Positions 1 to 64,000 of a stretch of 64,000 nt of DNA are shown here, in pieces (the stretch's first letter is position 1; the number at the start of each line of letters is the position of its first letter). Source of the stretch: Pyrodictiaceae archaeon (lineage in GTDB: Archaea > Thermoproteota > Thermoprotei_A > Sulfolobales > Pyrodictiaceae); the NCBI GenBank assembly GCA_027036135.1, contig JALVSY010000007.1, positions 900,880 through 964,879 of the forward strand, written 5' to 3'. A model generated the notes under the pieces. It was not told the DNA's origin, ran no database searches, and saw nothing but the letters and a program-made list of their open reading frames with translations. The position numbers were made by a program, and so were the translations under genes.

Positions 1-759
1 ACGGTGGGTGGCATCGTTGACTATGTTCTTGGCCCTCCTCATCCACCTAGCGTGGACACGACGAGACCACTTCATGAATCTCCAATGCCTCCCAATCCTC
101 TTCTGCAACCTCTCAGCGAGTTTGCGGAGATGCAGCGCCTTCTTAAACCCCTTAAAGACTATAACGCCTGCCGTCACGATTCTACCAGTACTAGCGTCGA
201 GAACAACGTAGCTGACGTTGTCAAGGTTGACGTCCACACCCATAACAGTTCTCGGCCTCCTCACCTCAACCTCTCTCTCAAGAGCAACATATACCTTGAA
301 GCCACCGTCACGGTAGGATACCAGTAGCTCCTTGGGCTGCCACCCCTCGGCCATGAAGCGCTGGAGCCTGTTCACACCTCTTAGCTTTACCTCTACCCAG
401 CCGCCGTTGAGCGCAGCTATCCTCAGCACCTTTTTCTCCGAGTCCAGCCTGTACTCGTAGGGATGGAGCCTGGCTGTCAGCCTCCTCAATAATGGCTTGG
501 AGCCGCCGTTCCTCCTGGCTGCTTTCACTATCTCTTTGGCCCTCTTGTATATCTCGCTCACGTGGTGTGCGCGGAAGCCCCACTCGCGTAGCTCCCTGTA
601 GAACATCTCGTGGAGCTGCCTAACAGTGGGAACCCTATCCATGCCCCATATCCTATCCACGGCGTACTGGACAGCGTCGCGGTACGCCCTGAGGAAGGCT
701 AACAGGGGCTGGGGATTAGGGGCCACCCCTCCAAGCACAACGGTGGCATGTACCCTCAT
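1..759 (-). CDS. tnpB: TnpB RNA-guided endonuclease, N-terminal part (truncated by window edge)
   Basis: Manual translation from ATG 759: MRVHATVVLGG..LLAFLRAYRDAVQYAVDRIW..RTVMGVDVNLDN (RuvC-I). Open to the window edge, so absent from the ORF track. Confidence 0.88.
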   Translation of the reverse strand, partial: MRVHATVVLGGVAPNPQPLLAFLRAYRDAVQYAVDRIWGMDRVPTVRQLHEMFYRELREWGFRAHHVSEIYKRAKEIVKAARRNGGSKPLLRRLTARLHPYEYRLDSEKKVLRIAALNGGWVEVKLRGVNRLQRFMAEGWQPKELLVSYRDGGFKVYVALEREVEVRRPRTVMGVDVNLDNVSYVVLDASTGRIVTAGVIVFKGFKKALHLRKLAERLQKRIGRHWRFMKWSRRVHARWMRRAKNIVNDATHR

Positions 760-791
760 CCCCCAGCCCCGAGCTAGAATATCGGGGAATA

Positions 792-1454
792 TCAGCCTGG
801 TTTAAACCTTTCTGGCAGGGAGACACCCGTCTCCCTTAGAAACCGCAGGTTTGCCTCCACAAGCCTCTTCGCCCTGTGGCTTCTCCTGCCGTAGATACGG
901 GCGGCAAAGCTAACGATAATCTCTACGAAGTCCTCTACCAGCTCCTCCAACGGCTCCTTCTCCGTCTTAAACGCCTCAACTATCTCCACGCCACACTGCC
1001 TGAAGAAGTACTCTAGGTACTCGAACCCGAACCTGGTGAGACGGTCACGATAGGTAACTAATACAACATCCACGCGGCGCTGGGTAACCATTCTCAAAAG
1101 CTTCCTAAGACCTCTACGGTTTGTCTTCAACCCGCTACCGATGTCTCGTATAATCTCTACGACTTGGTATCCACGCTCGGCAGCATACTTCCTCAACACC
1201 TCAACCTGCCTATCAAGGTCACCTTGCTTAGCCTGTTTATCGCTGCTAACACGGGCATAGATGACAGCACGAGGCTTCTCCACGAGCCTCATCTCTGGTG
1301 GCCTGAGCTTCTCAAACTCCTCAAGAGGGATTGCTAGACGGCCATTGGGTAGCCTCACAACCTTGAAGCGCCCCTGCTTAGCCCACTTCCACAACGTGAT
1401 ATAGGCCACTCCTAGCCGCTCAGCAGCCTCCTTAAGCAAAATGTAACGCTCCAC
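792..1454 (-). CDS. tnpA: IS607 TnpA transposase (MerR-type HTH + serine recombinase)
   Basis: N-terminal HTH (LKEAAERLGV); YARVSS catalytic motif; DIGSG and DRLTRFG motifs. Confidence 0.95.
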   Translation of the reverse strand: MERYILLKEAAERLGVAYITLWKWAKQGRFKVVRLPNGRLAIPLEEFEKLRPPEMRLVEKPRAVIYARVSSDKQAKQGDLDRQVEVLRKYAAERGYQVVEIIRDIGSGLKTNRRGLRKLLRMVTQRRVDVVLVTYRDRLTRFGFEYLEYFFRQCGVEIVEAFKTEKEPLEELVEDFVEIIVSFAARIYGRRSHRAKRLVEANLRFLRETGVSLPERFKPG

Positions 1455-1503
1455 AAAATCACCGAATATTCGAGAATAACCCAGAATATTCTAAACGTTA
1501 CGG

Positions 1504-2070
1504 CTGCTCTGCCACCCCCGCCGCAGCGTCGCCGACTGCCTACGCAGCTGCCTAGCCGCCCACGTAAAGCCAGCCCCTAAGCCGAGCCAGCTAGTTGCCG
1601 CGCTCATATTATACGGGTGGTATCGCGTAAAAGTGCTCGGAGACGATAACGGGGATACCGGGGAGCAGGAGCTACCCAGGGCTATAGACTGCACGCACCT
1701 CTCCATGAAGGAGCCTTATCCGCTCAATAAGCTAAGAGGCCTCCTCGCCGCCCATAGAGCCGCAAGAACCCTGGCATGGCTCCTCGAGAGAAGCACTACT
1801 AGCATAGACGTACTCGAGGCCCGAGGCGGCATACTCGGTACGAGGCTCCGCGTGAAGCTAAACCCCCGTATACTAGGCGTCGACGCGCCCAGGTGCATAT
1901 GTGGGGCAGAGCCAAGGGAGCTAGAACTAGCCGTAGAGCAGCCACAGTACGCGGCCCTCGAGCCCCTGGCAATATACCTCCGAGCAGCTAGGCAGAAAAC
2001 GTGTCGAAACAACCTACTACAATTCCTAGAACAATGGAGCCCGAGCCACCAGACAAACCAGCCCACATAA
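1504..2070 (+). pseudogene. 3' part of a hypothetical gene apparently interrupted by IS607
   Basis: The frame of ORF 1633-2070 stays open back to the IS boundary (LLCHPRRSVADCLRSC...) with no canonical start before 1633. Confidence 0.5.
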
Positions 2071-2173
2071 CCCATGGCTCTCTCCCGGTATCGGCCTAGC
2101 ATAGTGGAGGGTTTCTCTGGGAATATGCAAGACCATTCCCGCATATTCCCTTCATCGTTCCCCGCCCCTCGCT

Positions 2174-3961
2174 TTAGGGAGTTTCATACCTGCTCCGTGA
2201 TATGGTCTCACGCAGCACTTCGGCTATTGTCTCTCTAAACTGGCGCAGAGAACTTATCAGGCTAGACTCGGCTACAGCACGATCGCCCAGTATATCAAGG
2301 CCCCTTGGAAGCACATACGTAGTTGTAAACACCTTTAGCAAATTAGCAGCATTATCTGACGCAGGCCTAACTATAAATCCCTCTTCAAGATTGATGAGCC
2401 CTATCTCTTCTAGCCTAAAGAAATATTTTGATAGAATGCTCAGTGTACGCCTGTCGCTTGCCTCCTCAAAGAGATCTACAATACCGCTCCGTAGCAGTCT
2501 TTCAAGTATCTCTAGGAGGTCTATGCCCTCTTGCGCGAGAATAGCATCATATCTCTTTGTAATGTCGTACAAGTAGATGTATAGATCTCTATCAATGGCC
2601 TCTTCTATGAATTTCGCAGGTGCAACGCCAACCCACATGTATCGATAGCTTGAAGGTATAAGGAGACCATGATCGCTTAAAACTCGTATAATGCCTACTG
2701 CAGCCTCTTCGCTTATTTTAAGTGAACGTGCTAGATCTCCCGGTGACACACTTACATTAGTCACTATATGCTCAAGAACCGTTCTCATAGTGCGTGAGGA
2801 TCTTTCAAATAATTGGTTAATGCTCCTAATTACGTCACGTAGCTCAGTACCGCGCAGAAGGACAAGCCTATGAAAGATAGCCTTTGGGACAACGAAGTTG
2901 TCCGGACCTATAAGTTCTACTATACGGTACCGAAGTAGTCTGCGCATGAATACTCTCTCTATTACCTCTATATACGTCTTCGTACCCGCCTCTTCACGTG
3001 TACGCTCTAGTATTGGGTCACCTATGCCCTCTAGAATCTCGTCACGCGTGAGAGCTCTATTATAGGCTATACTATAGAGTGCCACGGCTATGGGCTGGTA
3101 GAAATCTGGTATTGAAGACATTACGGAATCTAGCTTCCTCGTTAACCACTTATATGCCTCAAGACCTGTTTCGTGAAGTGGATAAAGTATCTTACGGTTC
3201 TTATCGAACCTAGCAAGATATAATGCGTCTACTTGTTCAAGGTAGCGATATCTTACGCTTCTATGTCTTGCAAGGCTCTCAACAAAAGCCCATTTTCTTC
3301 CAACTTCCTCTATTAGCTTATTGATGTCCATTGGTTCGCCTAAAAGGTTAGGTGGAAGTGAGAGAGCAAATAGACGCGTTATTCTTAAAATTCCTGAGAG
3401 CTCTGCTCTTTCAGCTCTGGCCATACTGCTGTTGTCGAGCATGCCACTGGCTTTTACACGCTCATAGTCTGTAACTATGTATATGGCTCCTGAGAAACGC
3501 CGAGTTAGCGGCAGCCCTTTCCAAAGCACTTTTTGGAGGATGATCTTAGGAGACGGAGCTATATCGTCGTTGAATGCCTCGAGAGGTGAGTCACGTATTT
3601 TTGCGATACTGCGTACTTTGTAAAATACATGTTTCTTACGCACAGTTTCTATCAATGAGGAAACGTCTATATCTACTCTTTGATTAAGAATTTTCTCTAT
3701 TTTTGAGATTACTTTCCATCCAAGATCTGATAGTGACAGTCTATAGTCCTCGTTATACGTGACGAGGCCTAGTGAAACGAGCTTAGAGAGTATTTTCCAT
3801 GCGCGGTTATCGTTGACACCAAGCCATTCTATAAGGTCCTTTATTGTAGCGCTTATACCAGCCTTATTCTTTGCTGCTATAACTATTAGGGCTTCAACTG
3901 CGCGGGGGGAGCGCACGATTCGATTGAATGCCTCGTCTTCGGAGAGGGAATGGGTCTGCAA
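2174..3961 (-). CDS. Large hypothetical protein with multiple winged-helix-like segments
   Basis: 595 aa ORF; wHTH-like segments TIKDLIEWLGVNDNRAWKILSKLVSLGLV, SPGDLARSLKISEEAAVGIIRVLSDHGLL and RLEEIGLI; lower GC than its neighbours. Confidence 0.7.
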   Translation of the reverse strand: MQTHSLSEDEAFNRIVRSPRAVEALIVIAAKNKAGISATIKDLIEWLGVNDNRAWKILSKLVSLGLVTYNEDYRLSLSDLGWKVISKIEKILNQRVDIDVSSLIETVRKKHVFYKVRSIAKIRDSPLEAFNDDIAPSPKIILQKVLWKGLPLTRRFSGAIYIVTDYERVKASGMLDNSSMARAERAELSGILRITRLFALSLPPNLLGEPMDINKLIEEVGRKWAFVESLARHRSVRYRYLEQVDALYLARFDKNRKILYPLHETGLEAYKWLTRKLDSVMSSIPDFYQPIAVALYSIAYNRALTRDEILEGIGDPILERTREEAGTKTYIEVIERVFMRRLLRYRIVELIGPDNFVVPKAIFHRLVLLRGTELRDVIRSINQLFERSSRTMRTVLEHIVTNVSVSPGDLARSLKISEEAAVGIIRVLSDHGLLIPSSYRYMWVGVAPAKFIEEAIDRDLYIYLYDITKRYDAILAQEGIDLLEILERLLRSGIVDLFEEASDRRTLSILSKYFFRLEEIGLINLEEGFIVRPASDNAANLLKVFTTTYVLPRGLDILGDRAVAESSLISSLRQFRETIAEVLRETISRSRYETP

Positions 3962-3991
3962 GTACCCACCCCTGGAGGGGTGGGTACTTGC
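3958..3991. repeat. Perfect 16-bp inverted repeat covering the RBS/start of the 595 aa gene; third partial arm at 4047-4060
   Basis: GCAAGTACCCACCCCT-GG-AGGGGTGGGTACTTGC; AGGGGTGGGTACTT recurs at 4047-4060. Confidence 0.9.
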
Positions 3992-4158
3992 TTTCCTCTT
4001 TAAAGTTTTACGGAATGAATAGAATTGAATTTGGATTTTTATGGCAAGGGGTGGGTACTTACAACTCCATGTTCTTTTGGCTTGGTCTCCAGAGAAACTT
4101 GGCCTAACCTCCTCCCCGCCCCCATATATCCCGTTCTGGGGTAGTTATGTACTGTTGT

Positions 4159-4212
4159 AGGTGGTATATGGTACCGTTCTGAGTAGTAGCTGGGGAAACC
4201 TATATACCACCT
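4159..4212. promoter_or_regulatory. 11-bp inverted repeat overlapping a TATA-like box upstream of the RHH gene (candidate operator)
   Basis: AGGTGGTATAT (4159-4169) and ATATACCACCT (4202-4212). Confidence 0.5.
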
Positions 4213-4248
4213 CTGCCGGTACATGTACTGTCTTGGGTGGTACAAGGG

Positions 4249-4647
4249 ATGCCGCGGCCCGGGTACGCAAGCATAACCATAAGGGCACAGGTCAAGGAGA
4301 AGCTAGAACACTACGCAGCCCGGAAAGGCTACGCAACACTAAGCGACACAATAAACAGCCTCCTCGAAGAAGCAGAGTGCTGCCACAAGCTAGGAGAAAA
4401 ACTACAGGCAGTAGAGCAGAGACTAGGAGAACTAGAGACAACATGCAGGAAAACCTACCTAGCGCTACTCAGGCTCCTCGAGGAGCTCACAGGCAGCGAG
4501 GAAGAGGGGCCCGAAAGCCCCGCCGGGGCCGTGGAGGATGAGCATCCGGCACGAACAGAGCCCCGCCCACGCGGGGCAGTGGCGAGCACCTCCTCCACCG
4601 ACACCCAGCCCCGGCGGGGCCGGGAACCCAGAGAAAATATAGAGTAA
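4249..4647 (+). CDS. Ribbon-helix-helix (CopG-like) DNA-binding protein with coiled coil
   Basis: MPRPGYASITIRAQVKEKLEHYAARKGYATLSDTINSLLEE is a typical archaeal RHH pattern. Confidence 0.75.
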   Translation: MPRPGYASITIRAQVKEKLEHYAARKGYATLSDTINSLLEEAECCHKLGEKLQAVEQRLGELETTCRKTYLALLRLLEELTGSEEEGPESPAGAVEDEHPARTEPRPRGAVASTSSTDTQPRRGREPRENIE

Positions 4648-4684
4648 GAACCCACCCAATAAACATTATGGAGAGTGAAACAAA

Positions 4685-5410
4685 ATGATACTCAAGAGAA
4701 AGTCTCCGGAGGAGCGCTTCGCAGAGGACCTGGCGAGGGCCCTCGAGGAGGAGCACAAGCGCTGGCTCGAGAGCCTGCCGCCCGAGAAGCGCCGCCTAGT
4801 CCTCGAGCGCGAGAAACTAATGCTCAAGAACAGCCCCGCGTGGCGCGAGGCAGAGAAACGCATCGAACGCGGCGAAATCAAGCTATACTGGCGCAAGATA
4901 GACGGTGACTTACGCATCGTTGCTCGCGATACAATGAAGAACTTCCCCTTTAAGCGGCACAGGGATTACTTATTACTGCCTTCAGGCACGGAGGGATACA
5001 TGGAAGATCATCCTCCCATAAGCATTGATTGGATAACAGAAAATGCAGAAACTTGGCGGCCTCGCGCTCTGGCAACAACTAAACGCCTCGAGGAGCCCAT
5101 TGAACTTACAGGATACGATGGTTACTATGAAGTTCCTTACGTCTGTGAAATAGAGGCAAGGGATGGCCGCCGCTTCCTAGCCGCTGCCATGGAGTGCCTA
5201 CTCCTCGAGGAGATAGACGGCAGGAAGACCGCTAAAGAGGTAATAGATAACGTCTCGACACGCTACGTGGAGAAACTACTCCATAAATACAGGCAGCTAA
5301 TAAGAGAGGGGAAGCTAGCCAAAGAGGAAGCAAAAAATCTAATGGACTCAATACCTGGCGACGCCCTTGTCGGCCTCGCTATATTGAAAGATCTCGGCCT
5401 CATAGTCTGA
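4685..5410 (+). CDS. Hypothetical protein, possible C-terminal PqqD/wHTH-like segment
   Basis: 241 aa ORF; LLEEIDGRKTAKEVI ... LAILKDLGLIV. Confidence 0.65.
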   Translation: MILKRKSPEERFAEDLARALEEEHKRWLESLPPEKRRLVLEREKLMLKNSPAWREAEKRIERGEIKLYWRKIDGDLRIVARDTMKNFPFKRHRDYLLLPSGTEGYMEDHPPISIDWITENAETWRPRALATTKRLEEPIELTGYDGYYEVPYVCEIEARDGRRFLAAAMECLLLEEIDGRKTAKEVIDNVSTRYVEKLLHKYRQLIREGKLAKEEAKNLMDSIPGDALVGLAILKDLGLIV

Positions 5411-7658
5411 CTGTCTTTAGGTCATTACCGCCTATCGTCCTATTACGTCTCCAAGCTATCTCCACAGGCTTTTTGATCTTCATGTACACTGTTTGTCCTA
5501 TGATTGCTCCTGCCTCGGCGCCTGTCCTTATGCGCTGCTCGATGCGCTGCCACTCGATAGGGTGGAGTTCCTTCAGTTTTGCTGGCACCTTGATGCCTGT
5601 TTGCTTCTCAAACGTTATTGAGAACTCTCGTATGAATTGTCTTGCCCTGTTAGACATATATGCGTGTAGTCTGGCTGCTACTGCGCCGCCGAGGGCCGCG
5701 ACCTTTGCTGCTTTGCCGCCCGGGGCCTCCGCTACTGCCTCCTTGATGGCGCCTATCTCGCGCTTGGCTCTCTCTGCTACAGGCCTGACTGGGGCTTTGA
5801 GAGCCTCCTTTGTCGCTTGCCTGACGCGCTGTGTTGCTGGTGGTATCTCCTCTACTTGCGGCTTTTTCTCCAGATCAACACCCATGTTCTTAGCCATCTC
5901 CTCTGCTCGGGATGCTGCTATACTCCTGGCGGCCTCCTCTCCTCGCAGCTCATAGCCGCCCTTGACTGTCCTGGCGTCGGCGCTGGTTCCTGGCCCTGCC
6001 CATGCCTGGCCAGGGCTTGTTGCTGGCCTCATCCACTCGGTCCTGGGTGGTGCTCCTGTTGCTGGGCCCTGCCAGCCCGGCATTGGGCTGATGTGGCGCC
6101 ACTCGCCTGGGGCTACGCCCATGCCTGCCGGCGTTGGGTGTATTGGTGGTCTTAGGTACTCTGTGTGTCCTACTACCTGGCCGGGTGCGGCTAGCATCAT
6201 TGCCTGTGGCCGTGCTGCTAGGCCTAGCCTGGTTGCTGCTAGGGCTCCTAGTCTGCCGTAGATTCCTGCGAAGAGGCCTGCTCCGGGTAGTGGTGCTCCT
6301 ATTAGCCCGGCTATCATGGGTCCCGTGGCGAGCATTGCTAGGGGGAGGGCTACGCCGTAGCCTATGACTTCGAGTGGGGATGCGTTCGCGGGGTTTGCCA
6401 GCGCCCTGGCGCTGAGCCCCGCCATTGCTGCTAGGACGAGGTTCCACGCCATGAGCGCCACGATGACGTTTGTCATGCTCCTCGCTACGTGGCGGGTGCC
6501 GGGGAAGAGCCAGAGCACGGCTATGAGCGGGATTAGGAGGTAGAGGGCTTCTAGGAGAAGGTACTTGAGCAGCGCTATGAGCACGAACCCGGCGAAGCCC
6601 AGTGCCCCGGTCGCCGCCAGGCCCCCGGCCCCGCCGACGGGGAGCGCGGCCGCGAGCGCGGTGAAGCCCAGCAGCATGCTCATCCACGCCATCAGGACCC
6701 CGGGCTGCGCCATAGCTATGCTTATGCTGTTCACGAGCCTGGCAGCCCAGGTGTAGAGGGGTTGTGCGAGGCTGAGCGCCAGCAATACGTAGGCCACGTC
6801 TCTCAGAGCATCCAGCCAGGAGAGGCCTTTCTCGAACTCCCAGAACGCCTTCCAGAGCGCGAGCCCTATCACCGCGTAGCCTAGGAGGAAGACTGCGTAG
6901 CTATGGGTGTCTAGCAGCGGGGGAGCGGTCTCGGGGACGGTGACGAGCATGAGCCCTACCTTCTCGAAAACCCCGCCGGCACCCGTGTGGGCGAGGAGCC
7001 ACACAACAGCGTCGCTGAGCAGAGCAAAGGCCTTCCCCACGGCCTTGGCGGCGTACGTCATTATGCAGCCGGGCCACGAGGAGGGGCTCCAGCCGCAGCT
7101 AGCTCTCAGCTCGCTAAACGCTGCGTCGAGCTCGGAGCCCAGGCTCCTTATAGTGACCCTGCACTCCGCGGAGACCTGGCCCGTGACCCTTATTGTGTAC
7201 TCGCCGTCCTCCCCGTAGCTGTGGCTCGCCACGCAGTAGCCCTGCCCCGTACATGTAGAGGAGGTGTTATCGCCCCAGTCAATACTCGCGCTCACGCTCC
7301 TACCCGGAGCAGCGACCACAACGCTCACGGGGATGTACTTGTAGAACCCAGCCGGGGGACAGAACACCTCAGCCCCGCCACCAGCACCACCAGCCCCGGC
7401 GCCAGCGGCGTAGCCGCTAACCCACGCAACTATTACCGCAACCGTTACCGCCCACGCCCAGCTGCTTTTCGCGATATCTGAGCGGCCTAGCGCGTATGCT
7501 ATCCCGCCTATCATGGTGAGGATTACGGCGAAGGCGTAGCCTAGGCCCCTGAGACCCGTGGCGTTGCTACCGCTGGCCGCGTAGCCTATAGCTGCTAGCG
7601 ATAAGACCAGGTGTAGCTGGAGCAGCGCAGCCACTAGCCAGAGCGCTCTCCGCCTCAC
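5400..7658 (-). CDS. VirB6/CedA-like polytopic membrane protein with N-terminal pilin-like hairpin and PKD domain
   Basis: Likely GTG start at 7658 with signal peptide (ORF track extends to 7853); PKD motif SIDWGDN..SHSYGEDGEYTIRV; many TM helices; P/G/A-rich and charged C-terminal tail; co-oriented with virB4. Confidence 0.7.
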   Translation of the reverse strand: MRRRALWLVAALLQLHLVLSLAAIGYAASGSNATGLRGLGYAFAVILTMIGGIAYALGRSDIAKSSWAWAVTVAVIVAWVSGYAAGAGAGGAGGGAEVFCPPAGFYKYIPVSVVVAAPGRSVSASIDWGDNTSSTCTGQGYCVASHSYGEDGEYTIRVTGQVSAECRVTIRSLGSELDAAFSELRASCGWSPSSWPGCIMTYAAKAVGKAFALLSDAVVWLLAHTGAGGVFEKVGLMLVTVPETAPPLLDTHSYAVFLLGYAVIGLALWKAFWEFEKGLSWLDALRDVAYVLLALSLAQPLYTWAARLVNSISIAMAQPGVLMAWMSMLLGFTALAAALPVGGAGGLAATGALGFAGFVLIALLKYLLLEALYLLIPLIAVLWLFPGTRHVARSMTNVIVALMAWNLVLAAMAGLSARALANPANASPLEVIGYGVALPLAMLATGPMIAGLIGAPLPGAGLFAGIYGRLGALAATRLGLAARPQAMMLAAPGQVVGHTEYLRPPIHPTPAGMGVAPGEWRHISPMPGWQGPATGAPPRTEWMRPATSPGQAWAGPGTSADARTVKGGYELRGEEAARSIAASRAEEMAKNMGVDLEKKPQVEEIPPATQRVRQATKEALKAPVRPVAERAKREIGAIKEAVAEAPGGKAAKVAALGGAVAARLHAYMSNRARQFIREFSITFEKQTGIKVPAKLKELHPIEWQRIEQRIRTGAEAGAIIGQTVYMKIKKPVEIAWRRNRTIGGNDLKTVRL

Positions 7659-7906
7659 CCCGTTACCCCCACTACCTCTAGGCCCCTCCGGGAGAAGCCC
7701 GGAGAAGCCTGGTACGAGGCCACGACCCCGACAGCACCTCATTCCGGAGCCGATATAGACTCCATTGATAATTCCCTTATCGGGGTTATCAATGAATACT
7801 ATGTGGCCGGGTAAAACACGCATGCCTAGAAAGAGGAGAAGCACCCAATTCATGATAGTAACTATATATAGTTTGTCTCACGGTCACTAGAACAGGGAGA
7901 AGTAGC

Positions 7907-8089
7907 GTGAGCAGGGCAGAGGCAAGTGTAAGGGTTTATCGTAGCGTGGAGGAGCTCCCCGAGGTACTGGAGCCAGGCAAGTACATCATAGAGGGCGAGG
8001 AAGTAGAGGTCTACGAGCCCCTTAGCCGAGAGGCAGTTACCGAGATTATTCACTTCTTCCGGAAGCGTCGAGGCCACAGGTTTATCTAA
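7907..8089 (+). CDS. Small acidic protein, putative antitoxin
   Basis: 60 aa, acidic, with a TATA-like box upstream (7862-7870); its 3' end overlaps the RelE-like gene. Confidence 0.5.
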   Translation: MSRAEASVRVYRSVEELPEVLEPGKYIIEGEEVEVYEPLSREAVTEIIHFFRKRRGHRFI

Positions 8090-8414
8090 GGTGTCTCCAC
8101 AGCCTTCGATAGGTCTCCTCGCCTCGTCTATCCGCGGCTATGAAAACGACTTCACACCTAGAGACATCTACCGCGAAGAGGAGTCTCCACCAGACCTTGC
8201 CTAGCCACAGCCGGTAGCGCCGCACAGGGCCGCCATGCCTCGCCACGATAGGTTCTCTCAAGAGTCGCTGAATGGCCTCTGGGTCATTGTTCAACTCCTT
8301 CTTCAGTTCCTCGAGCCACTTCCTAAACGCCTCCAGAAGCCCTCTCTTCCGGAAGACCTTCTCAACAAGAGGACTAGCAACAACCCTCCACTTGCCGCGG
8401 CACTCCTCAAGCAT
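8082..8414 (-). CDS. RelE/ParE-like toxin
   Basis: Basic ~110 aa protein: WRVVASPLVEK...VRRYRLWLGKVWWRLLFAVD...VVFIAADRRGEETY. Confidence 0.6.
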   Translation of the reverse strand: MLEECRGKWRVVASPLVEKVFRKRGLLEAFRKWLEELKKELNNDPEAIQRLLREPIVARHGGPVRRYRLWLGKVWWRLLFAVDVSRCEVVFIAADRRGEETYRRLWRHLR

Positions 8415-8528
8415 TATGAGAGCCCCGAGGAAGAAATGCCATTGCCTCGTATATAAGCATTGAGGTAACACTTTTCACGTCCTCACGGGAAAAAACTGTC
8501 CAATGGATTTATAGGAATACTCGCTGCG

Positions 8529-9890
8529 CTATGGTCCTCTCAGGGGCCACCCGCCGCCCGTGACTATGTATAGTACTGCCAGTAGTGCTAGGATTGAGGC
8601 TGCCAGGCCTAGGTATGTTCTCCGGAGCACTGGTGGCGGCCCCGGGCTCCATGCTAGGGTGAACGTCCCGGTCGCTGTGTTGTTGAAGCTGTCGACGGCT
8701 ACTGCGGTGTATACGCCGGGCACGGCGGGGCACCACGTTGCACTGCCCAGCCCGGTTCTCAGTGCCACAAGCCTACCGTCCTCGTAGACTTTCAGCGCCA
8801 CGCTCTCGCACGCCCCGGCGGAGACCGTAATACAGTAGTCCTTTAGGCTAATGCTTGGCTTCACGTCGTCTTTTACCAGTACTGTCTCGTAGCCAGTCTC
8901 GTTCGCCGGAACTACCTCCCACGACTCGTTGACGACACGGCAGTCGTCGGCTATGTACCTGGCCAGTCTCCAGCCGAATGGCAGCGGCACCGTCAGCGTA
9001 TCGTTGAGGCATGTTCTTGTAGGCTCGGGCTTGTCCTCTATGAAGCATATCCTCGCTCTAAATAAGTGGCTGCTTGTCGGCTTCCTCGGCGGGCCCAGGA
9101 CAAGTCTAACGGTTCCCGAGGCGCTCGGTGAGGGAGGGCCCTCGATAGGTATGCTCTCAGCCGGGGCGCCGTAGCCCACCAGTCTAATAGCCGTAGCGTT
9201 ATCCACGAGCACCGTTAAGTTGTAGAGGAGGAGCATGCCCTCCTCCATGGGCACCGGGGTCTCGTTACCCAGCCGGAGGCCCTGGCCAAGGTTATAGAGA
9301 AGGACACTGGCGTTCACCAGCACAGAGCCGTTGCCGAGCGCCCTGTAGCCAGTAATGTTCAGGGAAACAACCAGTAGTGATGAATTAACCCTCCTTGGGA
9401 TGATTGTCGCTGTAGCTGTCCCCGCCAGGGTCGTGGTCGCAAGATAGCTCTGGGTCACGGTTGTCGTGCTTGTCTCAGTGCAGGTGCCATTATACCATCC
9501 CAGGCATACTGGGTACGAGTAACGGTACCAGGCAGTATAGCTACAGGTAAGCCCCTTCACAAGCTCATAGCTGCCTAGTGGCGCGTCGCAGGGAATCCTG
9601 GTCGTGGATACTAGTACCGTTGATGAGCCCTCCCCGAGGATTATCGGGCCACAGGTTAGGACGGCGGGCGGCTTCGGCCCGTAGCTAGGGTACCAGGGCG
9701 GCGGGCTCACGCCGATCAGCGTGTTCGTGAACGTGTAGAGAGCAGTAATGTTCATGCAGCGATAAACCGCGTTGCGTAGCCCGAACTGGTCGAGGGGACT
9801 AATTATGCTCGAGCCACTGCTACCCGCGTAGACAACGCTGCCTACGAGGGCCAGGAGCGTGGCCATAGCCACGATAGCTCTCATTTTCAC
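8529..9890 (-). CDS. Secreted, membrane-anchored Cys/Thr-rich surface protein with C-terminal Ig-like domain
   Basis: Signal peptide; many N-x-S/T sequons; PGVYTAVAVDSFNN Ig-like strand; C-terminal TM helix. Confidence 0.75.
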   Translation of the reverse strand: MKMRAIVAMATLLALVGSVVYAGSSGSSIISPLDQFGLRNAVYRCMNITALYTFTNTLIGVSPPPWYPSYGPKPPAVLTCGPIILGEGSSTVLVSTTRIPCDAPLGSYELVKGLTCSYTAWYRYSYPVCLGWYNGTCTETSTTTVTQSYLATTTLAGTATATIIPRRVNSSLLVVSLNITGYRALGNGSVLVNASVLLYNLGQGLRLGNETPVPMEEGMLLLYNLTVLVDNATAIRLVGYGAPAESIPIEGPPSPSASGTVRLVLGPPRKPTSSHLFRARICFIEDKPEPTRTCLNDTLTVPLPFGWRLARYIADDCRVVNESWEVVPANETGYETVLVKDDVKPSISLKDYCITVSAGACESVALKVYEDGRLVALRTGLGSATWCPAVPGVYTAVAVDSFNNTATGTFTLAWSPGPPPVLRRTYLGLAASILALLAVLYIVTGGGWPLRGP

Positions 9891-9893
9891 AGG

Positions 9894-11798
9894 TTACCAC
9901 TCTCCGGGCCTCGTCGAGAACACCCTCAGCTCCTCTGGCGTGGGCTGCACGTAGATGCGTAGACGCCAGCCACCAGCGACCCTGAGTATTCCCTGGCCAG
10001 GCTCGGCGTCGAGGAGCTGCTCCTCCTCCGCCTCGCTTAGATTATAGATGGGCTTAACCGCCTCCAGCGATGCCTCGTTCAGGCGTAGTAGAAGCACGGT
10101 GGCCGACTGCTCTAGGATTGTCCTGCCATGCTCGCTTCTCAGCACGTCGTGGGGCCTCTGGGTCGCGAACACGAAGTTAACGCCTTTCTTGCGACCCCTC
10201 CTCGCTATGTCGGCGAACATCAACATCAATGAGGGGTACTGGGCGAACATCCATCCCTCGTCTACTACTAGCAAGGAGTTGCGGAGCTGGGAGGAGACTA
10301 CGAGCGCTAGTAGTGCTCCTACCAGAGCCCTGGCGCGGCGGGACCTGATGCCGGCGAGCGCGTAGACAGCGCCCCTCCCTGTGGGGAGCGGGGGCTCTCC
10401 ACGGTATATCCACGAGTCGGCCTCGGCTGCTTTCAGGTAGTTCTCGAGCCCCGTGGCTCTCTCCTCGGCGAGCCTAGCTGCCTCCTCTAGGCTCTCGGAC
10501 TCGCCTAGAACGTCTACTAGCTCGCCTCGTAGCTCGTCGGGGACGCGGTAGTACTCCTGCACAATGTCCACGGCCTCGTCGAGCCCTATTACCCCCCTCC
10601 TCCACAGCCTGACAGGGTCCAGGCCTAGGCCTCCACGTTCCCCAGCAGCGTCCTTGCTTAGCTCGTAGCCCGCGAGGCCGGTAGCCAAGTACTCCCTAAT
10701 ACCAATGTACTCGGACTCAGGGTCTATGATTATGGTCTTCTGGCCCAGGCCAGCAGCCCACCACCTCCTCACATACACTTTCAGCGTCATGCTCTTACCT
10801 GAACCAGTCTCCCCCAGTACCACCACGTTGTAATTCGGCCTAGCATAGGGGTTGAAGACAACGGGCTCCCCGGTATCCAGGTCGTAGCCGAGATAGAGGC
10901 CGCCAAAGTCGACCAGCTGCTCCTGCACCAGAGGATACAATGCCTGCGCGCTCAGAGTATCGACATAATGGAATACCGGCACCGTCCACTCAAGATTATA
11001 TAATCGTCTCTGGTAGAACCCCGGGCCACTAGCATATTCTACCATCCTCGAGGCTAGGAGCTCCTCGAGGCGCCTGCTGCGCTCCCAGAGCTCCTCCTGG
11101 CTAGAACCCCTAACTACCAACACTATCGCTATCTTCACGAGCCGGGCCTTGCCTCCTAGGAGCTGTTGTAGCTGCTGGAGCTTGTATGCCTCCTGCTCTA
11201 GCTGCCAGGTCGTGGAGCCACGGAGCACTGATTGTAGCCTGAGAAGCCTCTGGTCAATCATCCTCCTCGCTTTAGCGGGCTCCACGGGCTCTATGAGGAA
11301 GTGTATCTCATCGGTAGCATAGATTAGCTCGAGGGGCCACGCCTCGGGCAGGCTGTCGGGCAGCTTGACAACAGTATACGCCCTAGCGTAACCGCCATCC
11401 TCTAGCTCGAGGATGCCGCGGGCTACGCGCCTCACTACAGGCCTGTAAGGCTCCGCTGCTGGCCTTGGCTCGTAGCCGAGCTGCATTAACAAGCCATAAT
11501 CCAGGCCCTCGGCGAAGAATAGGAGCCGGCGAAACTTGAAGCCCTCGATGCTGTCCCATGCTGCATAAATCGAGATACGAGCCTTATCATTGGCAGCGTT
11601 CAATAACGCGGTCCACTTAGATAGGAATCTGTCGCGCTCCTTCTCGGGGAGAGCCGCGAAGGGGTAGCCCTGGACCTGTAAAAGGAGGCTGAGCTCACTG
11701 CTTCTTGGGGCTCTCTTCCTCGCTCTTTGTTTCTCCCTCTGCCCCTGGCTTTGCTTCGACTTTGATAGGCTGGGCACGCTTCTCCCCGCTATAGACAC
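9894..11798 (-). CDS. virB4: VirB4/TraE/CedB-like conjugative ATPase
   Basis: NPY..PNYNVVVLGETGSGKS (Walker A), IIDPESEY, LVVDEGW (Walker B), RRGRKKGV..FATQRP. Confidence 0.9.
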   Translation of the reverse strand: MSIAGRSVPSLSKSKQSQGQREKQRARKRAPRSSELSLLLQVQGYPFAALPEKERDRFLSKWTALLNAANDKARISIYAAWDSIEGFKFRRLLFFAEGLDYGLLMQLGYEPRPAAEPYRPVVRRVARGILELEDGGYARAYTVVKLPDSLPEAWPLELIYATDEIHFLIEPVEPAKARRMIDQRLLRLQSVLRGSTTWQLEQEAYKLQQLQQLLGGKARLVKIAIVLVVRGSSQEELWERSRRLEELLASRMVEYASGPGFYQRRLYNLEWTVPVFHYVDTLSAQALYPLVQEQLVDFGGLYLGYDLDTGEPVVFNPYARPNYNVVVLGETGSGKSMTLKVYVRRWWAAGLGQKTIIIDPESEYIGIREYLATGLAGYELSKDAAGERGGLGLDPVRLWRRGVIGLDEAVDIVQEYYRVPDELRGELVDVLGESESLEEAARLAEERATGLENYLKAAEADSWIYRGEPPLPTGRGAVYALAGIRSRRARALVGALLALVVSSQLRNSLLVVDEGWMFAQYPSLMLMFADIARRGRKKGVNFVFATQRPHDVLRSEHGRTILEQSATVLLLRLNEASLEAVKPIYNLSEAEEEQLLDAEPGQGILRVAGGWRLRIYVQPTPEELRVFSTRPGEW

Positions 11799-12252
11799 GC
11801 AGCTCTCGGAGAACCCTGTCGCCGAGCATTAGCCTGACAGTATGCTCCCCGGGCTCTAGGCCAGCTATCTCTACCCTGGCTAAGCCGTTGTCGACGCGGA
11901 GCCTATCATGTTCTTCTCCATCAACCTCTACGACTAGCTCCCCGGCCTCAGGCAAGGTAATGTATACCATTATGCTGCCCAGCGGGGCCCAGTACACTGG
12001 CTCGGTGGCTGGCTCGCGCTTCGCTAAGAGCTTCGAGATGGGAGGCTTAATCGGCAGAGCACCGAGCACAATCCCGGCAGCGAGAATAGCTGCTCTGGCC
12101 CAGAGCGGTAGCGATAGCTGCAGCGCTACGAGGAGTCCTACTATACTGAATAATGCCAGCCTTATCCTAACCGGGAACCCAGCGGCATAGAGGAGGGGCT
12201 CCTCGAGCCAGCCCAGGTCTGGTATGGAAAAAACCGAGACTAGGCGGGGCAT
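11695..12252 (-). CDS. Two-TM membrane protein (VirB3/PrgI-like position) with C-terminal Ig-like domain
   Basis: Two hydrophobic helices followed by GLEPGEHTVRL; lies between the pilin gene and virB4. Confidence 0.55.
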   Translation of the reverse strand: MPRLVSVFSIPDLGWLEEPLLYAAGFPVRIRLALFSIVGLLVALQLSLPLWARAAILAAGIVLGALPIKPPISKLLAKREPATEPVYWAPLGSIMVYITLPEAGELVVEVDGEEHDRLRVDNGLARVEIAGLEPGEHTVRLMLGDRVLRELRVYSGEKRAQPIKVEAKPGAEGETKSEEESPKKQ

Positions 12253-12262
12253 GCTCTCCTCC

Positions 12263-12562
12263 TCATGCTATGAACTGGCCTATAATCCACAACACCACGG
12301 ATATAGCTATTGCAGCCATTACTGCCCTACCGAGCCACTCTGGTCCACGGCCAAACGCGTAGTTGATCACCCCCACGAACGCCGCTATAACTATTATCGC
12401 GTAAGCTATCTTCTTCAGGTAGTTGGCCACTTGGTCGGCCAGGCTCGCCGCCTTCTTGAGGGGGTTTGTAGCGCTGGTTTTGTTGGTCTGGGCGTGCGCA
12501 GCTGTGGCTAGGAGAAGCAGGGTAGTTATCACTATTGTGAAAAAGACGTAGTGGTGCTCCAA
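12263..12562 (-). CDS. VirB2/TrbC-like (CedA1/TedC-like) conjugative pilin
   Basis: 99 aa; signal peptide ending AHA, amphipathic helix, then two hydrophobic helices around YAFGRG. Confidence 0.7.
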   Translation of the reverse strand: MEHHYVFFTIVITTLLLLATAAHAQTNKTSATNPLKKAASLADQVANYLKKIAYAIIVIAAFVGVINYAFGRGPEWLGRAVMAAIAISVVLWIIGQFIA

Positions 12563-12575
12563 GGGGTTTTCACCT

Positions 12576-12995
12576 CTAGGACGTGAACGTCGCCTGGAAC
12601 TCTGAGCCGTCGCTGAGAGTCACTATTACTATGTGTTGTCCGCTGCCAAGATTTGGTAAGGTAACTATCTTATGAAGCTCCTGGCCCGGTTTGAGGAGAT
12701 AGCCGCTGGCACCGATGCCTAGCTGCGAGCCAACATTCGTGCCGTCTATGGTTACTTTTGTTATGTTTGCTGCCGCGCCACCGACGTTCCTTATGCTTAG
12801 CTCGATATACGCCGTGTTACCGACATAGTCCACGGAGGCTGTTATCATTAGCTGGGGCTTCTTCGCTACCGCGCTGGCACTGGCGCTTACATACTTGTAG
12901 ATAACATAGCCGATGGCTATTGTCGCTGCTAGGAGGATGGCCGTTGCGATGAGGGGGCTTATTCCGCGAAGCCCTCTGCGTTGCATTGTCTCCAC
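12576..12995 (-). CDS. Archaeal type IV pilin (probable major pilin)
   Basis: Class III signal peptide RRGLRG/ISPLIATAILLAATIAIG; IRNVGG motif. Confidence 0.9.
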   Translation of the reverse strand: METMQRRGLRGISPLIATAILLAATIAIGYVIYKYVSASASAVAKKPQLMITASVDYVGNTAYIELSIRNVGGAAANITKVTIDGTNVGSQLGIGASGYLLKPGQELHKIVTLPNLGSGQHIVIVTLSDGSEFQATFTS

Positions 12996-13201
12996 CCTTG
13001 TTCTCCACTAGGCTGCTAAGGAGTGGGAGAGCGCATGCCTGTGGGGAGGGTTTGGCCTTGTTGCCGTGGCTGTGGTAATCTGTGAAGGCGTTGTGGCTGT
13101 GATTCTTGGCGTTGTTTTTGTGGGTTGGTCGGTGTTGCTGGGCGTTACCCGGTGCATGGTGGAAAGCTATAAATATGGGTGTGTAGTGGATGGTGCAGGC
13201 C

Positions 13202-14074
13202 TCAATACCTGCCTCCATGGGCTGGGTATATGGGCTCCCTCACTGGTTTCTCCCGGAGCCTCCAGGCACCCTCCCCGATGCGCTCCACTATGCCTAGCGT
13301 CTCCAGCTTCTTTAGTACCTGAACCGCGCTCGGATAGTGTAGGGCAAGTATTCTCGCAAAATCATGGGCCGAGAAGGGTTGGTAGTCGAAGCTCGTCCTT
13401 AGGAGGTTGTAGAGTCTCTCCAGGTCGAAGGTAACCGTTATCCTCCCGTTCATACCCCTCATCCTCCGAGTAGAATCGATGAGGGGGAGAAGGAGCAGCT
13501 CTGCGGGGGCGAGCCTCCCGAGCCTGAGTCTGTGAGCCCTTGTAGCGGAGGGGATGTAGCCCCTCAGAGCCACTATGAAGAAGCCCGGGTAGCTCGCGAC
13601 GCTGCTCGCGTGGACCCGTATTCTTCCCTCGCCTCTCAGCAGGACGTGGTGGTTCTCGAGGCCTAGTAGGCAGCTGCTCCATATCCTTATCGCTCTATAG
13701 AAGCTTGCTCTCGAGGAGCCTGTGAGCTCCCATGCCTGCTGGGCTACTGGTCTCCCGAGGAGTCCTCTCGCGTGCTCCACGAGCCATGCCCAATAGGCGG
13801 CTGCCGCCGCCAGGGCCCGTTCATCGGCGCCGCGGCCATTGTTTACGCGGCACTCGCGCGCGTCTAGGAGCCACGCGGTGGAGTAGGCTAGCTCCGTGGC
13901 TTCCCGGTAACGCTTCACCCCGAGCTCCTCGAGCGCCGAGACCAGGAGTCTCCGGTAGTGCTCCGCCTCCTCGTCTACGCGTATGCGGCTGCGAAGCTCC
14001 TCGAGCAACAGTATGTCGAGGACGAGCTGCGCTCCCTCCCGCTGCTCGCCGAGGCTGTAAAGACTGGCAGGCAA
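13202..14074 (-). CDS. Putative regulator: TFIIB/cyclin-like helical segment plus C-terminal wHTH
   Basis: GRGADERALAAAAAYWAW resembles the TFB repeat (GR...AAA.LY.A); FSAHDFARIL..AVQVLKKLETLGIVERIGEGAWRL is wHTH-like. Confidence 0.55.
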   Translation of the reverse strand: MPASLYSLGEQREGAQLVLDILLLEELRSRIRVDEEAEHYRRLLVSALEELGVKRYREATELAYSTAWLLDARECRVNNGRGADERALAAAAAYWAWLVEHARGLLGRPVAQQAWELTGSSRASFYRAIRIWSSCLLGLENHHVLLRGEGRIRVHASSVASYPGFFIVALRGYIPSATRAHRLRLGRLAPAELLLLPLIDSTRRMRGMNGRITVTFDLERLYNLLRTSFDYQPFSAHDFARILALHYPSAVQVLKKLETLGIVERIGEGAWRLREKPVREPIYPAHGGRY

Positions 14075-14167
14075 TGGCGGCAGCCCTCTTATTCTGGACA
14101 GGAGCGTAACACCTTACAGCGACTCCGCTTATTCATTTCCACGAGAAATGCATGGAGCGCTGAAAGA

Positions 14168-16135
14168 CTAGAAGACGTTGAGCAACATTATTGTCGCCAG
14201 CGTGGAGAGCACGGCAGCCAAGGGCCACAACGTGTCCCTCACCGTCAGGCTTATCGCCTTGGCGGCGAGGAAGCCCATCACCGCGGCAGCTATGAGCGCT
14301 AGCCAGGCTATGAACCCGGCGACGTTGCCGGAGAGCGTGAGCGGCAACGACTCGAGCACCTGCGTCGTCGAGCCCATGATTCGCTGCAGCCCAGCAGCCA
14401 TCACCGCCACTATCGGGGGGAACCCGATGGCGAGGAAGCCCAGCAGCCTAAGCCTCATACTAGCAGCCCTGTGTGCACTGACGTGCGCGTATACGAGGTC
14501 ATAGAGCCGCTCGAGTGCCAGAGGGTCGCTGGCCCCCTGCGAGCCAACGATGTTGACTACCGTGTACAGGGTGTACTTTGCTAGCCAGGAGCGTGCCCTA
14601 ATACCGCCTGACCTGGCCGCCGCCCTCGCAGCAGCTGCCAGGGGCTCCTCTACGCTGCCAACGGCGTGCTCCAGTAGCTGGGATACAGGCTTATCGGACA
14701 TGCTCCTCGTGTACTCTATCACCATTCTTAGTAGTGGCAGTAGCTCCCGCTCCTCTTTGCTCACTAGGCGCTTCTGTGCTCTGAAGGCCACGCCGTAGAC
14801 GCCTAGCCCGGCTGCAGCCGAGAACCCAGCGGACATTATCGCTGGTAGCCCGAGGACCGTGCATAGGAGGGCGGCTGCGCTTGCAGCCACCACGGCGGCT
14901 ATGACTGCCTCGGCGTCCCTGTATTTCTCCCTGAGCCGGGGCTGGCTACCAGCGAGTAAGGAGTAGCCTAGGGGCGCAGCCAGGATTATTGCTAGGGCTG
15001 CTAACCCAGCGCCCCTACCGCCGAGGAATGCCGAGAACATGACAAATATCAGGGTGGTCGCCAATAAGCCCATCAAGCCAGTGCCGAGGGCTACTCCGTT
15101 CTCCGCGTACGCGGCTATCCTGGCCCTTAGCTCGTCGGTCTCAGCGCGCAAGGTGTCGCTGAGAAAAGCTGCCACGTCGCCGCCGCTATCTCTTATCGCC
15201 AAGTAGTAGGCGTAGAACCTGCGCAGCCTACGGCTAGGATGCTTGTTAGCGAGTTCCTCGGGGCTCTTACCAGCATCAGCACCTATGGCTGGTAATAGTT
15301 TACTCTTACGGGCCTCTTCGAGCGCATCCTCGAGAGAACCTGTACCCGAGCGCTCCATGAGCCAGGCCCACAGGCTGAGATATGGGAGCTCCTCCTCCGC
15401 CGCCCTCGCTCTTTCCCTAGCTTTTGCCTCGAGGTGTGCTCTTAGGAGTGGCAGGGATAGAGGCGGCAATAGCGCTGATAGTAGTAGCGCCTTGCTCCCA
15501 GCAAGCACCGCCAGGCCAGCCAGCACAGCGGACGCGGCTAGACTACCTAGTAATATTATAGATACTAGTGCTGCGGTCTCGAACCTAGTCCACCTATAGC
15601 CAGCCTTCTCAACCGCCTCGGGGACCCCGAGCCGAGCTGCAACCCTATCCCCGAGGGGTATGGCGCCTAGGACCACGGGTACAACGTATCTTAGTACTCC
15701 TCGGGGCTCTTCGGGTCTCTCTCTGAGCCCCTTCCTAAGCATGTAGAGCATCCACGCGCCGGGGATTATCGGCAGTGCACCTATCAGCGCTAGTACTGGG
15801 TTCCTCTCTAGCTGGAGCGTGGACGAGACAACCCCCAGCACCATCATGGCTATAGAGGCTAGGAGTACTAGTCTCCTAGAGGGATAGAGCGCCAAGCGGT
15901 AGAGAAAACCAGTTGCCAGGTCTAGGGCAAATAACGCGAAGAGGAAAACACCTAGGCCGAGCACAGTGGGCGTGACACGGACCTCAGGCTCCGCTAGGCC
16001 CAGCAGCGTTCTCCACGGAACCATCCCGAGGATTATTAGGAGCGTTGACGCTATCGCCACCGCTAACTGGTAGCCCGTTATTATCCTCCTTGCCTTCTGC
16101 GTCTTTGCCTGAGCCGCCTCCATTACCCTCCCCAC
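14168..16135 (-). CDS. TadC/FlaJ/GspF-like type IV pilus platform protein
   Basis: Multi-TM protein with two cytoplasmic domains (EEELPY..SGGDVAAFL; ERELLPLLR); directly downstream of the assembly ATPase; start may be ATG 16123. Confidence 0.85.
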   Translation of the reverse strand: MGRVMEAAQAKTQKARRIITGYQLAVAIASTLLIILGMVPWRTLLGLAEPEVRVTPTVLGLGVFLFALFALDLATGFLYRLALYPSRRLVLLASIAMMVLGVVSSTLQLERNPVLALIGALPIIPGAWMLYMLRKGLRERPEEPRGVLRYVVPVVLGAIPLGDRVAARLGVPEAVEKAGYRWTRFETAALVSIILLGSLAASAVLAGLAVLAGSKALLLSALLPPLSLPLLRAHLEAKARERARAAEEELPYLSLWAWLMERSGTGSLEDALEEARKSKLLPAIGADAGKSPEELANKHPSRRLRRFYAYYLAIRDSGGDVAAFLSDTLRAETDELRARIAAYAENGVALGTGLMGLLATTLIFVMFSAFLGGRGAGLAALAIILAAPLGYSLLAGSQPRLREKYRDAEAVIAAVVAASAAALLCTVLGLPAIMSAGFSAAAGLGVYGVAFRAQKRLVSKEERELLPLLRMVIEYTRSMSDKPVSQLLEHAVGSVEEPLAAAARAAARSGGIRARSWLAKYTLYTVVNIVGSQGASDPLALERLYDLVYAHVSAHRAASMRLRLLGFLAIGFPPIVAVMAAGLQRIMGSTTQVLESLPLTLSGNVAGFIAWLALIAAAVMGFLAAKAISLTVRDTLWPLAAVLSTLATIMLLNVF

Positions 16136-17609
16136 TATGTCTGCCTGCCTGGGAGAAGGAGACGCGCCGAGGCTCGGCCACCTTTACGAGTTCGTCTCTC
16201 TCGGGGTCGTAGCGGTAGAGGAGGCGTTCGCCACCGCTCGGCAGAACCTCATAGATGGCCACGACCCTGCGAACGGTTCTCTCGCCCAGCCTTACCTTGT
16301 CGAGGACAACAACAGACCAGAGAAGTACCAGCATATCCTCCCTTACGCCTAGCTTCAATAGTCTCAGCTTCAGCTCCTCCCAGTCCCGGGCATGGAACGT
16401 AGCAGCGCTAGCCTCCCCGAGCGCTGCTACCTCGAAGAGGTCCAGTATCTCTGGTCCACGGGCCTCCGTTATCGCTGTGAATTGTCCCCGGAGCCTCAGC
16501 GCGACCCGTATGAGGTCCTGGTACGTTACCTCGGTCTGCCTACTCGCGGCGAGGCTCCTCGCCCTCCTCACTCTCAGGCTTATGAAGCGTGGATGCCTCG
16601 GCCTAAGCTCCGGGACATCCTCTATGGCTACGAGCTTCCAGTCACCGGGGAGCTTCTCCATCAAGGCGTTTAGCAGCGTGGTCTTGCCCGTGCCCTGGGG
16701 GCCTATAATGAACACCATTCCGCGGCTCAGCAGCACTCTCAGCAAGTACTCGGCTGCCTCCCCGCTCAGCATCTTATCCGCTACCAGGTCCTCGAGGCTC
16801 AGCGGCTTCTCTGGGTGCTTCCTAACCGATAGACTCGTGGCACTAGCTATCGTGCCGAGAACCATTGTGACGCGGTGACCGTTCAGCTCCGCCTCGGCGA
16901 TAGGGAATGCTGGAGATATAGCTGTCCCAGCGGCGGAGGCCAAGCGCTGCAGGTATTCCCGGAACTCATACTCGGGGGGCGCAACTATGCTGGTAGGGAT
17001 GTACTCTCTTCCCGGCATCTTCCTGTGAATAATATCTACGGGTCTCCCGGCCACAGCACTTATCTCCTCAACATCCGGGTCGAGTACTAGCGGATAGAGG
17101 AACCCCCAGGGCGAGAGAGACTTCTCCACGTAGTAGCGGAAGGCCTCTGGCTGCCGCTGCATAATCTCCGAGACACCCAGCTTCTCTGCAGCCTCGCCAG
17201 CCTTCTCTGGCGGGAGACCGTGCTTCTCCAAGTACTCTATGACTATGCGGAGCGCCTTCTCGGCGTCAGGGTCTAAGCGGGGCTCTACGACCTCGTACCT
17301 ATCCTCGCCCACTACTATGGTCAGCACGCCGACGCCGTACTCGAGGACCCGGTGCTCGCTAATACTCCCCGCCTGGTCCTTGTCTCCCTCGCCGAACTGT
17401 CCCCCAGACTCTGCAGCTCCAGCACCCTCCCCACCCGCCTCAGGCTCCTCGGAAGCCCCATGGATTCTCTGAGCCTCTTCATCCTCGAGCAGGTCAAGCA
17501 ACAGATCCTCTTCTATCCCACGATGCTCTGTCTCCTCCTCGCCGCTCGGCTCCTTCACCAGCTCCTCGGGTATCTCCTCCCCGTTATCCCCCGCCATGGG
17601 CTCCATCAC
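15984..17609 (-). CDS. Type II/IV secretion (TadA/FlaI/UpsE-like) pilus assembly ATPase
   Basis: DPDVEEIS, GPQGTGKT (Walker A), IEDVPEL, ALRLR..EARG.E, TFHA. Confidence 0.92.
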   Translation of the reverse strand: MMEPMAGDNGEEIPEELVKEPSGEEETEHRGIEEDLLLDLLEDEEAQRIHGASEEPEAGGEGAGAAESGGQFGEGDKDQAGSISEHRVLEYGVGVLTIVVGEDRYEVVEPRLDPDAEKALRIVIEYLEKHGLPPEKAGEAAEKLGVSEIMQRQPEAFRYYVEKSLSPWGFLYPLVLDPDVEEISAVAGRPVDIIHRKMPGREYIPTSIVAPPEYEFREYLQRLASAAGTAISPAFPIAEAELNGHRVTMVLGTIASATSLSVRKHPEKPLSLEDLVADKMLSGEAAEYLLRVLLSRGMVFIIGPQGTGKTTLLNALMEKLPGDWKLVAIEDVPELRPRHPRFISLRVRRARSLAASRQTEVTYQDLIRVALRLRGQFTAITEARGPEILDLFEVAALGEASAATFHARDWEELKLRLLKLGVREDMLVLLWSVVVLDKVRLGERTVRRVVAIYEVLPSGGERLLYRYDPERDELVKVAEPRRVSFSQAGRHSGEGNGGGSGKDAEGKEDNNGLPVSGGDSVNAPNNPRDGSVENAAGPSGA

Positions 17610-17935
17610 TTACACAGCCATGGAGGGGTTACGAGAATATAGGTTCCCTGAGGGACTATGCTAGGGCATGGCTGGAGTGTGTTACTTGTGATGTTCGGCA
17701 CTATCCAGCACTGGAAGCTGCCCACGGTGCGCCAGTACGTCAGGTTCACTGTTATTGGAACGTAGCAGACGACGTGGGTCTCGTTGATTTCTACAACCTT
17801 CACGGGCCGTGGGGGCTCTGGCTTAGGGGTGTGGGCTTGTATCCACTTGTATAGCATTGGCGCTATCGCCACGGCTGCGGCGAGGAGGATTAGGGCTGCG
17901 TATAGCTCGGCTATTGCGCGCATAGGCCTAGGCAT
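17606..17935 (-). CDS. Small type IV prepilin-like protein
   Basis: MPRPMRA/IAELYAALILLAAAVAIA class III-like signal; AGGGG RBS; stop overlaps the ATPase start (GTGA). Confidence 0.75.
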   Translation of the reverse strand: MPRPMRAIAELYAALILLAAAVAIAPMLYKWIQAHTPKPEPPRPVKVVEINETHVVCYVPITVNLTYWRTVGSFQCWIVPNITSNTLQPCPSIVPQGTYILVTPPWLCK

Positions 17936-18005
17936 TATCTCTACCCCTCTTCTCCCGGGTTTCCCGGTAAGAGTGGAGGAGCTGGGAGAAGAGGGGCGAG
18001 CAACC

Positions 18006-19256
18006 ATGCGCGGCATAGGTACCTTGTTCGCTGGCTTGGTGGTACTGCTCGCTATTACGGCACTAACCGTGTACATGGTTCACGCGTACCTGGTGGCGCA
18101 GCAATCCCTGCGCGAGCAGCAACTGCTCTACGAGAAAGCAAGATACATAGCCGAGCACGCGAACATAACTGGCAGCACCATCAGCTTGCCGGAGCCAGCC
18201 GACCTAATAATAGTAGACCCCAGCGGTGTACCCCACGTAGCCAAAGACGTGAAAACGCTTACACTACCATGGAGCCCTGCAAACCTGAAAATCTACGTGG
18301 TGAAACGGGGCCGAGTACGGATAGCAGCCGCCGACCCCGTGGCCAGGGCCGCGGCCTTGGCCTCGGTCGCTGCAGCCCCGCTACAACCACTAGGCAGCTC
18401 TGCAGGCAGCATAGCTGGCTGCGAGTGGTACCTAGACCCATTCATCTACAACATAACTAGGAACCCAGCCGAGTATAGGGGCTATACATTGTACAAGGAG
18501 ATGCCGCAGATAGGTTACCTCTTCTACACAAGCCCTAGGTATCTTTGCCAAATGGATCCTATTAGGTATCCTAACTGGGCTATGTGGAAGTATCCTCTTC
18601 ACATCCTAGAGATCTTAGGAATTAATACTACAAGGTTGCTGAGCGACTGTCCCCAAATATATGTTTGGGATATAGCCATTGTGCCATACATAGGTGTCAT
18701 CGTCCGGGGGATACCACCAAGCATGCTGTACAACTATATGGAGCACTATTATGGCGATTTCTACCTAATATTCTACAATGGTACATGGAGAGAGATAGGA
18801 AGCGGTGTATACTGGGATTACACCATCCAAATAGGAAGTACACGTATAACGATAAAGAAGGTATACCTAAACCCGCGGTTCGCACCCATAGGTGACTGGA
18901 AGGTATTCATCAATGTGTCTTCACCCATTATTAGCGTTAACTATTCGAGAACAGAGACCCTTATCCCAGGCCAGAACGAGCTATGGATAAGCGCTAAGCT
19001 AGGTAACGGGCTAATACTAGCTGCCGAGAAGTGGTATGCCTATTACTTCGCAGAAACCTACAAAGGATTCCCAGCAGGGTGGGGAGATTACTGCTCGCAG
19101 CTGGAGCCCTGTGCCAAGGGATTTGGCATATACCGCAAGCTAAGTGCCTATGCAAAAGGAAGTGATTATGAATATCCATTACAAGCTGTTCTACTACTTA
19201 GGCATAGTGCTTACTCGTCATCACCAAGCATAGCATATATCTATAAGCACTGCTAG
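18006..19256 (+). CDS. Large minor pilin/adhesin with class III-like signal and Tyr/Trp-rich C-terminal domain
   Basis: MRG/IGTLFAGLVVLLAITALTVY after a GAGGGG RBS; the ORF-track start at 17784 overlaps the opposite-strand pilin. Confidence 0.72.
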   Translation: MRGIGTLFAGLVVLLAITALTVYMVHAYLVAQQSLREQQLLYEKARYIAEHANITGSTISLPEPADLIIVDPSGVPHVAKDVKTLTLPWSPANLKIYVVKRGRVRIAAADPVARAAALASVAAAPLQPLGSSAGSIAGCEWYLDPFIYNITRNPAEYRGYTLYKEMPQIGYLFYTSPRYLCQMDPIRYPNWAMWKYPLHILEILGINTTRLLSDCPQIYVWDIAIVPYIGVIVRGIPPSMLYNYMEHYYGDFYLIFYNGTWREIGSGVYWDYTIQIGSTRITIKKVYLNPRFAPIGDWKVFINVSSPIISVNYSRTETLIPGQNELWISAKLGNGLILAAEKWYAYYFAETYKGFPAGWGDYCSQLEPCAKGFGIYRKLSAYAKGSDYEYPLQAVLLLRHSAYSSSPSIAYIYKHC

Positions 19257-19266
19257 TCTTTTCTTT
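19257..19266 (+). terminator. T-rich candidate terminator after the adhesin gene
   Basis: TCTTTTCTTT immediately after the stop codon. Confidence 0.4.
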
Positions 19267-19433
19267 GAACCAGTCCGCGTCCCCTACTCCTTCTGCCCAG
19301 TTACGCTGCTCACTTCTCCCAGGGTGGGGCCTCGGCCTAGGAAAGTACTGACATTAGTCAAAGAAGTCGCTGACGCCTCGGCCTTCCACGCCCCGTCTCC
19401 CGGTCAGCCTTTTCCTAGACGGAGGGATAGAGT

Positions 19434-19739
19434 GTGGGCGAGTGGGTTCTATGCAGGATATTCTTCCGGGGAGAGAAAACACTAGAGATATGCAATAAGC
19501 TACTAGACGAGCTAGCAGAGAAAGGCTACATACACATCCGTAGAGAAGACCCAGAGAAAAGCATCAAGTACCACGTAGCCAAGAGGCTACGAGAACTAGG
19601 CATACTCATGCACCGAACAATAACCAGTTGCGGTGCAGACAAAATATACCGCATATACGTGGTAGACCGCAAGAGAATGGCTAAGCTAAGACTAGAATTC
19701 GACCAACTAGACCGCCCATGGCCGATATGCATTGAGTGA
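19434..19739 (+). CDS. Small basic putative DNA-binding (wHTH-like) protein next to the integrase
   Basis: 101 aa; YHVAKRLRELGIL..KIYRIYVV; GGAGGG RBS. Confidence 0.6.
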   Translation: MGEWVLCRIFFRGEKTLEICNKLLDELAEKGYIHIRREDPEKSIKYHVAKRLRELGILMHRTITSCGADKIYRIYVVDRKRMAKLRLEFDQLDRPWPICIE

Positions 19740-19919
19740 CTAGATTATTATAATATTTAGGTATTCTCCACCCAGGTATTTTCCCAACAATCACTACGAA
19801 TAGAGTCTATACAGGGCTATAGACAAGCTTCTCTATACCGATGACTTATATGAGAGAAGGCAATTACCAATAATCATAACACGCACCAAGGGCAACTCAA
19901 CAGCGACAAGGATACCACC

Positions 19920-20795
19920 ATGAGAGCCAAGAGCCAAGCAATAACTATTAGGGAAGTTGACTGGAGAAGTTTCGCTATATACCTCGAGGGGCTTGGGCTC
20001 TCGAGGAAGTGGAGGGAGGATCTGCTAAGGTACGCTAGGCGCTATGGATGGCTCGTGTACGAGGACCATGTTAGGCTCCGTGTGGAGCTGAGGAGATTAA
20101 GCCCCCATATGCGCAACAAGGTGATGAATGCACTATCGCACTTAGCGAGGTTCCTTGAAGAGCACGGCGAGGAGGGGCTCTACGAGGAGCTGAGGAAACG
20201 GTTCCGGAGAGCACGGCTAGCATGGAGCAAGGGGCGGCCCCGGCTACGGGTTCTCGCTAGCCTCGAGGACATGCTAGAGCCTGTAACTCATGCAGCGTCT
20301 ATGCTCAAGCCAAGGCACTATAGGGTGTTCGCGGCGTTCCTCTTAGCCACTGGGCTCCGGCCCGAGGAGGCTGCAAAAGCGTGGCGAAGCTACTGGCGCG
20401 TGAGGATGCGCTACCGGGACATGGTGCTACTGGACCTAGAGGCAGTAGGACTCGACAGAGACACTAAGAGAGCCATAGTAGCCATGGTTCACCCGCTTGC
20501 GGACGCTGAGGTGCCGGAGAAGCCCAGGATAAGCCTAGCATTACTCCGGAGGAAGTGGAACAAGGCCGCAGAAGAAGCTGCCGGGAAGAGAATAGAGCTT
20601 TACACCATGAGACGGCTCCATGCAACACTCTTACTACACGCCGGGGTACCGGAGCACATAGTGGACCTGCTACAAGGCCGCCCAGGCTCCACAATCCTGC
20701 GACAAAACTACATCATGTACACGCTCTACGAGTACTGGCACAGCTACATCAAAGCCCTCCAGAACCCCCTCTCAATAATTCTAGGCAAAGACTAG
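19920..20795 (+). CDS. int: Tyrosine recombinase/integrase
   Basis: ATGLRPEEA (Arg I), TKR (Lys), YTMRRLHAT (Arg II), LLQGR, RQNY (Tyr); adjacent to the att site. Confidence 0.93.
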   Translation: MRAKSQAITIREVDWRSFAIYLEGLGLSRKWREDLLRYARRYGWLVYEDHVRLRVELRRLSPHMRNKVMNALSHLARFLEEHGEEGLYEELRKRFRRARLAWSKGRPRLRVLASLEDMLEPVTHAASMLKPRHYRVFAAFLLATGLRPEEAAKAWRSYWRVRMRYRDMVLLDLEAVGLDRDTKRAIVAMVHPLADAEVPEKPRISLALLRRKWNKAAEEAAGKRIELYTMRRLHATLLLHAGVPEHIVDLLQGRPGSTILRQNYIMYTLYEYWHSYIKALQNPLSIILGKD

Positions 20796-20799
20796 TCTT

Positions 20800-20848
20800 C
20801 GGGCTGTTAACCCGGTGGTCGGTGGTTCGAATCCACCCGGCGGCGCCA
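20800..20848 (+). repeat. att site: duplicated 3' half of tRNA-Asn(GTT)
   Basis: CGGGCTGTTAACCCGGTGGTCGGTGGTTCGAATCCACCCGGCGGCGCCA covers the anticodon arm to CCA; no 5' acceptor strand or D arm upstream. Confidence 0.9.
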
Positions 20849-21024
20849 CACTCACATTCCTGTAAGGAGTTTCTCGGCATAGAGGTTCTCCTTCAAAACC
20901 ACTATGGTACCTAACTATTGTAGTCTCGCTCATCCACTTCGTAGTACTATTTGTTACATGGTTTTTACAAGATAACCGAGAAGTTTTGGCTTCGAGGAAT
21001 ACAAGAATAGAAATGTTATTAACA

Positions 21025-21163
21025 TGGTGGGCCCGGGGGGATTTGAACCCCCGACCGCCGGGTCTCTCCCTCTCATCTAGGGCTCTTCGACAGACCCAGC
21101 GCCTGGACCGGATCCCGCAAGGGGCCTGGAGCCCGGCGCTCTGCCTGGCTGAGCTACGGGCCC
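21025..21163 (-). tRNA. tRNA-Trp(CCA) with 62-nt intron at position 37/38 (21064-21125)
   Basis: GGGCCCGTAGCTCAGCCAGGCAGAGCGCCGGGCTCCAG / intron / ACCCGGCGGTCGGGGGTTCAAATCCCCCCGGGCCCACCA. Confidence 0.96.
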
Positions 21164-21170
21164 ATCCGTT

Positions 21171-21240
21171 TCTCGGGGCCCACCATGTAGCTCATCCCCG
21201 CCTCTCGGCGGGTCAGCCGGGGGTTCAACCATGTCTATTT
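21171..21240 (-). ncRNA. C/D-box-like RNA directly upstream of tRNA-Trp with both guides complementary to that tRNA
   Basis: Guide TTGAACCCCCG + CTGA, hairpin CCCGCC-GAGA-GGCGGG, GATGA, guide ACATGGTGGGCC + CCGA; box C is degenerate. Confidence 0.6.
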
Positions 21241-21261
21241 TGTTAGGTGGACTGGCCGGGT

Positions 21262-21786
21262 TTATTCTTTATCCCTATCCCTCAATTCATTGCATAGTTT
21301 GTTTAATGGACAACTAGGTGAAGGACAGCCCATCGTTTGGAGTACTCGTTCAAGCAGTGAGACGGTCTTTAGTGAGAGTGTTAACTTTGTAGCTATCGCT
21401 TTACTCTTCTCTCCTTCTCGTTTATACTTGTATACCTGGCAGAGCTTATCTAATGGAACGGGAATAGCTCTTATGCCTTTACGTGGTCTAATAACTGCAT
21501 ATATTATTGCGCCCCCCATTACTAGCACTATTTTGTTCCGTCTCCTTGCAAAGAATTCTATGCTTCCAACAAGCTGTAATGATTTAGGGGTAGGCCTCAC
21601 TAATAGCGCCGAGTTCTCAGCTCTCTCGTAGTCGATGAGCTTTGCTCTGCGTGCGCTCCATAGGAGCTTTCTTGTCGTAGAAGGGGCTAGGCCTAAGAGC
21701 CTTGCCAATACTCTTGGAGTTACTTGATCCCGTGTAACAACATAGTATATTAATGGTATCAAATGTATAAGCCTAGTGCTTTTCAT
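21262..21786 (-). CDS. Hypothetical protein with two HTH-like segments
   Basis: TPRVLARLLGLAPSTTRKLLWSARRAKLI and SKAIATKLTLSLKTV. Confidence 0.7.
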   Translation of the reverse strand: MKSTRLIHLIPLIYYVVTRDQVTPRVLARLLGLAPSTTRKLLWSARRAKLIDYERAENSALLVRPTPKSLQLVGSIEFFARRRNKIVLVMGGAIIYAVIRPRKGIRAIPVPLDKLCQVYKYKREGEKSKAIATKLTLSLKTVSLLERVLQTMGCPSPSCPLNKLCNELRDRDKE

Positions 21787-21966
21787 ACCTTGTTCAGCCT
21801 TGTCAAAAATACAGGAAATTGCCTAGCCTATTCTTAGCTATGCCGTTCGTGGCCATAGATAAGTAGAAGAGATATAGGCTAAACACAAGCCACTTGAACA
21901 GCAGATAGGATTGAAGATATTTAGTTGAATCAAAAATAAAAAATTATAGAATTATTGTTTGTTTCT

Positions 21967-22155
21967 TTAGCTGCATATTGGGTAGTCGTCTGGTACTTTG
22001 GCTCTGAAGTACTTGCCTGTCTCTGGGCTCTTGAATAGGCCTATCTTTACTCCCTTCCTGCCCCTGGGTGCTAGCTGCCACACCTTTATTGGTACAATCT
22101 CAACCTCCTTACCAGTAGTAGGGTCACGAACCTTAACAGGCTTCTCACACGCCAA
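21967..22155 (-). CDS. cren7: Chromatin protein Cren7
   Basis: [50 protein letters not shown]; TTG start after GAGGTG. Confidence 0.95.
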
Positions 22156-22472
22156 CCCAAACACACCTCCTATACTCTAGTCTACCCAGTACTCGTGTAG
22201 AGTGTACCCCGTCTACCCATTTATAGGATTTACGTTTTACCGGGTAGAGGGGTTGCGCCTCCCCCTACCCACTGGCTGGGAATACGTTATGTAATACCGG
22301 GGCTAGGGAGAGAGGCTGTGGATTCCGCGCAAAACCAGTAATATCGCTATTAAGCCTAGTTGACCTGAAAAAAAGCATTGCGAACAAATACTGCTGGGTA
22401 TAGTGATTAGTAGAATTCAATGATAGTGATTTTAACCTAGTCTCTCGTTGCTTTGCCGTGGGGTGTTAGCCT

Positions 22473-24935
22473 TCGTCCTCGCAAAGCTTTCGCCCTAAGA
22501 TAGCTGAAAAAGCCTGGAACAAGGACTTAGAAAAACAACTTCTCGAGACATGGGATAGAGAAAAGCTCTATGAGTTCAAATTAACTGATGATAAGCCGAT
22601 ACTAGTGATAGATACTCCGCCACCGTATCCTAGTGGTAAGTGGCATGTAGGAGCGGCAGCACATTATGCACAGATAGACATGATTGCACGTTATTTTAGA
22701 ATGAAGGGATGGAGCGTATTCGTGCCCTGGTATGCTGACCGTAACGGATTACCCGTTGAAGTAGCCGTCGAGAAGAAGTACGGAGTAATAGCACACGAAA
22801 TGGCTAAAACGCCAGAGGGACGTGAGAAATTCCTCCAGCTCTGCAGCCAAGAACTAGACAAGATAGAGGCCGAGCATGTAAGGATATGGAGAAGGCTTGG
22901 TTGCAGTTTCACGTATCTACGGGACGGCACTGATAGCCCGGAATACCGAAAACTAACACAGACAACCTTCATCGAACTCTGGAAACGAGGCCTCATCTAT
23001 GAGGCAGAGAAGCCCGTTAACTGGTGTCCTCGCTGTCGTACAACGTTAAGCGAGGCGGAGATCGAGCACCGCGAAGAGGACACCTTCCTATACTATGTAA
23101 AGTGGCGCGTAAAGGAGACAGGCGAGGAAATAGTTATTGCAACGACAAGGCCGGAACTGATAGGAGCGGCTAGGGCAGTAATATTCAACCCTGAGGATAC
23201 ACGGTATAAGCGTCTCAAGGGCCTGCACGCAATAGTACCACTCTATGGATACGAAATCCCCATACTCGAACACCCAGCTGCTAAGCCAGAATTTGGTACC
23301 GGGCTTGTAATGATAAGTAGCTATGGTGACTGGATAGACGTACAAGTACTAAAGGAGCTAGGAATAGAGCCTCGCGTAATAATAAACCCTGACGGTACTA
23401 TGAATGAGAAAGCTGGCTTCCTAAAAGGCCTCCCAATAAGGGAAGCACGGCACAAAATAGTGGAGGAACTCAAAAAACAAGGTCTCATAGTGAGGAAGGA
23501 GAAACTAAGGCACAGCGTACCAATATGTTGGAGGTGCAAGACACCAATAGAGATCATTCATGTAAAGGAGTATTTCCTAAAACAACTCGAGTACAAGGAG
23601 GCATTAAAGAAGCTTGTAGAAAAAATACACTTCAAGCCAGAGAAACATCGACAAAAACTGCTTGACTGGATAGAGAGCTTATCTATGGACTGGCCCATAT
23701 CAAGGACACGCTATTACGGAACTGAGATACCACTATGGAGATGCCGACGCTGCGGAGCAAAACTAGTACCCGAACCAGGACGCTACTATAGGCCTTGGAA
23801 AGAGGAACCCCCCTGGGACAAATGCCCCAAATGCGGAGCACCAAAGGAAGAGCTCGAACCAGAGACCAGGGTGTTTGATACCTGGTTCGACTCTAGTATC
23901 AGCGTCCTCTATGCTTCTGGCTACTTAAGGAACATGAAGCTATTCGAGCGAGTATTCCCGACAAACGAAGAGCTACCCTATACCCTCAGACCCCAAGGCG
24001 TCGATATTATACGTACATGGCTATACTTCACAATACTAAGAGTATACCAGCTCCTCGGAAAACCAGCCTTCCGATGGATAAGAGTAACAGGTATGGGGCT
24101 TGACCCTAAAGGCCGCGCTATGCACAAGAGCCTAGGAAACATAATTGACCCTGAACCATATCTTGAGCGATACGGAGCCGACCCGTTCCGGTTCTGGGCA
24201 GCTGCGGCAGCAAAGCTAGGCGATGATTACCGCTTCAGCGAGCAGGTACTCAAAACAGGTAAGCTATTCCTAACAAAACTATGGAATATTTCGCGGTTCG
24301 TATCAAGCTTCCCGAGACCAGAGAATAACTACAAGCTTAGGCCGATTGACCTAGTGTTCTTGAGCGAGCTCAACAAATTAATCAAGGAGGTAGACTATTA
24401 TTACGGAGTAGAGCTAGACGTTCATCAACCAATAAACCTACTATACAACTATACCTGGAACGTATTCGCATCACACTACATCGAGCTTGTAAAGACAAGA
24501 GCCTATAACAGAGAAAACGAATTCAGCGAAGAGGAACAAAGAGCTGCTTGGTACACATTACACACCATTCTAGACGCTCTTCTCAGAATGCTAGCACCAA
24601 TACTACCCTTCATAACAGACGCCTTGTATAGAAGACTCTATGGCGAATCTGTCCACAAACAAACATTCCCACAACCAAACAAGGAATGGGATACACCCCA
24701 CGCAGCAATGCTGAGTAAGATACTTGAGATCAATAGCGCTATATGGACCTGGAAGAAGAAGAACGGGCTAAAACTCAGCGAGAGAGTAGACACTTACCGA
24801 GTCCACGTAGGTAAGGAATTCGAGCCTTACCTCAAGGATCTATCACTTATGCACAAAATAGAGATAACAACAGAGCCACCGCCCAGCAGCGCAGAGGAAA
24901 TCGCAAAAAGCATTTTCATTGCACAGAAACAATAA
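22473..24935 (+). CDS. valS: Valyl-tRNA synthetase (start uncertain; first canonical start at 22605)
   Basis: IDTPPPYPSGKWHVGA (HIGH-like), DWPISR, AMHKSLGN (KMSKS-like); conserved-looking N-terminus extends upstream of 22605. Confidence 0.93.
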   Translation, partial: SSSQSFRPKIAEKAWNKDLEKQLLETWDREKLYEFKLTDDKPILVIDTPPPYPSGKWHVGAAAHYAQIDMIARYFRMKGWSVFVPWYADRNGLPVEVAVEKKYGVIAHEMAKTPEGREKFLQLCSQELDKIEAEHVRIWRRLGCSFTYLRDGTDSPEYRKLTQTTFIELWKRGLIYEAEKPVNWCPRCRTTLSEAEIEHREEDTFLYYVKWRVKETGEEIVIATTRPELIGAARAVIFNPEDTRYKRLKGLHAIVPLYGYEIPILEHPAAKPEFGTGLVMISSYGDWIDVQVLKELGIEPRVIINPDGTMNEKAGFLKGLPIREARHKIVEELKKQGLIVRKEKLRHSVPICWRCKTPIEIIHVKEYFLKQLEYKEALKKLVEKIHFKPEKHRQKLLDWIESLSMDWPISRTRYYGTEIPLWRCRRCGAKLVPEPGRYYRPWKEEPPWDKCPKCGAPKEELEPETRVFDTWFDSSISVLYASGYLRNMKLFERVFPTNEELPYTLRPQGVDIIRTWLYFTILRVYQLLGKPAFRWIRVTGMGLDPKGRAMHKSLGNIIDPEPYLERYGADPFRFWAAAAAKLGDDYRFSEQVLKTGKLFLTKLWNISRFVSSFPRPENNYKLRPIDLVFLSELNKLIKEVDYYYGVELDVHQPINLLYNYTWNVFASHYIELVKTRAYNRENEFSEEEQRAAWYTLHTILDALLRMLAPILPFITDALYRRLYGESVHKQTFPQPNKEWDTPHAAMLSKILEINSAIWTWKKKNGLKLSERVDTYRVHVGKEFEPYLKDLSLMHKIEITTEPPPSSAEEIAKSIFIAQKQ

Positions 24936-24964
24936 GCTCCTTTTTCACTAATCCCGTACTACCT

Positions 24965-25020
24965 GGAGTGATGCTGAGCAACCATAGCTGACTAGGTGAT
25001 GTATCGGATTTCGGCTGAGC
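24965..25020 (+). ncRNA. Putative C/D box sRNA
   Basis: GTGATG - guide - CTGA - GTGATG - guide - CTGA with archaeal-type spacing. Confidence 0.65.
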
Positions 25021-25059
25021 ATAACGCGTACTATATAAGACGCTTTTCCACATCCTATA

Positions 25060-25130
25060 CCGGACCCGCGACACCCGGGGCAGGCCGCCGATAGGCGGAG
25101 CAATGAACCCGGGGCTCCCGGCCTTCAACT
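25060..25130 (+). ncRNA. Putative structured K-turn (H/ACA-like) RNA
   Basis: GC-rich hairpin CCCGGG..CCGCC-GATA-GGCGG..AATGA.CCCGGG about 25 nt after TATATAA. Confidence 0.45.
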
Positions 25131-25230
25131 CACTTATCTCCGACTCGTTCTCATGCTCGATGATATCTTCTAGGAACAACACTTATGAGCCAAGTCTATA
25201 CGTGAGGACTAAGTCCTGTGGTGGGCTACT

Positions 25231-25815
25231 GTGAGCAGCTTATCCAGGCTAGAAAGGCTTGTTGAAGCACTAAAGTCAACCCCTCGTACTGGCTGGATGT
25301 TGCGTGGCGTGCCCGCAGCAATAGCTGAATCTATAGCCGAGCACATGAACGAAGCAAGTCTAATAGCCCTTGTTCTTGGAGATGAGCTAAGGAAAAAAGG
25401 AGTAAACATTGATATATACTATGCAGCAGCGATTGCGACAGCACACGACGTTTCAGAGGCAATTATAGGTGACCTGGTCAAGCTCGTAACAGACCTAATA
25501 GGCAAAGAAGTAAAAGAATCCATAGAGCTTCATGCACTCAGAAGCTATGTTGGCGACACCATACTTGCTAACCTAGTAAGGGACTACGTTGAACAAGAGA
25601 AAATAGAGGCTAAACTAGCAAAGCTATCTGAGCAGCTAGCAACGCTTTTACAGGGATTAAGATATTACCGCCAAGGCTACGACGTCTCGGAGATAATTTG
25701 CTCTATGAGCGAAAGCGTAGAGAAAATGACACAGAGCGAGCCGTTTTCCCTAATACGCGAAGAATTAGAATTAATAATTAATAAATCAAGAGAAATATGC
25801 AAGAAGAATGACTAA
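25231..25815 (+). CDS. HD-domain hydrolase (YfbR-like 5'-deoxynucleotidase)
   Basis: LKSTPRTGW..ESIAEH..AHDVSEAIIGD. Confidence 0.9.
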   Translation: MSSLSRLERLVEALKSTPRTGWMLRGVPAAIAESIAEHMNEASLIALVLGDELRKKGVNIDIYYAAAIATAHDVSEAIIGDLVKLVTDLIGKEVKESIELHALRSYVGDTILANLVRDYVEQEKIEAKLAKLSEQLATLLQGLRYYRQGYDVSEIICSMSESVEKMTQSEPFSLIREELELIINKSREICKKND

Positions 25816-26417
25816 ACAAACAGCATCAACATTTCCTAGCACTAGCTCTAACTTTCAAAAAGAGAAAGACTACTCTATATATAATACTAAAGCGGTAATC
25901 AAAAATAAATTCCGAATATTTACAGGCGAAGAGGCCCTTGCTCCAAGGCTTGTATGCCCTTTTCCTGAGAAGCATAGATGTGTTTCAGTAAACTATATTA
26001 CTAATAGATTTATGTTAAAGCTAATCTATTAACCTTGACCAGCATGCATGAAAAGAGTTTACACCGAGATTAGGCGATATATCTTCGTATATTGAGAGAG
26101 ACAGGCGATGAGAGAATAGCGTGTTTGACGCGTTAATAGCATTTATCTATATAATAGTGTGAAAAATGATGTGCAGGATAGATCTATTCATCTAGCGTAT
26201 GGACTATGCTTGTAGACTAGTTAAGGATAAGCTGCATCGGCTGTATCATGTATTTTGAAACTATATCATATTATGGTTATAAAGGATCATAACCAGGAAG
26301 ACTATAATGTTGCTATATATTTGTAGAATATGATAACAAATAACGATTTTCTTATGATATGAACTAGCTCTATTGCAGTTATACTGTTTATACATGAAAA
26401 CGGGGGTAGCGCAAATA

Positions 26418-27077
26418 CTAGGTACGAAGTGGCGGTTTAAGAACCTCTTGTAAGCTATGTACATCTATTCCCACTTCATAGGCTTTCACGATAGTGATTA
26501 TGGAGGGTTCATTTATTTCTGCTCCGAGTTTCTTTGCTAAAACAGATAGAGCGTATGCGAAGAGTGCTAGGCGTCCCCATATGCGCTTTGACGTGATTTT
26601 TTGTAAGAGTTTGTTCAGTCTTGCTAACAGGTACCGTGCTATTCTTCTCCTTGCCTCCTTGCTGCTTAGCGCGACTAAGATTCCCCGCGCTCTTGCTTCC
26701 CTATAAGCGCCCCGGGTAATTCTTCTACGAGTTATGTACAAGTATAATGTATCAGCGGAGATGAATTCACTTCCCCTTAGTTTTTCAACTTCCCTTGCAA
26801 GTCTCCTGGCCCGCCGGAGTAGCTGTGAAGGCGAGGTTGCCCGTGATTCCTGTGTACTAATGTACAATGCAATGATCAGCGGGTTATGCGAGAAAATATC
26901 GAGAAGTACTATGTGGACACGCTTATCCGTTGTCGAGTATACCTTGGTTCTTGTTATGTGGAGTCTTGCTAGCTCAGCTACCTGTAATAGTCTCCTAGCA
27001 CCACCTAGTATTGGAAAGAGAACCCTATTTGCCTCGCTCAGTGCTAGTTCACGTCGCTGTAGCTCTGTTAGAGCCAA
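26418..27077 (-). CDS. Hypothetical protein, possibly degenerate restriction-endonuclease-like fold
   Basis: 219 aa basic ORF; YLYITRRRITRGAYREARARGILV resembles the end of Mrr-like folds. Confidence 0.6.
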   Translation of the reverse strand: MALTELQRRELALSEANRVLFPILGGARRLLQVAELARLHITRTKVYSTTDKRVHIVLLDIFSHNPLIIALYISTQESRATSPSQLLRRARRLAREVEKLRGSEFISADTLYLYITRRRITRGAYREARARGILVALSSKEARRRIARYLLARLNKLLQKITSKRIWGRLALFAYALSVLAKKLGAEINEPSIITIVKAYEVGIDVHSLQEVLKPPLRT

Positions 27078-27355
27078 TGTTGCCGACCCTCTTTCAGATA
27101 GCGCTGAAACAGCCTAGGCCATGTAGAACCATGTTCCCGAATAGTGTTTGAAAGGCATTGTTACATTATAGTCTACACAGGAGATAAATCATGTGGAGAC
27201 AAGAGGCTGTGAGTACAGGGTAGCACGTATCGCTCGTAATGAGCTTCCTGAGTCGAGGAAAGCAATGCAACTATTATGGAGTCGCGGAGCATGTATTAAT
27301 CCTCTAAAGGCTCTGCCTGACAGGCGAGAGAAATTGATGTACTACATATCGTGAG

Positions 27356-27421
27356 AAGCGATGAGGATAGGACCACGGACGGAGGCCCCGCGGCTGATGA
27401 AGAAACCCTGCATCGCTGAGT
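27356..27421 (+). ncRNA. Putative C/D box sRNA
   Basis: GCGATGA - guide - CGGA - short GC spacer - CTGATGA - guide - CTGA. Confidence 0.55.
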
Positions 27422-27525
27422 GCATAAATTAAGCTATGAGAAGCTGTGGAGCATTTTGTTGAGCAAAAGGATGTCAAAATCTGTAAAGGATAAATGAAGA
27501 TTAGAGGGATCAAGCGTTTGTGAGG

Positions 27526-27655
27526 CGGCCCGATCCCAGCTTGGGGGAGCTGCGGGGCCTCGCGGACCCCACAGCTACCCCCAACGCGGCCGGCTTAACT
27601 TCCGGGTTCGACAAGAGTCCGGGTGTTGCCCGGCCGCTATGGCCGGGTCGGGCCG
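27526..27655 (-). rRNA. rrf: 5S rRNA (stand-alone)
   Basis: CGGCCCGACCCGGCCATAGCGGCCGGGCAACACCCGGACTC..CGAACCCGGAAGTTAAGCCG..GGGATCGGGCCG. Confidence 0.96.
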
Positions 27656-27793
27656 TGTTTAACGCTCTATGCTTATCGGGGTTCTTATACATTTCATTAA
27701 ATTCGTTGGACGGGTAGATTCCTTGTATTGATGAGCGTTACTTGTTTATTATCTTCCCTCGCATATATGTGCATGTGAACTCGGGGTCTTAGT

Positions 27794-28699
27794 ATGGATG
27801 AGGAGGTTCTTAGGAAGTATATTGAGGCGGGTCGTATAGCTAGGATTGTTAGGGAGGAGGCTGCTAAGCGTATTGAGCCAGGGGTATCTGTTTACGAGTT
27901 TTGTGAATGGGTCGAGAACAGGATCGCTGAGCTTGGTGGGAGGCCTGCTTTTCCCTGTAACTTGTCTATTAACGAGGTTGCTGCCCATTATACGCCGCTT
28001 ATAGGTGATGAGCTGAGGGTTCCGGACGAGTCTGTTGTAAAGATAGACTTAGGCGTGCACGTTGATGGATATATTGCTGATACTGCTGTAACGGTTAGTT
28101 TCAGTGATAAGTGGGATACTTTGCTCGAGGCAGTGCGCGACGCTCTCGAGAAAGCGCTAGGAATAGTATCTCCAGATACTAAATTCTCTGAGGTCGGTCG
28201 AGTAATAGAGTCTACCATAAAGGCTTACGGGTTTAAGCCTATTAGTAACCTTGGTGGACATAGTCTTGCAAGGTACACTATACACGCTGGAGAAAGCATT
28301 CCTAACGTATACGAGCCCTTCCTTCGAGGTAAATTCGGAAAAGGTAAGGCATACGCTATAGAACCTTTTGGAACTAATGGTGCGGGTAGTGTAAGAGAGG
28401 GCGATATTATAGCTATTTATGCCCTTATTAGACCTAATCTTAGGAGAAGGCTTAATGAGTTGCAGAAAAGGGTACTCAATGCTATAAAGGAGCGCTTCAA
28501 GACCCTCCCCTTTGCCGAGAGATGGCTCAAAGACATAGCACAGGTTGATGAGCTCCGCAGGGCTCTGAGGAGGCTTGCCAGCATGGGGTTCCTTGTCCAG
28601 TATCCAGTGCTTATCGAGAAAAGTAGAGGCATGGTAGCACAGTTTGAACATACACTTGTAATAACGAACGAGGGCGATGTAATAGTTACTACAAGGTAA
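27794..28699 (+). CDS. map: Type II methionine aminopeptidase
   Basis: AAHYTP, KIDLGVHVDGYIADTA, NLGGH, AIEPF, AQFEHT. Confidence 0.97.
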   Translation: MDEEVLRKYIEAGRIARIVREEAAKRIEPGVSVYEFCEWVENRIAELGGRPAFPCNLSINEVAAHYTPLIGDELRVPDESVVKIDLGVHVDGYIADTAVTVSFSDKWDTLLEAVRDALEKALGIVSPDTKFSEVGRVIESTIKAYGFKPISNLGGHSLARYTIHAGESIPNVYEPFLRGKFGKGKAYAIEPFGTNGAGSVREGDIIAIYALIRPNLRRRLNELQKRVLNAIKERFKTLPFAERWLKDIAQVDELRRALRRLASMGFLVQYPVLIEKSRGMVAQFEHTLVITNEGDVIVTTR

Positions 28700-28792
28700 T
28701 GTGGCTAGAAGAATTTTTGAGTGGTTTTCTGCTTCCCGGTTTCTGATGAGAAGAGTACGCTAAGCGGCGAGTAATCGTTAGGTGCGACAACC

Positions 28793-29938
28793 ATGGCTAA
28801 TGCCACTTCGCCGTGGTTCGGCGGCGGCTCCGACCTGGCTACATGGATAATAGCCATAAGCATCCTTATATCAACGATTCTCTCTATATTCGCGTTCCTC
28901 GGAGTCGCACAGGGATTTCAGCTACGTATATGGAAGGCCCAGATAGAGTCCAAGCTACGTATCCTTGAGAGTTATCGTGACGAGGTACGTGACGAGGTAC
29001 GCAAGCGCCTCGAAAAGCTCGGGGCAAGGAACGTAGAGGAGGTACTTAGTACAGCGCTTGATTACTTCGTTATAAGCCCCGTAAGCATAGAGCCCACCGA
29101 CATAATCAAGCGTCTGGAGAGAGTTCTCCGCACGGAGGAGGAGCGCCTCGAGGCGCTTGTTGCACGTAGCCTCGGATCCCGGGCCGATGAAGTCGTGATC
29201 AAGAATGCTGTTACGTTGCTCGCTATAGCTAACGCGCTGAACATATTGTATAAATATATTCGTCACATCTTATTGACTGGTATAAAGACGCGTAACGCGC
29301 TACTAGTAGCACAGCTATGGATGCTTCTCCCCTTCTACATGAGAATAGCAAAAGCCTATTATGATGCCTCCAAGGTAATAGCAAAGGGGATACCAATAGG
29401 TGATGCAGCAGGCCCATTAGCAGCCTACAAATTGATGAGAATGCTTCCACGTATCGAAGGCCCTATAGAAATAACTAAGGATACTATATATAGTATTCAT
29501 GAGTATGAGAATAGGAGAATTATAGTTGTGAAAGCCAAGGGGCCAGGAAGCACGGTTGGACGCCCAGGGGAAGCTGTCGAGAAGATAGTGGAAACCTTGT
29601 CGCCAAGCAGTATTGCCTCCATAATAACTATTGACGCTGCTCTCAAAATGGAGGGGGAACCCACAGGCTCTATAGCTGAAGGCACAGGTGTAGCCATGGG
29701 GGACCCGGGCCCCGAGAAAATAAGGATAGAGAGAATCGCTGTAAGGCACAAAATACCGCTCTACGCTATAGCCATCAAGATGGGATTAGAGGAAGCAATA
29801 ACAGCTATTAAGAAAGAAATAGTTGAAGGAGTAGAAAAAGCAGTAGAGCATGCGAAGAGACTAATAATAGAGGAGACGAGGCCTGGTGACACAATCATAG
29901 TTGTGGGTGTAGGCAACACACTTGGTGTCGCACAATAA
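28793..29938 (+). CDS. DUF1512-like membrane protein
   Basis: PIGDAAGP, ITIDAALKMEGE, GVGNTLGVAQ. Confidence 0.8.
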   Translation: MANATSPWFGGGSDLATWIIAISILISTILSIFAFLGVAQGFQLRIWKAQIESKLRILESYRDEVRDEVRKRLEKLGARNVEEVLSTALDYFVISPVSIEPTDIIKRLERVLRTEEERLEALVARSLGSRADEVVIKNAVTLLAIANALNILYKYIRHILLTGIKTRNALLVAQLWMLLPFYMRIAKAYYDASKVIAKGIPIGDAAGPLAAYKLMRMLPRIEGPIEITKDTIYSIHEYENRRIIVVKAKGPGSTVGRPGEAVEKIVETLSPSSIASIITIDAALKMEGEPTGSIAEGTGVAMGDPGPEKIRIERIAVRHKIPLYAIAIKMGLEEAITAIKKEIVEGVEKAVEHAKRLIIEETRPGDTIIVVGVGNTLGVAQ

Positions 29939-29952
29939 GAGGTGGCAAGGTA

Positions 29953-30327
29953 TTGAACCTAGACCTATACACCCTCTACATGTTATCCATGGTTATTTTG
30001 TCGATAGCTATGGTTGTCTACATGGTATTCGCTACACTGGGATCCCGTGGTAAACGAGAACCAGAGAAAAAAGTCGTAACCGTTCTACGTTGCCCCAGAT
30101 GCGGATATACCAAAACGCGAGATTTTAGAGAAGGAGACTATGTAGGCAAAGTCGTTGACGAGGTTTGCCCTAAGTGTGGCATCAGCCTCGTGGTTGATGC
30201 AATATACGAGGAAAGCATTACCAGCTTAAACCAAGTGCTAAGAAATAAGCGCAAGCAAGAAGGAGCTAGAAAAACCAGTAGCCAGTTAAAAGGTCTTACT
30301 AGGATTTGTTGTGCGCTACGTAGGTAA
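29953..30327 (+). CDS. Membrane-anchored zinc-ribbon protein
   Basis: N-terminal TM helix; CPRC...CPKC; RDFREGDYV. Confidence 0.8.
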   Translation: MNLDLYTLYMLSMVILSIAMVVYMVFATLGSRGKREPEKKVVTVLRCPRCGYTKTRDFREGDYVGKVVDEVCPKCGISLVVDAIYEESITSLNQVLRNKRKQEGARKTSSQLKGLTRICCALRR

Positions 30328-30418
30328 CTTGTTTAAGGCTTATCCGAGACTCTTTATCCCAGAAGACTCGGGGAAGCGTGTACCTGTTCTCTACTATTAA
30401 GCAGCGGAGGTGTGCGCC

Positions 30419-31108
30419 ATGGGATATGTCAGGTGGCTTGGCCATGCCACGTTCGAGGTAGAACTCGATGGCTACCTGGTACTAATTGATCCTTGGCTCA
30501 CTAATCCAGCATCACCAGTTAGCATCGAGGAATACAAGGACAAAGTAGATCTAATCATAGTTACGCATGATCATGGTGACCACTTGGGTGAAGCCGTTGA
30601 GCTAATGAAGCTTAACCCCAAGGCGAGGCTTGCAGCAGTCTATGAGATAGCGAATGACGTTGCAGCGAAGCTTGGCCAATCGGAGAGTAATAGGGTCATT
30701 GGTGCTAATATAGGTGGGCCCCTCAAGATGGACCTAGACCTTAAGGTGCTCTTTACTCCGGCTGCTCATAGCTCTGAGAAAGGTGTGCCAACGGGGGTAG
30801 TGATTATTGGTAAAGAGGCAACGATATATCATGCTGGCGATACAGGGCTTATAGCAGAGATGCAGTTCATAGGCGAACTCTATAAGCCCGATATAGCTAT
30901 GCTGCCTATAGGTGGCCATTTCACCATGGATGAAGTGCAAGCGGCTAAGGCCGTTGAGCTGATAAAGCCGAAAGTAGCCATACCTATGCACTACAACACG
31001 TTCCCGGTTATACAAGCTGACCCAGAGAAGTTCAAGAAGCTCGTAGAAGAAAAAGGGCTAGGTACAAAGGTTGTTATACTGAAGCCCGGCGAGAAGTATA
31101 GTTTCTAG
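30419..31108 (+). CDS. Metal-dependent hydrolase, metallo-beta-lactamase fold (UPF0173-like)
   Basis: WLGHA, THDHGDH, YHAGDT, PMHYNT. Confidence 0.92.
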   Translation: MGYVRWLGHATFEVELDGYLVLIDPWLTNPASPVSIEEYKDKVDLIIVTHDHGDHLGEAVELMKLNPKARLAAVYEIANDVAAKLGQSESNRVIGANIGGPLKMDLDLKVLFTPAAHSSEKGVPTGVVIIGKEATIYHAGDTGLIAEMQFIGELYKPDIAMLPIGGHFTMDEVQAAKAVELIKPKVAIPMHYNTFPVIQADPEKFKKLVEEKGLGTKVVILKPGEKYSF

Positions 31109-31233
31109 CAAGAGGAGTACATGGATAACTCTCTTTTTCATTACTAGGTCTCCGGCTATGTTTCGGTTCTTTCCTTGTATAGATTTATTTAAAAGGAGTA
31201 GTAGTCCTGGCCATAGTTGATGGGGCCACTATT

Positions 31234-32730
31234 TTGGCGCGAATCTCTGTATCGGAGTCTGAGTATCAGCTGTTAAGACTATTGGAAAAGAAGGGTATAA
31301 AGCCAGGCAAGGAGTATAGCACCGACGAGATCGCTGACATGATTGGAATGAGTCGTAGTAGTATTGAGGCGCTTCTTCGGCTTCTTGCATCAAAGGGGCT
31401 TGTTGAGCTAAGAGAACGCGTTGTTGAGGAATATGTGTTAACCGATGAGGCGAGAAAATACCTTGAGGAAGGGTTTCCAGAGGAGAAACTAGTACGATTG
31501 CTCGTAAGAGCAGGTGGTGAACTAGGTGTTGAGGAGGTTAATAAGGTACTCGGCAAAGAGGCTGGTATAGCTTTAGCCAATGCATCTAGGAAGGGATGGG
31601 TTAAGATCCAGGCTGGAAAAGTCGTACTGGTTATTGATCCTTCCAGAGCCGTCGCAGAAGAAAGAGCAGCTCTGGAGAAAATAATGCGGGGCGAGCGGCT
31701 TAGTCAGCAAGAGCTACGAATGCTTCGTAGAAGAAAACTAGTTGACGTAAAGCGTAAGAGAATCACCCTATTCTCTTTACCAAAAAGCGTCCCAGAACTC
31801 CTTAGCTCCGTCGTGGTTGAGGTCGGAGCCTTAACAAGGGAACTAATTGAGAGTGGTCGTTGGCGCAAAGTAAGACTTAGAGAATACGACGTCAGAGCCC
31901 AGCCCCCTAAGAGGCTTCCTGGAAGACTCAACTTCTTCGCACAGTTCATAGAACATATACGAGATATAATGAAGGAGCTAGGTTTTACAGAGATAGAGGC
32001 CCTGCCTGTTGAGCTAGAGTTCTGGAACTACGACGTATTGTTCCAGCCCCAGTTTCACCCGGCTCGTGCACCAAGCGATACATTCTACCTAAGTAGCCCC
32101 AGCGAAGCACAGCTTCCAGAACAACTAGCCGAAAACGTCCGGATAGCCCACGAGGAAGGCATAGCGGGTAGTACTGGTTGGAGATACAAGTGGGATCCAC
32201 GGAAAGCTGCGAGGCTCATACTTAGAAGCCATACTACTGCTGTCTCTGCGCGCATTCTATCTACGAGGCCCTCTCCATCATTCCGGTACTTTAGCATCGG
32301 CAGGGTTTATCGCGTAGAAACTATTGATCCAAAGCATCTCCCCGAGTTTCACCAAGTTGATGGGATAGCCAGCGAGGATGGAGTTAATCTTCGCTGGCTC
32401 ATAGGAATGCTCTCCGAGTTCCTTGAGAGACTAGGTTTTAGGGAGTACAAGTTCCGTCCCGCGTATTTCCCGTTCACGGAGCCCTCTGTAGAAGGGTATG
32501 TGAAGATTGGTGAGACTTGGCTCGAGATACTCGGAGCTGGCTTGTTTAGGCCCGAGATGTTAGCGACTCTAGGTGTAGACTACCCCGTAGCAGCATGGGG
32601 CATGGGTATCGAGAGACTTGCCATGGCTCTCTATGATCTAAGGGATATAAGACAGCTCTATAGTACTGATGTAGAGTTTCTCGCATCAATGCCTTCAAGG
32701 TGGTGGATATATGCCGGTACTAAGATTTAA
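31234..32730 (+). CDS. pheS: Phenylalanyl-tRNA synthetase alpha subunit
   Basis: QPQFHPAR, RSHTT, HLPEFHQ, YFPFTEPS, WGMGIERL. Confidence 0.97.
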   Translation: MARISVSESEYQLLRLLEKKGIKPGKEYSTDEIADMIGMSRSSIEALLRLLASKGLVELRERVVEEYVLTDEARKYLEEGFPEEKLVRLLVRAGGELGVEEVNKVLGKEAGIALANASRKGWVKIQAGKVVLVIDPSRAVAEERAALEKIMRGERLSQQELRMLRRRKLVDVKRKRITLFSLPKSVPELLSSVVVEVGALTRELIESGRWRKVRLREYDVRAQPPKRLPGRLNFFAQFIEHIRDIMKELGFTEIEALPVELEFWNYDVLFQPQFHPARAPSDTFYLSSPSEAQLPEQLAENVRIAHEEGIAGSTGWRYKWDPRKAARLILRSHTTAVSARILSTRPSPSFRYFSIGRVYRVETIDPKHLPEFHQVDGIASEDGVNLRWLIGMLSEFLERLGFREYKFRPAYFPFTEPSVEGYVKIGETWLEILGAGLFRPEMLATLGVDYPVAAWGMGIERLAMALYDLRDIRQLYSTDVEFLASMPSRWWIYAGTKI

Positions 32731-34414
32731 GCCTGGAAGAGTTGAGGAGGTTCTAGGGCTTAGTCTTAGAAAGGCCCTAGAGGTAATGGAGAGGCTAAAG
32801 ATCGAGGTAGAAATAGATCAGGAAGGATACGTGGTTGCTGAGCTAGAGGTTGATAGGCCCGATATGTACTCACTTGAGGGTATTGCCAGGCAGGTTAACG
32901 GTATACTTGAGAGGGAGCTAGGGCTACCTCGTTACAGCGTAGTCGACACAGACTATGTTATCGAGGCAGATGATGTGCCTACTCGTCCTTACATAGTTGG
33001 TCTTGTGGTTTGGGATGTTGATATAGATGAGGACTATTTAGTAGAACTAATCCAGTTCCAGGAGAAGCTTACTACAAGCCATGGCCTGGGTAGGCGCAGG
33101 ATAGCGGTAGGCATCCATGACCTTGAGAAAATGCCTTCAAAGCACTTGATGTACCGTTTTGAGCACATAGACTCTGTTGTTTTTAAGCCGCTTCATACGG
33201 GTCGCTTAATGAAGCTTAGAGACGTGCTAAGAGAGCTTGAACAAGGGGCTCGGTATGGTACCATCTCTCTCATGGATGAGAAGCATCCAGTACTTTATGC
33301 CGGCGATGAAGTAATAAGTGTGCCACCTGTAATTAATGCTGATGTAACCCGTATAGAGCCTGGTACTCGTCACGTATTTGTGGATATAACTGGTACCGAG
33401 CTAAAGCCAGTGCTTGATGTGGCAGCTATCTTTGCTGCTAACTTGGCTGAGCGTAGTAAGTCTAGGAGAATAGGCTTGGTTACAGTCAAGGCTCCATGGG
33501 GTGAGTTGAAGGAGCCTAAACTAGAGCCGAGGAAGACGAGTATTACGACTAGCACCGTGAACTCGATACTGGGCTTGAATTTATCCGGTGATGAGTTAGC
33601 GAGGCATTTGCAACGTATGAGGTTTGATGCATTACCGCTTAGCAACACGAAGATAGATGTAATGGTGCCTAGATTCCGTATAGACATATTACATGAAGCA
33701 GACTTAGCTGAGGAGGTAGCGTTATCAATAGGTTTAGAGAACATAGCTCCCATAAAACCTAGGACAATGCTTCGTGGACGCTTGCTTGGCATACGTTACT
33801 GGGAGAGAGAGGCTAGGGCAATACTAGTTGGATATGGTTTCGTTGAGGTGAAGACGTACACGCTAACTAGCTGCGAGGACCAGGAGAAAATAGTAGGTAT
33901 TGAAAGAGAAAAACTCATTACAATCAGTAATCCCGTAAGTATTGAAGCGAATTGTTTCAGAGCCTCAATGATACCGGCTCTTCTAAGACTAGCTTCACGT
34001 AACCAGCACTTAGTGCCATTAAAGATATTTGAGCTGGGAGAAGCACTCGAGAAGAAAGAAGCGATCAAGGTGCCTGGCGTAGCCCCAGTCAAGGCTAAGA
34101 AACTAATTACACTACTAATGATGGATGAGAAAATAGGATATGAAGACATACAAGCAATAGTATACGGTCTAGTTAAGCTACTTTCAGACAAGATCAGCGA
34201 AGTTGATAGAGTTGAGAAGCCGTTCCTCATTAAGGGGCGCTCAGCCCTGATTAAGACAGAAAAAGGTCTACGCATTATCATAGGCGAGGTTAACCCAGCG
34301 CTACTAGAACTTCTCGAAATAAAGTATCCAGTGGTAATAGCCGAGATCGATTACAGCAGTCTCTACGACAAGGAGGTAAGTTATCAAGGAGGCGCCGCTG
34401 TCCCCCGCCCCTAA
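32711..34414 (+). CDS. pheT: Phenylalanyl-tRNA synthetase beta subunit
   Basis: DRPDMYSLEG, QFQEKL, RIDILHEADLAEE; follows pheS. Confidence 0.96.
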   Translation: MPVLRFKPGRVEEVLGLSLRKALEVMERLKIEVEIDQEGYVVAELEVDRPDMYSLEGIARQVNGILERELGLPRYSVVDTDYVIEADDVPTRPYIVGLVVWDVDIDEDYLVELIQFQEKLTTSHGLGRRRIAVGIHDLEKMPSKHLMYRFEHIDSVVFKPLHTGRLMKLRDVLRELEQGARYGTISLMDEKHPVLYAGDEVISVPPVINADVTRIEPGTRHVFVDITGTELKPVLDVAAIFAANLAERSKSRRIGLVTVKAPWGELKEPKLEPRKTSITTSTVNSILGLNLSGDELARHLQRMRFDALPLSNTKIDVMVPRFRIDILHEADLAEEVALSIGLENIAPIKPRTMLRGRLLGIRYWEREARAILVGYGFVEVKTYTLTSCEDQEKIVGIEREKLITISNPVSIEANCFRASMIPALLRLASRNQHLVPLKIFELGEALEKKEAIKVPGVAPVKAKKLITLLMMDEKIGYEDIQAIVYGLVKLLSDKISEVDRVEKPFLIKGRSALIKTEKGLRIIIGEVNPALLELLEIKYPVVIAEIDYSSLYDKEVSYQGGAAVPRP

Positions 34415-34470
34415 CACCCAGCATCATAGCCCCCTTGCTAGGGGCCTCTGCTGGGCTCTCTTAGACGGGA
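34399..34470 (-). ncRNA. Putative H/ACA guide sRNA
   Basis: CCCGTC / pocket / CCCAGCA-GA..K-turn..TGA-TGCTGGG / pocket / GGCGGG, then ACA. Confidence 0.7.
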
Positions 34471-34658
34471 GTAACGGGGCGGCGCGGCGCCCCCCATCCT
34501 AGGAGTATTTTCATGGTTTTCTAGCCTCATTTGTTTTCTCTGGATTATGTTATTGTGTTATATTGAGTATTGAATACTTATAAGTAAGCCGTTATGCGGC
34601 CTTGTTATTTGAGGTCGTTAGTGTCGGTGACGAGTGTTTTCAAGGAGGTAGGCAGCTA

Positions 34659-35747
34659 ATGTCTATCGAGGAGAAAATAAGCCTCGTCACTAGGAATACA
34701 GCAGAAGTAATAACGGTTGATGAGCTAAGGAGAGTTTTTGAGACAAAGAATAAGCCTCGCGCCTACTTGGGATTCGAGCCTAGTGGATTATTTCATATAG
34801 GTTGGCTAATTTGGGCGTTCAAGGTAAGGGATTTCATCAAGGCTGGCATAGAGTTCTATTTGCTAGCTGCAACGTGGCATGCATGGATAAACGATAAGTT
34901 TGGTGGCGATATGGAAACCATAAGAAAGGCTGCTCAGCACGTTCTTGATGTACTTGAGGCAATAGGTATTGAAAGATCCGCTATAAGAATTATTGATGCG
35001 GAGGACCTGGTCTCAGATAAAGATTACTGGGCTATACTCCTCCGCGTAGCAAAACACAATACTCTTGCTCGCATGAAGAGAGCATTAACGATAATGGGCA
35101 GGAAGGCTGAGGAAGCGGAACTTGATTTCTCTAAGCTCATTTACCCAGCCATGCAGGTTACAGATATATTTTATCTTGATGTGGATATAGCTCTGGGTGG
35201 TATGGATCAGAGAAAGGCGCACATGCTTGCGAGAGATACTGCCGAGAAGCTAGGTTACAAAAAGGTAATAGCTGTCCATACTCCCCTATTGACAGGACTT
35301 CAGGGCATTGGTAGAATGAATCCCAGCGAGATAGATGAAACAGTTCACGCAACGGAGCTGAAGATGAGCAAATCAAAACCGGAGACAGCGATCTTCGTGT
35401 ATGATTCACCCGAGGATATCGAGAAGAAGCTGCTAAAGGCTTATTGCCCGGCTAGGCAAGTAGAGTACAATCCTGTTATAGAGATAAACAAATACATACT
35501 CTTTGCCCAGCCCGGATTTAAGCTAGTGGTTGAGAGACCCGAGAAATATGGTGGGACAATAGTGATTGAGAGTTATCAAGAACTCGAACAGCTCTATAGA
35601 GAAGGAAAACTGCATCCTCTAGACCTAAAAAAGGCAACAGCAAAAGCTCTTGCAGAGCTCCTAAAACCAGTGCGCGAGTACTTCGCGAATAATACGAGGG
35701 CTCGTGAGTTACTGGAAGAACTAAAAAAGGCCACCATAACGAGATAG
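34659..35747 (+). CDS. tyrS: Tyrosyl-tRNA synthetase
   Basis: YLGFEPSGLFHIG, GGMDQRKAH, KMSKS. Confidence 0.97.
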   Translation: MSIEEKISLVTRNTAEVITVDELRRVFETKNKPRAYLGFEPSGLFHIGWLIWAFKVRDFIKAGIEFYLLAATWHAWINDKFGGDMETIRKAAQHVLDVLEAIGIERSAIRIIDAEDLVSDKDYWAILLRVAKHNTLARMKRALTIMGRKAEEAELDFSKLIYPAMQVTDIFYLDVDIALGGMDQRKAHMLARDTAEKLGYKKVIAVHTPLLTGLQGIGRMNPSEIDETVHATELKMSKSKPETAIFVYDSPEDIEKKLLKAYCPARQVEYNPVIEINKYILFAQPGFKLVVERPEKYGGTIVIESYQELEQLYREGKLHPLDLKKATAKALAELLKPVREYFANNTRARELLEELKKATITR

Positions 35748-35948
35748 TTCTAATTCGGGGCTAGGCGCTAGGAAGTATACTGCATAACAATTAAGTACCC
35801 AAGAACACCACGGGGTGTGGAGGAAGAACTCGGCTAGCCCCATCTTCATACTTATAGTCTCTAGAATCGAATTCACTAAGTCACCATAGCTCTGGGAAGG
35901 TGGTAATAGAACTCAACGATATCGGTGCATAGGAGTAAGAGGGGTTGT

Positions 35949-37193
35949 ATGTTGAAATACTTAATAAAGGCAAAAATAGAAGTAGAAGGACTAGTTAATA
36001 AACATGACATAATCGGGGCGATTTTCGGGCAAACAGAGAACCTATTCGGAGAAGAATTTGATTTACGAGAACTACAAGATAGAGGCCGTATTGGCAGAGT
36101 CCTTGTTGATATTAAGCACCAAAACACTAAGACATATGGCGAGATAACAATACCCTCGAACCTTGATAGAGTAGAGACAGCGCTTCTCGCAGCAATGATA
36201 GAGACTGTTGAGAAAGTGGGACCCTACAAGGCTAGAATAAGGGTCTACGACATAATTGACGTACGTGCAGAGAAAATAAAGAAGATTATTGATAGAGCAA
36301 AGGAAATTCTTAGAATATGGTCCCTGGAGAAAACGCCTGACCTACGCGAGGTTCTCAGAGAGATAAGTGAGGCCGTGAAAAGAGGAGAAGTAATAAGTTA
36401 TGGCCCCGAAGGTTTGCCCGCTGGCCCGGATGTTGATAAGAGCGATGAGATAATCATTGTTGAGGGCAGGGCTGACGTAATAAATCTGCTGAGATATGGA
36501 TATAGGAACGTTATAGCTCTAGAGGGAGCACGCGGCAAGATACCTGAGACCATAATTAAGCTAGCTAAGACAAAAAAGGCAATAGCATTCGTAGACGGTG
36601 ATCACGGCGGAGACTTAATTCTCTGGGAACTTCTACGAGTAGCCGACATCGACTATGTAGCCCGTGCTCCACCTGGAAAGGAAGTAGAAGACCTAACAGG
36701 CAAGGAAATAGCCCGTGCTCTTAGCAATCTCATACCAGCTAGAGAATACTTAGCAATTCTAGAAAAGAAGTTCCGGCCACGAAAAGAGAAGCAAAAGCCT
36801 ATTCAAGAGGTAAAAGAGAAACCAGCTCCTCAGCCACCATCTCCACCTAAGCCACTAGCGCAGCCAGTAATACAGGTAGAGGTTGAGAAAGTAGAGTTAC
36901 CTGAGCCAGTAATTGAGCAAATAAAGCAGCTTAGTGGCACATTAGAGGCGCTAGTTTATGACAAGAACTGGAGTCTTCTTGAAAAAGTAAGTGTACGTGA
37001 TGTCTATAACTTCTTAGAGAGAATAGAGCCGGGCAAAGCCTACGCAGTAATTTACGATGGCATAGTGACTCAGAGAATGCTTGACCTTGCAGCCGAGAAA
37101 CAGATAAAGCTAATTATAGCTAATCGCTTAGGCTCTATAGAGAAGAGGCCTCGGGACGTAATAGTGCTTACATTTAACGATGTTATTTCATAG
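35949..37193 (+). CDS. dnaG: Archaeal DnaG (TOPRIM, exosome-associated)
   Basis: GAIFGQTE, VEGRADV, DGDHGG. Confidence 0.95.
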   Translation: MLKYLIKAKIEVEGLVNKHDIIGAIFGQTENLFGEEFDLRELQDRGRIGRVLVDIKHQNTKTYGEITIPSNLDRVETALLAAMIETVEKVGPYKARIRVYDIIDVRAEKIKKIIDRAKEILRIWSLEKTPDLREVLREISEAVKRGEVISYGPEGLPAGPDVDKSDEIIIVEGRADVINLLRYGYRNVIALEGARGKIPETIIKLAKTKKAIAFVDGDHGGDLILWELLRVADIDYVARAPPGKEVEDLTGKEIARALSNLIPAREYLAILEKKFRPRKEKQKPIQEVKEKPAPQPPSPPKPLAQPVIQVEVEKVELPEPVIEQIKQLSGTLEALVYDKNWSLLEKVSVRDVYNFLERIEPGKAYAVIYDGIVTQRMLDLAAEKQIKLIIANRLGSIEKRPRDVIVLTFNDVIS

Positions 37194-37244
37194 CATTTTG
37201 ATACCTTTTTTTATATTTTCCGGTTTTCGCCTATCTTATTGAGA

Positions 37245-38429
37245 CTATATTTTTATGTTTGGTATTACAAGTAGGAGCGTTAATAGAGATACTATGTTTG
37301 TTAATATCGTAGCACGTTGTTCGTCTCGTAGTATCCTAGCCAGAGTATCTTGTATGACCCGTGCTCCATCCGTTATAAAGAGCGGGGCAGCATTTATGGC
37401 TGCAAGACCTATATTGATTAGCTCCGTGAACAGTATTATAATGAATAGCGTGTATGCAGTATTAGCGCTTAATCCAATGTCAACAAGGGTCTTAGGTACT
37501 GCTGTAAAGTATATGCCTATTCTATCATAGCGTAGTCTTTCCTTTCCCTGTATATTAGGTGGTGCAGCTTTTTTCACAACTGTTATATTAGTATTGTTTA
37601 TTAACTGAAACACTATTACTAAGGTTATATTTGCTATAGTTCCGCCGTTCTCGTTTCTGAGCTTTATCATGGCTTCCTCAAACTTAGTTATATCCAAGGG
37701 TCCGCTATTGTTTATGTAAATGGCCTTTACGAGAACCCCTCTCTTTAACCCGTACTCTTGAGCGAAAGAGTTGGGGGCGATGTTAACTATGTACATATAA
37801 TAACCGTTAGCCACTAAGGGCTTCATAGCTGCCAGTAATAGTAGCCAGAGTACAACGTTTGCCAAGACACCTGCAGAGTAGACACGGAGCCTCGCTCTAA
37901 GAGGAGCTTTTCTCAGCTCATCTTCGTCTGGTTCAACGAAGGCTGCTGGGAGTAGTCCTAGGAAAATAAGGAATCCCGCATACTTTACGTCAATACCTGA
38001 ATATCTTGCTGCGAGGGCATGCATGACTTCGTGGGTAATAACAGCTATCCCTAGACCTGGTAGTAGGTAGAGAAACGTTCTGATATCTATTGATAAACCA
38101 GGTATTAGGGGGACTATGGGTGCTGCTCCTGCCGGTCTCCCTGAGACCAGTAACAGTATACGTTCGACAAGCATCTTGTAGAACAGGAACATGAGTACAA
38201 AGACCGATAATATGCCGATGTCAAGGAAGAGCCCAATTGCTTTGCTGCCACGTAGCTTATCAAAGCTCTCAAATCTTTTTCTCATCTTAATAGCTATGAC
38301 GAGCGGGCTCGCTTCTATTCTCTCACTCTGCCTCCTGCTAAGAATGATGCCAGCGAGTATCCATGCGGTAACATAGAATAGCAGTAGCTGCGCTGTTGAT
38401 ACCACTGGAGACAACCCCGCGGAGCACAA
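37245..38429 (-). CDS. Site-2 protease (M50)
   Basis: HEVMH, AFVEPD, AGVLAN, NAAPLFITDG. Confidence 0.92.
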   Translation of the reverse strand: MCSAGLSPVVSTAQLLLFYVTAWILAGIILSRRQSERIEASPLVIAIKMRKRFESFDKLRGSKAIGLFLDIGILSVFVLMFLFYKMLVERILLLVSGRPAGAAPIVPLIPGLSIDIRTFLYLLPGLGIAVITHEVMHALAARYSGIDVKYAGFLIFLGLLPAAFVEPDEDELRKAPLRARLRVYSAGVLANVVLWLLLLAAMKPLVANGYYMYIVNIAPNSFAQEYGLKRGVLVKAIYINNSGPLDITKFEEAMIKLRNENGGTIANITLVIVFQLINNTNITVVKKAAPPNIQGKERLRYDRIGIYFTAVPKTLVDIGLSANTAYTLFIIILFTELINIGLAAINAAPLFITDGARVIQDTLARILRDEQRATILTNIVSLLTLLLVIPNIKI

Positions 38430-38519
38430 AACAACAGACTACTGGATAAAAACCACTTAGTCTCTATCATCGTACATTGCGGCGGGTGTGTATGAGACGA
38501 TAACGAGGGGCTTGCTGGC

Positions 38520-39251
38520 ATGGTTAGAGAGAAGATTGAGAGACGGCCGGAGTATAGAGTAGTCGTCTATGACGAGAGACGTTGGTCTCTACTGAGAAAG
38601 CTTAGGGAGGAGGCTACTAGGATAATGAAGTCGCTTATGGAAGCAGGTATAGCCTCCATAGTTCATGGCAGTGTTGCCCGCGGTGATGTCCACGAGGGAA
38701 GCGATATAGACATCTTTGTCCCCTTCACGATACCTTCGTACCGTATAGAACTCGCCCTTGAGAGAGGCGGATTCCACATATCCCATAAACTAATTGTACA
38801 AGCTACTCCTTCTAGTACGCCTAAAGCCTATATAGTCTTAGATCCGGACGAGAAACGGGTAGTTAGCTTTCCGCTAGGAAAACTCGCTAAAAGAGAGTAC
38901 GAGTTCTATTACTTTGGCGGAGCACTAGATCTTCAAGGCTTGCTAAGGAATATCCGCGTACCAGGTGTTGATAAGCGACTGGTACTAATTGAGCCTACTC
39001 AGCAGGGGCATATAGAGTATAGTATCATAGGGCGAGAAGCCGAAGCAGCTAGGAAAATAGGCATAAGTTTAGAAACTGTTCTCGAAAGAGTACGTGTTCT
39101 TACGAGGAGAGACGAGGTAGGTAGAACCGGTGTATTTGTTAAGGTTGAGTTGGAGCCTTGGGACTCTATTGAAGAGGCTGCTAAGCGTGTAGCACGTAAC
39201 AACCCATTGTTTAGGCGTGCATTGCGCGAGCGTGCATCGCCAATAGTATAG
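38520..39251 (+). CDS. Predicted nucleotidyltransferase
   Basis: HGSVARGDVHEGSDIDI; GVDKRL; GRTGVF. Confidence 0.88.
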   Translation: MVREKIERRPEYRVVVYDERRWSLLRKLREEATRIMKSLMEAGIASIVHGSVARGDVHEGSDIDIFVPFTIPSYRIELALERGGFHISHKLIVQATPSSTPKAYIVLDPDEKRVVSFPLGKLAKREYEFYYFGGALDLQGLLRNIRVPGVDKRLVLIEPTQQGHIEYSIIGREAEAARKIGISLETVLERVRVLTRRDEVGRTGVFVKVELEPWDSIEEAAKRVARNNPLFRRALRERASPIV

Positions 39252-39266
39252 GAAAGGTGGCTATGC

Positions 39267-40298
39267 ATGTATGGAGAGAATGCCCAGAAGCGTTTAGTGA
39301 TTATGCCAGGTGTGTATGCATATGTAGGTGATTTGCCTAAAGGATGCAGACTTTGTATTCAGGGAACAAAAATGGTTATATTCATAACTGGTGTGTGTCA
39401 TGATAAATGCTTCTACTGTCCGGTCTCCAGAGAGCGTTTTGGAAAACTCGTGGCTTACGCTGATGAGGAACCTGTTCATAAACTAGAAGATATTGTTGAC
39501 GAAGCTCTTCGAATAGGCGCTGATGGCGCTAGCATAACTGGGGGTGATCCTCTAGTAGCACTGGATAGGACGATAAGGGCGATAAGGATCTTAAAGGAAC
39601 TATTTGGAGAAACCTTCCATATTCACTTGTATACAAGTGGTCGTTACGCTACAGCTAGTGTGCTAAGGGAGTTAGAGCGCGCTGGACTTGATGAAATACG
39701 TTTTCATCCAACTGCTCAATGGCTCCTAAAAAGAATAGAAACAGCTATAAAAGTTCTGAGACGTGTGCGCGTGGGCGTTGAGGTGCCCGTGCTCCCCGAT
39801 AAAGTTGATGAACTAAAGTCTCTTATAAAGTGGCTAGACGAGATAGGTGCCGAGTTCATAAACCTTAACGAGGCAGAGGTTTCGCCATCAAATATCGCAG
39901 AGCTTATGAAACGTGGCTACAAGGTTCATAGGGATGCTCCAATAGTACTAGGTAGCGAGGAGGCAGCGATAGAGTTAGTGAGATGGGCTCTTGAGAATAC
40001 AAGGAGAATAACGGTTCACTATTGCCCGGCTCGCTATAAGGATAGAGTTCAAATGCGAATACGATTATTGAGAAAGGCTCTAAGGGTTGCAAAACCGTAT
40101 GAGGAGCACGATTCTCAGGGCTTGTTAAGGGCTAAGAGGGGGCCAAGGTCGCCTGAGTACTTGCATCTAGTTGAGGAGGGATATGGCGAGATAATTGACG
40201 GCTATGTTGTATTTACACCACGCTTACCAATTAGGGGAGAGGAGATTAGGAGATATCCGACCAAAATGTATAGTTTGCTTCCCTCAGAAAAGGGATAA
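39267..40298 (+). CDS. Radical SAM protein
   Basis: CHDKCFYC (CX3CX2C); TGGDP; DEIRFHP. Confidence 0.92.
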   Translation: MYGENAQKRLVIMPGVYAYVGDLPKGCRLCIQGTKMVIFITGVCHDKCFYCPVSRERFGKLVAYADEEPVHKLEDIVDEALRIGADGASITGGDPLVALDRTIRAIRILKELFGETFHIHLYTSGRYATASVLRELERAGLDEIRFHPTAQWLLKRIETAIKVLRRVRVGVEVPVLPDKVDELKSLIKWLDEIGAEFINLNEAEVSPSNIAELMKRGYKVHRDAPIVLGSEEAAIELVRWALENTRRITVHYCPARYKDRVQMRIRLLRKALRVAKPYEEHDSQGLLRAKRGPRSPEYLHLVEEGYGEIIDGYVVFTPRLPIRGEEIRRYPTKMYSLLPSEKG

Positions 40299-40301
40299 AG
40301 C

Positions 40302-41366
40302 CTAGGTAAATGAGTAGCGAAGTATTGCCACTACGCCGCCTAGTGCCTTAACCTTGAGCCCAGCAGGGGTCTCTGCACTAACGAAGCTTATCTTAGCTCT
40401 AGTCTTGTCGGCGTCCCGGAGCAGTTTGTCAACTTTCTCCCGTATAGCGGGGTCCGGGTGGCGAACTAGTTCATCAAGTATTAGTAATTCCTCGATGGCT
40501 CCCGCCTCTGCGGCTCTAATTACTTCGTCAAGTGTGTACGCAACTCTTCCCGGTTCTTTTGCAAGCATTTTCTCGAACTTCTCAATAAATTCCTCTGCAT
40601 AGATGCTAGCAGCTTCTCTTAGAGCATCTCTAAGTGCTCCTCGCCGTATTTCCTCGTAGACGCCGGCGGAGCCTCCCATTGAGGCGTTATCGCGGAGAAT
40701 TCTAGGCAGGCTTGTTATTCTCTCCCTTATTAGGTCTAGTAACATGTCTTTTACTGATCCTGGCCCCGTAACTACGAGAAGTAGTGGTTTTTCCCGCCGG
40801 ATTAGCTCTTCAATAATCTTGGTTATCTCAACCAAGGCTTCATGTAGTCTTTCTTCTCGGTGAGGATCATCTTTACCAGGTAGACGTAGCGAGCCCTCTG
40901 CAACTATCTTAACTCCTTGTCCCTTTACTATGGCTACAGCGTATTCGTCATAGTCGATGGCTGCTATGAGGGCTGTAGGGCCCTTACTTGCCTCTTCTAT
41001 CCGCTTAAGAATAGAATGCGGCCATCCATTGGGCTTTGTAATCTCTATCTCAGTTCCAACGTCGAGGCTTATAGTGTGATATTTCCCGAGCACGCCATAC
41101 TTCTCGGGACCCTCGACGACGACTCCGCGTATCCTAAGCCTAGTAGTAAAGGGCTGAAACTCCGTACTCTCGACCCTTATCTTTAGAACCATAGGGATAC
41201 GGCTACTCCTTCCGCTCCCTCTTTCACCGAAGTGAATCTCGCGAAAAGTCTTTGCTCTAACGTAGTCACCTGGCTGAATAATAGTGTGGAGGAGCCAGAG
41301 ATCGTCCGTTGACTCTGGAATAACCTTGATGACGCCTTGTTTTAAGTCCTTGTAGACTATTCTCAC
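40302..41366 (-). CDS. pelA: Pelota ribosome-rescue factor
   Basis: DDLWLL, RLRIRGVV, GKYHT, LGGVVAILRY. Confidence 0.95.
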   Translation of the reverse strand: MRIVYKDLKQGVIKVIPESTDDLWLLHTIIQPGDYVRAKTFREIHFGERGSGRSSRIPMVLKIRVESTEFQPFTTRLRIRGVVVEGPEKYGVLGKYHTISLDVGTEIEITKPNGWPHSILKRIEEASKGPTALIAAIDYDEYAVAIVKGQGVKIVAEGSLRLPGKDDPHREERLHEALVEITKIIEELIRREKPLLLVVTGPGSVKDMLLDLIRERITSLPRILRDNASMGGSAGVYEEIRRGALRDALREAASIYAEEFIEKFEKMLAKEPGRVAYTLDEVIRAAEAGAIEELLILDELVRHPDPAIREKVDKLLRDADKTRAKISFVSAETPAGLKVKALGGVVAILRYSFT

Positions 41367-41435
41367 TAATTCCCCCTTGCTTGGCTGTACCTATATCCTA
41401 GGGCTCATAAATCCTCGTATCAGCGGGGGTAGGCC

Positions 41436-41912
41436 TTAGGCAGGGCTAAATGTGGATATATAGTTAGGAGTGCTGAGCGCGAGGACTTAGATCAAGTATT
41501 TCTAATAGAGCTCAAGTCTTTTGATTCCCCTTATCCTAGATGGTATTTCGATATATTATATGAGCTTAGTAATGGCGGTAAGTATTTTCTCGTGTCAGTT
41601 GATGAGAACGGCTATATTGATGGCTACATAGTTGCTCTTCAGCGGAGGGGCGGTATTTGCCACATAGTCTCGATAGCTGTTAGGAAAGATTGTCGCCGGC
41701 AACACGTAGCCTCTATCCTATTACAAAGCCTCTTTGAGCTATGCGATGTATCACAGCCCCGTCTCTATATTCTTGAGGTCGATATTCGAAACATGGGTGC
41801 CCAAGTGCTCTATGCTAAACACGGCTTCGGCTATGCGGGGCTCATACCAAACTATTACGGCAGTGAGCGCCACGCTCTAGTAATGGTCAAGATCCCTGCC
41901 TGGAAATGTTAG
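41436..41912 (+). CDS. RimI/Ard1-like N-acetyltransferase (start uncertain)
   Basis: In-frame upstream IVRSAEREDLDQVFLIELKSFDSPY; HIVSIAV, LEV..N..A..LY, IPNYY. Confidence 0.85.
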   Translation, partial: LGRAKCGYIVRSAEREDLDQVFLIELKSFDSPYPRWYFDILYELSNGGKYFLVSVDENGYIDGYIVALQRRGGICHIVSIAVRKDCRRQHVASILLQSLFELCDVSQPRLYILEVDIRNMGAQVLYAKHGFGYAGLIPNYYGSERHALVMVKIPAWKC

Positions 41913-41958
41913 CGAAAAAAGTCTCTACTCATTACTACTACTAATACGGGCCACCACA

Positions 41959-44379
41959 TTGCCGCAAAAAATAGAGTTCATGCTCCTCGATTCAAGCTAT
42001 GAGATAATAGGCAAAGAACCAGTAATAGTACTCTGGGGCCTACTGCCCAGTGGTGAGCGCGCTGTTCTATTCGATAAGAGGTTTAGGCCTTACTTCTACG
42101 CATTACTAGCTAAGAATGCCACTGACTATGAGAAAGTTATGAGTCGTATTAGGGGGCTAAGTAAGCCCCCAAGCCCAATTATTGATGTAAGACTTCTTGA
42201 TAAAAAGTACTTTGGGAGGCCTCGCAAAGCTATCCGTGTAACAACGGTCATACCGGAGTACGTTAGGACCTATCGTGAGGAAGTCAGGCGTATCAATGAC
42301 GTTGAAGATGTCCTTGAAGCTGATATAAGGTTTGCAATGAGATACCTAATTGATAAACATTTGTTCCCATTTCACGTCTACGAGGTCGAAGTAGAAGAGA
42401 TAAAATCCTTGGCTGGGTATCGTGTACAAAAAGCGTTCAACATAGTATCGGATCCGAGGCCTCGAGAGGACGCGCCTATACAAAGCTACTTATCCATGCT
42501 CCGTGTCCTTGCGTTCGACATCGAGGTTTATAGTAAGCATGGAAGTCCTAACCCTAATACAGACCCAGTAATAATCATAGCTGTGATGGATTCCTCGGGG
42601 CAGAAGAAGCTTTTTGAAGCAGATGGATATGACGATAAAAAAGCTATAAGAGAGTTTATCAACTATGTGAAAAGTTTTGATCCAGACATTATTGTTGGAT
42701 ATAATAATAACGAGTTTGATTGGCCATACTTGCTTAATAGGGCTCATAGACTAGGAATAAAGCTTGACGTAACTAGGCGAGTAGGCGCTGAACCAACTAC
42801 GAGTGTTCACGGCCATATATCGGTTCCTGGTCGCCTGAACGTAGACCTATACGACTATGCTGAGGAAATGCATGAAATAAAGGTTAAGACTCTAGAAGAG
42901 GTAGCTGAGTACCTAGGCGTGATGAAGAAGAGCGAGCGAGTCCTAATAGATTGGTGGCGTATCCCCGAATACTGGGATGATCCCAAGAAACGCGACCTAC
43001 TACGCCAATACGCCTTGGACGATGTCGTCTCGACCTATGGGCTAGCGGAGAAGATGCTGCCGTTCGCTATCCAGTTATCAACAGTTACTGGTGTTCCACT
43101 GGACCAAGTTGGTGCTATGGGAGTAGGCTTTAGGCTAGAATGGTACCTTATTCGTGCAGCATACGACATGAATGAGCTTGTGCCTAATAGAGTAGAACGT
43201 AGAGAGGAGAGTTACCGCGGAGCTATAGTGCTTAAGCCGCTAAGAGGCGTTCACGAAAACATAGCTGTTCTGGACTTTAGCTCAATGTATCCAAACATAA
43301 TGATAAAGTACAATGTAGGCCCCGATACTATAGTTGATGATTCGGCTGAGTGCGAGAAATACGGTGGCTGCTATGTCGCCCCCGAGGTTGGGCATAGATT
43401 TCGCAAGGAGCCTCCAGGCTTCTTCAAAACCGTGCTGGTAAATCTGATATCTCTTAGGAAGAAGGTTAGAGAGGAAATGAAGAAGTATCCAGTTAATTCA
43501 CCGGAGTATCGGCTACTCGATGAGAGACAGAAGGCTCTCAAGGTATTAGCTAATGCTAGCTACGGGTACATGGGATGGACGGGTGCCCGGTGGTATTGTA
43601 GGAGATGCGCTGAAGCTGTAACAGCTTGGGGGAGAAACCTTATCCGCTCAGCTATAGAGTACGCACGTAAGCTAGGACTCAAGGTAATATACGGCGACAC
43701 GGACTCGCTCTTCGTGACATATGATCCCGAGAAGGTCAAGAAGCTTATAGAGTATGTTGAGAAGGAGCTAGGCTTCGAGATAAAAATAGACAAGATATAT
43801 AAGAGGGTATTCTTCACAGAGGCTAAGAAAAGATATGCAGGCATACTTGAGGATGGGCGAATAGATATTGTAGGGTTCGAGGCAGTTCGAGGCGACTGGT
43901 GTGAACTAGCCAAGGAAGTCCAGGCAACAACTGCTGAGATAGTCCTCAAGACGGGGAACGTGGATCAAGCTATAGAGTACGTTAGAAGAGTAATAAAGGA
44001 GCTTAGGGAAAGGAAAATACCTATAGAGAAGCTAATTATATGGAAAACTCTTAGCAAGAAACTAGACGAGTACGAGCATGAGGCCCCGCACGTAGTAGCT
44101 GCCAAGAGGATGCGAGATGCAGGATATGAAGTATCTCCCGGCGATAAAATAGGCTACGTGATAGTAAAAGGTCGAGGAAGCATATCAAGTCGCGCATACC
44201 CATACTTCATGGTAAAGCCCGAGGACATTGATGTAGAATATTACATTGATAGACAGATTATACCAGCAGCCCTAAGGATACTAGGCTACTTCGGGGTCAC
44301 CGAGAACCAGTTAAAGGCAGCTGCTGCGGCAGGCCAGCGGAGTCTATTCGAGTTCTTTACAGCTAAGAGAGGTAAGTGA
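41959..44379 (+). CDS. polB: Family B DNA polymerase (PolB3-like), no intein
   Basis: FDIE, DFSSMYP, KVLANASYGY, YGDTDS. Confidence 0.97.
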   Translation: MPQKIEFMLLDSSYEIIGKEPVIVLWGLLPSGERAVLFDKRFRPYFYALLAKNATDYEKVMSRIRGLSKPPSPIIDVRLLDKKYFGRPRKAIRVTTVIPEYVRTYREEVRRINDVEDVLEADIRFAMRYLIDKHLFPFHVYEVEVEEIKSLAGYRVQKAFNIVSDPRPREDAPIQSYLSMLRVLAFDIEVYSKHGSPNPNTDPVIIIAVMDSSGQKKLFEADGYDDKKAIREFINYVKSFDPDIIVGYNNNEFDWPYLLNRAHRLGIKLDVTRRVGAEPTTSVHGHISVPGRLNVDLYDYAEEMHEIKVKTLEEVAEYLGVMKKSERVLIDWWRIPEYWDDPKKRDLLRQYALDDVVSTYGLAEKMLPFAIQLSTVTGVPLDQVGAMGVGFRLEWYLIRAAYDMNELVPNRVERREESYRGAIVLKPLRGVHENIAVLDFSSMYPNIMIKYNVGPDTIVDDSAECEKYGGCYVAPEVGHRFRKEPPGFFKTVLVNLISLRKKVREEMKKYPVNSPEYRLLDERQKALKVLANASYGYMGWTGARWYCRRCAEAVTAWGRNLIRSAIEYARKLGLKVIYGDTDSLFVTYDPEKVKKLIEYVEKELGFEIKIDKIYKRVFFTEAKKRYAGILEDGRIDIVGFEAVRGDWCELAKEVQATTAEIVLKTGNVDQAIEYVRRVIKELRERKIPIEKLIIWKTLSKKLDEYEHEAPHVVAAKRMRDAGYEVSPGDKIGYVIVKGRGSISSRAYPYFMVKPEDIDVEYYIDRQIIPAALRILGYFGVTENQLKAAAAAGQRSLFEFFTAKRGK

Positions 44380-44467
44380 TCCCTTCTCACAAGGTATATT
44401 AGAGATCAGTGGTTAATTGTATTCCGTCGTAGAAAGGGGTATAGGGACGAGCCAGCGGTGGATAGCA

Positions 44468-45283
44468 ATGATACTAGCCTCGTGGAGATCACTTGTATGG
44501 GTTATACGGAGAGCTGATATAGTCTTAGAAGTAGTTGACGCACGAGATCCAATATCTACTCGTAGTCGCAGACTGGAGCGCCTCGTTGAGAGTATGGGAA
44601 AGAAACTAATAATAGTCATTAATAAAAGCGATCTTGTACCCCGAGATGTTGCCGAGAAATGGAAGAAGCTGTTTGAGAATAGGGGTTACAGAGCCGTTTA
44701 TATTGCTGCGAGAGACCATAAGGGTACAAGAAGGCTCCGTATAGCTATTAGAAGGGCAGCTACAAGCCTTCCCGCAATAGTCGCTGTGACGGGGTTCCCA
44801 AAGACAGGAAAGTCGAGCATCATAAATGCGCTAAAAGGGCGTCATAGCGCCTCTACAAGCCCCATTCCCGGAAGCCCGGGCTACACTACTCATGCTCAGC
44901 TCTATCGAATAGGAGAGAACTTATACATGGTAGATACACCGGGAGTTATTCCCGTTGAGGGCGGGCCTTTGGAAGCCATTATACGTGGTTATCCTCCTGA
45001 ACAGCTAAAGGACCCAGTTAGGCCAGCAGTAATACTTCTTGAAAAGGCTCTACGCTATAACCCTAGAAGCGTTAAGGATGCTTATGGCATTGACGAGAAA
45101 GATCCTTATAAGATACTTGAACTGATTGCCCTAAGACGTGGATGGCGCTATAAGAGTGATGGCGAACCTTTAATAGAAGAGGCTGCCCGTGTAGTTATAA
45201 GAGATTATCATAAAGGAAAGCTTCTCTTCTATGTACCTCCAGAGGAGTATCTAGTACGTGTCTCTAGGCATAGCCGGAGCTAA
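44468..45283 (+). CDS. Circularly permuted GTPase (RbgA/YlqF family)
   Basis: DARDP, NKSD, GFPKTGKSS, DTPG in permuted order. Confidence 0.93.
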   Translation: MILASWRSLVWVIRRADIVLEVVDARDPISTRSRRLERLVESMGKKLIIVINKSDLVPRDVAEKWKKLFENRGYRAVYIAARDHKGTRRLRIAIRRAATSLPAIVAVTGFPKTGKSSIINALKGRHSASTSPIPGSPGYTTHAQLYRIGENLYMVDTPGVIPVEGGPLEAIIRGYPPEQLKDPVRPAVILLEKALRYNPRSVKDAYGIDEKDPYKILELIALRRGWRYKSDGEPLIEEAARVVIRDYHKGKLLFYVPPEEYLVRVSRHSRS

Positions 45284-45304
45284 TGCTGCGAGCGTGATGA
45301 AGCG

Positions 45305-45868
45305 TTGGCAACTAGTAAGCGGTTTGTAGTAATAACAGGGCGTCCGGGTGTTGGGAAGACCACGCTCGTTAAGCGTGTTCTAGAAAGGCTTGCTTCTGAC
45401 GGCATCTCTGTTATCGGTTTCTATTGCCCCGAGGTCCGAGTAGGTGGCAGAAGAATAGGTTTTCGCATCGAGAGCCTTGATGGAAGGGTGTCAGGCTGGC
45501 TTGCCAAGATAAGTGGATGTGATGGTCCCATGGTAGGACGTTATACTACTTGTAGGGAGGCGGAAAAGGTCGCGGAGGATGCTCTAAGAGGTCTAGTCCG
45601 CGCTGACCTAGTTATTATAGACGAGATAGGTCCTATGGAGTTAAGACTTCCCGGAATACGTAGGGTAATTCTCAACGTTATTAAGTCCGAGAAGCCTGGT
45701 GTCTTTGTTGCGCACTATCGCTTGAGGGATCCCGAGATTCTCCCAGTTCTTAAGACAAAGGGGTACTGGTTCGAAGTAACCCCTGAGAACCGTGACAGAC
45801 TTGTTGACGAAGTTTATGCTATTGCTAAAGACCTTGTAAGCAAAGTTAGGGCAAGAGAGTCAAGTTAA
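45305..45868 (+). CDS. Nucleoside triphosphatase (THEP1 family)
   Basis: GRPGVGKTT, RIGF, IDEIGPME. Confidence 0.92.
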   Translation: MATSKRFVVITGRPGVGKTTLVKRVLERLASDGISVIGFYCPEVRVGGRRIGFRIESLDGRVSGWLAKISGCDGPMVGRYTTCREAEKVAEDALRGLVRADLVIIDEIGPMELRLPGIRRVILNVIKSEKPGVFVAHYRLRDPEILPVLKTKGYWFEVTPENRDRLVDEVYAIAKDLVSKVRARESS

Positions 45869-46043
45869 TATAGATAGTCGTGTAGCAAGCAAGAGAATCA
45901 TAACTTATGGGGCGGGATGCCCGCGCGTTCCAGCGCTGATAGTATGATGTTGTTGCTATAGTACTTCCGCCCCCGGGTACCGCCCACAAGGGATTAGCAT
46001 TAAAAGCTGTAGTCCGGGTGCTAGGGAGTGGGGGTAGGTAGTA

Positions 46044-46328
46044 ATGGCGAACGAGAAGTGTAAAGAATATATAGTGGTCATTGGGGAGAAGCAAATTTTC
46101 ATTACTCCAGAGATACTCAAGGTCATACATGAGTACTTGCACCGTCCTATGAGCCTTGAAGAGCTAGCGAAGAAGCTGGGGCTTGAGACATGGGAGGAGG
46201 CTTATGAGTTCATTAAGAGAGTTCCTGCATGGATTATGTGGATGCCCGTGAACCTATGGAGGCTTCGTTTGGAGAAAGAAGGCTGCCTCGAACTCTTTGA
46301 AGGTGTGGAGCAAAGCGGAGAAGAGTAA
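46044..46328 (+). CDS. Small hypothetical protein
   Basis: 94 aa with RBS; HTH-like MSLEELAKKLGL. Confidence 0.75.
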   Translation: MANEKCKEYIVVIGEKQIFITPEILKVIHEYLHRPMSLEELAKKLGLETWEEAYEFIKRVPAWIMWMPVNLWRLRLEKEGCLELFEGVEQSGEE

Positions 46329-46349
46329 AACTGTATTTACTACTATTCC

Positions 46350-48443
46350 TTAGCGGACTATAGCGTAGCATCCAAGGCTCTTTTCGTAAATTATTCCGTC
46401 GCGTCTCATAGTCTTTATTGCCTCTTCCACTATGTTTGATTCTATACCCTCACTTAGTGCCCTCTTTTGTATGTCTCTGAGCTTTGCGCACCCTTCTTCA
46501 CTCTCGGATTCTAGCTGCTCTATTATCTCCATCACTCTTGTAAACTTCTCTTGCTTGCTTCGCGGCTTCCCAGTCATGATTATGTCTATATCTATCTTGC
46601 CGCTCTCTATGTCAAGACCCGCGCTTTCAAGGAATGCTTTCATGAGTCTTATTGCTGCTTCTGCATCCTCTACTGTTACTTCGTTCCTAAGTGCCATCCT
46701 GGCGTGAGCCTCGGCCAGCCTCACAAGTGCTTCGAGCTGCCTCAACGTAATCGGTATAGCTCCGTCAGCTGACTCTAGGCTCATTCTCCTCATCTGGACA
46801 TAGAAGTCCTCTATTAGCTTGATAGCTTCACTTGTGAGACGTGGCCTCACATAACGCCTAGCATAACTGATGTACTTCTTCAATAGCTCTGGCTCAATTT
46901 CCGGCTTAACTTTCTCAGTCTCTTTATGCACTTGTAGTATGTGATGCGCTACTCTCCTATCCTCCTCCGGGTTCGGTTTATCCTTGAGAATGAATATTAA
47001 ATCAAATCTCGAGAGTATAGTAACCGGTAGGTTTATGTTATCGGCAAGAGTACGATTTGTCAAATATCTCCCAAACTTGGGGTTCCCGGCTGCTATTACT
47101 GTTGTCCTCGCGTTCAGCCTAGCAACTATACCTGCCTTTGCTATGCTGACTGTCTGCTGCTCCATTGCCTCGTGTATGGCGACACGGTCTTCGTCTCTCA
47201 TCTTGTCTATCTCATCTATTGCTGCAACGCCACCATCTGCTAATACAAGCGCACCAGCTTCAAGATAATATTCGCCCGTGGCTTTGTCTCGTATTACTGC
47301 TGCTGTTAGACCAGCTGCTGTTGCTCCTTTACCCGTTGTATATATTCCTCGGGGTGCTATACGTGCAACATATTGGAGTAGCTGGCTCTTAGCAGTTCCA
47401 GGATCACCTACGATCAATACATGTATGTCTCCCCTAATCCGTGTTCCGTCAGGAGTTACTTTCGGTACACCGCCGAAGAGCGCTAATGCAATAGCCTCCT
47501 TTATGTCCCAGTGCCCGTATATTGCGGGCGCGATACTAGCGACAATCTTCTTATGTATCCACGGATCTCTAGCAAGCGTCTTTATTCGTTCCTCGTCTTC
47601 ACGTGTTATTACTACTTCTTCTAGAAGCTTCTGGGATACCTCTAGGTGAATAGCATCTATGTATAAGTCATAAATCGCCTTCTTTTTAGCAGAGTCAGGT
47701 CTAACGCGCACAACTCCAACAATTGTTACCCTATCGCCGGGTCTTGCACTATCAACTAGCTCATCTTGTAATACCACTTCGATGCTTCGCGGTAACTGCC
47801 CTGGGGGGATCTCCTCCGGCCTTTCTTGTAGCACTATTCTTTGCCAATCTATGAGCTTAGACTTCTCGGGTATTAGGCGGAAGGTGCCGCTAGCGCTTCC
47901 ACATACCGGGCACGCTGGGGGCTTCTCCAGGACCTCGCCTACTAGCTCTCCTTCGGGAGGCCATTCAAATTCGTGGCATCCTTGATCCTTTGTACAGTGC
48001 ATGAAGACGGCCTTAGTTATTTTCTCTTTTATCGGTGTTGCTCTTACCAATATGCCTTCAAGCATTACTAGTTTACCTATGTATTCGCTCCGTAGTCTTC
48101 GGAGTGGTAGTGTTCTTGGCAGAGCTCGTACCCTTATATAGAATTTCTCGATAGATTCGGCATACTCTGGAGCTTCTGACTCAATAAACTCCTTTAGGGC
48201 CTCGCTTGCCTGTCTTAGAACCTCGTCGGGGGAATCTATTAGAAGCCTAGCAAGCTTGTTATCAAAGATATATAGGTCGTTGTACTCCACAATTAGGCTT
48301 TTCTGGCCCATTGTTATCATTTGTCTTACTCTCTCTCGGTACTTGTAATTCCCGTTACGATCCCTAAAGCTCCTTAAGAATTCGAAGAATCGCTCCTTGG
48401 CATCTATTATTGATTCCTCGAGGATTCCTGGTATGCTTTGCAC
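46350..48443 (-). CDS. mcm: MCM replicative helicase
   Basis: GDPGTAKSQ, IDEIDKM, AMEQQ, SRFD. Confidence 0.98.
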   Translation of the reverse strand: MQSIPGILEESIIDAKERFFEFLRSFRDRNGNYKYRERVRQMITMGQKSLIVEYNDLYIFDNKLARLLIDSPDEVLRQASEALKEFIESEAPEYAESIEKFYIRVRALPRTLPLRRLRSEYIGKLVMLEGILVRATPIKEKITKAVFMHCTKDQGCHEFEWPPEGELVGEVLEKPPACPVCGSASGTFRLIPEKSKLIDWQRIVLQERPEEIPPGQLPRSIEVVLQDELVDSARPGDRVTIVGVVRVRPDSAKKKAIYDLYIDAIHLEVSQKLLEEVVITREDEERIKTLARDPWIHKKIVASIAPAIYGHWDIKEAIALALFGGVPKVTPDGTRIRGDIHVLIVGDPGTAKSQLLQYVARIAPRGIYTTGKGATAAGLTAAVIRDKATGEYYLEAGALVLADGGVAAIDEIDKMRDEDRVAIHEAMEQQTVSIAKAGIVARLNARTTVIAAGNPKFGRYLTNRTLADNINLPVTILSRFDLIFILKDKPNPEEDRRVAHHILQVHKETEKVKPEIEPELLKKYISYARRYVRPRLTSEAIKLIEDFYVQMRRMSLESADGAIPITLRQLEALVRLAEAHARMALRNEVTVEDAEAAIRLMKAFLESAGLDIESGKIDIDIIMTGKPRSKQEKFTRVMEIIEQLESESEEGCAKLRDIQKRALSEGIESNIVEEAIKTMRRDGIIYEKSLGCYAIVR

Positions 48444-48517
48444 GGCCCTCTATGCCCCTCTGACTAAGTGTGCATAAATAATACCCTTTATCTCGTTCAC
48501 GGGTCGTTGCTATACCG

Positions 48518-49081
48518 CTATGCTGGCTTGGGCAGTATCTTGTTCTTCCATTCTCGTAGCACTTGGCTGAAATACGTTAATAGAAGAGTCTCTTCTGGCG
48601 CCAGCCTCGAGGACAGCTCAGCTATACTTGTTGGGCTCCTAAGACTCTGCAATATCATCGTCAAGCGCTTATCAACGATATCGACAAGGTACTGTGCCAT
48701 CTTCTGGCTCTCTTCGAAAAGTGCTGGATTAAGCTCTCTTCTAGCTCTCTCCTCTAAGTCTCTTATCACCGTCTTAGCCTCTTGGTAAAAATATTGAGGT
48801 AGTGGCTCGAGATCTGAGGGTGTTTTTGCACTAACTACTGAGAAATGGAGCCGCGCAATATCCTCAAGAGTTATTGGTGTTTCAATGAGCTTTGCCAGTT
48901 CCTTTGCCGCTAGTTGTTTAGCTAGCCAATATGGTAACTCGGTTTCAACTCCTTTTTGTAGCTCGATCTTTTGTCCATCGATTTCAAGCACTCCAGCATC
49001 CTTAAGTATCATTGTACGAACTGGCCTGAGCAGGTACTCGAACTCTAGGATCTCAAGCTCTATGCTAAGCCTTGATTCCAA
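48518..49081 (-). CDS. GINS subunit (Gins23)
   Basis: ELPYWLA motif; directly upstream of mcm. Confidence 0.85.
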   Translation of the reverse strand: MESRLSIELEILEFEYLLRPVRTMILKDAGVLEIDGQKIELQKGVETELPYWLAKQLAAKELAKLIETPITLEDIARLHFSVVSAKTPSDLEPLPQYFYQEAKTVIRDLEERARRELNPALFEESQKMAQYLVDIVDKRLTMILQSLRSPTSIAELSSRLAPEETLLLTYFSQVLREWKNKILPKPA

Positions 49082-49168
49082 GTCCTAGCCCCTTACCAGT
49101 GTTTTTCAGGGCTCGTTGCCCTAAAATAGGCGTTAGGTAATATTAGCTGTAATTCGGGCTGGTAACCC

Positions 49169-50152
49169 TTGTCAAGTATTGCTGAACTCCTTTGGGCAGA
49201 GAAATATAGGCCTAGATCCCTTGATGAAATAGTGAATCAAGAGGAAATTGTTAAAAGGCTTAAGAAGTTTGTTGAAGAGAGAAACATGCCTCATCTTTTA
49301 TTCGTAGGCCCGCCGGGCACTGGTAAGACTACTGCAGCGCATGCCCTAGCACATGATCTCTACGGCGAGAACTATCTTCAGTATATGTTGGAGCTTAATG
49401 CAAGCGATGAGAGGGGAATAGATACTATTAGGACAAAGGTAAAGGAATTTGCACGTAGTAGAACACCTCCCGGTGTTCCCTTTAAGATAGTCTTGCTCGA
49501 TGAAGCAGACAATATGACTGCCGATGCTCAACAAGCCTTGCGTCGATTAATGGAAATGTATACTGCCAGTACCAGGTTCATACTTATTGCCAACTTTCCT
49601 AGTAAGATAATAGAGCCTATACAATCGAGGTGTGCATTGTTCCGTTTTACTCCACTGAAGAAAGAAGATGTTATTGCAAGGCTCAAGTGGATATGTGAGC
49701 AAGAGAAGTGTAAGTACACCGAGGAAGGGCTTGAGACCATTTACGAGATAAGCGAGGGCGATATGCGCAGAGCTATTAACGTTCTCCAAGCAGCCGCAGC
49801 TATAGGAACAGTCACGCCCGATATAGTCTACAAGGTAGTTGGGCTAGCTCATCCTCGCGAGATAAGAGAAATGATAAAGTTAGCATTAGATGGCCAGTTC
49901 CAGAGGGCGAGGGATCAGCTACGTCAACTCATGATAAACTATGGCCTCAGTGGTGTTGATGTTATTAAGCAGATTCATAGAGAAATATTTAGCCAAGAGC
50001 TTAAGCTCCCCGAGGAACTAAGGGTTATGATAGCTGATTATGCTGGTGAAATACAGTTCCGCCTCGTGGAGGGCGCGGATGACGAGATACAGCTTAGCGC
50101 TTTCTTAGCATGGCTTACGCTACTCGGCCAAAAGATGCGAGCAACTTCGTAG
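49169..50152 (+). CDS. rfcS: Replication factor C small subunit
   Basis: WAEKYRP, GPPGTGKT, ELNASDERG, SRC. Confidence 0.97.
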   Translation: MSSIAELLWAEKYRPRSLDEIVNQEEIVKRLKKFVEERNMPHLLFVGPPGTGKTTAAHALAHDLYGENYLQYMLELNASDERGIDTIRTKVKEFARSRTPPGVPFKIVLLDEADNMTADAQQALRRLMEMYTASTRFILIANFPSKIIEPIQSRCALFRFTPLKKEDVIARLKWICEQEKCKYTEEGLETIYEISEGDMRRAINVLQAAAAIGTVTPDIVYKVVGLAHPREIREMIKLALDGQFQRARDQLRQLMINYGLSGVDVIKQIHREIFSQELKLPEELRVMIADYAGEIQFRLVEGADDEIQLSAFLAWLTLLGQKMRATS

Positions 50153-50190
50153 CAATACTCTCTTTATCTCGAGAGCTTAGGTGACATCTT

Positions 50191-51627
50191 TTGAGCCAAA
50201 GAATACCATGGGTTATAAAGTATAGGCCTAAACGTATAGCTGATGTTGCTAATCAAGACCAAGCAAAGGAGAAGTTTATTCCTTGGCTAAGGCAATGGTT
50301 GCAGGGACGCCCTCCGGAAAAGAAAGCAGCTCTCTTCTACGGCCCAGCGGGTGTCGGTAAAACAAGCCTTGTCGAGGCTGCGGCACATGAGTATGGGTTA
50401 GAACTCATAGAGATGAACGCATCAGATTTTAGGAGAAAAGAGGATATTGAACGCATAGCAAAGGTCGCTGCTACTCAGATGAGCTTGTTTGGGCGCCGCA
50501 AGATAATACTACTGGATGAAGTCGATGGTATATCAGGTACAGCTGATAGGGGAGGGCTTGACGCTATACTCGAACTCATCAAGATCACTAAGCACCCAAT
50601 AGTTATGACGGCTAATGATCCCTGGGACCAGAAGCTTCGTCCACTACGTGAGGCCTCATTAATGATACCTTTTAATAGGCTTAGCGAGCGCTACGTTGTC
50701 CAAGTTCTTAAGAGAATATGTGCAGCAGAGAGCATAGAATGCGAAGATGCAGCACTAAAGTATATTGCACAGAGATGTGAGGGAGACCTTAGATCAGCCA
50801 TTAATGATTTACAAGCTATAGCAGAGGGCTACGGCAAAGTAACTCTAGACATAGTAAGGAACCTTGTAGTATCTAGGGATAGACAGTACACGCCGTGGGA
50901 GATGCTCCGGAACCTGTTTATGTCAAAGTATGCTTGGCAAGCAAAACGCGCTGTAACGCACACGGATTTAGACTATGAAACCATTCTCCAATGGATTAAC
51001 GAAAATATACCGAACCAGTATACAGACCCAGAAGATGTATGGAGAGCATTTGAGTCATTGGCGAGAGCCGATATGTATCTCGGCAGGATTAAACGTACTC
51101 TCTCATGGGACTTGTTATCCTACGTCTTTGACTTAGCAGGGCCTGGAGTAGCTCTGGCTAGGAAAAAGAGTAAGTTCCGATGGGCTAAGTACTCTTTTCC
51201 CCAAAAGATAATGCTCCTTGCTAAGACGAAGGAGATGCGTGAAGTAAGAGAGACGTTGGCTGATGCTATTGCAAAACGTATACATACGTCGAGAACCACA
51301 GTAAAGCGAGAGGTATTGCCCTATCTCATGATAATATTCCGGGAGAGACCTGACTATGCTGCGAGGATAGCCATAGGGTATAACCTAACAGATAACATGA
51401 TTAAGTATCTCGCGGGCCCTCTATACTCACGGGTCAAGGAGCATATTAACATGCTATTATTACGTATGGAGAAGCCTGCTACAGCATCAACGAGGGTAGA
51501 GACGAGAGCAACACAGATTCAGACTAAGAGCGAAGAGGCCAGTACTAGTAAGGCTCGGAGAGCTACCAGGAGGTCAAGTAGACGGAGAAGAAAGGGAGGC
51601 GGGACTCAAACCACCCTGCCCTTATGA
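50191..51627 (+). CDS. rfcL: Replication factor C large subunit
   Basis: [21 protein letters not shown]; C-terminal PIP-like QTTL. Confidence 0.96.
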
Positions 51628-52074
51628 AGTTAGGGGTTTCTTTATCTTATTTTCTACGATTATATTCTCTATACGTGTATAGGGGTAGAGGCCTTCTTCG
51701 TCTTTCTCGTACTTCTTGACCATGTCCCAAATATTGAGCAAAGCTATGCTTACGGCTGTAAGGGCTTCCATCTCAACTCCTGTTCGCGCTATGGCTTTTA
51801 CCCTTGCTTTGCACCCTATATGTTCCTCGTCTTCTATTGAGCATTCTACTGATACATTGGTTATTTCGATCGGGTGACACATTGGGAGAAGAGTTGGTGT
51901 CTTCTTTGCCGCTAGTATTCCAGCAATAGTAGCTACTTGGAAGGGGTCTCCCTTCTCTATCTTATTTTCCTTGATGAGCTTGATTGTTTCTTTGCGTAAT
52001 TTTATTCTACCATAGGCTATAGCCTCTCTATATATGATATCTTTCTTTGTTATATCTATCATGCTTGGCTGCAA
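51622..52074 (-). CDS. moaC: Cyclic pyranopterin monophosphate synthase
   Basis: [23 protein letters not shown]. Confidence 0.96.
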
Positions 52075-52119
52075 GTTTGTAAGCCCGTGTAGGAAGAGTT
52101 GTTACTTGGTTGTTCCTAA

Positions 52120-52395
52120 TTATATCTCTTGTAGTGTTCGTAGAAGTTCAAGGATTATTGGAACATGTGGATTATCGAATCTTAGACTAAAATAACGAAC
52201 TCTTCCTAATCTCTCTTCTTCAATAAGTCCCAGGTCTTTGAGCTCACGTAAGTGTTTCTCTAAAAGCTTGTAGTGTAGGCCACTGTACCTTAGGAGACGC
52301 GTTATGTTAAGCTGGCCATATTCTGCTAATAATAGGAGTATTTTGGCTTTTCCTTTGCTGCCTAGTATCTCTTGTACTAGTTCATGTTTTTTCAT
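52120..52395 (-). CDS. ArsR-type wHTH protein
   Basis: LNITRLLRYSGLHYK..HLRELKDLGLIEE. Confidence 0.85.
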   Translation of the reverse strand: MKKHELVQEILGSKGKAKILLLLAEYGQLNITRLLRYSGLHYKLLEKHLRELKDLGLIEEERLGRVRYFSLRFDNPHVPIILELLRTLQEI

Positions 52396-53630
52396 GTATT
52401 TCCTCCCTTCATGTATTCTATTAGCTCTGTGATGTATCTTTCTAGGTGATCAAGAGGCCCTAGGCTCATGCCTATTAGTGTGCTCTTACCCCTATAGCCT
52501 TTCCCGGAGACCTTTGCTTCTATTATCCCTCGCTTCTTTAGATCCATTATGTACTCGTAGACTTGTGTGTGTCTCCTAGGTGTTTCGCCTAGTTCTTCAC
52601 ATATTCGTTGATACTCTGCTTCTACCTCGCCTATCCTGACATAGGGCTCGTTAGTAGCTCTTAATGTCCTTACTATTGCAAGGAGCAATATCATTTCGTG
52701 AAGTGGTAGGTGTTTAATAATATCATTTACCATTATTGATAGATTGGGATTGGTCTTAGTAAACGCTTTTCTCACATGCTCTATAGTGAGTATTGGTGAC
52801 CCCTCGTTATCTGCTTCGTTTCCTGCAAGCAGAAGTATTTCAAGCGCTAATCTAGCATTTCCGCTGCCCCCGGTATCCGCTCCAACAAGCTCAGCTATGT
52901 ATCGCAGTACTTCGTCGCTAACAGTTCCTTCGTAGAATGCTTCGCTGCTTCTATACTTAAGGATATCGTAAAGCTCATTGCTTGTATAGGGTTTAAAGTG
53001 TATGACGTTTCTAATTAAGTAGCTCTCTGTGGCCGTGTCAAGCCTGCTAAGGCTTGTTAGACCCCTTGTTATAAATGTAAAGCTTATTCGTTTTGTCAAC
53101 TCTGGGTGTTCGTCATAAGTCCTCACAAGGAAATAAACTGCGTCATTACCTGCGACTTCGATAAAGTAGTCAAACTCGTCAAGAGTTATTATCGCGTACA
53201 TATTCTTGTTCTCTAACTGTTTTAGAATTAATTGATACATTTCCTGGGCAGATAGACCTCTTGGCGGTATTGGTATTCTTAACTGCCTAGCTATCTCTTG
53301 TACAACTAAATATAACGTTCTATCCCTATGACAATTAACATGTACATATTCCATTTTAATGCCTCGTTGTCTAGCAAGGAGTTTAAAGTCCTGCCCGAAC
53401 CTCCTCGCCGTAACGCTCTTCCCCGTCCCTATGCTCCCCACTAAAAGAACACGTTGCGAAAGGGAGCCTGGTTCAAGTAATACTGGCCTGAAATATGTTG
53501 CTAGAGACTTTAGTTGCTCCTCGCGATGAGGTAGATAAGGTGGCACGTACTCTGGGTATAGCTTCTCTCTACTCTTAAATACCGAGGGACGCTCTAGGAT
53601 ACTTTCGATTAAGTCTCGTGTAGATGGCAT
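52392..53630 (-). CDS. cdc6: Orc1/Cdc6 initiator (probably Cdc6-2 type by synteny with rfc/gins/mcm)
   Basis: YVPPYLPHRE, GSIGTGKS, LDEFD, GNARLAL. Confidence 0.95.
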   Translation of the reverse strand: MPSTRDLIESILERPSVFKSREKLYPEYVPPYLPHREEQLKSLATYFRPVLLEPGSLSQRVLLVGSIGTGKSVTARRFGQDFKLLARQRGIKMEYVHVNCHRDRTLYLVVQEIARQLRIPIPPRGLSAQEMYQLILKQLENKNMYAIITLDEFDYFIEVAGNDAVYFLVRTYDEHPELTKRISFTFITRGLTSLSRLDTATESYLIRNVIHFKPYTSNELYDILKYRSSEAFYEGTVSDEVLRYIAELVGADTGGSGNARLALEILLLAGNEADNEGSPILTIEHVRKAFTKTNPNLSIMVNDIIKHLPLHEMILLLAIVRTLRATNEPYVRIGEVEAEYQRICEELGETPRRHTQVYEYIMDLKKRGIIEAKVSGKGYRGKSTLIGMSLGPLDHLERYITELIEYMKGGNT

Positions 53631-53664
53631 AGTTTCGGCCTACCCATTGGAAGAGTTCATAGTA

Positions 53665-54264
53665 TTACGTTTTTCTAGTTTCTCCTCCGGAGATGCCTAA
53701 TCCAATCCTACTTTCTCTCCAGAACCTCATACGGTCACTGCCTCGAGGTACTAGCGCTACAACAATGCCTTCACGCGTATCTTCTATTATAAGCGAGTAC
53801 ATAGACTTTCTACTAACTTTGATTCTAAGCATAGAAGCTAGTATATTTTGGAGCCTCTTCTGCGCTTTGCGCCTTGCAACAAGGCCTTTATACACTATGT
53901 ATATATTGCGGGGGTGAACCTCTACATAGCAATAATTAGTACACCTAGGTAAAACAAAGTCTCTAATATCTATTAGTATGGCGTCGTTAATCAATATATT
54001 CTCTCGAGTAAAGCGTATGAATTCTCTGTAGACTCTGTGAACCGGTATAAGTCTCTCAATATATGCGGGTGGTTCTCGTACAATATATTCAAAAGCTTTG
54101 TCAGCCTCCAAGCAAGAGTATACATAAATAAGCGGATATTCGGAATCACTTTTTATCTCTAAACATCCTTTATCGTAGAGGTAAAGTGCGTCACCTATCT
54201 CTTCTTCGGCTTTATCAATATGCCATTTATTAGCTATGGCTACAAGGCGCAAGGATTTCTTCAA
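53665..54264 (-). CDS. THUMP-like hypothetical protein
   Basis: EEEIGDALY..PPAYIERLIPV. Confidence 0.6.
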   Translation of the reverse strand: MKKSLRLVAIANKWHIDKAEEEIGDALYLYDKGCLEIKSDSEYPLIYVYSCLEADKAFEYIVREPPAYIERLIPVHRVYREFIRFTRENILINDAILIDIRDFVLPRCTNYCYVEVHPRNIYIVYKGLVARRKAQKRLQNILASMLRIKVSRKSMYSLIIEDTREGIVVALVPRGSDRMRFWRESRIGLGISGGETRKT

Positions 54265-54347
54265 AATATCACCTATTAATAAAACTTAGAATTATACGAT
54301 TTTTCGCTTAAAGTTAGATATCTAGGTAGTGGTGAGCAGGTTTTTGC

Positions 54348-55682
54348 CTAGTGATAAAATCCTAGGATTTCGTGTAAGCTGCTATATGCGTACTTTCCTG
54401 CATAGATAGCCGAGCCGGCTAGTTCTTCTTCAATACGTATCAGCTCATTATATTTTGCTACACGTTCGCTTCTTGCTGGGGCCCCGGTCTTTATGAGCCC
54501 TGTTCTTAGTGCGACGGCTATGTGTGCTATGGTTGTGTCTTCGGTTTCGCCGCTTCTATGGCTAACAATAACCTTCATTGCGTTCCGGTAAGCAAGGAAT
54601 GCGTAATCGAATGCCTCAGTCAGCGTTCCTATCTGGTTAACTTTTAAAAGAGCAGTATTAGTTGCACCCACGGATATTCCTCTATGCAGTCTTTCGATAT
54701 TCGTGACGTAGAGATCGTCTCCAACTACTAGTACTCTCTTGCCTATCTTTGTCGTCAGCTTAGCGTGACTATCGAAATCCTCTTCGTAAAACGGGTCCTC
54801 TATGCTAGCTATAGGATACTCGTTAACAAGCTCAACATAATAATCGATTAATTCTTCTGAGCTTAGTTCCTTTCCATCAAGCTTATATACCTTTCTCTCT
54901 TCGTCATAGAAATGTGAAGCTGCAGCATCAATACCTAAGTACACGTCCTCGCCAGGCTGCCAGCCAGCCCTCCTTATAGCCTCGACGAGTGCATCAAGAG
55001 CTTCTCGCGTCTCCTTCATAGGTGGCGCAAATCCGCCTTCATCACCAACATTTATAGCGATAGTTCCATACTTCTCTTTTAGATATGATTTGAGCTCGTG
55101 ATATATTTCTGAAGCCATTCGAAGAGCCTCGTGAAACGTATCAGAGTTAACAGGGGCTATCATGAACTCTTGTATAGCTAACTCATTACCAGCATGAGCT
55201 CCTCCATTAATTATGTTCATGAGAGGTACTGGCAGCAGATACGTCCCAGAAGCTCCGCCCAAGTACATATAAAGCGGGAGATCAGCAGTCGCGGCAGCAG
55301 CTTTAGCAACAGCTAATGATACAGATACAATAGCGTTTGCACCGAGTCTGGATTTATTAGGAGTGCCGTCAAGCCTAACCATTACATTGTCTATAAGTCT
55401 TTGCATGCGTGAATCAAGCCCAATAAGGCGTGGCGCAATAATATAGTTCACGTTATATACAGCCCTTTTTACACCCTTACCCTTAAACTCCCTACCACCA
55501 TCTCTAAGCTCAACAGCCTCATGGATACCCTTAGACGCTCCTGCAGGTGCTGCAGCCCTGCCGAATCCACCACCTCTCGTTACAATCTCTGCTTCGACAG
55601 TCGGGTTTCCACGAGAATCAAGTATCATTCTAGCCCGAACAGCCTCAATAATATAGTCCTCACATACATCTGGCGGAAGCAT
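54348..55682 (-). CDS. eno: Enolase
   Basis: DSRGNPTVE, GDEGG, SHRSGETED. Confidence 0.98.
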   Translation of the reverse strand: MLPPDVCEDYIIEAVRARMILDSRGNPTVEAEIVTRGGGFGRAAAPAGASKGIHEAVELRDGGREFKGKGVKRAVYNVNYIIAPRLIGLDSRMQRLIDNVMVRLDGTPNKSRLGANAIVSVSLAVAKAAAATADLPLYMYLGGASGTYLLPVPLMNIINGGAHAGNELAIQEFMIAPVNSDTFHEALRMASEIYHELKSYLKEKYGTIAINVGDEGGFAPPMKETREALDALVEAIRRAGWQPGEDVYLGIDAAASHFYDEERKVYKLDGKELSSEELIDYYVELVNEYPIASIEDPFYEEDFDSHAKLTTKIGKRVLVVGDDLYVTNIERLHRGISVGATNTALLKVNQIGTLTEAFDYAFLAYRNAMKVIVSHRSGETEDTTIAHIAVALRTGLIKTGAPARSERVAKYNELIRIEEELAGSAIYAGKYAYSSLHEILGFYH

Positions 55683-55723
55683 TTTCCCTACACCACTTAC
55701 AACTACAGCGACGGGGCAGAAAA

Positions 55724-56383
55724 ATGCGCATATTAGTCATCGGTGCAGGGAAGCTAGGCTCACTCTTGGCCAAGAGATTATCAGAGAAAGGGCACGAGGT
55801 AATCGTTGTTGAAAAGGACGAAAATAGGGCAAGAGAAATAGCAGAACAAGCGGATGTAGAAGCCTTCGTACGAGACGCCACAGACCCCTCTGTCTACGAG
55901 GAGGTAAATATAGCAAGTATTGATGCTGTACTAGCTGTGACAAACAGGGATGAAGTAAACCTCTTTGTCGCGATGATGGCGCGAGAGTATGGAGTGCAGA
56001 GAATAATAGTAAAGGTAAGAGATAGCAGAATAGCCCAAATAGCGTCACGAATAGGTATAGCGGAGTATGTTGTAGTAGAGCCCAAAGTAGTTGGATCAGT
56101 TATCGAGGGAGTATTAGAAGGAAAGTATAGCTCTGTAGACCTTGTGCCAGTATTTGCAGGCAACTTTCGGCTCGTAGCAATAACCATAAACGAGGGAAGC
56201 AGTGTTGAAGGTAGATTACTAGAAGAAGTTAATTACCCGAAGGATGCTGTAAAAATACTAGCTATATTTGACGGAGAAAACTTCTACGACCCAGGCGAGA
56301 TTATAAGGCTACGAGCCGGGTACCAAGTAATAGCACTTGTACGTGAAGATAAGCTGGATGACTTCCTCAAAGCATTTAGGTAA
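55724..56383 (+). CDS. trkA: TrkA-family potassium uptake regulatory protein
   Basis: GAGKLG Rossmann motif; RCK domains. Confidence 0.9.
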   Translation: MRILVIGAGKLGSLLAKRLSEKGHEVIVVEKDENRAREIAEQADVEAFVRDATDPSVYEEVNIASIDAVLAVTNRDEVNLFVAMMAREYGVQRIIVKVRDSRIAQIASRIGIAEYVVVEPKVVGSVIEGVLEGKYSSVDLVPVFAGNFRLVAITINEGSSVEGRLLEEVNYPKDAVKILAIFDGENFYDPGEIIRLRAGYQVIALVREDKLDDFLKAFR

Positions 56384-56479
56384 AAAACTAGTACCTAGCA
56401 AGTGCTCTGAAATCGGTGAGGAATACTGAAACCAGTAGCACTAGCAATAGTTGAGACTAATAGCACAATTATTCGTCAT

Positions 56480-57295
56480 ATGAATGAATGGCTAAGGCAA
56501 GCTCTATCAACCTCGCTGGCCATAAAGCTGTTAGAGTCGCTCATAGTGCTAATAGTGGCATTAATATTCCTTAGGCTTGTAAAAGGCTTGTTAGCTAACC
56601 TTGAGCACAGAAATGTTATCTCAACGATACTCTCTGAACAGATATACAGGCTTACGGCGATATCAGTGTACAGTATTACATTGATAGTCGTAACCTACAT
56701 AATTACTGCTGTAAGCCTCCTACTGTACTTCGTCCTCGCACTAATAATTGTAATATTGGTTGCTAACTGGCACATAATAGCTGATATAGCAGCCTATTAC
56801 CTACTTATAGCGTTCCGCAACGTCTACCAAGCATCATTAATAGAACTACCAAGACTAGGTATAAGAGGAAGAATCGTCGGCTCAACTCTATTTCATACAC
56901 GAATAAGGACACCAAGCGGGAAAATAGTATACGTCCCTAACCACGTAATGATAACAGAACCCGTAATACAATCGATAGCGGTGCAATCAACAATAAAACT
57001 GGAATTAAGCCTAGATGTACCACAAACTGAACAAAAACAACTAGAAATAGATAAAATAGAGAGCAGTATACGTCAATCACTAAGAGAATCCAAGCTAACA
57101 ACACGGCCTCAAGACGTAATAGTGCAAGCGAAGAGCATGCAGGCAAATCGCATACACTTAGTCCTTTACATTCCTGTAGCGGGTAGTGAGCCAAGGCCAA
57201 GTACCATTAATAATATCGTAGCAGCACTTTATCGCAGGCTAAGAGACTTAAATCCAGAAATAAAAGTAGTCTATGAGCCTCCTCCATTAATATAG
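56480..57295 (+). CDS. MscS-family mechanosensitive channel
   Basis: Three TM helices, then TRIRTPSGKIVYVPN. Confidence 0.85.
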   Translation: MNEWLRQALSTSLAIKLLESLIVLIVALIFLRLVKGLLANLEHRNVISTILSEQIYRLTAISVYSITLIVVTYIITAVSLLLYFVLALIIVILVANWHIIADIAAYYLLIAFRNVYQASLIELPRLGIRGRIVGSTLFHTRIRTPSGKIVYVPNHVMITEPVIQSIAVQSTIKLELSLDVPQTEQKQLEIDKIESSIRQSLRESKLTTRPQDVIVQAKSMQANRIHLVLYIPVAGSEPRPSTINNIVAALYRRLRDLNPEIKVVYEPPPLI

Positions 57296-57390
57296 CACAA
57301 ACCCGGAATCCTTTTTAACAACTCACATACAACCACCCCATAAACGAGTAATACCGTAAGCAATAGAGGCAAAAAGGAGGTAACCACTTC

Positions 57391-57711
57391 ATGCCAAGGA
57401 GAAAAAGAGATCCCTATGTTTGTCCTCGGTGCGGGACACGAGTTGAACAACCAGTAAAGACATGGCAGTTAGTCTCGCCGCTTCCTGACTCCAAAGGCCG
57501 TGTTACTATCACGATAATGGGTAGCTTTGTATGCCCCAACTGCGGATACAAATGGAGAGCAGTCATATCTAAGATAAAGGTAGGTGGAGAAGAGGTCGAG
57601 CTAGAGACTGGCGGCAAAAAAGCCGAAATAAAATCATCGGCGGACAAGAAGACGGAAGAGAAAAGAGGCGAAGGAGCAGTAATCGAAATAGACCTAGACG
57701 AAATAGAGTAG
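57391..57711 (+). CDS. Zinc-binding Cren7-related protein
   Basis: PVKTWQLVSP..G.F Cren7-like core with CPRC/CPNC and an acidic tail. Confidence 0.75.
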   Translation: MPRRKRDPYVCPRCGTRVEQPVKTWQLVSPLPDSKGRVTITIMGSFVCPNCGYKWRAVISKIKVGGEEVELETGGKKAEIKSSADKKTEEKRGEGAVIEIDLDEIE

Positions 57712-57751
57712 CCCAAACATTCATGATAACCTAAAGGAGGGTTAATGTTCC

Positions 57752-58240
57752 ATGGCTTCTTTTTCTCGAAAGGAGATGGTTAAGATACTCATACTGCTCT
57801 CGGTAACCGTGGCTACAGTACTTGCCCTAAGAACAGCCATCGTTAAGGCCACGGGGGTCTCCTCGCCAATAGTGGTAGTCAAAGGCACGAGTATGCTTCC
57901 AACTCTCTACTACGGCGACCTCGTTATAGTGCACAAGGTTCCTCCGGACAAGATACATGTAGGCGACATAATAGTCTATAAGAGCGAGTACCACGGAGAG
58001 CTAGTAATCCACAGAGTAATTAAGATAGTTAAGGGGCCTCAGTGCAAGCCACTATGCTATGTAACTAAGGGGGACAATAACTTAGTCAGTGATGCAGGCT
58101 TCCTAGAACCCACGTATGGCATAAGCTATGATAAGGTCATAGGAGTAGTATATAGCATCAATATAAAAGTGGGAGAGATAGAGGTGAAGGCCCCGCTACG
58201 AATACCTTACCTAGGCTTACTAGTCCTACTCATAAGGTAG
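57752..58240 (+). CDS. Signal peptidase I (Sec11 type)
   Basis: GTSMLP, GD, IHRV, TKGDNN. Confidence 0.93.
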   Translation: MASFSRKEMVKILILLSVTVATVLALRTAIVKATGVSSPIVVVKGTSMLPTLYYGDLVIVHKVPPDKIHVGDIIVYKSEYHGELVIHRVIKIVKGPQCKPLCYVTKGDNNLVSDAGFLEPTYGISYDKVIGVVYSINIKVGEIEVKAPLRIPYLGLLVLLIR

Positions 58241-60307
58241 CATGGGTTTCAGCCTTCCATCAATAATAGCCCTAGCCACATCCTTAACCCATGAACCAGT
58301 TGAAGCAGACCTAGCTAAGCGCTCAACATAGCTACGAAAAGAGATATTATCTAGTCTACGTCTCCACTCCTCATAGCCTTCAACTAGTGAGCGATATGCA
58401 TCATAATGATACCTGCACAGTCCCTCTTTATAGGCTTCACGGTCACACACGAGGCACTTCTTACTCGGTTTTATGAATCCAAGAGCCTTAGCTAGTTCTG
58501 TGCCAGCCTCATCCATGTACGAGTCGCGGAAATCTCTGAGAATCTTATCAAGGAACTGCTTAGCCTCATCAACCACCTTGCTCCTCTTGGCCCTACCAAG
58601 CCGGATACTATTGAGTAATTGCTCGAAATGCCTAGTAAGCTCAACGCTTACTAACTGCGGGAAATACCTCTCGAGGATCTCCGCGACAGCTAGGCCGAGA
58701 TCAGTTGCATAAACCTTCCTCCTAGCCTCGGCCAAGTAGCCACGATCAAACAGCAACTTAACTATACGTGCACGTGTCGCCTCAGTACCAATACCGCTAG
58801 ACTCCATCCACTTAACGAGGCTCAGCTTGGTATGAAGCTCTGGGGCCTTTTGCAGCGATGAACGAACCTCCGCTCTCAAAACACGTAACCTAGTGCCTTG
58901 CCGTAGGGGAGGCAGCTCCTCAAGCCTAGGCCTAAGAAAGGGATAAGCTCTAAACCAGCCCTCATCCTCTATATAGCCCCCGCTGAGCTCCACGTGGTAC
59001 TTGTTACTAATCAACAAGGTAGCCCTAGTTCTCGAGACAATTGCGCTCTTCATCATGGATGCAAGGAATCTCCTCACAACCAGGTCATAGATTCTCTTCG
59101 CGGGCTTATCGAGCTTCCCCGGCAGGATCCCGGTAGGATGTATAGCTGGGTGAGCAGGGTCATCCTTCACGCCATTCCTTGGCCTAGGTTTGCCGCGGGA
59201 AATCCTGAGTATATGCTCAATAATGGGCGCATAGGGCTCTAGGCGTGCGAGCTGCCTAAGTATAGAGACAGCATCAATTGTAGGCGGTATCTTCTGGCTA
59301 TTAGTCCTAGGATAGCTAATAAGCCCGTCAAGGTACAATTGCTCAGCAATGCTTTGGGTATAGTGAGGATCATAGCCGTAGATGCGCGAAGCCTCGGTCT
59401 GGAGATCACCTAGATTAAACGGGGGAGGCGGGGGCACCTCGCGCCTAGAAGCATCCACACTAACCACAATGGCCTTGGGCCTAGCCCTTATAGCCCTGGC
59501 CACCGAGAGAGCCTCGCCTCGAGTCTTGGTGGTCACTACAGTTACTCTCTTCCTAGCACCCGGTCCAAGCTCCACGAGAACATAAACGGTGAAGTAGGGG
59601 AGCGGGACGAAGAGATTCCTCCGCTTAGTACGCTCAACAGCCTCGCGAAGAGTAGGGGACTGTACACGTCCCGCGCTAAGAACTACTCGTCTCCTACTAG
59701 CCTTCTTAACAGACTCCATCAATGCCCGGCTAACATTAATTCCCCAAAGCCAGTCAAGCTCATGCCTAGCAAGCCCAGCCTCAATCATATCCCAGTCTAG
59801 GGGCCCAAGCGACGAGAAAGCCCTACGAATATCACTCGGAGTCAAAGCACTAAACTTTACCCGACGAGCCCTCCCAGGATCGCCAAGGAAACGGATAACC
59901 AAGAACCCGATAACACTGCCCTCAATATCATAGTCACAAGCATTAACAAACAACACTGCCCCCTTCGCGAGAAACTCAAGGACACTCAAGTACTTCCTAG
60001 TATACTTCGCACCAGGGTCAATCCTCCAGAGAGGAGCCCAGTAATAACTAAACACAGGGAATCCGCGCTCATCCGTAGTGAGCCCATAGAGATGCCCAGC
60101 GGCACTACCAACAACGTAGTAGGCATCACTCCTCCTAAGCACCCAGAAAGGAACACCATTCATAGAGCAACGAAGAGGCCGAGAACCATCAGCAATATAC
60201 TCCGCAATACGCCTAGCAGCCTTAGGCTTCTCAGCAATAACAAGCACATACCTACCCGGAAGCCAACACCTAGCCCGCCTAGACCTACCCACCAACCCTT
60301 CTTCCAA
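58226..60307 (-). CDS. topA: Type IA DNA topoisomerase
   Basis: IAEKP, DYDIEG, SAGRVQSP, ISYPRT, GTEATR. Confidence 0.96.
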   Translation of the reverse strand: MEEGLVGRSRRARCWLPGRYVLVIAEKPKAARRIAEYIADGSRPLRCSMNGVPFWVLRRSDAYYVVGSAAGHLYGLTTDERGFPVFSYYWAPLWRIDPGAKYTRKYLSVLEFLAKGAVLFVNACDYDIEGSVIGFLVIRFLGDPGRARRVKFSALTPSDIRRAFSSLGPLDWDMIEAGLARHELDWLWGINVSRALMESVKKASRRRVVLSAGRVQSPTLREAVERTKRRNLFVPLPYFTVYVLVELGPGARKRVTVVTTKTRGEALSVARAIRARPKAIVVSVDASRREVPPPPPFNLGDLQTEASRIYGYDPHYTQSIAEQLYLDGLISYPRTNSQKIPPTIDAVSILRQLARLEPYAPIIEHILRISRGKPRPRNGVKDDPAHPAIHPTGILPGKLDKPAKRIYDLVVRRFLASMMKSAIVSRTRATLLISNKYHVELSGGYIEDEGWFRAYPFLRPRLEELPPLRQGTRLRVLRAEVRSSLQKAPELHTKLSLVKWMESSGIGTEATRARIVKLLFDRGYLAEARRKVYATDLGLAVAEILERYFPQLVSVELTRHFEQLLNSIRLGRAKRSKVVDEAKQFLDKILRDFRDSYMDEAGTELAKALGFIKPSKKCLVCDREAYKEGLCRYHYDAYRSLVEGYEEWRRRLDNISFRSYVERLARSASTGSWVKDVARAIIDGRLKPMLPYE

Positions 60308-60788
60308 GACAACCTATGCGCGAAACCCCAGGCCTATTAAGCATCACGAGAAGGAAAAAAAGATAGTAGCAGCCCTCCTCTAATACTACGAGAGAAACGG
60401 AAAACAACAGGAAAACAACACAGCATAGCACCCATAACACTAGACCTCCACTGGATGTGGCATATACTAGAAGAAATAGAAAGGATAAGAAACACTGTAA
60501 ACGCGATAAAAAGCAGTAGGGATGGACGCCTACAAGATGTACACCTCACTCCTAGACGCAACAAACTTCAACGAAAACGGACTACTAAGACACGGGGTCA
60601 TCAACAAGCTATACGAGGCGAAAAGAACACTACTGGTGGAGACAAGGTGCACCGGTATAGTGAGCAGCGGCTGATCATCTATTACATCACCTTATTAGTA
60701 GGATGGTAGGTTTCTCTGTTTTGGCATGGTGTTTCCCTGAGCTAAGAGTATTAGCGCTCTCCTAGGTAGGGATAAGCACGGGGAGACG

Positions 60789-61133
60789 GTGCGCAAAACA
60801 ACGACTAAAGATGTCCTAGAATTAATCAAGAGAGTCGTATTGGAGGAGGCTGGGAAGTTAGGAGTCAGAGTGGAGAGGATCATATTGTTTGGTAGTCGTG
60901 CAAGGGGGGATTATCGCGAGGACAGTGACTACGACATACTAGTAGTTGTGAGTGAGAGGCTCGACTGGAGGGTGAAGAGAAGACTATCGTTAATGATTCG
61001 CAGAAGACTGGTAAGGGAACTTGGAATACCCGTAGACCTCGTGATAGTATCGCTTCGCTACTGGGAAGAGTATAAGGATGTCCCTGGAACCGTGTTGTAC
61101 CCGGCAGAGAGAGAGGGAATAGTGATTGCATAG
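60789..61133 (+). CDS. Minimal nucleotidyltransferase (MNT)
   Basis: LFGSRARGDYREDSDYDILV. Confidence 0.92.
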   Translation: MRKTTTKDVLELIKRVVLEEAGKLGVRVERIILFGSRARGDYREDSDYDILVVVSERLDWRVKRRLSLMIRRRLVRELGIPVDLVIVSLRYWEEYKDVPGTVLYPAEREGIVIA

Positions 61134-61491
61134 AATATCCTGCAACTGGATAGCGAACGCAGAGAAGGATCTCAAATGGGCCGAGAGAATGCTAGGGGAA
61201 GGAGACTACGACTACTCATCCTTTCACTGCCAACAAGCCGCCGAGAAAGCCTTGAAAGCCCTATTAATAGCATTGGGGCGTCAGCCGCCAAAGACACACT
61301 CAATAGAACATCTACTTAACCTTATAGAGAAAGAGGGCATAAGCGTGAGAGAAGTCTGGGAAGCGGCAAGGCTCACAGACTACGCCGTGGAAGCGAGATA
61401 CCCTGACTTCGAAGAACCAGTAACAGAGAAGGAGGCCGAGAAAGCACTACATTTAGCAAAAGCTGTTCTGAAATGGGTAAGGAGAGGCTAA
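61126..61491 (+). CDS. HEPN-domain protein
   Basis: FHCQQAAEKALKA, PPKTH, EARYP; overlaps the MNT gene. Confidence 0.92.
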   Translation: MHRISCNWIANAEKDLKWAERMLGEGDYDYSSFHCQQAAEKALKALLIALGRQPPKTHSIEHLLNLIEKEGISVREVWEAARLTDYAVEARYPDFEEPVTEKEAEKALHLAKAVLKWVRRG

Positions 61492-61543
61492 AGGAGATGG
61501 GAATAGTGTGTTAAGGTACCGAGTTTATATTCTTGGACTTGAT

Positions 61544-61849
61544 CTAGTGTGGTCGTAGTTTGTCTAGTATGAGTAGCCATTTTAGTGGGATTGGCTGTAC
61601 TTTTCCTCCCCTTGTGTACCTCACTATGGTCATTGGTAGTGCTTCTGCCTCGAGCTCCGCCTTTGCTAGGAGTACCGGGTCTTCCCGGACATGCTTGGGC
61701 AGGGAAGACGTGTCTATGAGGACTGGCGCGCCCATGCTTATTTGTAGCGCTCTAGCACCTATTACCCTGGCTCTCTCAAACCTTGTTAGCCAGGGAGGAC
61801 CGATCTCGATTTTCTTCTTGAGCTCCTCAATGCTCAGTTCTTCGCCCAT
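61544..61849 (-). CDS. rpoK: RNA polymerase subunit K (Rpo6)
   Basis: [22 protein letters not shown]. Confidence 0.96.
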
Positions 61850-62042
61850 GCTAGGCGCCCCTGCACCTAGGTCTTTTCCTAGGGAGAAAATAGAACTTGT
61901 CCTAAACAAGCCTACCTATGTAGTGAGTAGTAGTCGAGGAAAAGAACTTCTATGGATGAGGCGGCGAAGCCCTGGTTTAAAAACCCTAGAGGATGTCTTT
62001 AGGGAGATTAGTTTGTTGTTTAGAGAAGAAATCCTTGGCTGT

Positions 62043-63713
62043 TTACTCTTCTTTTCCTCCCTTCTTGCCCTTCTTCTCCTCGGTCTTCGGTGTCGCTGCT
62101 ATTACGTCGTCGATCTTGAGGATCGTTGTTGCTGCCTCGGTTGCGCTCTTTAGTACTTGCTCCTTTACTAGTATTGGCTCGATTACATTGATCTTTGTCA
62201 TATCTTCCTCGATCTTGGATCTTAGTACGTCGATGCCTGCTGTTGTCTTGCCCTCGCTGTGTAGCTTCCTTAGATCCATGAGTGCCTGTAGTGCATCCAT
62301 TCCAGCGCTCTCTGCTAGTATCATTGGTATCTCCTCTAGTGCGTCAGCGTATGCCTCTACTGCTAGCTGCTCCTTGCCGCCTAGGCTCTCTGCGAACTTC
62401 CTTAGTCTGAGGGCTAGCTCTACCTCAACTGCGCCACCGCCTGGTACTATTATTGGCTTCCTTAGCACGTTTCTTAGTACGTGTAGTGCGTCCTGTATGT
62501 TCCTCTCAGCCTCGTCTAGTACCATGTCGTTGGCGCCGCGTAGGAGTATTGTTACTGCCTTGGGGTTGGGGCAGCCCTCGATGAATATCATTTTGTCGTT
62601 GCCTACTTTTCTCTCCTCTACTAGCTTAGCGAAGCCTAGGTCCTCGGGCTTGAGGTCTCTTAGGCTGCTTACTATCTTGCCTCCGGTAGCGTACTCTAGT
62701 TTCTCGAGGTCGCTTCTCTTTACTCTTCTTACTGCCATTATTCCTTTCTTTGCTAGGAAGTGCTGTGCTACCTCATCAATACCCTTCTGAGTAATAACCA
62801 CTATACCAGCCTTGCTCGGGTCAACACCTTCTCTCTTCATACGCTCGACAGCGACCTCGTAGATTCTGTCAACCATCTCTTTTAGTATTCTTGCCTCTTC
62901 GTCTAGGAATGCCTTTATCTGCTCGGGTGAGGTTATGTTGATCTTTGCGGTTATCTCTGGTTTTTCTACTTCTAGTGGTGCGTCTAGTAGTACTATGTAG
63001 GCGTTCTCAACCCTCTTAGGCATACCAGGGTGAACAACCTCCTTATCAAGAACGATGCCCTCTACTAGCCTGCTGTCGAGTATGCTTCCGCCCTTCTTCT
63101 TCTCGATCTTTATTCTGTCAATCTTTACATCGTAGGTCCCGTCGGGCTTCTTGTCTGCTACTCTTAGCACTGCTTCTACTGCCATCTCGGTTAGTTTTTC
63201 TAAGTCAGCGCCGCTTCCAACGTACTTGCTGTAGAGGCTTGTCGCGGCTATTCTTTTCAGTGTGTCGCGGTCTTCTACGTTGACCTTTATGCCTATGTTG
63301 CCTAGCTCTTGTAGTGCGAAGTCTAGGGCCTTCTTGTAGCCCTCGATTATTGTTGTTGGGTGTATGTTCTGGTCTAGTAGGTTCTCGGCTCTGTCTAGGA
63401 GCATGCCTGCTAGTACTACTGCGCTTGTTGTGCCGTCACCTACCTCGGCGTCTTGAGCCTTTGCTACCTCTACTAGTAGCTTTGCTGCTGGGTGCTGGAT
63501 CTCCATCTCCTTTAGTATTGTTGCTCCATCATTGGTTATTGTTACGTCCCCGAAGCTATCTACGAGCATTTTGTCGAGGCCGCGTGGCCCGAGGCTTGTC
63601 TTGAGTACTTCGGCGAGGACCTTCGCCGCGAGTATGTTGCTTCTTAGAGCCTCTCTACCATATACGCGCTGTGTTCCCTCTTTGAGTACAAGTACTGGTA
63701 CGCCAAGCGCCAT
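62043..63713 (-). CDS. thsA: Thermosome subunit (probably alpha)
   Basis: [19 protein letters not shown]; N-terminus resembles crenarchaeal alpha subunits. Confidence 0.92.
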
Positions 63714-64000
63714 TATGTTACACCCCTTACCCGTAACCCTCTCTTAGCCGTGTGTAGGTTGCCTTCCCGGCCGCTTCTATATAAGTATTTCGCAGAATAG
63801 TGTGATAGGCGCTACAAGAGAAATAGATACGCAAACTGAGCTAGAACCTTAGAGAAATCCCCAGAGAGCGAGGAGTAAGTCCACGCGAACGAAGAGCGTA
63901 TAAGATGCCGCGTCGTATAGCATGTTTATCACTCATAGGATTGAAGAAGAACCCTATCTGTTCCCATATTTGCTCTCCCTTATAGTAGAGCCTAAGCCTT

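Follow-up and report, generated by a model that had tools for sequence, protein, structure and literature searches.

Boundaries and integration of the element

At the locus analysed here (the window, a stretch of 64,000 nucleotides from the genome of a heat-loving Pyrodictiaceae archaeon), a co-oriented gene array of 12.7 kb encodes two surface machines, one of the T4SS type and one a type IV pilus. The array lies within an integrated conjugative element of ~35.4 kb (G000:C7:886344-921730, window -14535..20851), which is delimited by att repeats and whose left end is located 14.5 kb left of the window. Its right end comprises the following features.

1..20851, portion of the integrated conjugative element that falls inside the window (repeat, GC content, empty site)
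19434..19739, + strand, conserved 101-aa protein adjoining the integrase (71% in G019, 83% in G015)
19920..20795, + strand, tyrosine recombinase (archaeal integrase), 291 aa, intact (PF16795)
20800..20851, + strand, attR, 52-nt duplicate of tRNA-Asn from the anticodon stem to the 3' end (100% repeat)

An exact 52-bp direct repeat occurs at both ends of the element (C7:886344-886395 and window 20800-20851, 100% identical). The full tRNA-Asn(GTT) is found at C7:886317-886392 (also given as L020:4318-4393), and Rfam detects a partial tRNA at 20782-20837; ARAGORN reported no tRNA in the window. The integrase gene (PF16795, 31.1 bits against a cut-off of 27) is positioned at the element's end, the att repeat beginning 5 nt past its stop codon, and counterparts of the adjoining 101-aa protein are likewise next to the integrase in G019 and G015. 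On the sequence evidence, the 3' half of tRNA-Asn was the target of a tyrosine integrase, whose insertion of the element produced the 52-bp att repeats. An earlier note on this DNA had described the element as bounded by an integrase and a tRNA; the att pair bears this out, but the bounding tRNA-Asn is off-window, and the tRNA within the window, an intron-bearing one at 21028-21163 (the sole such match in Rfam), is beyond the element's edge. The GC content of the element (0.572) exceeds that of the genome (0.497) and of the flanks (0.45-0.47).

Comparison with related genomes supports the view, already taken in the earlier note, that the element is mobile. In the complete genome G004, from the same genus, the site is empty: tRNA-Asn is followed by ~210 bp and then by right-flank sequence, with 35 kb missing, and searches of four same-genus genomes detected no close VirB4. 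Genome G019, from another genus, harbours a syntenic element of 35.5 kb in tRNA-Thr, flanked by 74-bp repeats. The core genes are all intact and share 50-84% identity with their G019 counterparts, the integrases only 36%. What is observed is thus the opposite of a fixed chromosomal site without att, the arrangement that the earlier note had set against mobility. Contigs of four metagenome runs contained no attP or attB joint, and a rare joint could escape such contigs. In line with the earlier note, no relaxase was recognised in the in-window and off-window parts of the element, nor was an origin of transfer or a replication protein; to our knowledge, no archaeal conjugative plasmid described to date has a recognisable relaxase.

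Outside the two machines, the element encodes several further proteins.

1..1454, - strand, IS607-like insertion: serine recombinase (792-1454) and a TnpB-like ORF (1-759) continuing off-window (PF00239)
2174..3961, - strand, winged-helix domain protein, 595 aa (MarR_2 26.4 bits, just below cut-off)
4237..4647, + strand, ribbon-helix-helix protein, 136 aa (MatP_C RHH 26.4 bits, cut-off 24)
4685..5410, + strand, conserved 241-aa protein, divergent from the transfer operon (57% identity in G019)
8082..8471, - strand, small ORF, 129 aa (weak Gp49-like match, E 0.044)

The variable region of the element corresponds to window 1-4200. Here, the IS607-like serine recombinase matches Resolvase (PF00239, 87.3 bits), with a weak OrfB_IS605 match; the insertion is single-copy in the genome, its resolvase has no match in the G019 element, and it is compatible with both a resident and a decaying element. 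The stretch at 2174-3961 is variable, low-GC cargo (0.45), and its product has no counterpart in G019. The ribbon-helix-helix protein is matched at 38% in the locus of G015. Domain searches assigned no family to the 4685-5410 protein, weaker matches to which lie next to VirB6-like genes in G035 and G015, and tblastn with the 8082-8471 ORF matched none of 13 related loci, the G019 element included.

The DNA-transfer module

5400..7853, - strand, VirB6-like polytopic membrane protein, 817 aa (fold only)
8529..9890, - strand, surface protein, 453 aa (translation features)
9894..11798, - strand, VirB4-family conjugation ATPase, 634 aa (AAA_10, NCBIfam VirB4)
11695..12252, - strand, VirB3-like candidate, 185 aa (position, topology, weak hints)
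12263..12562, - strand, TrbC/VirB2-type conjugative pilin precursor, 99 aa (PF04956)

Family matches assign VirB2, VirB4 and VirD4 of the conjugation module. VirB4 matches AAA_10 with 40.0 bits (cut-off 27.5) and the NCBIfam VirB4 models with E 2e-31 to 1e-15, whereas CedB reaches merely 1e-7. It shares 33-35% identity with its homologues in Sulfolobus conjugative plasmids (over 92-95% of the length; over 82% for pNOB8, NC_006493) and in pT33-3, and 34% over 92% with that of the Thermococcus nautili plasmid NZ_OX281346; parts of the report on pT33-3 describe transfer as requiring VirB4 (PMC12857230). The VirB2 candidate (PF04956, 34.3 bits, cut-off 27.9; the domain is present in 10 of 11 database homologues) has a Sec signal ending in A-x-A before Q, and both the AHA/AYA-Q site and a GRGPEW loop are conserved. 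Contrary to the earlier note, which saw no VirD4, a coupling protein of 1137 aa is encoded off-window, ~9 kb further left and inside the element.

The product of 5400-7853 resembles VirB6 at the level of the fold. Profile searches gave no TrbL/VirB6 sequence match, and the protein displays an extracellular PKD domain at about residues 157-238 (profile match to 4xed_A, E 4e-6) and a long C-terminal tail. Residues 240-560 were modelled with a pLDDT of 77.4, and the best structural match of this domain is R388 TrwI/VirB6 (7o3v_F), with 223 of 261 residues aligned, an rmsd of 6.2 and a Z of 10.1, compared with 6.4 for the next row, although for helical bundles values below ~13 can arise by chance. 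TrwI/VirB6 chains also occupy each of the top five places in Foldseek (E 0.24-0.62).

Assignment of the 11695-12252 product as VirB3 is weak. The candidate has a conserved N-terminal motif, a pair of hydrophobic segments and a beta domain at its C-terminus, and its N-terminal block aligns in nine loci, always with VirB4 adjacent. Two of the nine members match the PrgI family (PF12666, best E 0.025), and a PDB profile search returned no match; the predicted complex with VirB4 scored 0.56 versus 0.00 for the best control, which lends weak support. Between the VirB4 and VirB6-like genes, here as in G019 (41-54% identity) and G015 (29%), lies the gene for the surface protein, for which domain searches found no family; its translation begins with a signal sequence, contains many N-x-S/T sequons and ends in a membrane anchor.

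The type IV pilus module

12576..12995, - strand, type IV pilus major pilin, UpsA-like, 139 aa (UpsA model)
13202..14074, - strand, winged-helix regulator, 290 aa, flanked by the genes for platform and pilin (weak MarR/TrmB)
14168..16135, - strand, TadC/UpsF-like polytopic platform protein, 655 aa (UpsF model)
15984..17609, - strand, type IV pilus assembly ATPase, FlaI/BasE/TadA class, 541 aa (T2SSE)
17606..17923, - strand, small pilin-like protein, ~105 aa (internal start, M-RA|IAELY then hydrophobic helix)
18006..19256, + strand, large pilin-like 'adhesin', ~416 aa (internal start, M-RG|IGTLFAG...)

The pilus ATPase matches T2SSE with 72.2 bits (cut-off 24.9), and ranks the BasE (E 7e-42), FlaI (2e-40) and TadA-type (1e-39) models ahead of VirB11 (2e-22) and TrbB (4e-21). 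The platform protein matches NCBIfam UpsF across positions 18-480 of 484 (E 3e-22) and BasF with E 5e-12; Pfam T2SSF, at 22.9 bits, stays under its cut-off of 25.2. In the major pilin, which carries the class III signal RG|ISPLIATA, the UpsA model (E 6e-14, 52 bits, cut-off 130) and Pilin_N (18.9, cut-off 25.2) both remain below threshold, and a full-length match to PDB 8fk7_A has an E of 0.006. As pilin, platform and ATPase are all far under the curated Ups/Bas cut-offs, their role is not transferable from Ups. The regulator, whose weak MarR/TrmB matches are at the C-terminus, occupies the same position in G019 (80% identity), G015 (39%) and G034 (42% over part).

The small pilin-like protein, without family match in Pfam and NCBIfam searches, is 63% identical in G019, where the ORF begins at the same motif. 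For its large counterpart, family and atlas searches found no match; similarity to G019 is limited to residues 1-185 of the long ORF (49-56%), and past ~600 nt the GC content of the gene falls from 0.57-0.60 to 0.44-0.47, suggesting that the C-terminal part was swapped. All genes named in the earlier note proved to be intact ORFs where it had placed them, on the minus strand except for the divergent 'adhesin'; its gene limits need revision in that the likely true starts of the two pilin-like genes yield 17606-17923(-) and 18006-19256(+). The union of a VirB2/VirB4/VirB6-type transfer module with a type IV pilus module containing Ups-like parts also stands. As it had noted, the cluster lacks a prepilin peptidase: the sole Peptidase_A24 match in the genome belongs to the host chromosome, ~92 kb to the right, and the machine is hence not fully self-contained as claimed. 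Elsewhere, the host genome encodes a minimum of three further T2SSE ATPases that clearly exceed the family cut-off.

Linkage of the two modules

According to tblastn, ATPase and TadC adjoin VirB4 in 6 of 13 related loci. Among 251 genomes searched, 47 bear VirB4, and in at least 12 of these a TadC-like gene is found within 10 kb of it (~1-2 expected by chance); this linkage extends over five host families. In the ATPase tree, five of seven ICE-linked enzymes, including the one described here, form a single clade (SH-aLRT 99) from which all 17 chromosomal ATPases are absent, and the VirB4 tree has a similar, broadly congruent shape. The two modules thus appear to travel together. However, the pilus module is not obligatory, since the other two ICE-linked ATPases fall outside the clade and the pilus-linked state is scattered on the VirB4 tree (three changes; 103 of 500 label shuffles as low, hence no excess clustering). 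Moreover, VirB4, VirD4 and VirB6-like genes occur without a nearby pilus ATPase, for example in G035 (contig C33), G037 and G048, which indicates that the transfer core can stand on its own. The Sulfolobus plasmids that share VirB4, and pT33-3, gave no pilus ATPase match at E 1e-20, in agreement with the earlier statement that pNOB8-type plasmids are not known to encode type IV pili.

Proposed mechanism and alternatives

On balance, we favour the interpretation that the locus is an ICE with a T4SS-type DNA conduit and its own type IV pilus, the latter aiding mating contact. The conduit would consist of a Sec-processed VirB2/TrbC pilin, a VirB3-like protein, VirB4, a putatively glycosylated surface protein and a VirB6-fold channel with a PKD domain, and would be served by the off-window VirD4 coupling ATPase. 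The pilus would be built from the FlaI/BasE-like ATPase, the UpsF/TadC-like platform, the UpsA-like major pilin and the small and large pilin-like proteins, and its pilins would be processed by the only prepilin peptidase of the host. After excision of the element, the type IV pilus may make or stabilise donor-recipient contact, and the large pilin-like protein would set partner specificity through its exchangeable C-terminal part; DNA would then be moved by VirD4, VirB4 and VirB6 together with the VirB2 pilus.

Alternatively, though we regard it as unlikely, the pilus-like genes may belong to the DNA-transfer machine itself instead of making a separate adhesive pilus. In this reading, the FlaI-like ATPase would stand in for VirB11, the TadC-like protein would provide a membrane platform, and the pilins would form a short pseudopilus helping to breach the S-layer or drive DNA, as in competence systems. 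The genes from the small pilin through VirB4 indeed form one co-oriented array with overlaps or very short gaps, the ICE-linked ATPases have a dedicated clade, and domain searches of the in-window and off-window parts revealed no VirB11 candidate other than this ATPase, which does match the VirB11/TrbB models. Yet the FlaI/BasE/TadA models fit far better (E 1e-40 versus 1e-22), the relatives mentioned above keep the transfer core with no pilus ATPase nearby, and the element has a full pilus set, in which an UpsA-like major pilin is joined by a large tip-like protein, unlike VirB11 systems. The latter, as far as we know, lack both a TadC partner and class III pilins.

It is improbable that the pilus module is mere cargo, a host-benefiting adhesion or biofilm trait with no part in transfer. 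Its scattered distribution on the VirB4 tree and the host's other T2SSE ATPases would suit such a trait, as would the abundance and frequent horizontal transfer of archaeal type IV pili described in sections of Makarova 2016 (PMC4858521). Cargo, however, would rarely keep the same place in a transfer operon across five families and VirB4 divergence down to 27% identity, with broadly congruent ATPase and VirB4 trees, and the true variable region of the element is elsewhere. Quite improbable, finally, is a defective or domesticated remnant whose T4SS-like genes now import DNA for the host in the manner of Ced/Ted, its pili serving aggregation: the inserted IS, the missing relaxase and the origin of Ced and Ted would be compatible with it, but the exact att repeats, the intact integrase and core genes, the presence of VirD4, the empty site, the relative at a different tRNA in another genus and the weak CedB and CedD matches are not what it predicts, and Pyrodictiaceae reportedly keep a chromosomal Ced.

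The conjugative element equipped with a contact pilus therefore remains our preferred reading, and the earlier interpretation is partly supported; the adhesion-plus-transfer function is what we infer from the gene content.

Comparison with known systems

Ups pili provide cell contact for Ced, and thin pili do so for R64; by analogy, the pilus of this element may have such a role. Passages of PMC9905601 derive the chromosomal systems Ced and Ted from the same machinery and describe them as operating together with type IV pili. The element's proteins match the CedB and CedD models weakly; portions of PMC12518558 credit Pyrodictiaceae with their own chromosomal Ced system, whereas this genome contains only weak CedB-like matches elsewhere. 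The architecture is not unprecedented: in the parts of Krupovic et al. 2019 considered here (PMC6563490), thaumarchaeal ICEs carry VirB4, VirD4, VirB6, VirB3, TadC, FlaI, PilT, prepilin peptidase and pilins, so that the novelty of the present element is moderate. The pairing of a transfer channel with an adhesive pilus has been predicted earlier in other archaea.

Boundaries and mobility of the element

The gene cluster at 5400-19256 of the window is a run of intact minus-strand ORFs together with one divergent plus-strand ORF, and it lies within an integrated mobile element, as the earlier note had proposed. The boundaries of this element are set by the following features:

19920-20795, archaeal integrase (PF16795, 31.1 bits versus a cut-off of 27)
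20782-20837 (+), partial tRNA directly after the integrase stop codon (Rfam)
C7:886344-886395, on the contig carrying the window (C7), inside a complete tRNA-Asn(GTT)

No tRNA was found in the window by ARAGORN. The partial copy detected with Rfam matches the segment inside tRNA-Asn, 14.5 kb left of the window, at every one of 52 nt, and this repeat pair delimits the element as C7:886344-921730, ~35.4 kb. Direct repeats inside window 1-26000 are only short families at chance level and include no att pair, as the left att site lies outside the window. At 0.572, the GC content of the element exceeds both the genome value (0.497) and that of the flanks (0.45-0.47). The complete genome G004, from the same genus, has an empty site: ~210 bp past its ABC-transporter genes and tRNA-Asn comes the sequence found right of the element in the host genome (G000). 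A syntenic element of 35.5 kb in G019, a genome of another genus of the family, is bounded by exact 74-bp repeats and sits in tRNA-Thr(GGT). Relatives thus display the opposite of a fixed chromosomal position devoid of integrase and att sites. A close VirB4 was not found in the four same-genus genomes searched, three of which are only 60-86% complete. No attP/attB joint is listed for the assembled contigs of four public runs, in which contigs break at the att repeat and rare circles are undetectable. Among the public runs listed as carrying the element, none is an RNA data set.

Two RNA genes lie to the right of the element. A tRNA gene with a ~66-nt insert (intron) in the anticodon region, at 21028-21163(-), was missed by ARAGORN and detected with Rfam (52.5 bits); it is located just outside the element and is kept beside the empty site in G004. 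A 5S rRNA gene (27531-27650(-), 60.1 bits, Rfam) is found 6.7 kb right of the element.

The transfer module

Three components of the transfer module are recognised by sequence family, one of them in L020, a stretch that includes the off-window left arm of the element:

L020:14266-17679 (+), VirD4-type coupling protein, 1137 aa, three Pfam families above cut-off
9894-11798, VirB4-family ATPase (AAA_10, 40.0 bits versus 27.5)
12263-12562, VirB2/TrbC pilin, 99 aa (PF04956, 34.3 bits versus a cut-off of 27.9)

The earlier note had missed VirD4, wrongly, as the coupling protein encoded in the left arm matches TrwB_AAD_bind (41.9 bits versus 20.5), TraG-D_C (36.9 versus 22) and T4SS-DNA_transf (29.1 versus 20.1). 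A relaxase, by contrast, stayed out of sight as the note had stated, also after search of the left arm: no relaxase family was recognised among 30 element ORFs scanned with Pfam and 10 scanned with PHROGs, and no replication family in the element ORFs scanned. VirB4 is matched by the NCBIfam VirB4 models with E values of 2e-31 to 1e-15 and by the CedB model with only 1e-7. PF04956 is carried by 10 of 11 database homologues of the VirB2 pilin, and the family conserves an A-x-A|Q signal-peptidase site and two hydrophobic helices; searches of the PDB with the single sequence or the family profile returned no pilin, only designed coiled coils or noise.

The VirB6-like protein of 817 aa carries a PKD domain (profile versus 4xed_A, E 4e-6). 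Neither its sequence nor its profile matched a VirB6/TrbL sequence family, none of 10 relatives scanned carries a TrbL/VirB6 family, and a PDB search with the single sequence gave only designed coiled coils or noise. The profile search against 1.84 billion representatives was dominated by multi-PKD giants, from which ~22 true full-length relatives were chosen by eye. With the full-length model, which was poor (pLDDT 55), Foldseek hit only the PKD domain, and VirB6 came no higher than rank 27; a model of the domain alone (residues 240-560, 31 sequences, pLDDT 77.4) was more informative. The best of 48,161 chains for this model is R388 TrwI/VirB6 (7o3v_F; Z 10.1, rmsd 6.2, 223 of 261 residues aligned), followed by a row at only Z 6.4; the five best Foldseek rows are TrwI/VirB6 chains as well, at weak E values of 0.24-0.62. 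On the strength of this prediction we accept a VirB6-like fold for the 817-aa protein, at fold level only, given that helical bundles can reach such a Z by chance.

A 185-aa VirB3-like candidate shares an N-terminal block with small proteins adjoining VirB4 in eight other loci. Two of these nine members match the PrgI family weakly (best E 0.025), and the family profile has no PDB match. The predicted complex of this protein with VirB4 has weak support, scoring 0.56 versus 0.00 for the best control, a mark attained by 58 of the 80 solved complexes and by 2 of the 110 mismatched pairs. Scores reaching the mark yet not exceeding 0.60 come from only 7 of the 80 solved complexes and from both mismatches. 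The runs agree in at least 57% of contacts, with partner pLDDT of at least 60. The protein atlas held no usable match for the surface protein of the cluster.

The pilus module

The genes of the type IV pilus module are:

12576-12995, probable major pilin with putative class III signal (UpsA closest, E 6e-14, under the curated cut-off)
14168-16135, TadC/UpsF-like platform (UpsF model positions 18-480 of 484, E 3e-22)
15984-17609, T2SSE-family assembly ATPase (T2SSE, 72.2 bits)
17606-17923, small pilin-like protein, N-terminal motif in translation only
18006-19256, large pilin-like protein, N-terminal motif in translation only

The ATPase is closest to BasE, FlaI and TadA-type models (E ~1e-40; VirB11, 2e-22). 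For the platform protein Pfam T2SSF falls just below its cut-off, as do Pilin_N and TIGR02537 for the major pilin, which aligns over its full length to PDB 8fk7_A (E 0.006). The NCBIfam equivalog cut-offs are not reached by either protein (UpsA, 52 bits versus 130; UpsF, 79 versus 400). Judged by these profile matches, pilin and platform are homologous pilus parts, not Ups orthologues.

Only residues 1-185 of the large pilin-like protein (long-ORF count) match the G019 protein, and the GC content within the gene drops from 0.57-0.60 to 0.44-0.47 near this point; the protein atlas gave no usable match. The pattern suggests that the C-terminal part has been swapped between elements, as expected of a partner-recognition domain. 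The lack of a prepilin peptidase in the element, observed in the earlier note, points to supply by the host: the sole Peptidase_A24 match in the genome (C7:1014087-1014425, 30.9 bits versus 26.5) is chromosomal and outside the element. The host also encodes further T2SSE ATPases, at least three of which score well over the family cut-off.

The left arm and the variable region

Besides VirD4, the left arm holds a PIN-like protein and several uncharacterised proteins, and most of its genes are conserved in G019. The features of this arm and of the adjoining variable region are:

L020:4367-5832 (G000:C7:886366-887831), three tandem paralogous ORFs of 176, 149 and 149 aa, directly after the tRNA-Asn att site
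L020:8806-10522 (G000:C7:890805-892521), adjacent DUF5591 protein and 309-aa protein, 64% and 73% identical in G019
window 1-1454 and L020:18485-19001, IS607-like unit (serine recombinase and TnpB-like ORF; resolvase 87 bits)

The tandem paralogues, for which no family assignment was found, have a single counterpart at the same place in G019 with 40-50% identity, and may be regulators or excision helpers. The DUF5591 protein (27.1 bits versus a cut-off of 26; phrog_34505, E 8e-14) adjoins a protein weakly matched by a queuine tRNA-ribosyltransferase phrog (E 1e-3; tRNA-guanine-transglycosylase-like). As a lead only, this pair may provide DpdA-like DNA modification protecting transferred DNA. 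The variable region at window ~1-4000 comprises the IS607-like unit, which is single-copy in the genome, and a low-GC 595-aa winged-helix protein; G019 has other genes there.

A 129-aa ORF at 8082-8471(-), which separates the gene for the surface protein from the VirB6-like gene, has a weak Gp49/HigB-like match (E 0.044) and no counterpart in the G019 element. The G000 copy may have acquired it as an addiction toxin.

Association of the two modules

The joining of a VirB-type transfer module to a type IV pilus module, the core of the earlier note, is borne out. Both sets recur in the G019 element, with the identities listed here.

Identity between corresponding proteins of the G019 and G000 elements
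VirB4: 83%
Pilus ATPase: 76%
TadC: 71%
VirB6-like: 71%
Major pilin: 68%
VirD4: 63%
VirB2: 50%
Integrase: 36%

Across related loci, whose VirB4 identities range from 27% to 84%, the pilus ATPase and TadC adjoin VirB4 in 6 of 13 (10 genomes), namely in G019, G015, G057, G034, G009 and on contig C10 of G035; a seventh locus ends in an apparent ATPase start. This VirB4 type occurs in 47 of 251 genomes sampled in the order and in 28 of 83 genera. Among 150 of 242 TadC matches listed, VirB4 and a TadC-like gene are no more than 10 kb apart in at least 12 of the 47 VirB4-bearing genomes, from five families, where ~1-2 co-locations are expected by chance given 1-3 TadC-like genes per 1.5-2 Mb genome. 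One family (f13; 13 VirB4-bearing genomes, which are large, some with small second contigs) had no co-location among the matches listed. In an ATPase tree (n=24), five of the seven ICE-linked sequences, drawn from three host families, group together (SH-aLRT 99) to the exclusion of all 17 chromosomal ones, and the remaining two are unresolved long branches. The VirB4 tree is similar in shape. The pilus-linked state requires three changes on the VirB4 tree, and its clustering is no greater than with shuffled labels. Weighing the co-location and the ATPase clade against this lack of clustering, we conclude that the pilus module has long and often accompanied the transfer module without being obligatory.

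G035 carries two related transfer clusters (L033 and L034, on contigs C10 and C33) with sister VirB4s. One cluster includes the pilus ATPase and TadC; in the other, VirD4, VirB3-like, VirB4 and VirB6-like genes are present, and pilus genes are absent within 18 kb. The pair is a natural case for asking if the pilus acts in trans.

Proposed mechanism

The element is inserted between att sites and carries a complete-looking transfer set and a pilus set, which are co-inherited. We propose that the integrase would excise the element, that the pilus would bring donor and recipient into contact, and that DNA would pass via VirD4, VirB4 and VirB6 with the VirB2 pilus. A broader reading, which we put forward tentatively and consider rather doubtful as a whole, is that the element represents a widespread, undescribed ICE class of hyperthermophilic Crenarchaeota outside Sulfolobaceae, in which a VirB2 mating pilus operates together with a type IV pilus that is dedicated and co-evolving, as one two-pilus conjugation machine. 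Such a class would be a still-mobile counterpart of the domesticated Ced/Ted-plus-Ups, and recipients would be picked by the large pilin-like protein through its exchangeable C-terminal part.

Three rival explanations have to be considered. The pilus genes might be an internal part of the channel, or they might be cargo. Alternatively, the island might be a remnant whose role is now in DNA import. Contact through the pilus followed by transfer of the element stays the favoured proposal.

Comparison with known systems

The novelty claimed in the earlier note was overstated, although architecture and mobility stand: according to Krupovic et al. 2019 (PMC6563490), thaumarchaeal ICEs encode VirB4, VirD4, VirB6, VirB3, TadC, FlaI, PilT, a prepilin peptidase and pilins, so that the combination of VirB and pilus genes as such was already published, from sequence only. 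Compared by parts list, these ICEs resemble the G000 element in being integrated, in VirB4, VirD4, VirB6-like and candidate VirB3-like proteins, TadC, FlaI-type ATPase and pilins, and in that no relaxase was found. They differ in their hosts (mesophilic to thermophilic Nitrososphaeria), in their median size (64 kb versus 35 kb) and in having their own prepilin peptidase, PilT and TFIIB/ParB, none of which was found in the G000 element; conversely, the VirB2/TrbC pilin of the latter is missing from the published list. In the literature searched, which excludes the supplements to Makarova 2016 and Krupovic 2019, no report of such elements in Pyrodictiaceae or Desulfurococcales turned up.

The mechanism of archaeal conjugation is largely unknown. 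In recent accounts, VirB4 and VirD4 are the only T4SS parts recognised on archaeal plasmids (2025 review, PMC12857230), and archaeal conjugative plasmids have neither a recognisable pilus protein nor a recognisable relaxase (Beltran et al. 2023, PMC9905601). In agreement with the earlier note, according to which pNOB8-type plasmids are not known to encode type IV pili, no pilus ATPase match was found on those records at E 1e-20. The pNOB8/pING/pKEF-type plasmids and pT33-3 share with the G000 element a VirB4 of 33-35% identity (over 82-95% of length, by record), a VirD4/TraG-type ATPase and the lack of a recognisable relaxase, and some of the group likewise integrate by tyrosine recombinase. 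Compared with Sulfolobus plasmids and pT33-3, the G000 element adds a recognisable VirB2 pilin, a protein with the predicted VirB6 fold and a full pilus module.

The bacterial plasmid R64 has variable PilV tip adhesins, which the large pilin-like protein resembles in its apparently swapped C-terminal part. IncI1 plasmid R64 (PMC12102498) and the PAPI-1 island (PMC12857230) each combine a T4SS and a type IV pilus for mating contact on one mobile element. The likeness is one of analogy only: the predicted G000 pilus belongs to the archaeal type with FlaI, TadC and class III pilins, and there is no outer membrane, neither relaxase nor shufflon is seen, and adhesin variation would arise by replacement of gene segments between elements.

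Ced (Sulfolobales, Aeropyrum) and Ted (Thermoproteales) are the only structurally known archaeal mating pili, chromosomal importers whose ancestral mobile elements have not been pinned down; Beltran et al. 2023 describe them as domesticated. The G000 element has in common with them a VirB4 ATPase together with a pilin of VirB2 type and a VirB6-like channel, and TedC has a cleavable Sec signal, as does the G000 VirB2 pilin. Ced needs Ups type IV pili for cell contact, and among NCBIfam models the G000 pilin and platform are closest to UpsA and UpsF, albeit far below their cut-offs. In contrast to Ced and Ted, which are DNA importers encoded in the chromosome away from ups, the G000 set is all on one mobile element with att sites, integrase and VirD4, and HerA, Rad50 and ParA neighbours were not seen in it. 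We considered membership in Ced/Ted and rejected it: the element is inserted, has att sites and an empty site in G004, and its VirB4 scores 30.9 bits with the CedB model versus a cut-off of 700 (E 1e-7). All Pyrodictiaceae with genomes are reported to keep chromosomal Ced (PMC12518558); a family search for CedB elsewhere in the G000 genome gave only weak matches below cut-off. The same paper records that P. abyssi cultures have served filament work, and if the carrier of the G019 VirB6-like homologue is Pyrodictium abyssi, as its source names it, the filaments would be open to cryo-EM. With a VirB2 pilin, a VirB6-fold channel, VirB4/VirD4 and a complete pilus set on one bounded mobile unit, found with relatives in at least five host families, this element type is a concrete mobile candidate for Ced/Ted ancestry and a VirB2-bearing candidate relative.

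Follow-up and report, generated by a model that had tools for sequence, protein, structure and literature searches.

Repeated short motifs around pilus genes raise the question of whether they are crossover points for DNA rearrangement or signals for the genes that they flank. In the 64-kb window, i.e., the whole stretch of DNA that was analyzed, the ten-base motif CYGGGAGAAG recurs in alternating orientation around a pilin-ATPase gene pair and a divergent adhesin-like gene. The initial annotation read this arrangement as invertible cassettes, a shufflon or phase switch operated by a nearby tyrosine recombinase. In shufflons, inverted recombination sites made of a conserved core and recombinase-binding arms (about 19 bp in R64) delimit invertible segments carrying alternative adhesin 3' ends, and a dedicated recombinase acts on the sites. 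Our analysis points in another direction: the motif is probably an element-specific promoter or operator box, a directional cis-element of a family of related elements.

The locus belongs to a 35.4-kb element inserted in a tRNA-Asn gene, of which the window carries the right 21 kb (Table 1). The right attachment site, 52 nt long, repeats the end of the intact tRNA in direct orientation, the latter being located 35 kb upstream (G000:C7:886317-886392), and the integrase gene lies at the right end of the element. Conjugation-type proteins include a TraG/VirD4-like protein (TrwB/TraG domains, 7.8e-11) and a VirB4-like ATPase (2.4e-31, under cut-off), as well as a TrbC/VirB2-like pilin (34.3 bits versus a cut-off of 27.9). 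They are accompanied by an Ups-like type IV pilus module composed of an ATPase, an UpsF-like platform, and pilin-like proteins. With an integrase and tRNA attachment repeats, VirB4 and coupling ATPases, and a VirB2-type pilin, the predicted gene content fits that of an integrative conjugative element.

The Ups proteins of the element are homologous to those described by the UpsF, UpsA, and UpsE models but are not equivalogs, their scores being 79 bits for the UpsF-like protein (cut-off, 400) and 52 bits for the UpsA-like pilin (cut-off, 130). The UpsF/TadC-like protein also matches Pfam T2SSF (9e-5); its gene overlaps the ATPase open reading frame (ORF) by 140 nt, its start having been inferred from the box layout described below. 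The ATPase matches the NCBIfam models BasE, FlaI, and TadA (1e-39 to 7e-42), all under the curated cut-offs. As initially annotated, its ORF reads through the 16149 site for 55 further codons, giving a low-complexity tail of about 55 residues; a tail is also found in the G019 homolog and in both G021 contigs. The pilin-like protein has homologs with identities of up to 68% (in G019) and no family match in Pfam or NCBIfam. The adhesin-like protein, the presumed recognition protein, has a C-terminal part of lower G+C content whose sequence is not related from one relative to another. Finally, the 101-aa protein belongs to a family of six proteins; family searches, including NCBIfam, gave no significant match and no detectable DNA-binding domain, and its fold model (pLDDT 51.8) is too low in confidence for use.

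Table 1. Boxes, pilus module genes, and right end of the element (window coordinates)
Feature	Position	Strand	Description
Tandem boxes	7688..7707	-	CTTCTCCGGG then CTTCTCCCGG on -; proximal box 29 nt upstream of probable GTG 7658
Polytopic platform protein, UpsF/TadC-like, 651 aa	14168..16123	-	NCBIfam UpsF 3e-22, 79 bits (cut-off 400)
Secretion ATPase, archaeal type IV pilus/TadA/FlaI kind	15984..17609	-	Pfam T2SSE 4e-20
Box of UpsF/TadC-like gene	16149..16158	-	CTTCTCCCAG on -; 25 nt upstream of ATG 16123
Pilin-like protein, 109 aa	17606..17935	-	Hydrophobic N-terminus; second in-frame ATG 17923
Divergent control region	17944..17996	.	Inverted arms 17944-17956 and 17984-17996; 23 bp between 10-bp boxes
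Box facing adhesin-like gene	17949..17958	+	CTTCTCCCGG on +; start codon 47 nt downstream
Box facing pilin gene	17982..17991	-	CTTCTCCCAG on -; ATG 17935, 46 nt downstream
Adhesin-like protein, 416 aa	18006..19256	+	N-terminal 111 aa conserved, starting with pilin-like signal (MRG/IGTLFAGLVV)
Exact copy, no ORF	19313..19322	+	CTTCTCCCAG on +; CTAG 14 nt downstream
Conserved box of 101-aa gene	19394..19403	+	CGTCTCCCGG; 30 nt upstream of GTG 19434
Conserved 101-aa protein	19434..19739	+	84% identity to G015 homolog, 70% to G019 homolog
Tyrosine integrase (SSV-type)	19920..20795	+	Pfam PF16795 2.7e-7, 31.1 bits (cut-off 27)
Right attachment site	20800..20851	+	3' part of tRNA-Asn(GTT)

The motif, its four sites around the pilus genes, and the tandem copy at 7688-7707 are all present as first described, including the near-copy CCCGGAGAAG at 7698, upstream of a gene for a 752-aa membrane protein previously named virB6. 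Exact copies in the window lie at 7688(+), 16149(+), 17949(-), 17982(+), 19313(-), and 34034(+). The sixth of these had not been listed, and neither had a conserved near-copy, CCGGGAGACG at 19394(-), nor another exact copy beyond the window (window coordinate -4916). The six copies compare with 0.24 expected, and none of 100 dinucleotide shuffles contained six. The genome-wide count proposed in the initial annotation gave 48 copies versus 19 for the reversed control, and the 35.4-kb element holds 6 copies versus 0.77 expected by its length. Within the element, 61 canonical 10-mers occur at least four times and 355 patterns with one degenerate position have at least six copies; the top repeated 10-mers, such as CTCGAGGAG, are codon driven. 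Copy number by itself is unexceptional. What goes beyond chance is the position, orientation, and conservation of the motif.

Rewritten as C[GT]TCTCCC[AG]G, the box is always directed toward the gene that it precedes. It is followed after 14 to 16 nt by a G-rich, Shine-Dalgarno (SD)-like run, often after (C)TAG, and the start codon lies 25 to 31 nt from the box for most genes and 42 to 47 nt for the pilin and adhesin-like genes of G000 (the genome of the window) and G019. At least seven units are headed in this way, namely, the TraG-like gene, a 102-aa ORF, the 752-aa membrane protein gene, the UpsF-like gene, the pilin-ATPase pair, the adhesin-like gene, and the 101-aa gene. Defined as an SD-like run plus an ORF start (ORFs of 80 aa or more) located 20 to 50 nt downstream in the box direction, this layout is found at 14 of the 19 exact boxes of three related elements (G000, G019, and G015), at 2 of 19 when read in the opposite direction, and at 2.5% of 20,000 random positions. 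The corresponding binomial p value of 4e-19 overstates the enrichment, because the three elements are relatives, and the degenerate box definition was settled after data inspection. Outside the element, only 1 of the 62 exact boxes in the rest of the host genome shows the layout.

A stricter composite pattern occurs at three places in G000, all within the element, at three places in the G019 element plus one elsewhere in G019, and at two in the G015 element. It was not found by genome scan in G004 or G021, and its reversed control gave no match in any of these five genomes. A looser pattern yielded scattered matches in 95 of 325 genomes of the order; matches to its reversed control were also common, and it is not diagnostic. 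Host genes display a G-rich peak at -8 to -14 from the start and lack a TATA peak at any constant distance from it; therefore, the G-run is most simply an SD sequence. Since neither a TATA-like sequence at constant distance nor a recognizable archaeal TATA/BRE at fixed distance was found relative to the boxes of the three elements, the basal promoter cannot be located relative to the box. Likewise, direct reading of the 70-bp intergenic region between the divergent genes agrees with the initial annotation in revealing no A/T-rich TATA-like run. A single fixed promoter geometry does not fit all of the boxes, because of the two classes of box-to-start distance.

Comparison with the related elements gives these positions further weight. 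Boxes have counterparts in G019 at the TraG-like, 102/112-aa, membrane protein, UpsF-like, pilin, adhesin-like, and 101-aa genes and in G015 at the last four of these, and corresponding boxes are kept while the flanking sequence differs. At the membrane protein gene, the G019 homolog has CGTCTCCCGG 28 nt upstream of its ATG. The box of the 101-aa gene lies 30 to 31 nt from the start in both relatives, and it is this box at 19394 that is conserved in the region, the copy at 19313 being without a counterpart in the relatives. The UpsF-like start is preceded by a box at 25 to 26 nt in all seven homologous loci examined. In G000, this box sits within the 3'-terminal part of the ATPase gene and is translated there as F-S-Q; the G015 box reads V-S-P and falls elsewhere in the ATPase alignment. 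Since both the encoded residues and the place in the alignment differ, the box follows the start codon downstream of it rather than the ATPase protein.

The region between the divergent genes contains the 13-bp perfect inverted repeat GGGAGAAGAGGGG noted at the outset, with arms at 17944-17956 on the minus strand and 17984-17996 on the plus strand, and a start codon follows each arm (pilin ATG 17935 and adhesin-like ATG 18006). Both boxes recur in relatives: the distance from box to start at the adhesin-like gene is 42 nt in G019 and 31 nt in G015, and that at the pilin gene is 46 nt in G019, 31 nt in G015, and 27 nt in G095. The 23-bp gap between the boxes is kept in G019, where the spacer differs in sequence. 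The boxes of G015 lie 2 bp apart and form a perfect palindrome, CCGGGAGACG-CG-CGTCTCCCGG, the form that would be expected of a dimer-binding operator.

These observations leave little room for site-specific inversion, in which the boxes would be crossover sites and a recombinase would flip the pilin-ATPase and adhesin segments, and we regard this reading as extremely unlikely. It draws on the alternation in orientation of four copies within 3.2 kb, on the tyrosine integrase 600 bp away, on a serine recombinase gene (792-1454) also present in the element, and on the variable C terminus of the adhesin-like protein. The ATPase ends predicted for recombinants, FSRVSR* and FSQGGASA*, are correct readings of the sequence. 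However, inverted joints were not found in contigs of four runs from three studies, although contigs can drop rare variants, and contigs in the reference arrangement span the central pair and 19313 in each of the four runs (X1 to X4) and 16149 in X1, X2, and X3. None of the 18 loose contig ends listed, of 28 in total, lay at a box. Cassette orientation in relatives, a check set by the initial annotation, is also against flipping: G019 and G015, the two relatives holding the whole region, are collinear with G000, with the same gene order and orientation. The copies have no more than 10 bp in common, or 13 bp in the case of the central pair, their flanks do not align, and extended recombination sites are absent. 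No alternative adhesin 3' segments and no partial adhesin ORFs in either orientation were detected, only 177 nt separating the adhesin-like stop from the next gene. The variation in the adhesin-like gene is at 18346-18356 and not at a box, and the contigs of X1 and X2 diverge at 18356; the presumed recognition protein varies by C-terminal replacement, not by programmed inversion. As for the enzymes, the integrase has its own site in the 52-nt tRNA-Asn repeat, which bears no likeness to the motif, and the serine recombinase gene encodes a transposase of the IS607 family (214.8 bits; cut-off, 110) and adjoins a TnpB gene. A fimS-type promoter switch does not fit either, as the sole intergenic inverted pair encloses 23 bp and both genes keep the box on their own side. 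Furthermore, 16149 is accounted for as the UpsF-like box, 19313 is not conserved, and boxes also head genes outside any inversion model. Divergent genes, each with a box directed toward it, give the appearance of cassettes flanked by inverted motifs, and DNA inversion is not involved in the box arrangement.

Readings in which the motif acts without rearrangement have to be weighed against one another. An RNA-level leader element, which we consider unlikely yet deserving of attention, would have the transcribed box pair with the SD-like G-run downstream and mask the ribosome-binding site; in the pilin and adhesin-like leaders, the box would pair with the whole opposite arm (13 bp), to be opened by a protein, temperature, or upstream translation. 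The UCUCCC core of the box can base-pair with GGGAG(A/G), and minimum free energy folds pair the box with the SD in the UpsF-like leaders of all three elements and in the pilin and adhesin-like leaders of G000 and G019 (z scores of -0.75 to -5.0 against mononucleotide shuffles), several hairpins persisting at 85 °C. The box inside the ATPase coding region is also a place that fits an internal translation signal. The fold is not general, however: leaders of the 101-aa gene have z scores of -0.45 to +1.2 and no box-SD pairing, and those of the 102/112-aa ORF have z scores of -0.41 and -0.48. The box sequence is kept across unrelated leaders, whereas a hairpin model predicts covariation; the G015 boxes, being 2 bp apart, cannot mask either SD; and helices of 5 to 7 bp are weak for vent organisms, the growth temperature being inferred from run labels. 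Of the mRNA pairing proposed in the initial annotation, only local pairing between the box and the SD 14 to 16 nt downstream is still tenable; the long-range 5'-3' version breaks down, since relatives lack the 3' site at 19313.

Iteron-like sites, bound by the element's replication, partition, or transfer-origin proteins, would account for the inverted pairs and for tandem copies with a 10-bp period at 7688-7707 and in a G019 intergenic region; yet the boxes are scattered one per gene start over about 24 kb, with no single-locus cluster, and their orientation follows the genes, making this reading very unlikely. An origin of the copies by chance or composition, from the purine-rich codons of a G+C-rich element, is scarcely credible, despite the repeated 10-mers described above, the coding location of 16149, and the lack of conservation of 19313. 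Chance is refuted for the motif set as a whole by the orientation rule, the fixed start spacing, the noncoding conservation in relatives, and the absence of the layout elsewhere in the genome; chance may still explain the individual copies at 19313 and 34034.

We therefore favor the promoter or operator box, close to the "operator sites" that the initial annotation offered as an alternative. The box lies at a constrained distance and orientation before several units, is retained at corresponding sites while the flanks diverge, and is confined to the element rather than being a general host signal, as a regulon motif should be. The putative box would be a DNA site read by a sequence-specific protein, either an element-encoded regulator or a promoter-specificity factor, which would turn the transfer and pilus genes on or off as a group. 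In the pilin/adhesin-like region, where two boxes lie three helical turns apart, one bound complex could control both genes. A more specific version, which we hold to be doubtful, is that the box is the putative core of a TATA-less promoter class private to the element family and read by an element-encoded specificity factor. If so, the pilus and transfer genes would be expressed as one regulon, independently of host promoter rules, and this regulon would work in hosts of different genera.

Repressor operators of phages and plasmids are repeated before each transcription unit of the mobile element. The box resembles them in being short, placed before many units, absent from host genes, and arranged in inverted pairs or a palindrome; it differs in being G+C rich and directional and in preceding an SD by 14 to 16 nt, and no recognizable TATA/BRE keeps a constant distance from it. 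Recombinase-mediated inversion altering surface or tail proteins is known in archaea from the Int1 invertible region of the haloarchaeal virus phiCh1; the present data show no inversion. Likeness to the R64/IncI shufflon (Rci, sfx, and PilV; Rci is cited in PMC8371274) extends to a type IV pilus module on a conjugative element, a pilin-like protein with a variable C terminus, short inverted repeats, and a nearby tyrosine recombinase. In contrast to R64, we find no alternative 3' segments, extended sites, or rearranged contigs, the orientation is fixed in relatives, and the recombinase serves integration at tRNA-Asn. The tempting claim of an archaeal shufflon is thus removed. The element also shares UpsF-like, UpsA-like, type IV pilus ATPase, VirB4/CedB-like, and VirB2-like proteins with the Ups pili and Ced/Ted systems of Crenarchaeota. 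Ups and Ced cooperate in DNA exchange, according to PMC9905601. Here, unlike in those systems, the genes occur together on an integrated element with a TraG/VirD4-like protein and an integrase, and their NCBIfam scores to the Ups and Ced models are all far under the curated cut-offs.

The box is itself a testable object, as it is short, directional, and conserved and marks at least seven gene starts of a DNA-transfer element hosted by hyperthermophilic vent archaea. A regulon motif of this kind would offer a route to its regulator, to predicted transcription units, and to the recognition of related elements. Candidate DNA-binding proteins of the element are a ribbon-helix-helix protein (4237-4647), a 595-aa MarR/TrmB-like protein (2174-3961), a 290-aa protein with a weak MarR_2 match (13202-14074), and the strongly conserved 101-aa protein, whose own gene bears a box.

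The CYGGGAGAAG motif marks gene starts in the 35.4-kb integrated DNA-transfer element whose right part lies in the window. On its other strand, where it reads C[GT]TCTCCC[AG]G, all copies in the element face the downstream gene, and 14 to 16 nt, in many cases closing with (C)TAG, usually separate this box from a G-rich run (for example GGAGGG or GGGGAGG) ahead of the start codon. Since host genes carry a G-rich peak at -8 to -14 from their starts and lack a TATA peak at any constant distance from the start, the G-run is best read as a Shine-Dalgarno (SD) sequence.

Box-bearing genes, motif copies and other features of the element. Positions are window coordinates unless given with G000:C7, the contig that holds the window; negative values lie upstream on the same contig. 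Box strands refer to the C[GT]TCTCCC[AG]G reading.
Feature	Position (strand)	Box (strand)	Start codon	Box to start (nt)	Remark
Candidate 85-aa ORF		-4916			exact box
TraG-like gene		-4647 (+)	TTG	29	one mismatch
102-aa ORF		-927 (+)	GTG	31	one mismatch
752-aa membrane protein		7688 (-)	GTG 7658	29	
UpsF/TadC-like platform	14168-16123	16149 (-)	ATG 16123	25	Ups-like type IV pilus module
Pilin		17982 (-)	ATG 17935	46	
Adhesin-like gene		17949 (+)	ATG 18006	47	
101-aa gene		19394 (+)	GTG 19434	30	
Exact CYGGGAGAAG copies	7688 (+), 16149 (+), 17949 (-), 17982 (+), 19313 (-), 34034 (+)				exact matches in the window
tRNA-Asn(GTT), intact	G000:C7:886317-886392				left end of element
Repeat of last 52 nt of tRNA-Asn(GTT)	20800-20851				directly after integrase
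SSV-type tyrosine integrase	19920-20795				adjoins the 52-nt repeat
TraG/VirD4-like protein					element; domain matches
VirB4-like ATPase	9894-11798				Pfam/NCBIfam
TrbC/VirB2-type pilin, 99 aa	12263-12562 (-)				34.3 bits (cut-off 27.9)
UpsA-like pilin	12576-12995				Ups-like type IV pilus module
Type IV pilus ATPase	15984-17609 (-)				Ups-like module
109-aa pilin-like and adhesin-like proteins					members of Ups-like type IV pilus module
IS607-family transposase (serine recombinase)	792-1454 (-)				214.8 bits (cut-off 110)
TnpB gene	-395..759 (-)				beside the transposase

Of the 19 exact boxes in the three elements, 14 have an SD-like run and an ORF start (ORF length 80 aa or more) 20 to 50 nt away in the box direction. 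The same boxes read in reverse give this layout twice (2/19), and 2.5% of 20,000 random positions do so; any nominal probability is overstated, because the three elements are relatives of one another and the degenerate pattern was fixed only once the data had been inspected. In the host genome outside the element, the layout accompanies 1 of 62 exact boxes. A strict composite pattern was confined to the elements of the host genome, of G019 (another genus) and of the more distant G015, plus one further G019 site; it was found in neither of two other genomes nor in any reversed control. This additional box-TAG-G-run match (G019:C1:2181476-2181509) lies well away from the G019 element and may be due to chance or mark a second element of this kind. 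A looser composite pattern is not diagnostic: it gave scattered matches in 95 of 325 genomes of the order, some reaching three or four, and matches to its reversed control were also common.

The number of copies by itself is less striking than shuffling suggests. The window holds six CYGGGAGAAG copies against 0.24 expected from dinucleotide shuffles, and the element six against 0.77 expected by length. An excess also stands genome-wide, with 48 copies against 19 for the reversed control. As a sign of anything special, however, frequency is weakened by the abundance of repeated words in the element: 61 canonical 10-mers occur at least four times, 355 patterns that allow one degenerate position are present six times or more, and the commonest repeated 10-mers are codon driven.

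Conservation follows the gene starts. In G019, a box stands in the corresponding place ahead of every tabulated gene from the TraG-like to the 101-aa gene, and in G015 boxes precede the UpsF-like, pilin, adhesin-like and 101-aa genes, each 26 to 31 nt from the start. The box of the UpsF-like gene lies 25 to 26 nt upstream of the start in all seven loci (the host genome, G019, G015, two contigs of the genome G021 and two metagenome contigs). This box sits within the ATPase gene, where it reads F-S-Q in the host genome and, elsewhere in the ATPase alignment, V-S-P in G015; it thus tracks the downstream start rather than the ATPase protein. A distant pilin homologue in G095, from another family, is also boxed, 27 nt upstream of its ATG. 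The metagenome search gave 16 loci, two of them close (L052, 76%; L053, 43%) and too short to reach the pilin/adhesin intergenic region; these two contigs did add two UpsF-like boxes. Genome contigs searched with the ATPase yielded just one distant match (27%), those searched with the 101-aa protein alignment yielded nothing, and no relatives were found in viral contigs.

The initial annotation had read two pilus gene cassettes bounded by inverted motifs as a shufflon or phase switch. Its motif sites, a near-copy at 7698 and a perfect 13-bp inverted repeat, GGGAGAAGAGGGG, whose cores are the central copies 17949 and 17982, are all present, and the ATPase ORF does read through the site at 16149. 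Contigs, relatives and flanks alike speak against recombination at these sites. Contigs of four sequencing runs (X1 to X4, from three studies; two may be the source sample) were compared with the window over 14500-21000 and showed no alternative joints, contig-level data being liable to lose rare variants; of the loose contig ends listed (18 of 28), none lies at a box. One X1 contig covers 15733-20829 without any difference from the window, X3 contigs cover 15707-19074 and 19129-20829, and X2 contigs bridge each site; X4 contigs bridge the central pair and 19313, and extend merely 15 nt past 16149. G019 is collinear with window 5467-18346 at about 72% identity, and order and orientation are likewise unchanged in G015, with the ATPase and pilin on one strand and the adhesin-like gene, the 101-aa gene and the integrase on the other. 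The box copies share no common sequence outside the 10-mer, a search for inverted repeats exceeding the 13-bp arms in length found none around the proposed cassettes, and site 19313 is not conserved in G019 or G015. The supposed cassettes are four gene-start boxes seen together, alternating in orientation because the genes diverge: 16149 belongs to the UpsF-like gene, 17982 to the pilin-ATPase pair and 17949 to the adhesin-like gene, and 19313, a surplus copy that is not conserved, lies upstream of the box conserved ahead of the 101-aa gene. Downstream of each 13-bp arm comes a G-rich run and then the start codon of the pilin or the adhesin-like gene.

The operator sites that the same annotation offered as an alternative come close to the reading that we favor with some confidence, in which a sequence-specific DNA-binding protein would read the box as an operator or promoter element. 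A predicted regulator binding there would coordinate the pilus and transfer genes of the element. Three features argue for a DNA-binding protein: the box persists where the upstream regions are otherwise unrelated; in G015, the boxes of the pilin and adhesin-like genes make up a perfect palindrome, CCGGGAGACG-CG-CGTCTCCCGG; and in both the host genome and G019, the two boxes of this pair lie 33 bp apart center to center, with 23 bp between them, although the spacer sequence differs. No TATA-like element occurs at a fixed distance from the boxes. The foremost alternative is an RNA leader whose box pairs with the SD sequence; predicted folds favor it for some leaders and not for others. For a DNA-binding protein, the candidates suggested by the gene content are a ribbon-helix-helix protein (4237-4647), two proteins resembling MarR (290 aa, 13202-14074, and 595 aa, 2174-3961) and the 101-aa protein, which is conserved.

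Searches of Pfam and NCBIfam gave no family for the 109-aa pilin, the adhesin-like protein or the 101-aa protein, and the last shows no recognizable DNA-binding domain. Its fold model, built from a three-row alignment, is unusable (mean pLDDT, 51.8), and the idea of a winged helix was dropped. Named homologues point to Pyrodictium strains as possible cultured carriers of such an element. The non-coding stretch before its gene (19250-19436) is conserved in the three elements as blocks TCTTTTCTTTGAAC, GTCAAAGA and GCTGACGCC. The consensus fold of this stretch contains 55 pairs, both partners being changed in 10 of them, and has a covariation term of only -0.21 from three sequences; in it, a long helix joins about 19331-19347 with 19404-19419, and an outer one extends to the SD sequence. 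An Rfam scan of window 1-26000 gave nothing within 16149-19322.

The variation in the adhesin-like gene lies away from the boxes. The protein is 58% identical to its G019 homologue over residues 1 to 111, with no detectable likeness beyond, and its C-terminal ~300 residues (18346-19256) are unrelated between relatives and poorer in G+C (0.43-0.46). In two runs, contigs match the window as far as 18356 and depart from it thereafter. Elements therefore differ by replacement of the C-terminal part, and the changeover point is not a box. A G+C-rich palindrome (18337-18366) adjoins the divergence point, and G+C drops within the gene from about 0.55 to 0.43. Between the ATPase ORF and the UpsF-like gene there is a 140-nt overlap (15984-16123), the ATPase ending in a low-complexity tail of some 55 aa. 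G019 and both G021 contigs have a similar tail; G015 lacks one, and there the two genes share a few bases.

The G+C-rich island that holds the sites (0.57, against 0.50 for the genome) is the integrated element itself. Its Ups and VirB4 matches all score below NCBI curated cut-offs and are thus relatives, not equivalogs; the TrbC/VirB2-type pilin adds a conjugative-type pilin to the type IV pilin-like proteins. Passages of PMC9905601 treat the Ups and Ced pili together with conjugative elements of archaea, and passages of PMC8371274 treat archaeal tyrosine recombinases, citing Rci and phiCh1 inversion; literature searches turned up no paper on the element or the box motif. The second recombinase was rejected as an invertase, being part of an IS607-family insertion sequence with an adjoining TnpB gene (window -395 to 1454; G000:C7:900484-902333). 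Nor do the loose contig ends at 20800 and 20851 reveal an unoccupied integration site: those at 20851 and the X2 end at 20800 match the other attachment-site copy, and the X1 end at 20800 corresponds to the 5' half of another tRNA. A 136-nt Rfam tRNA match just beyond the element (21028-21163, minus strand; 52.5 bits), not called by ARAGORN, is presumably an intron-bearing tRNA. Inside the element, a low-G+C segment (0.43-0.45; 2000-4000) includes the gene at 2174-3961 for a 595-aa protein with MarR/TrmB/Rrf2-like matches, which may be cargo or a regulator. At the left end (window -14396 to -13450), a word of at least 17 nt, GGGGCACAGGAAATGAG, occurs in three copies, 464 and 477 nt apart, just inside the attachment site.
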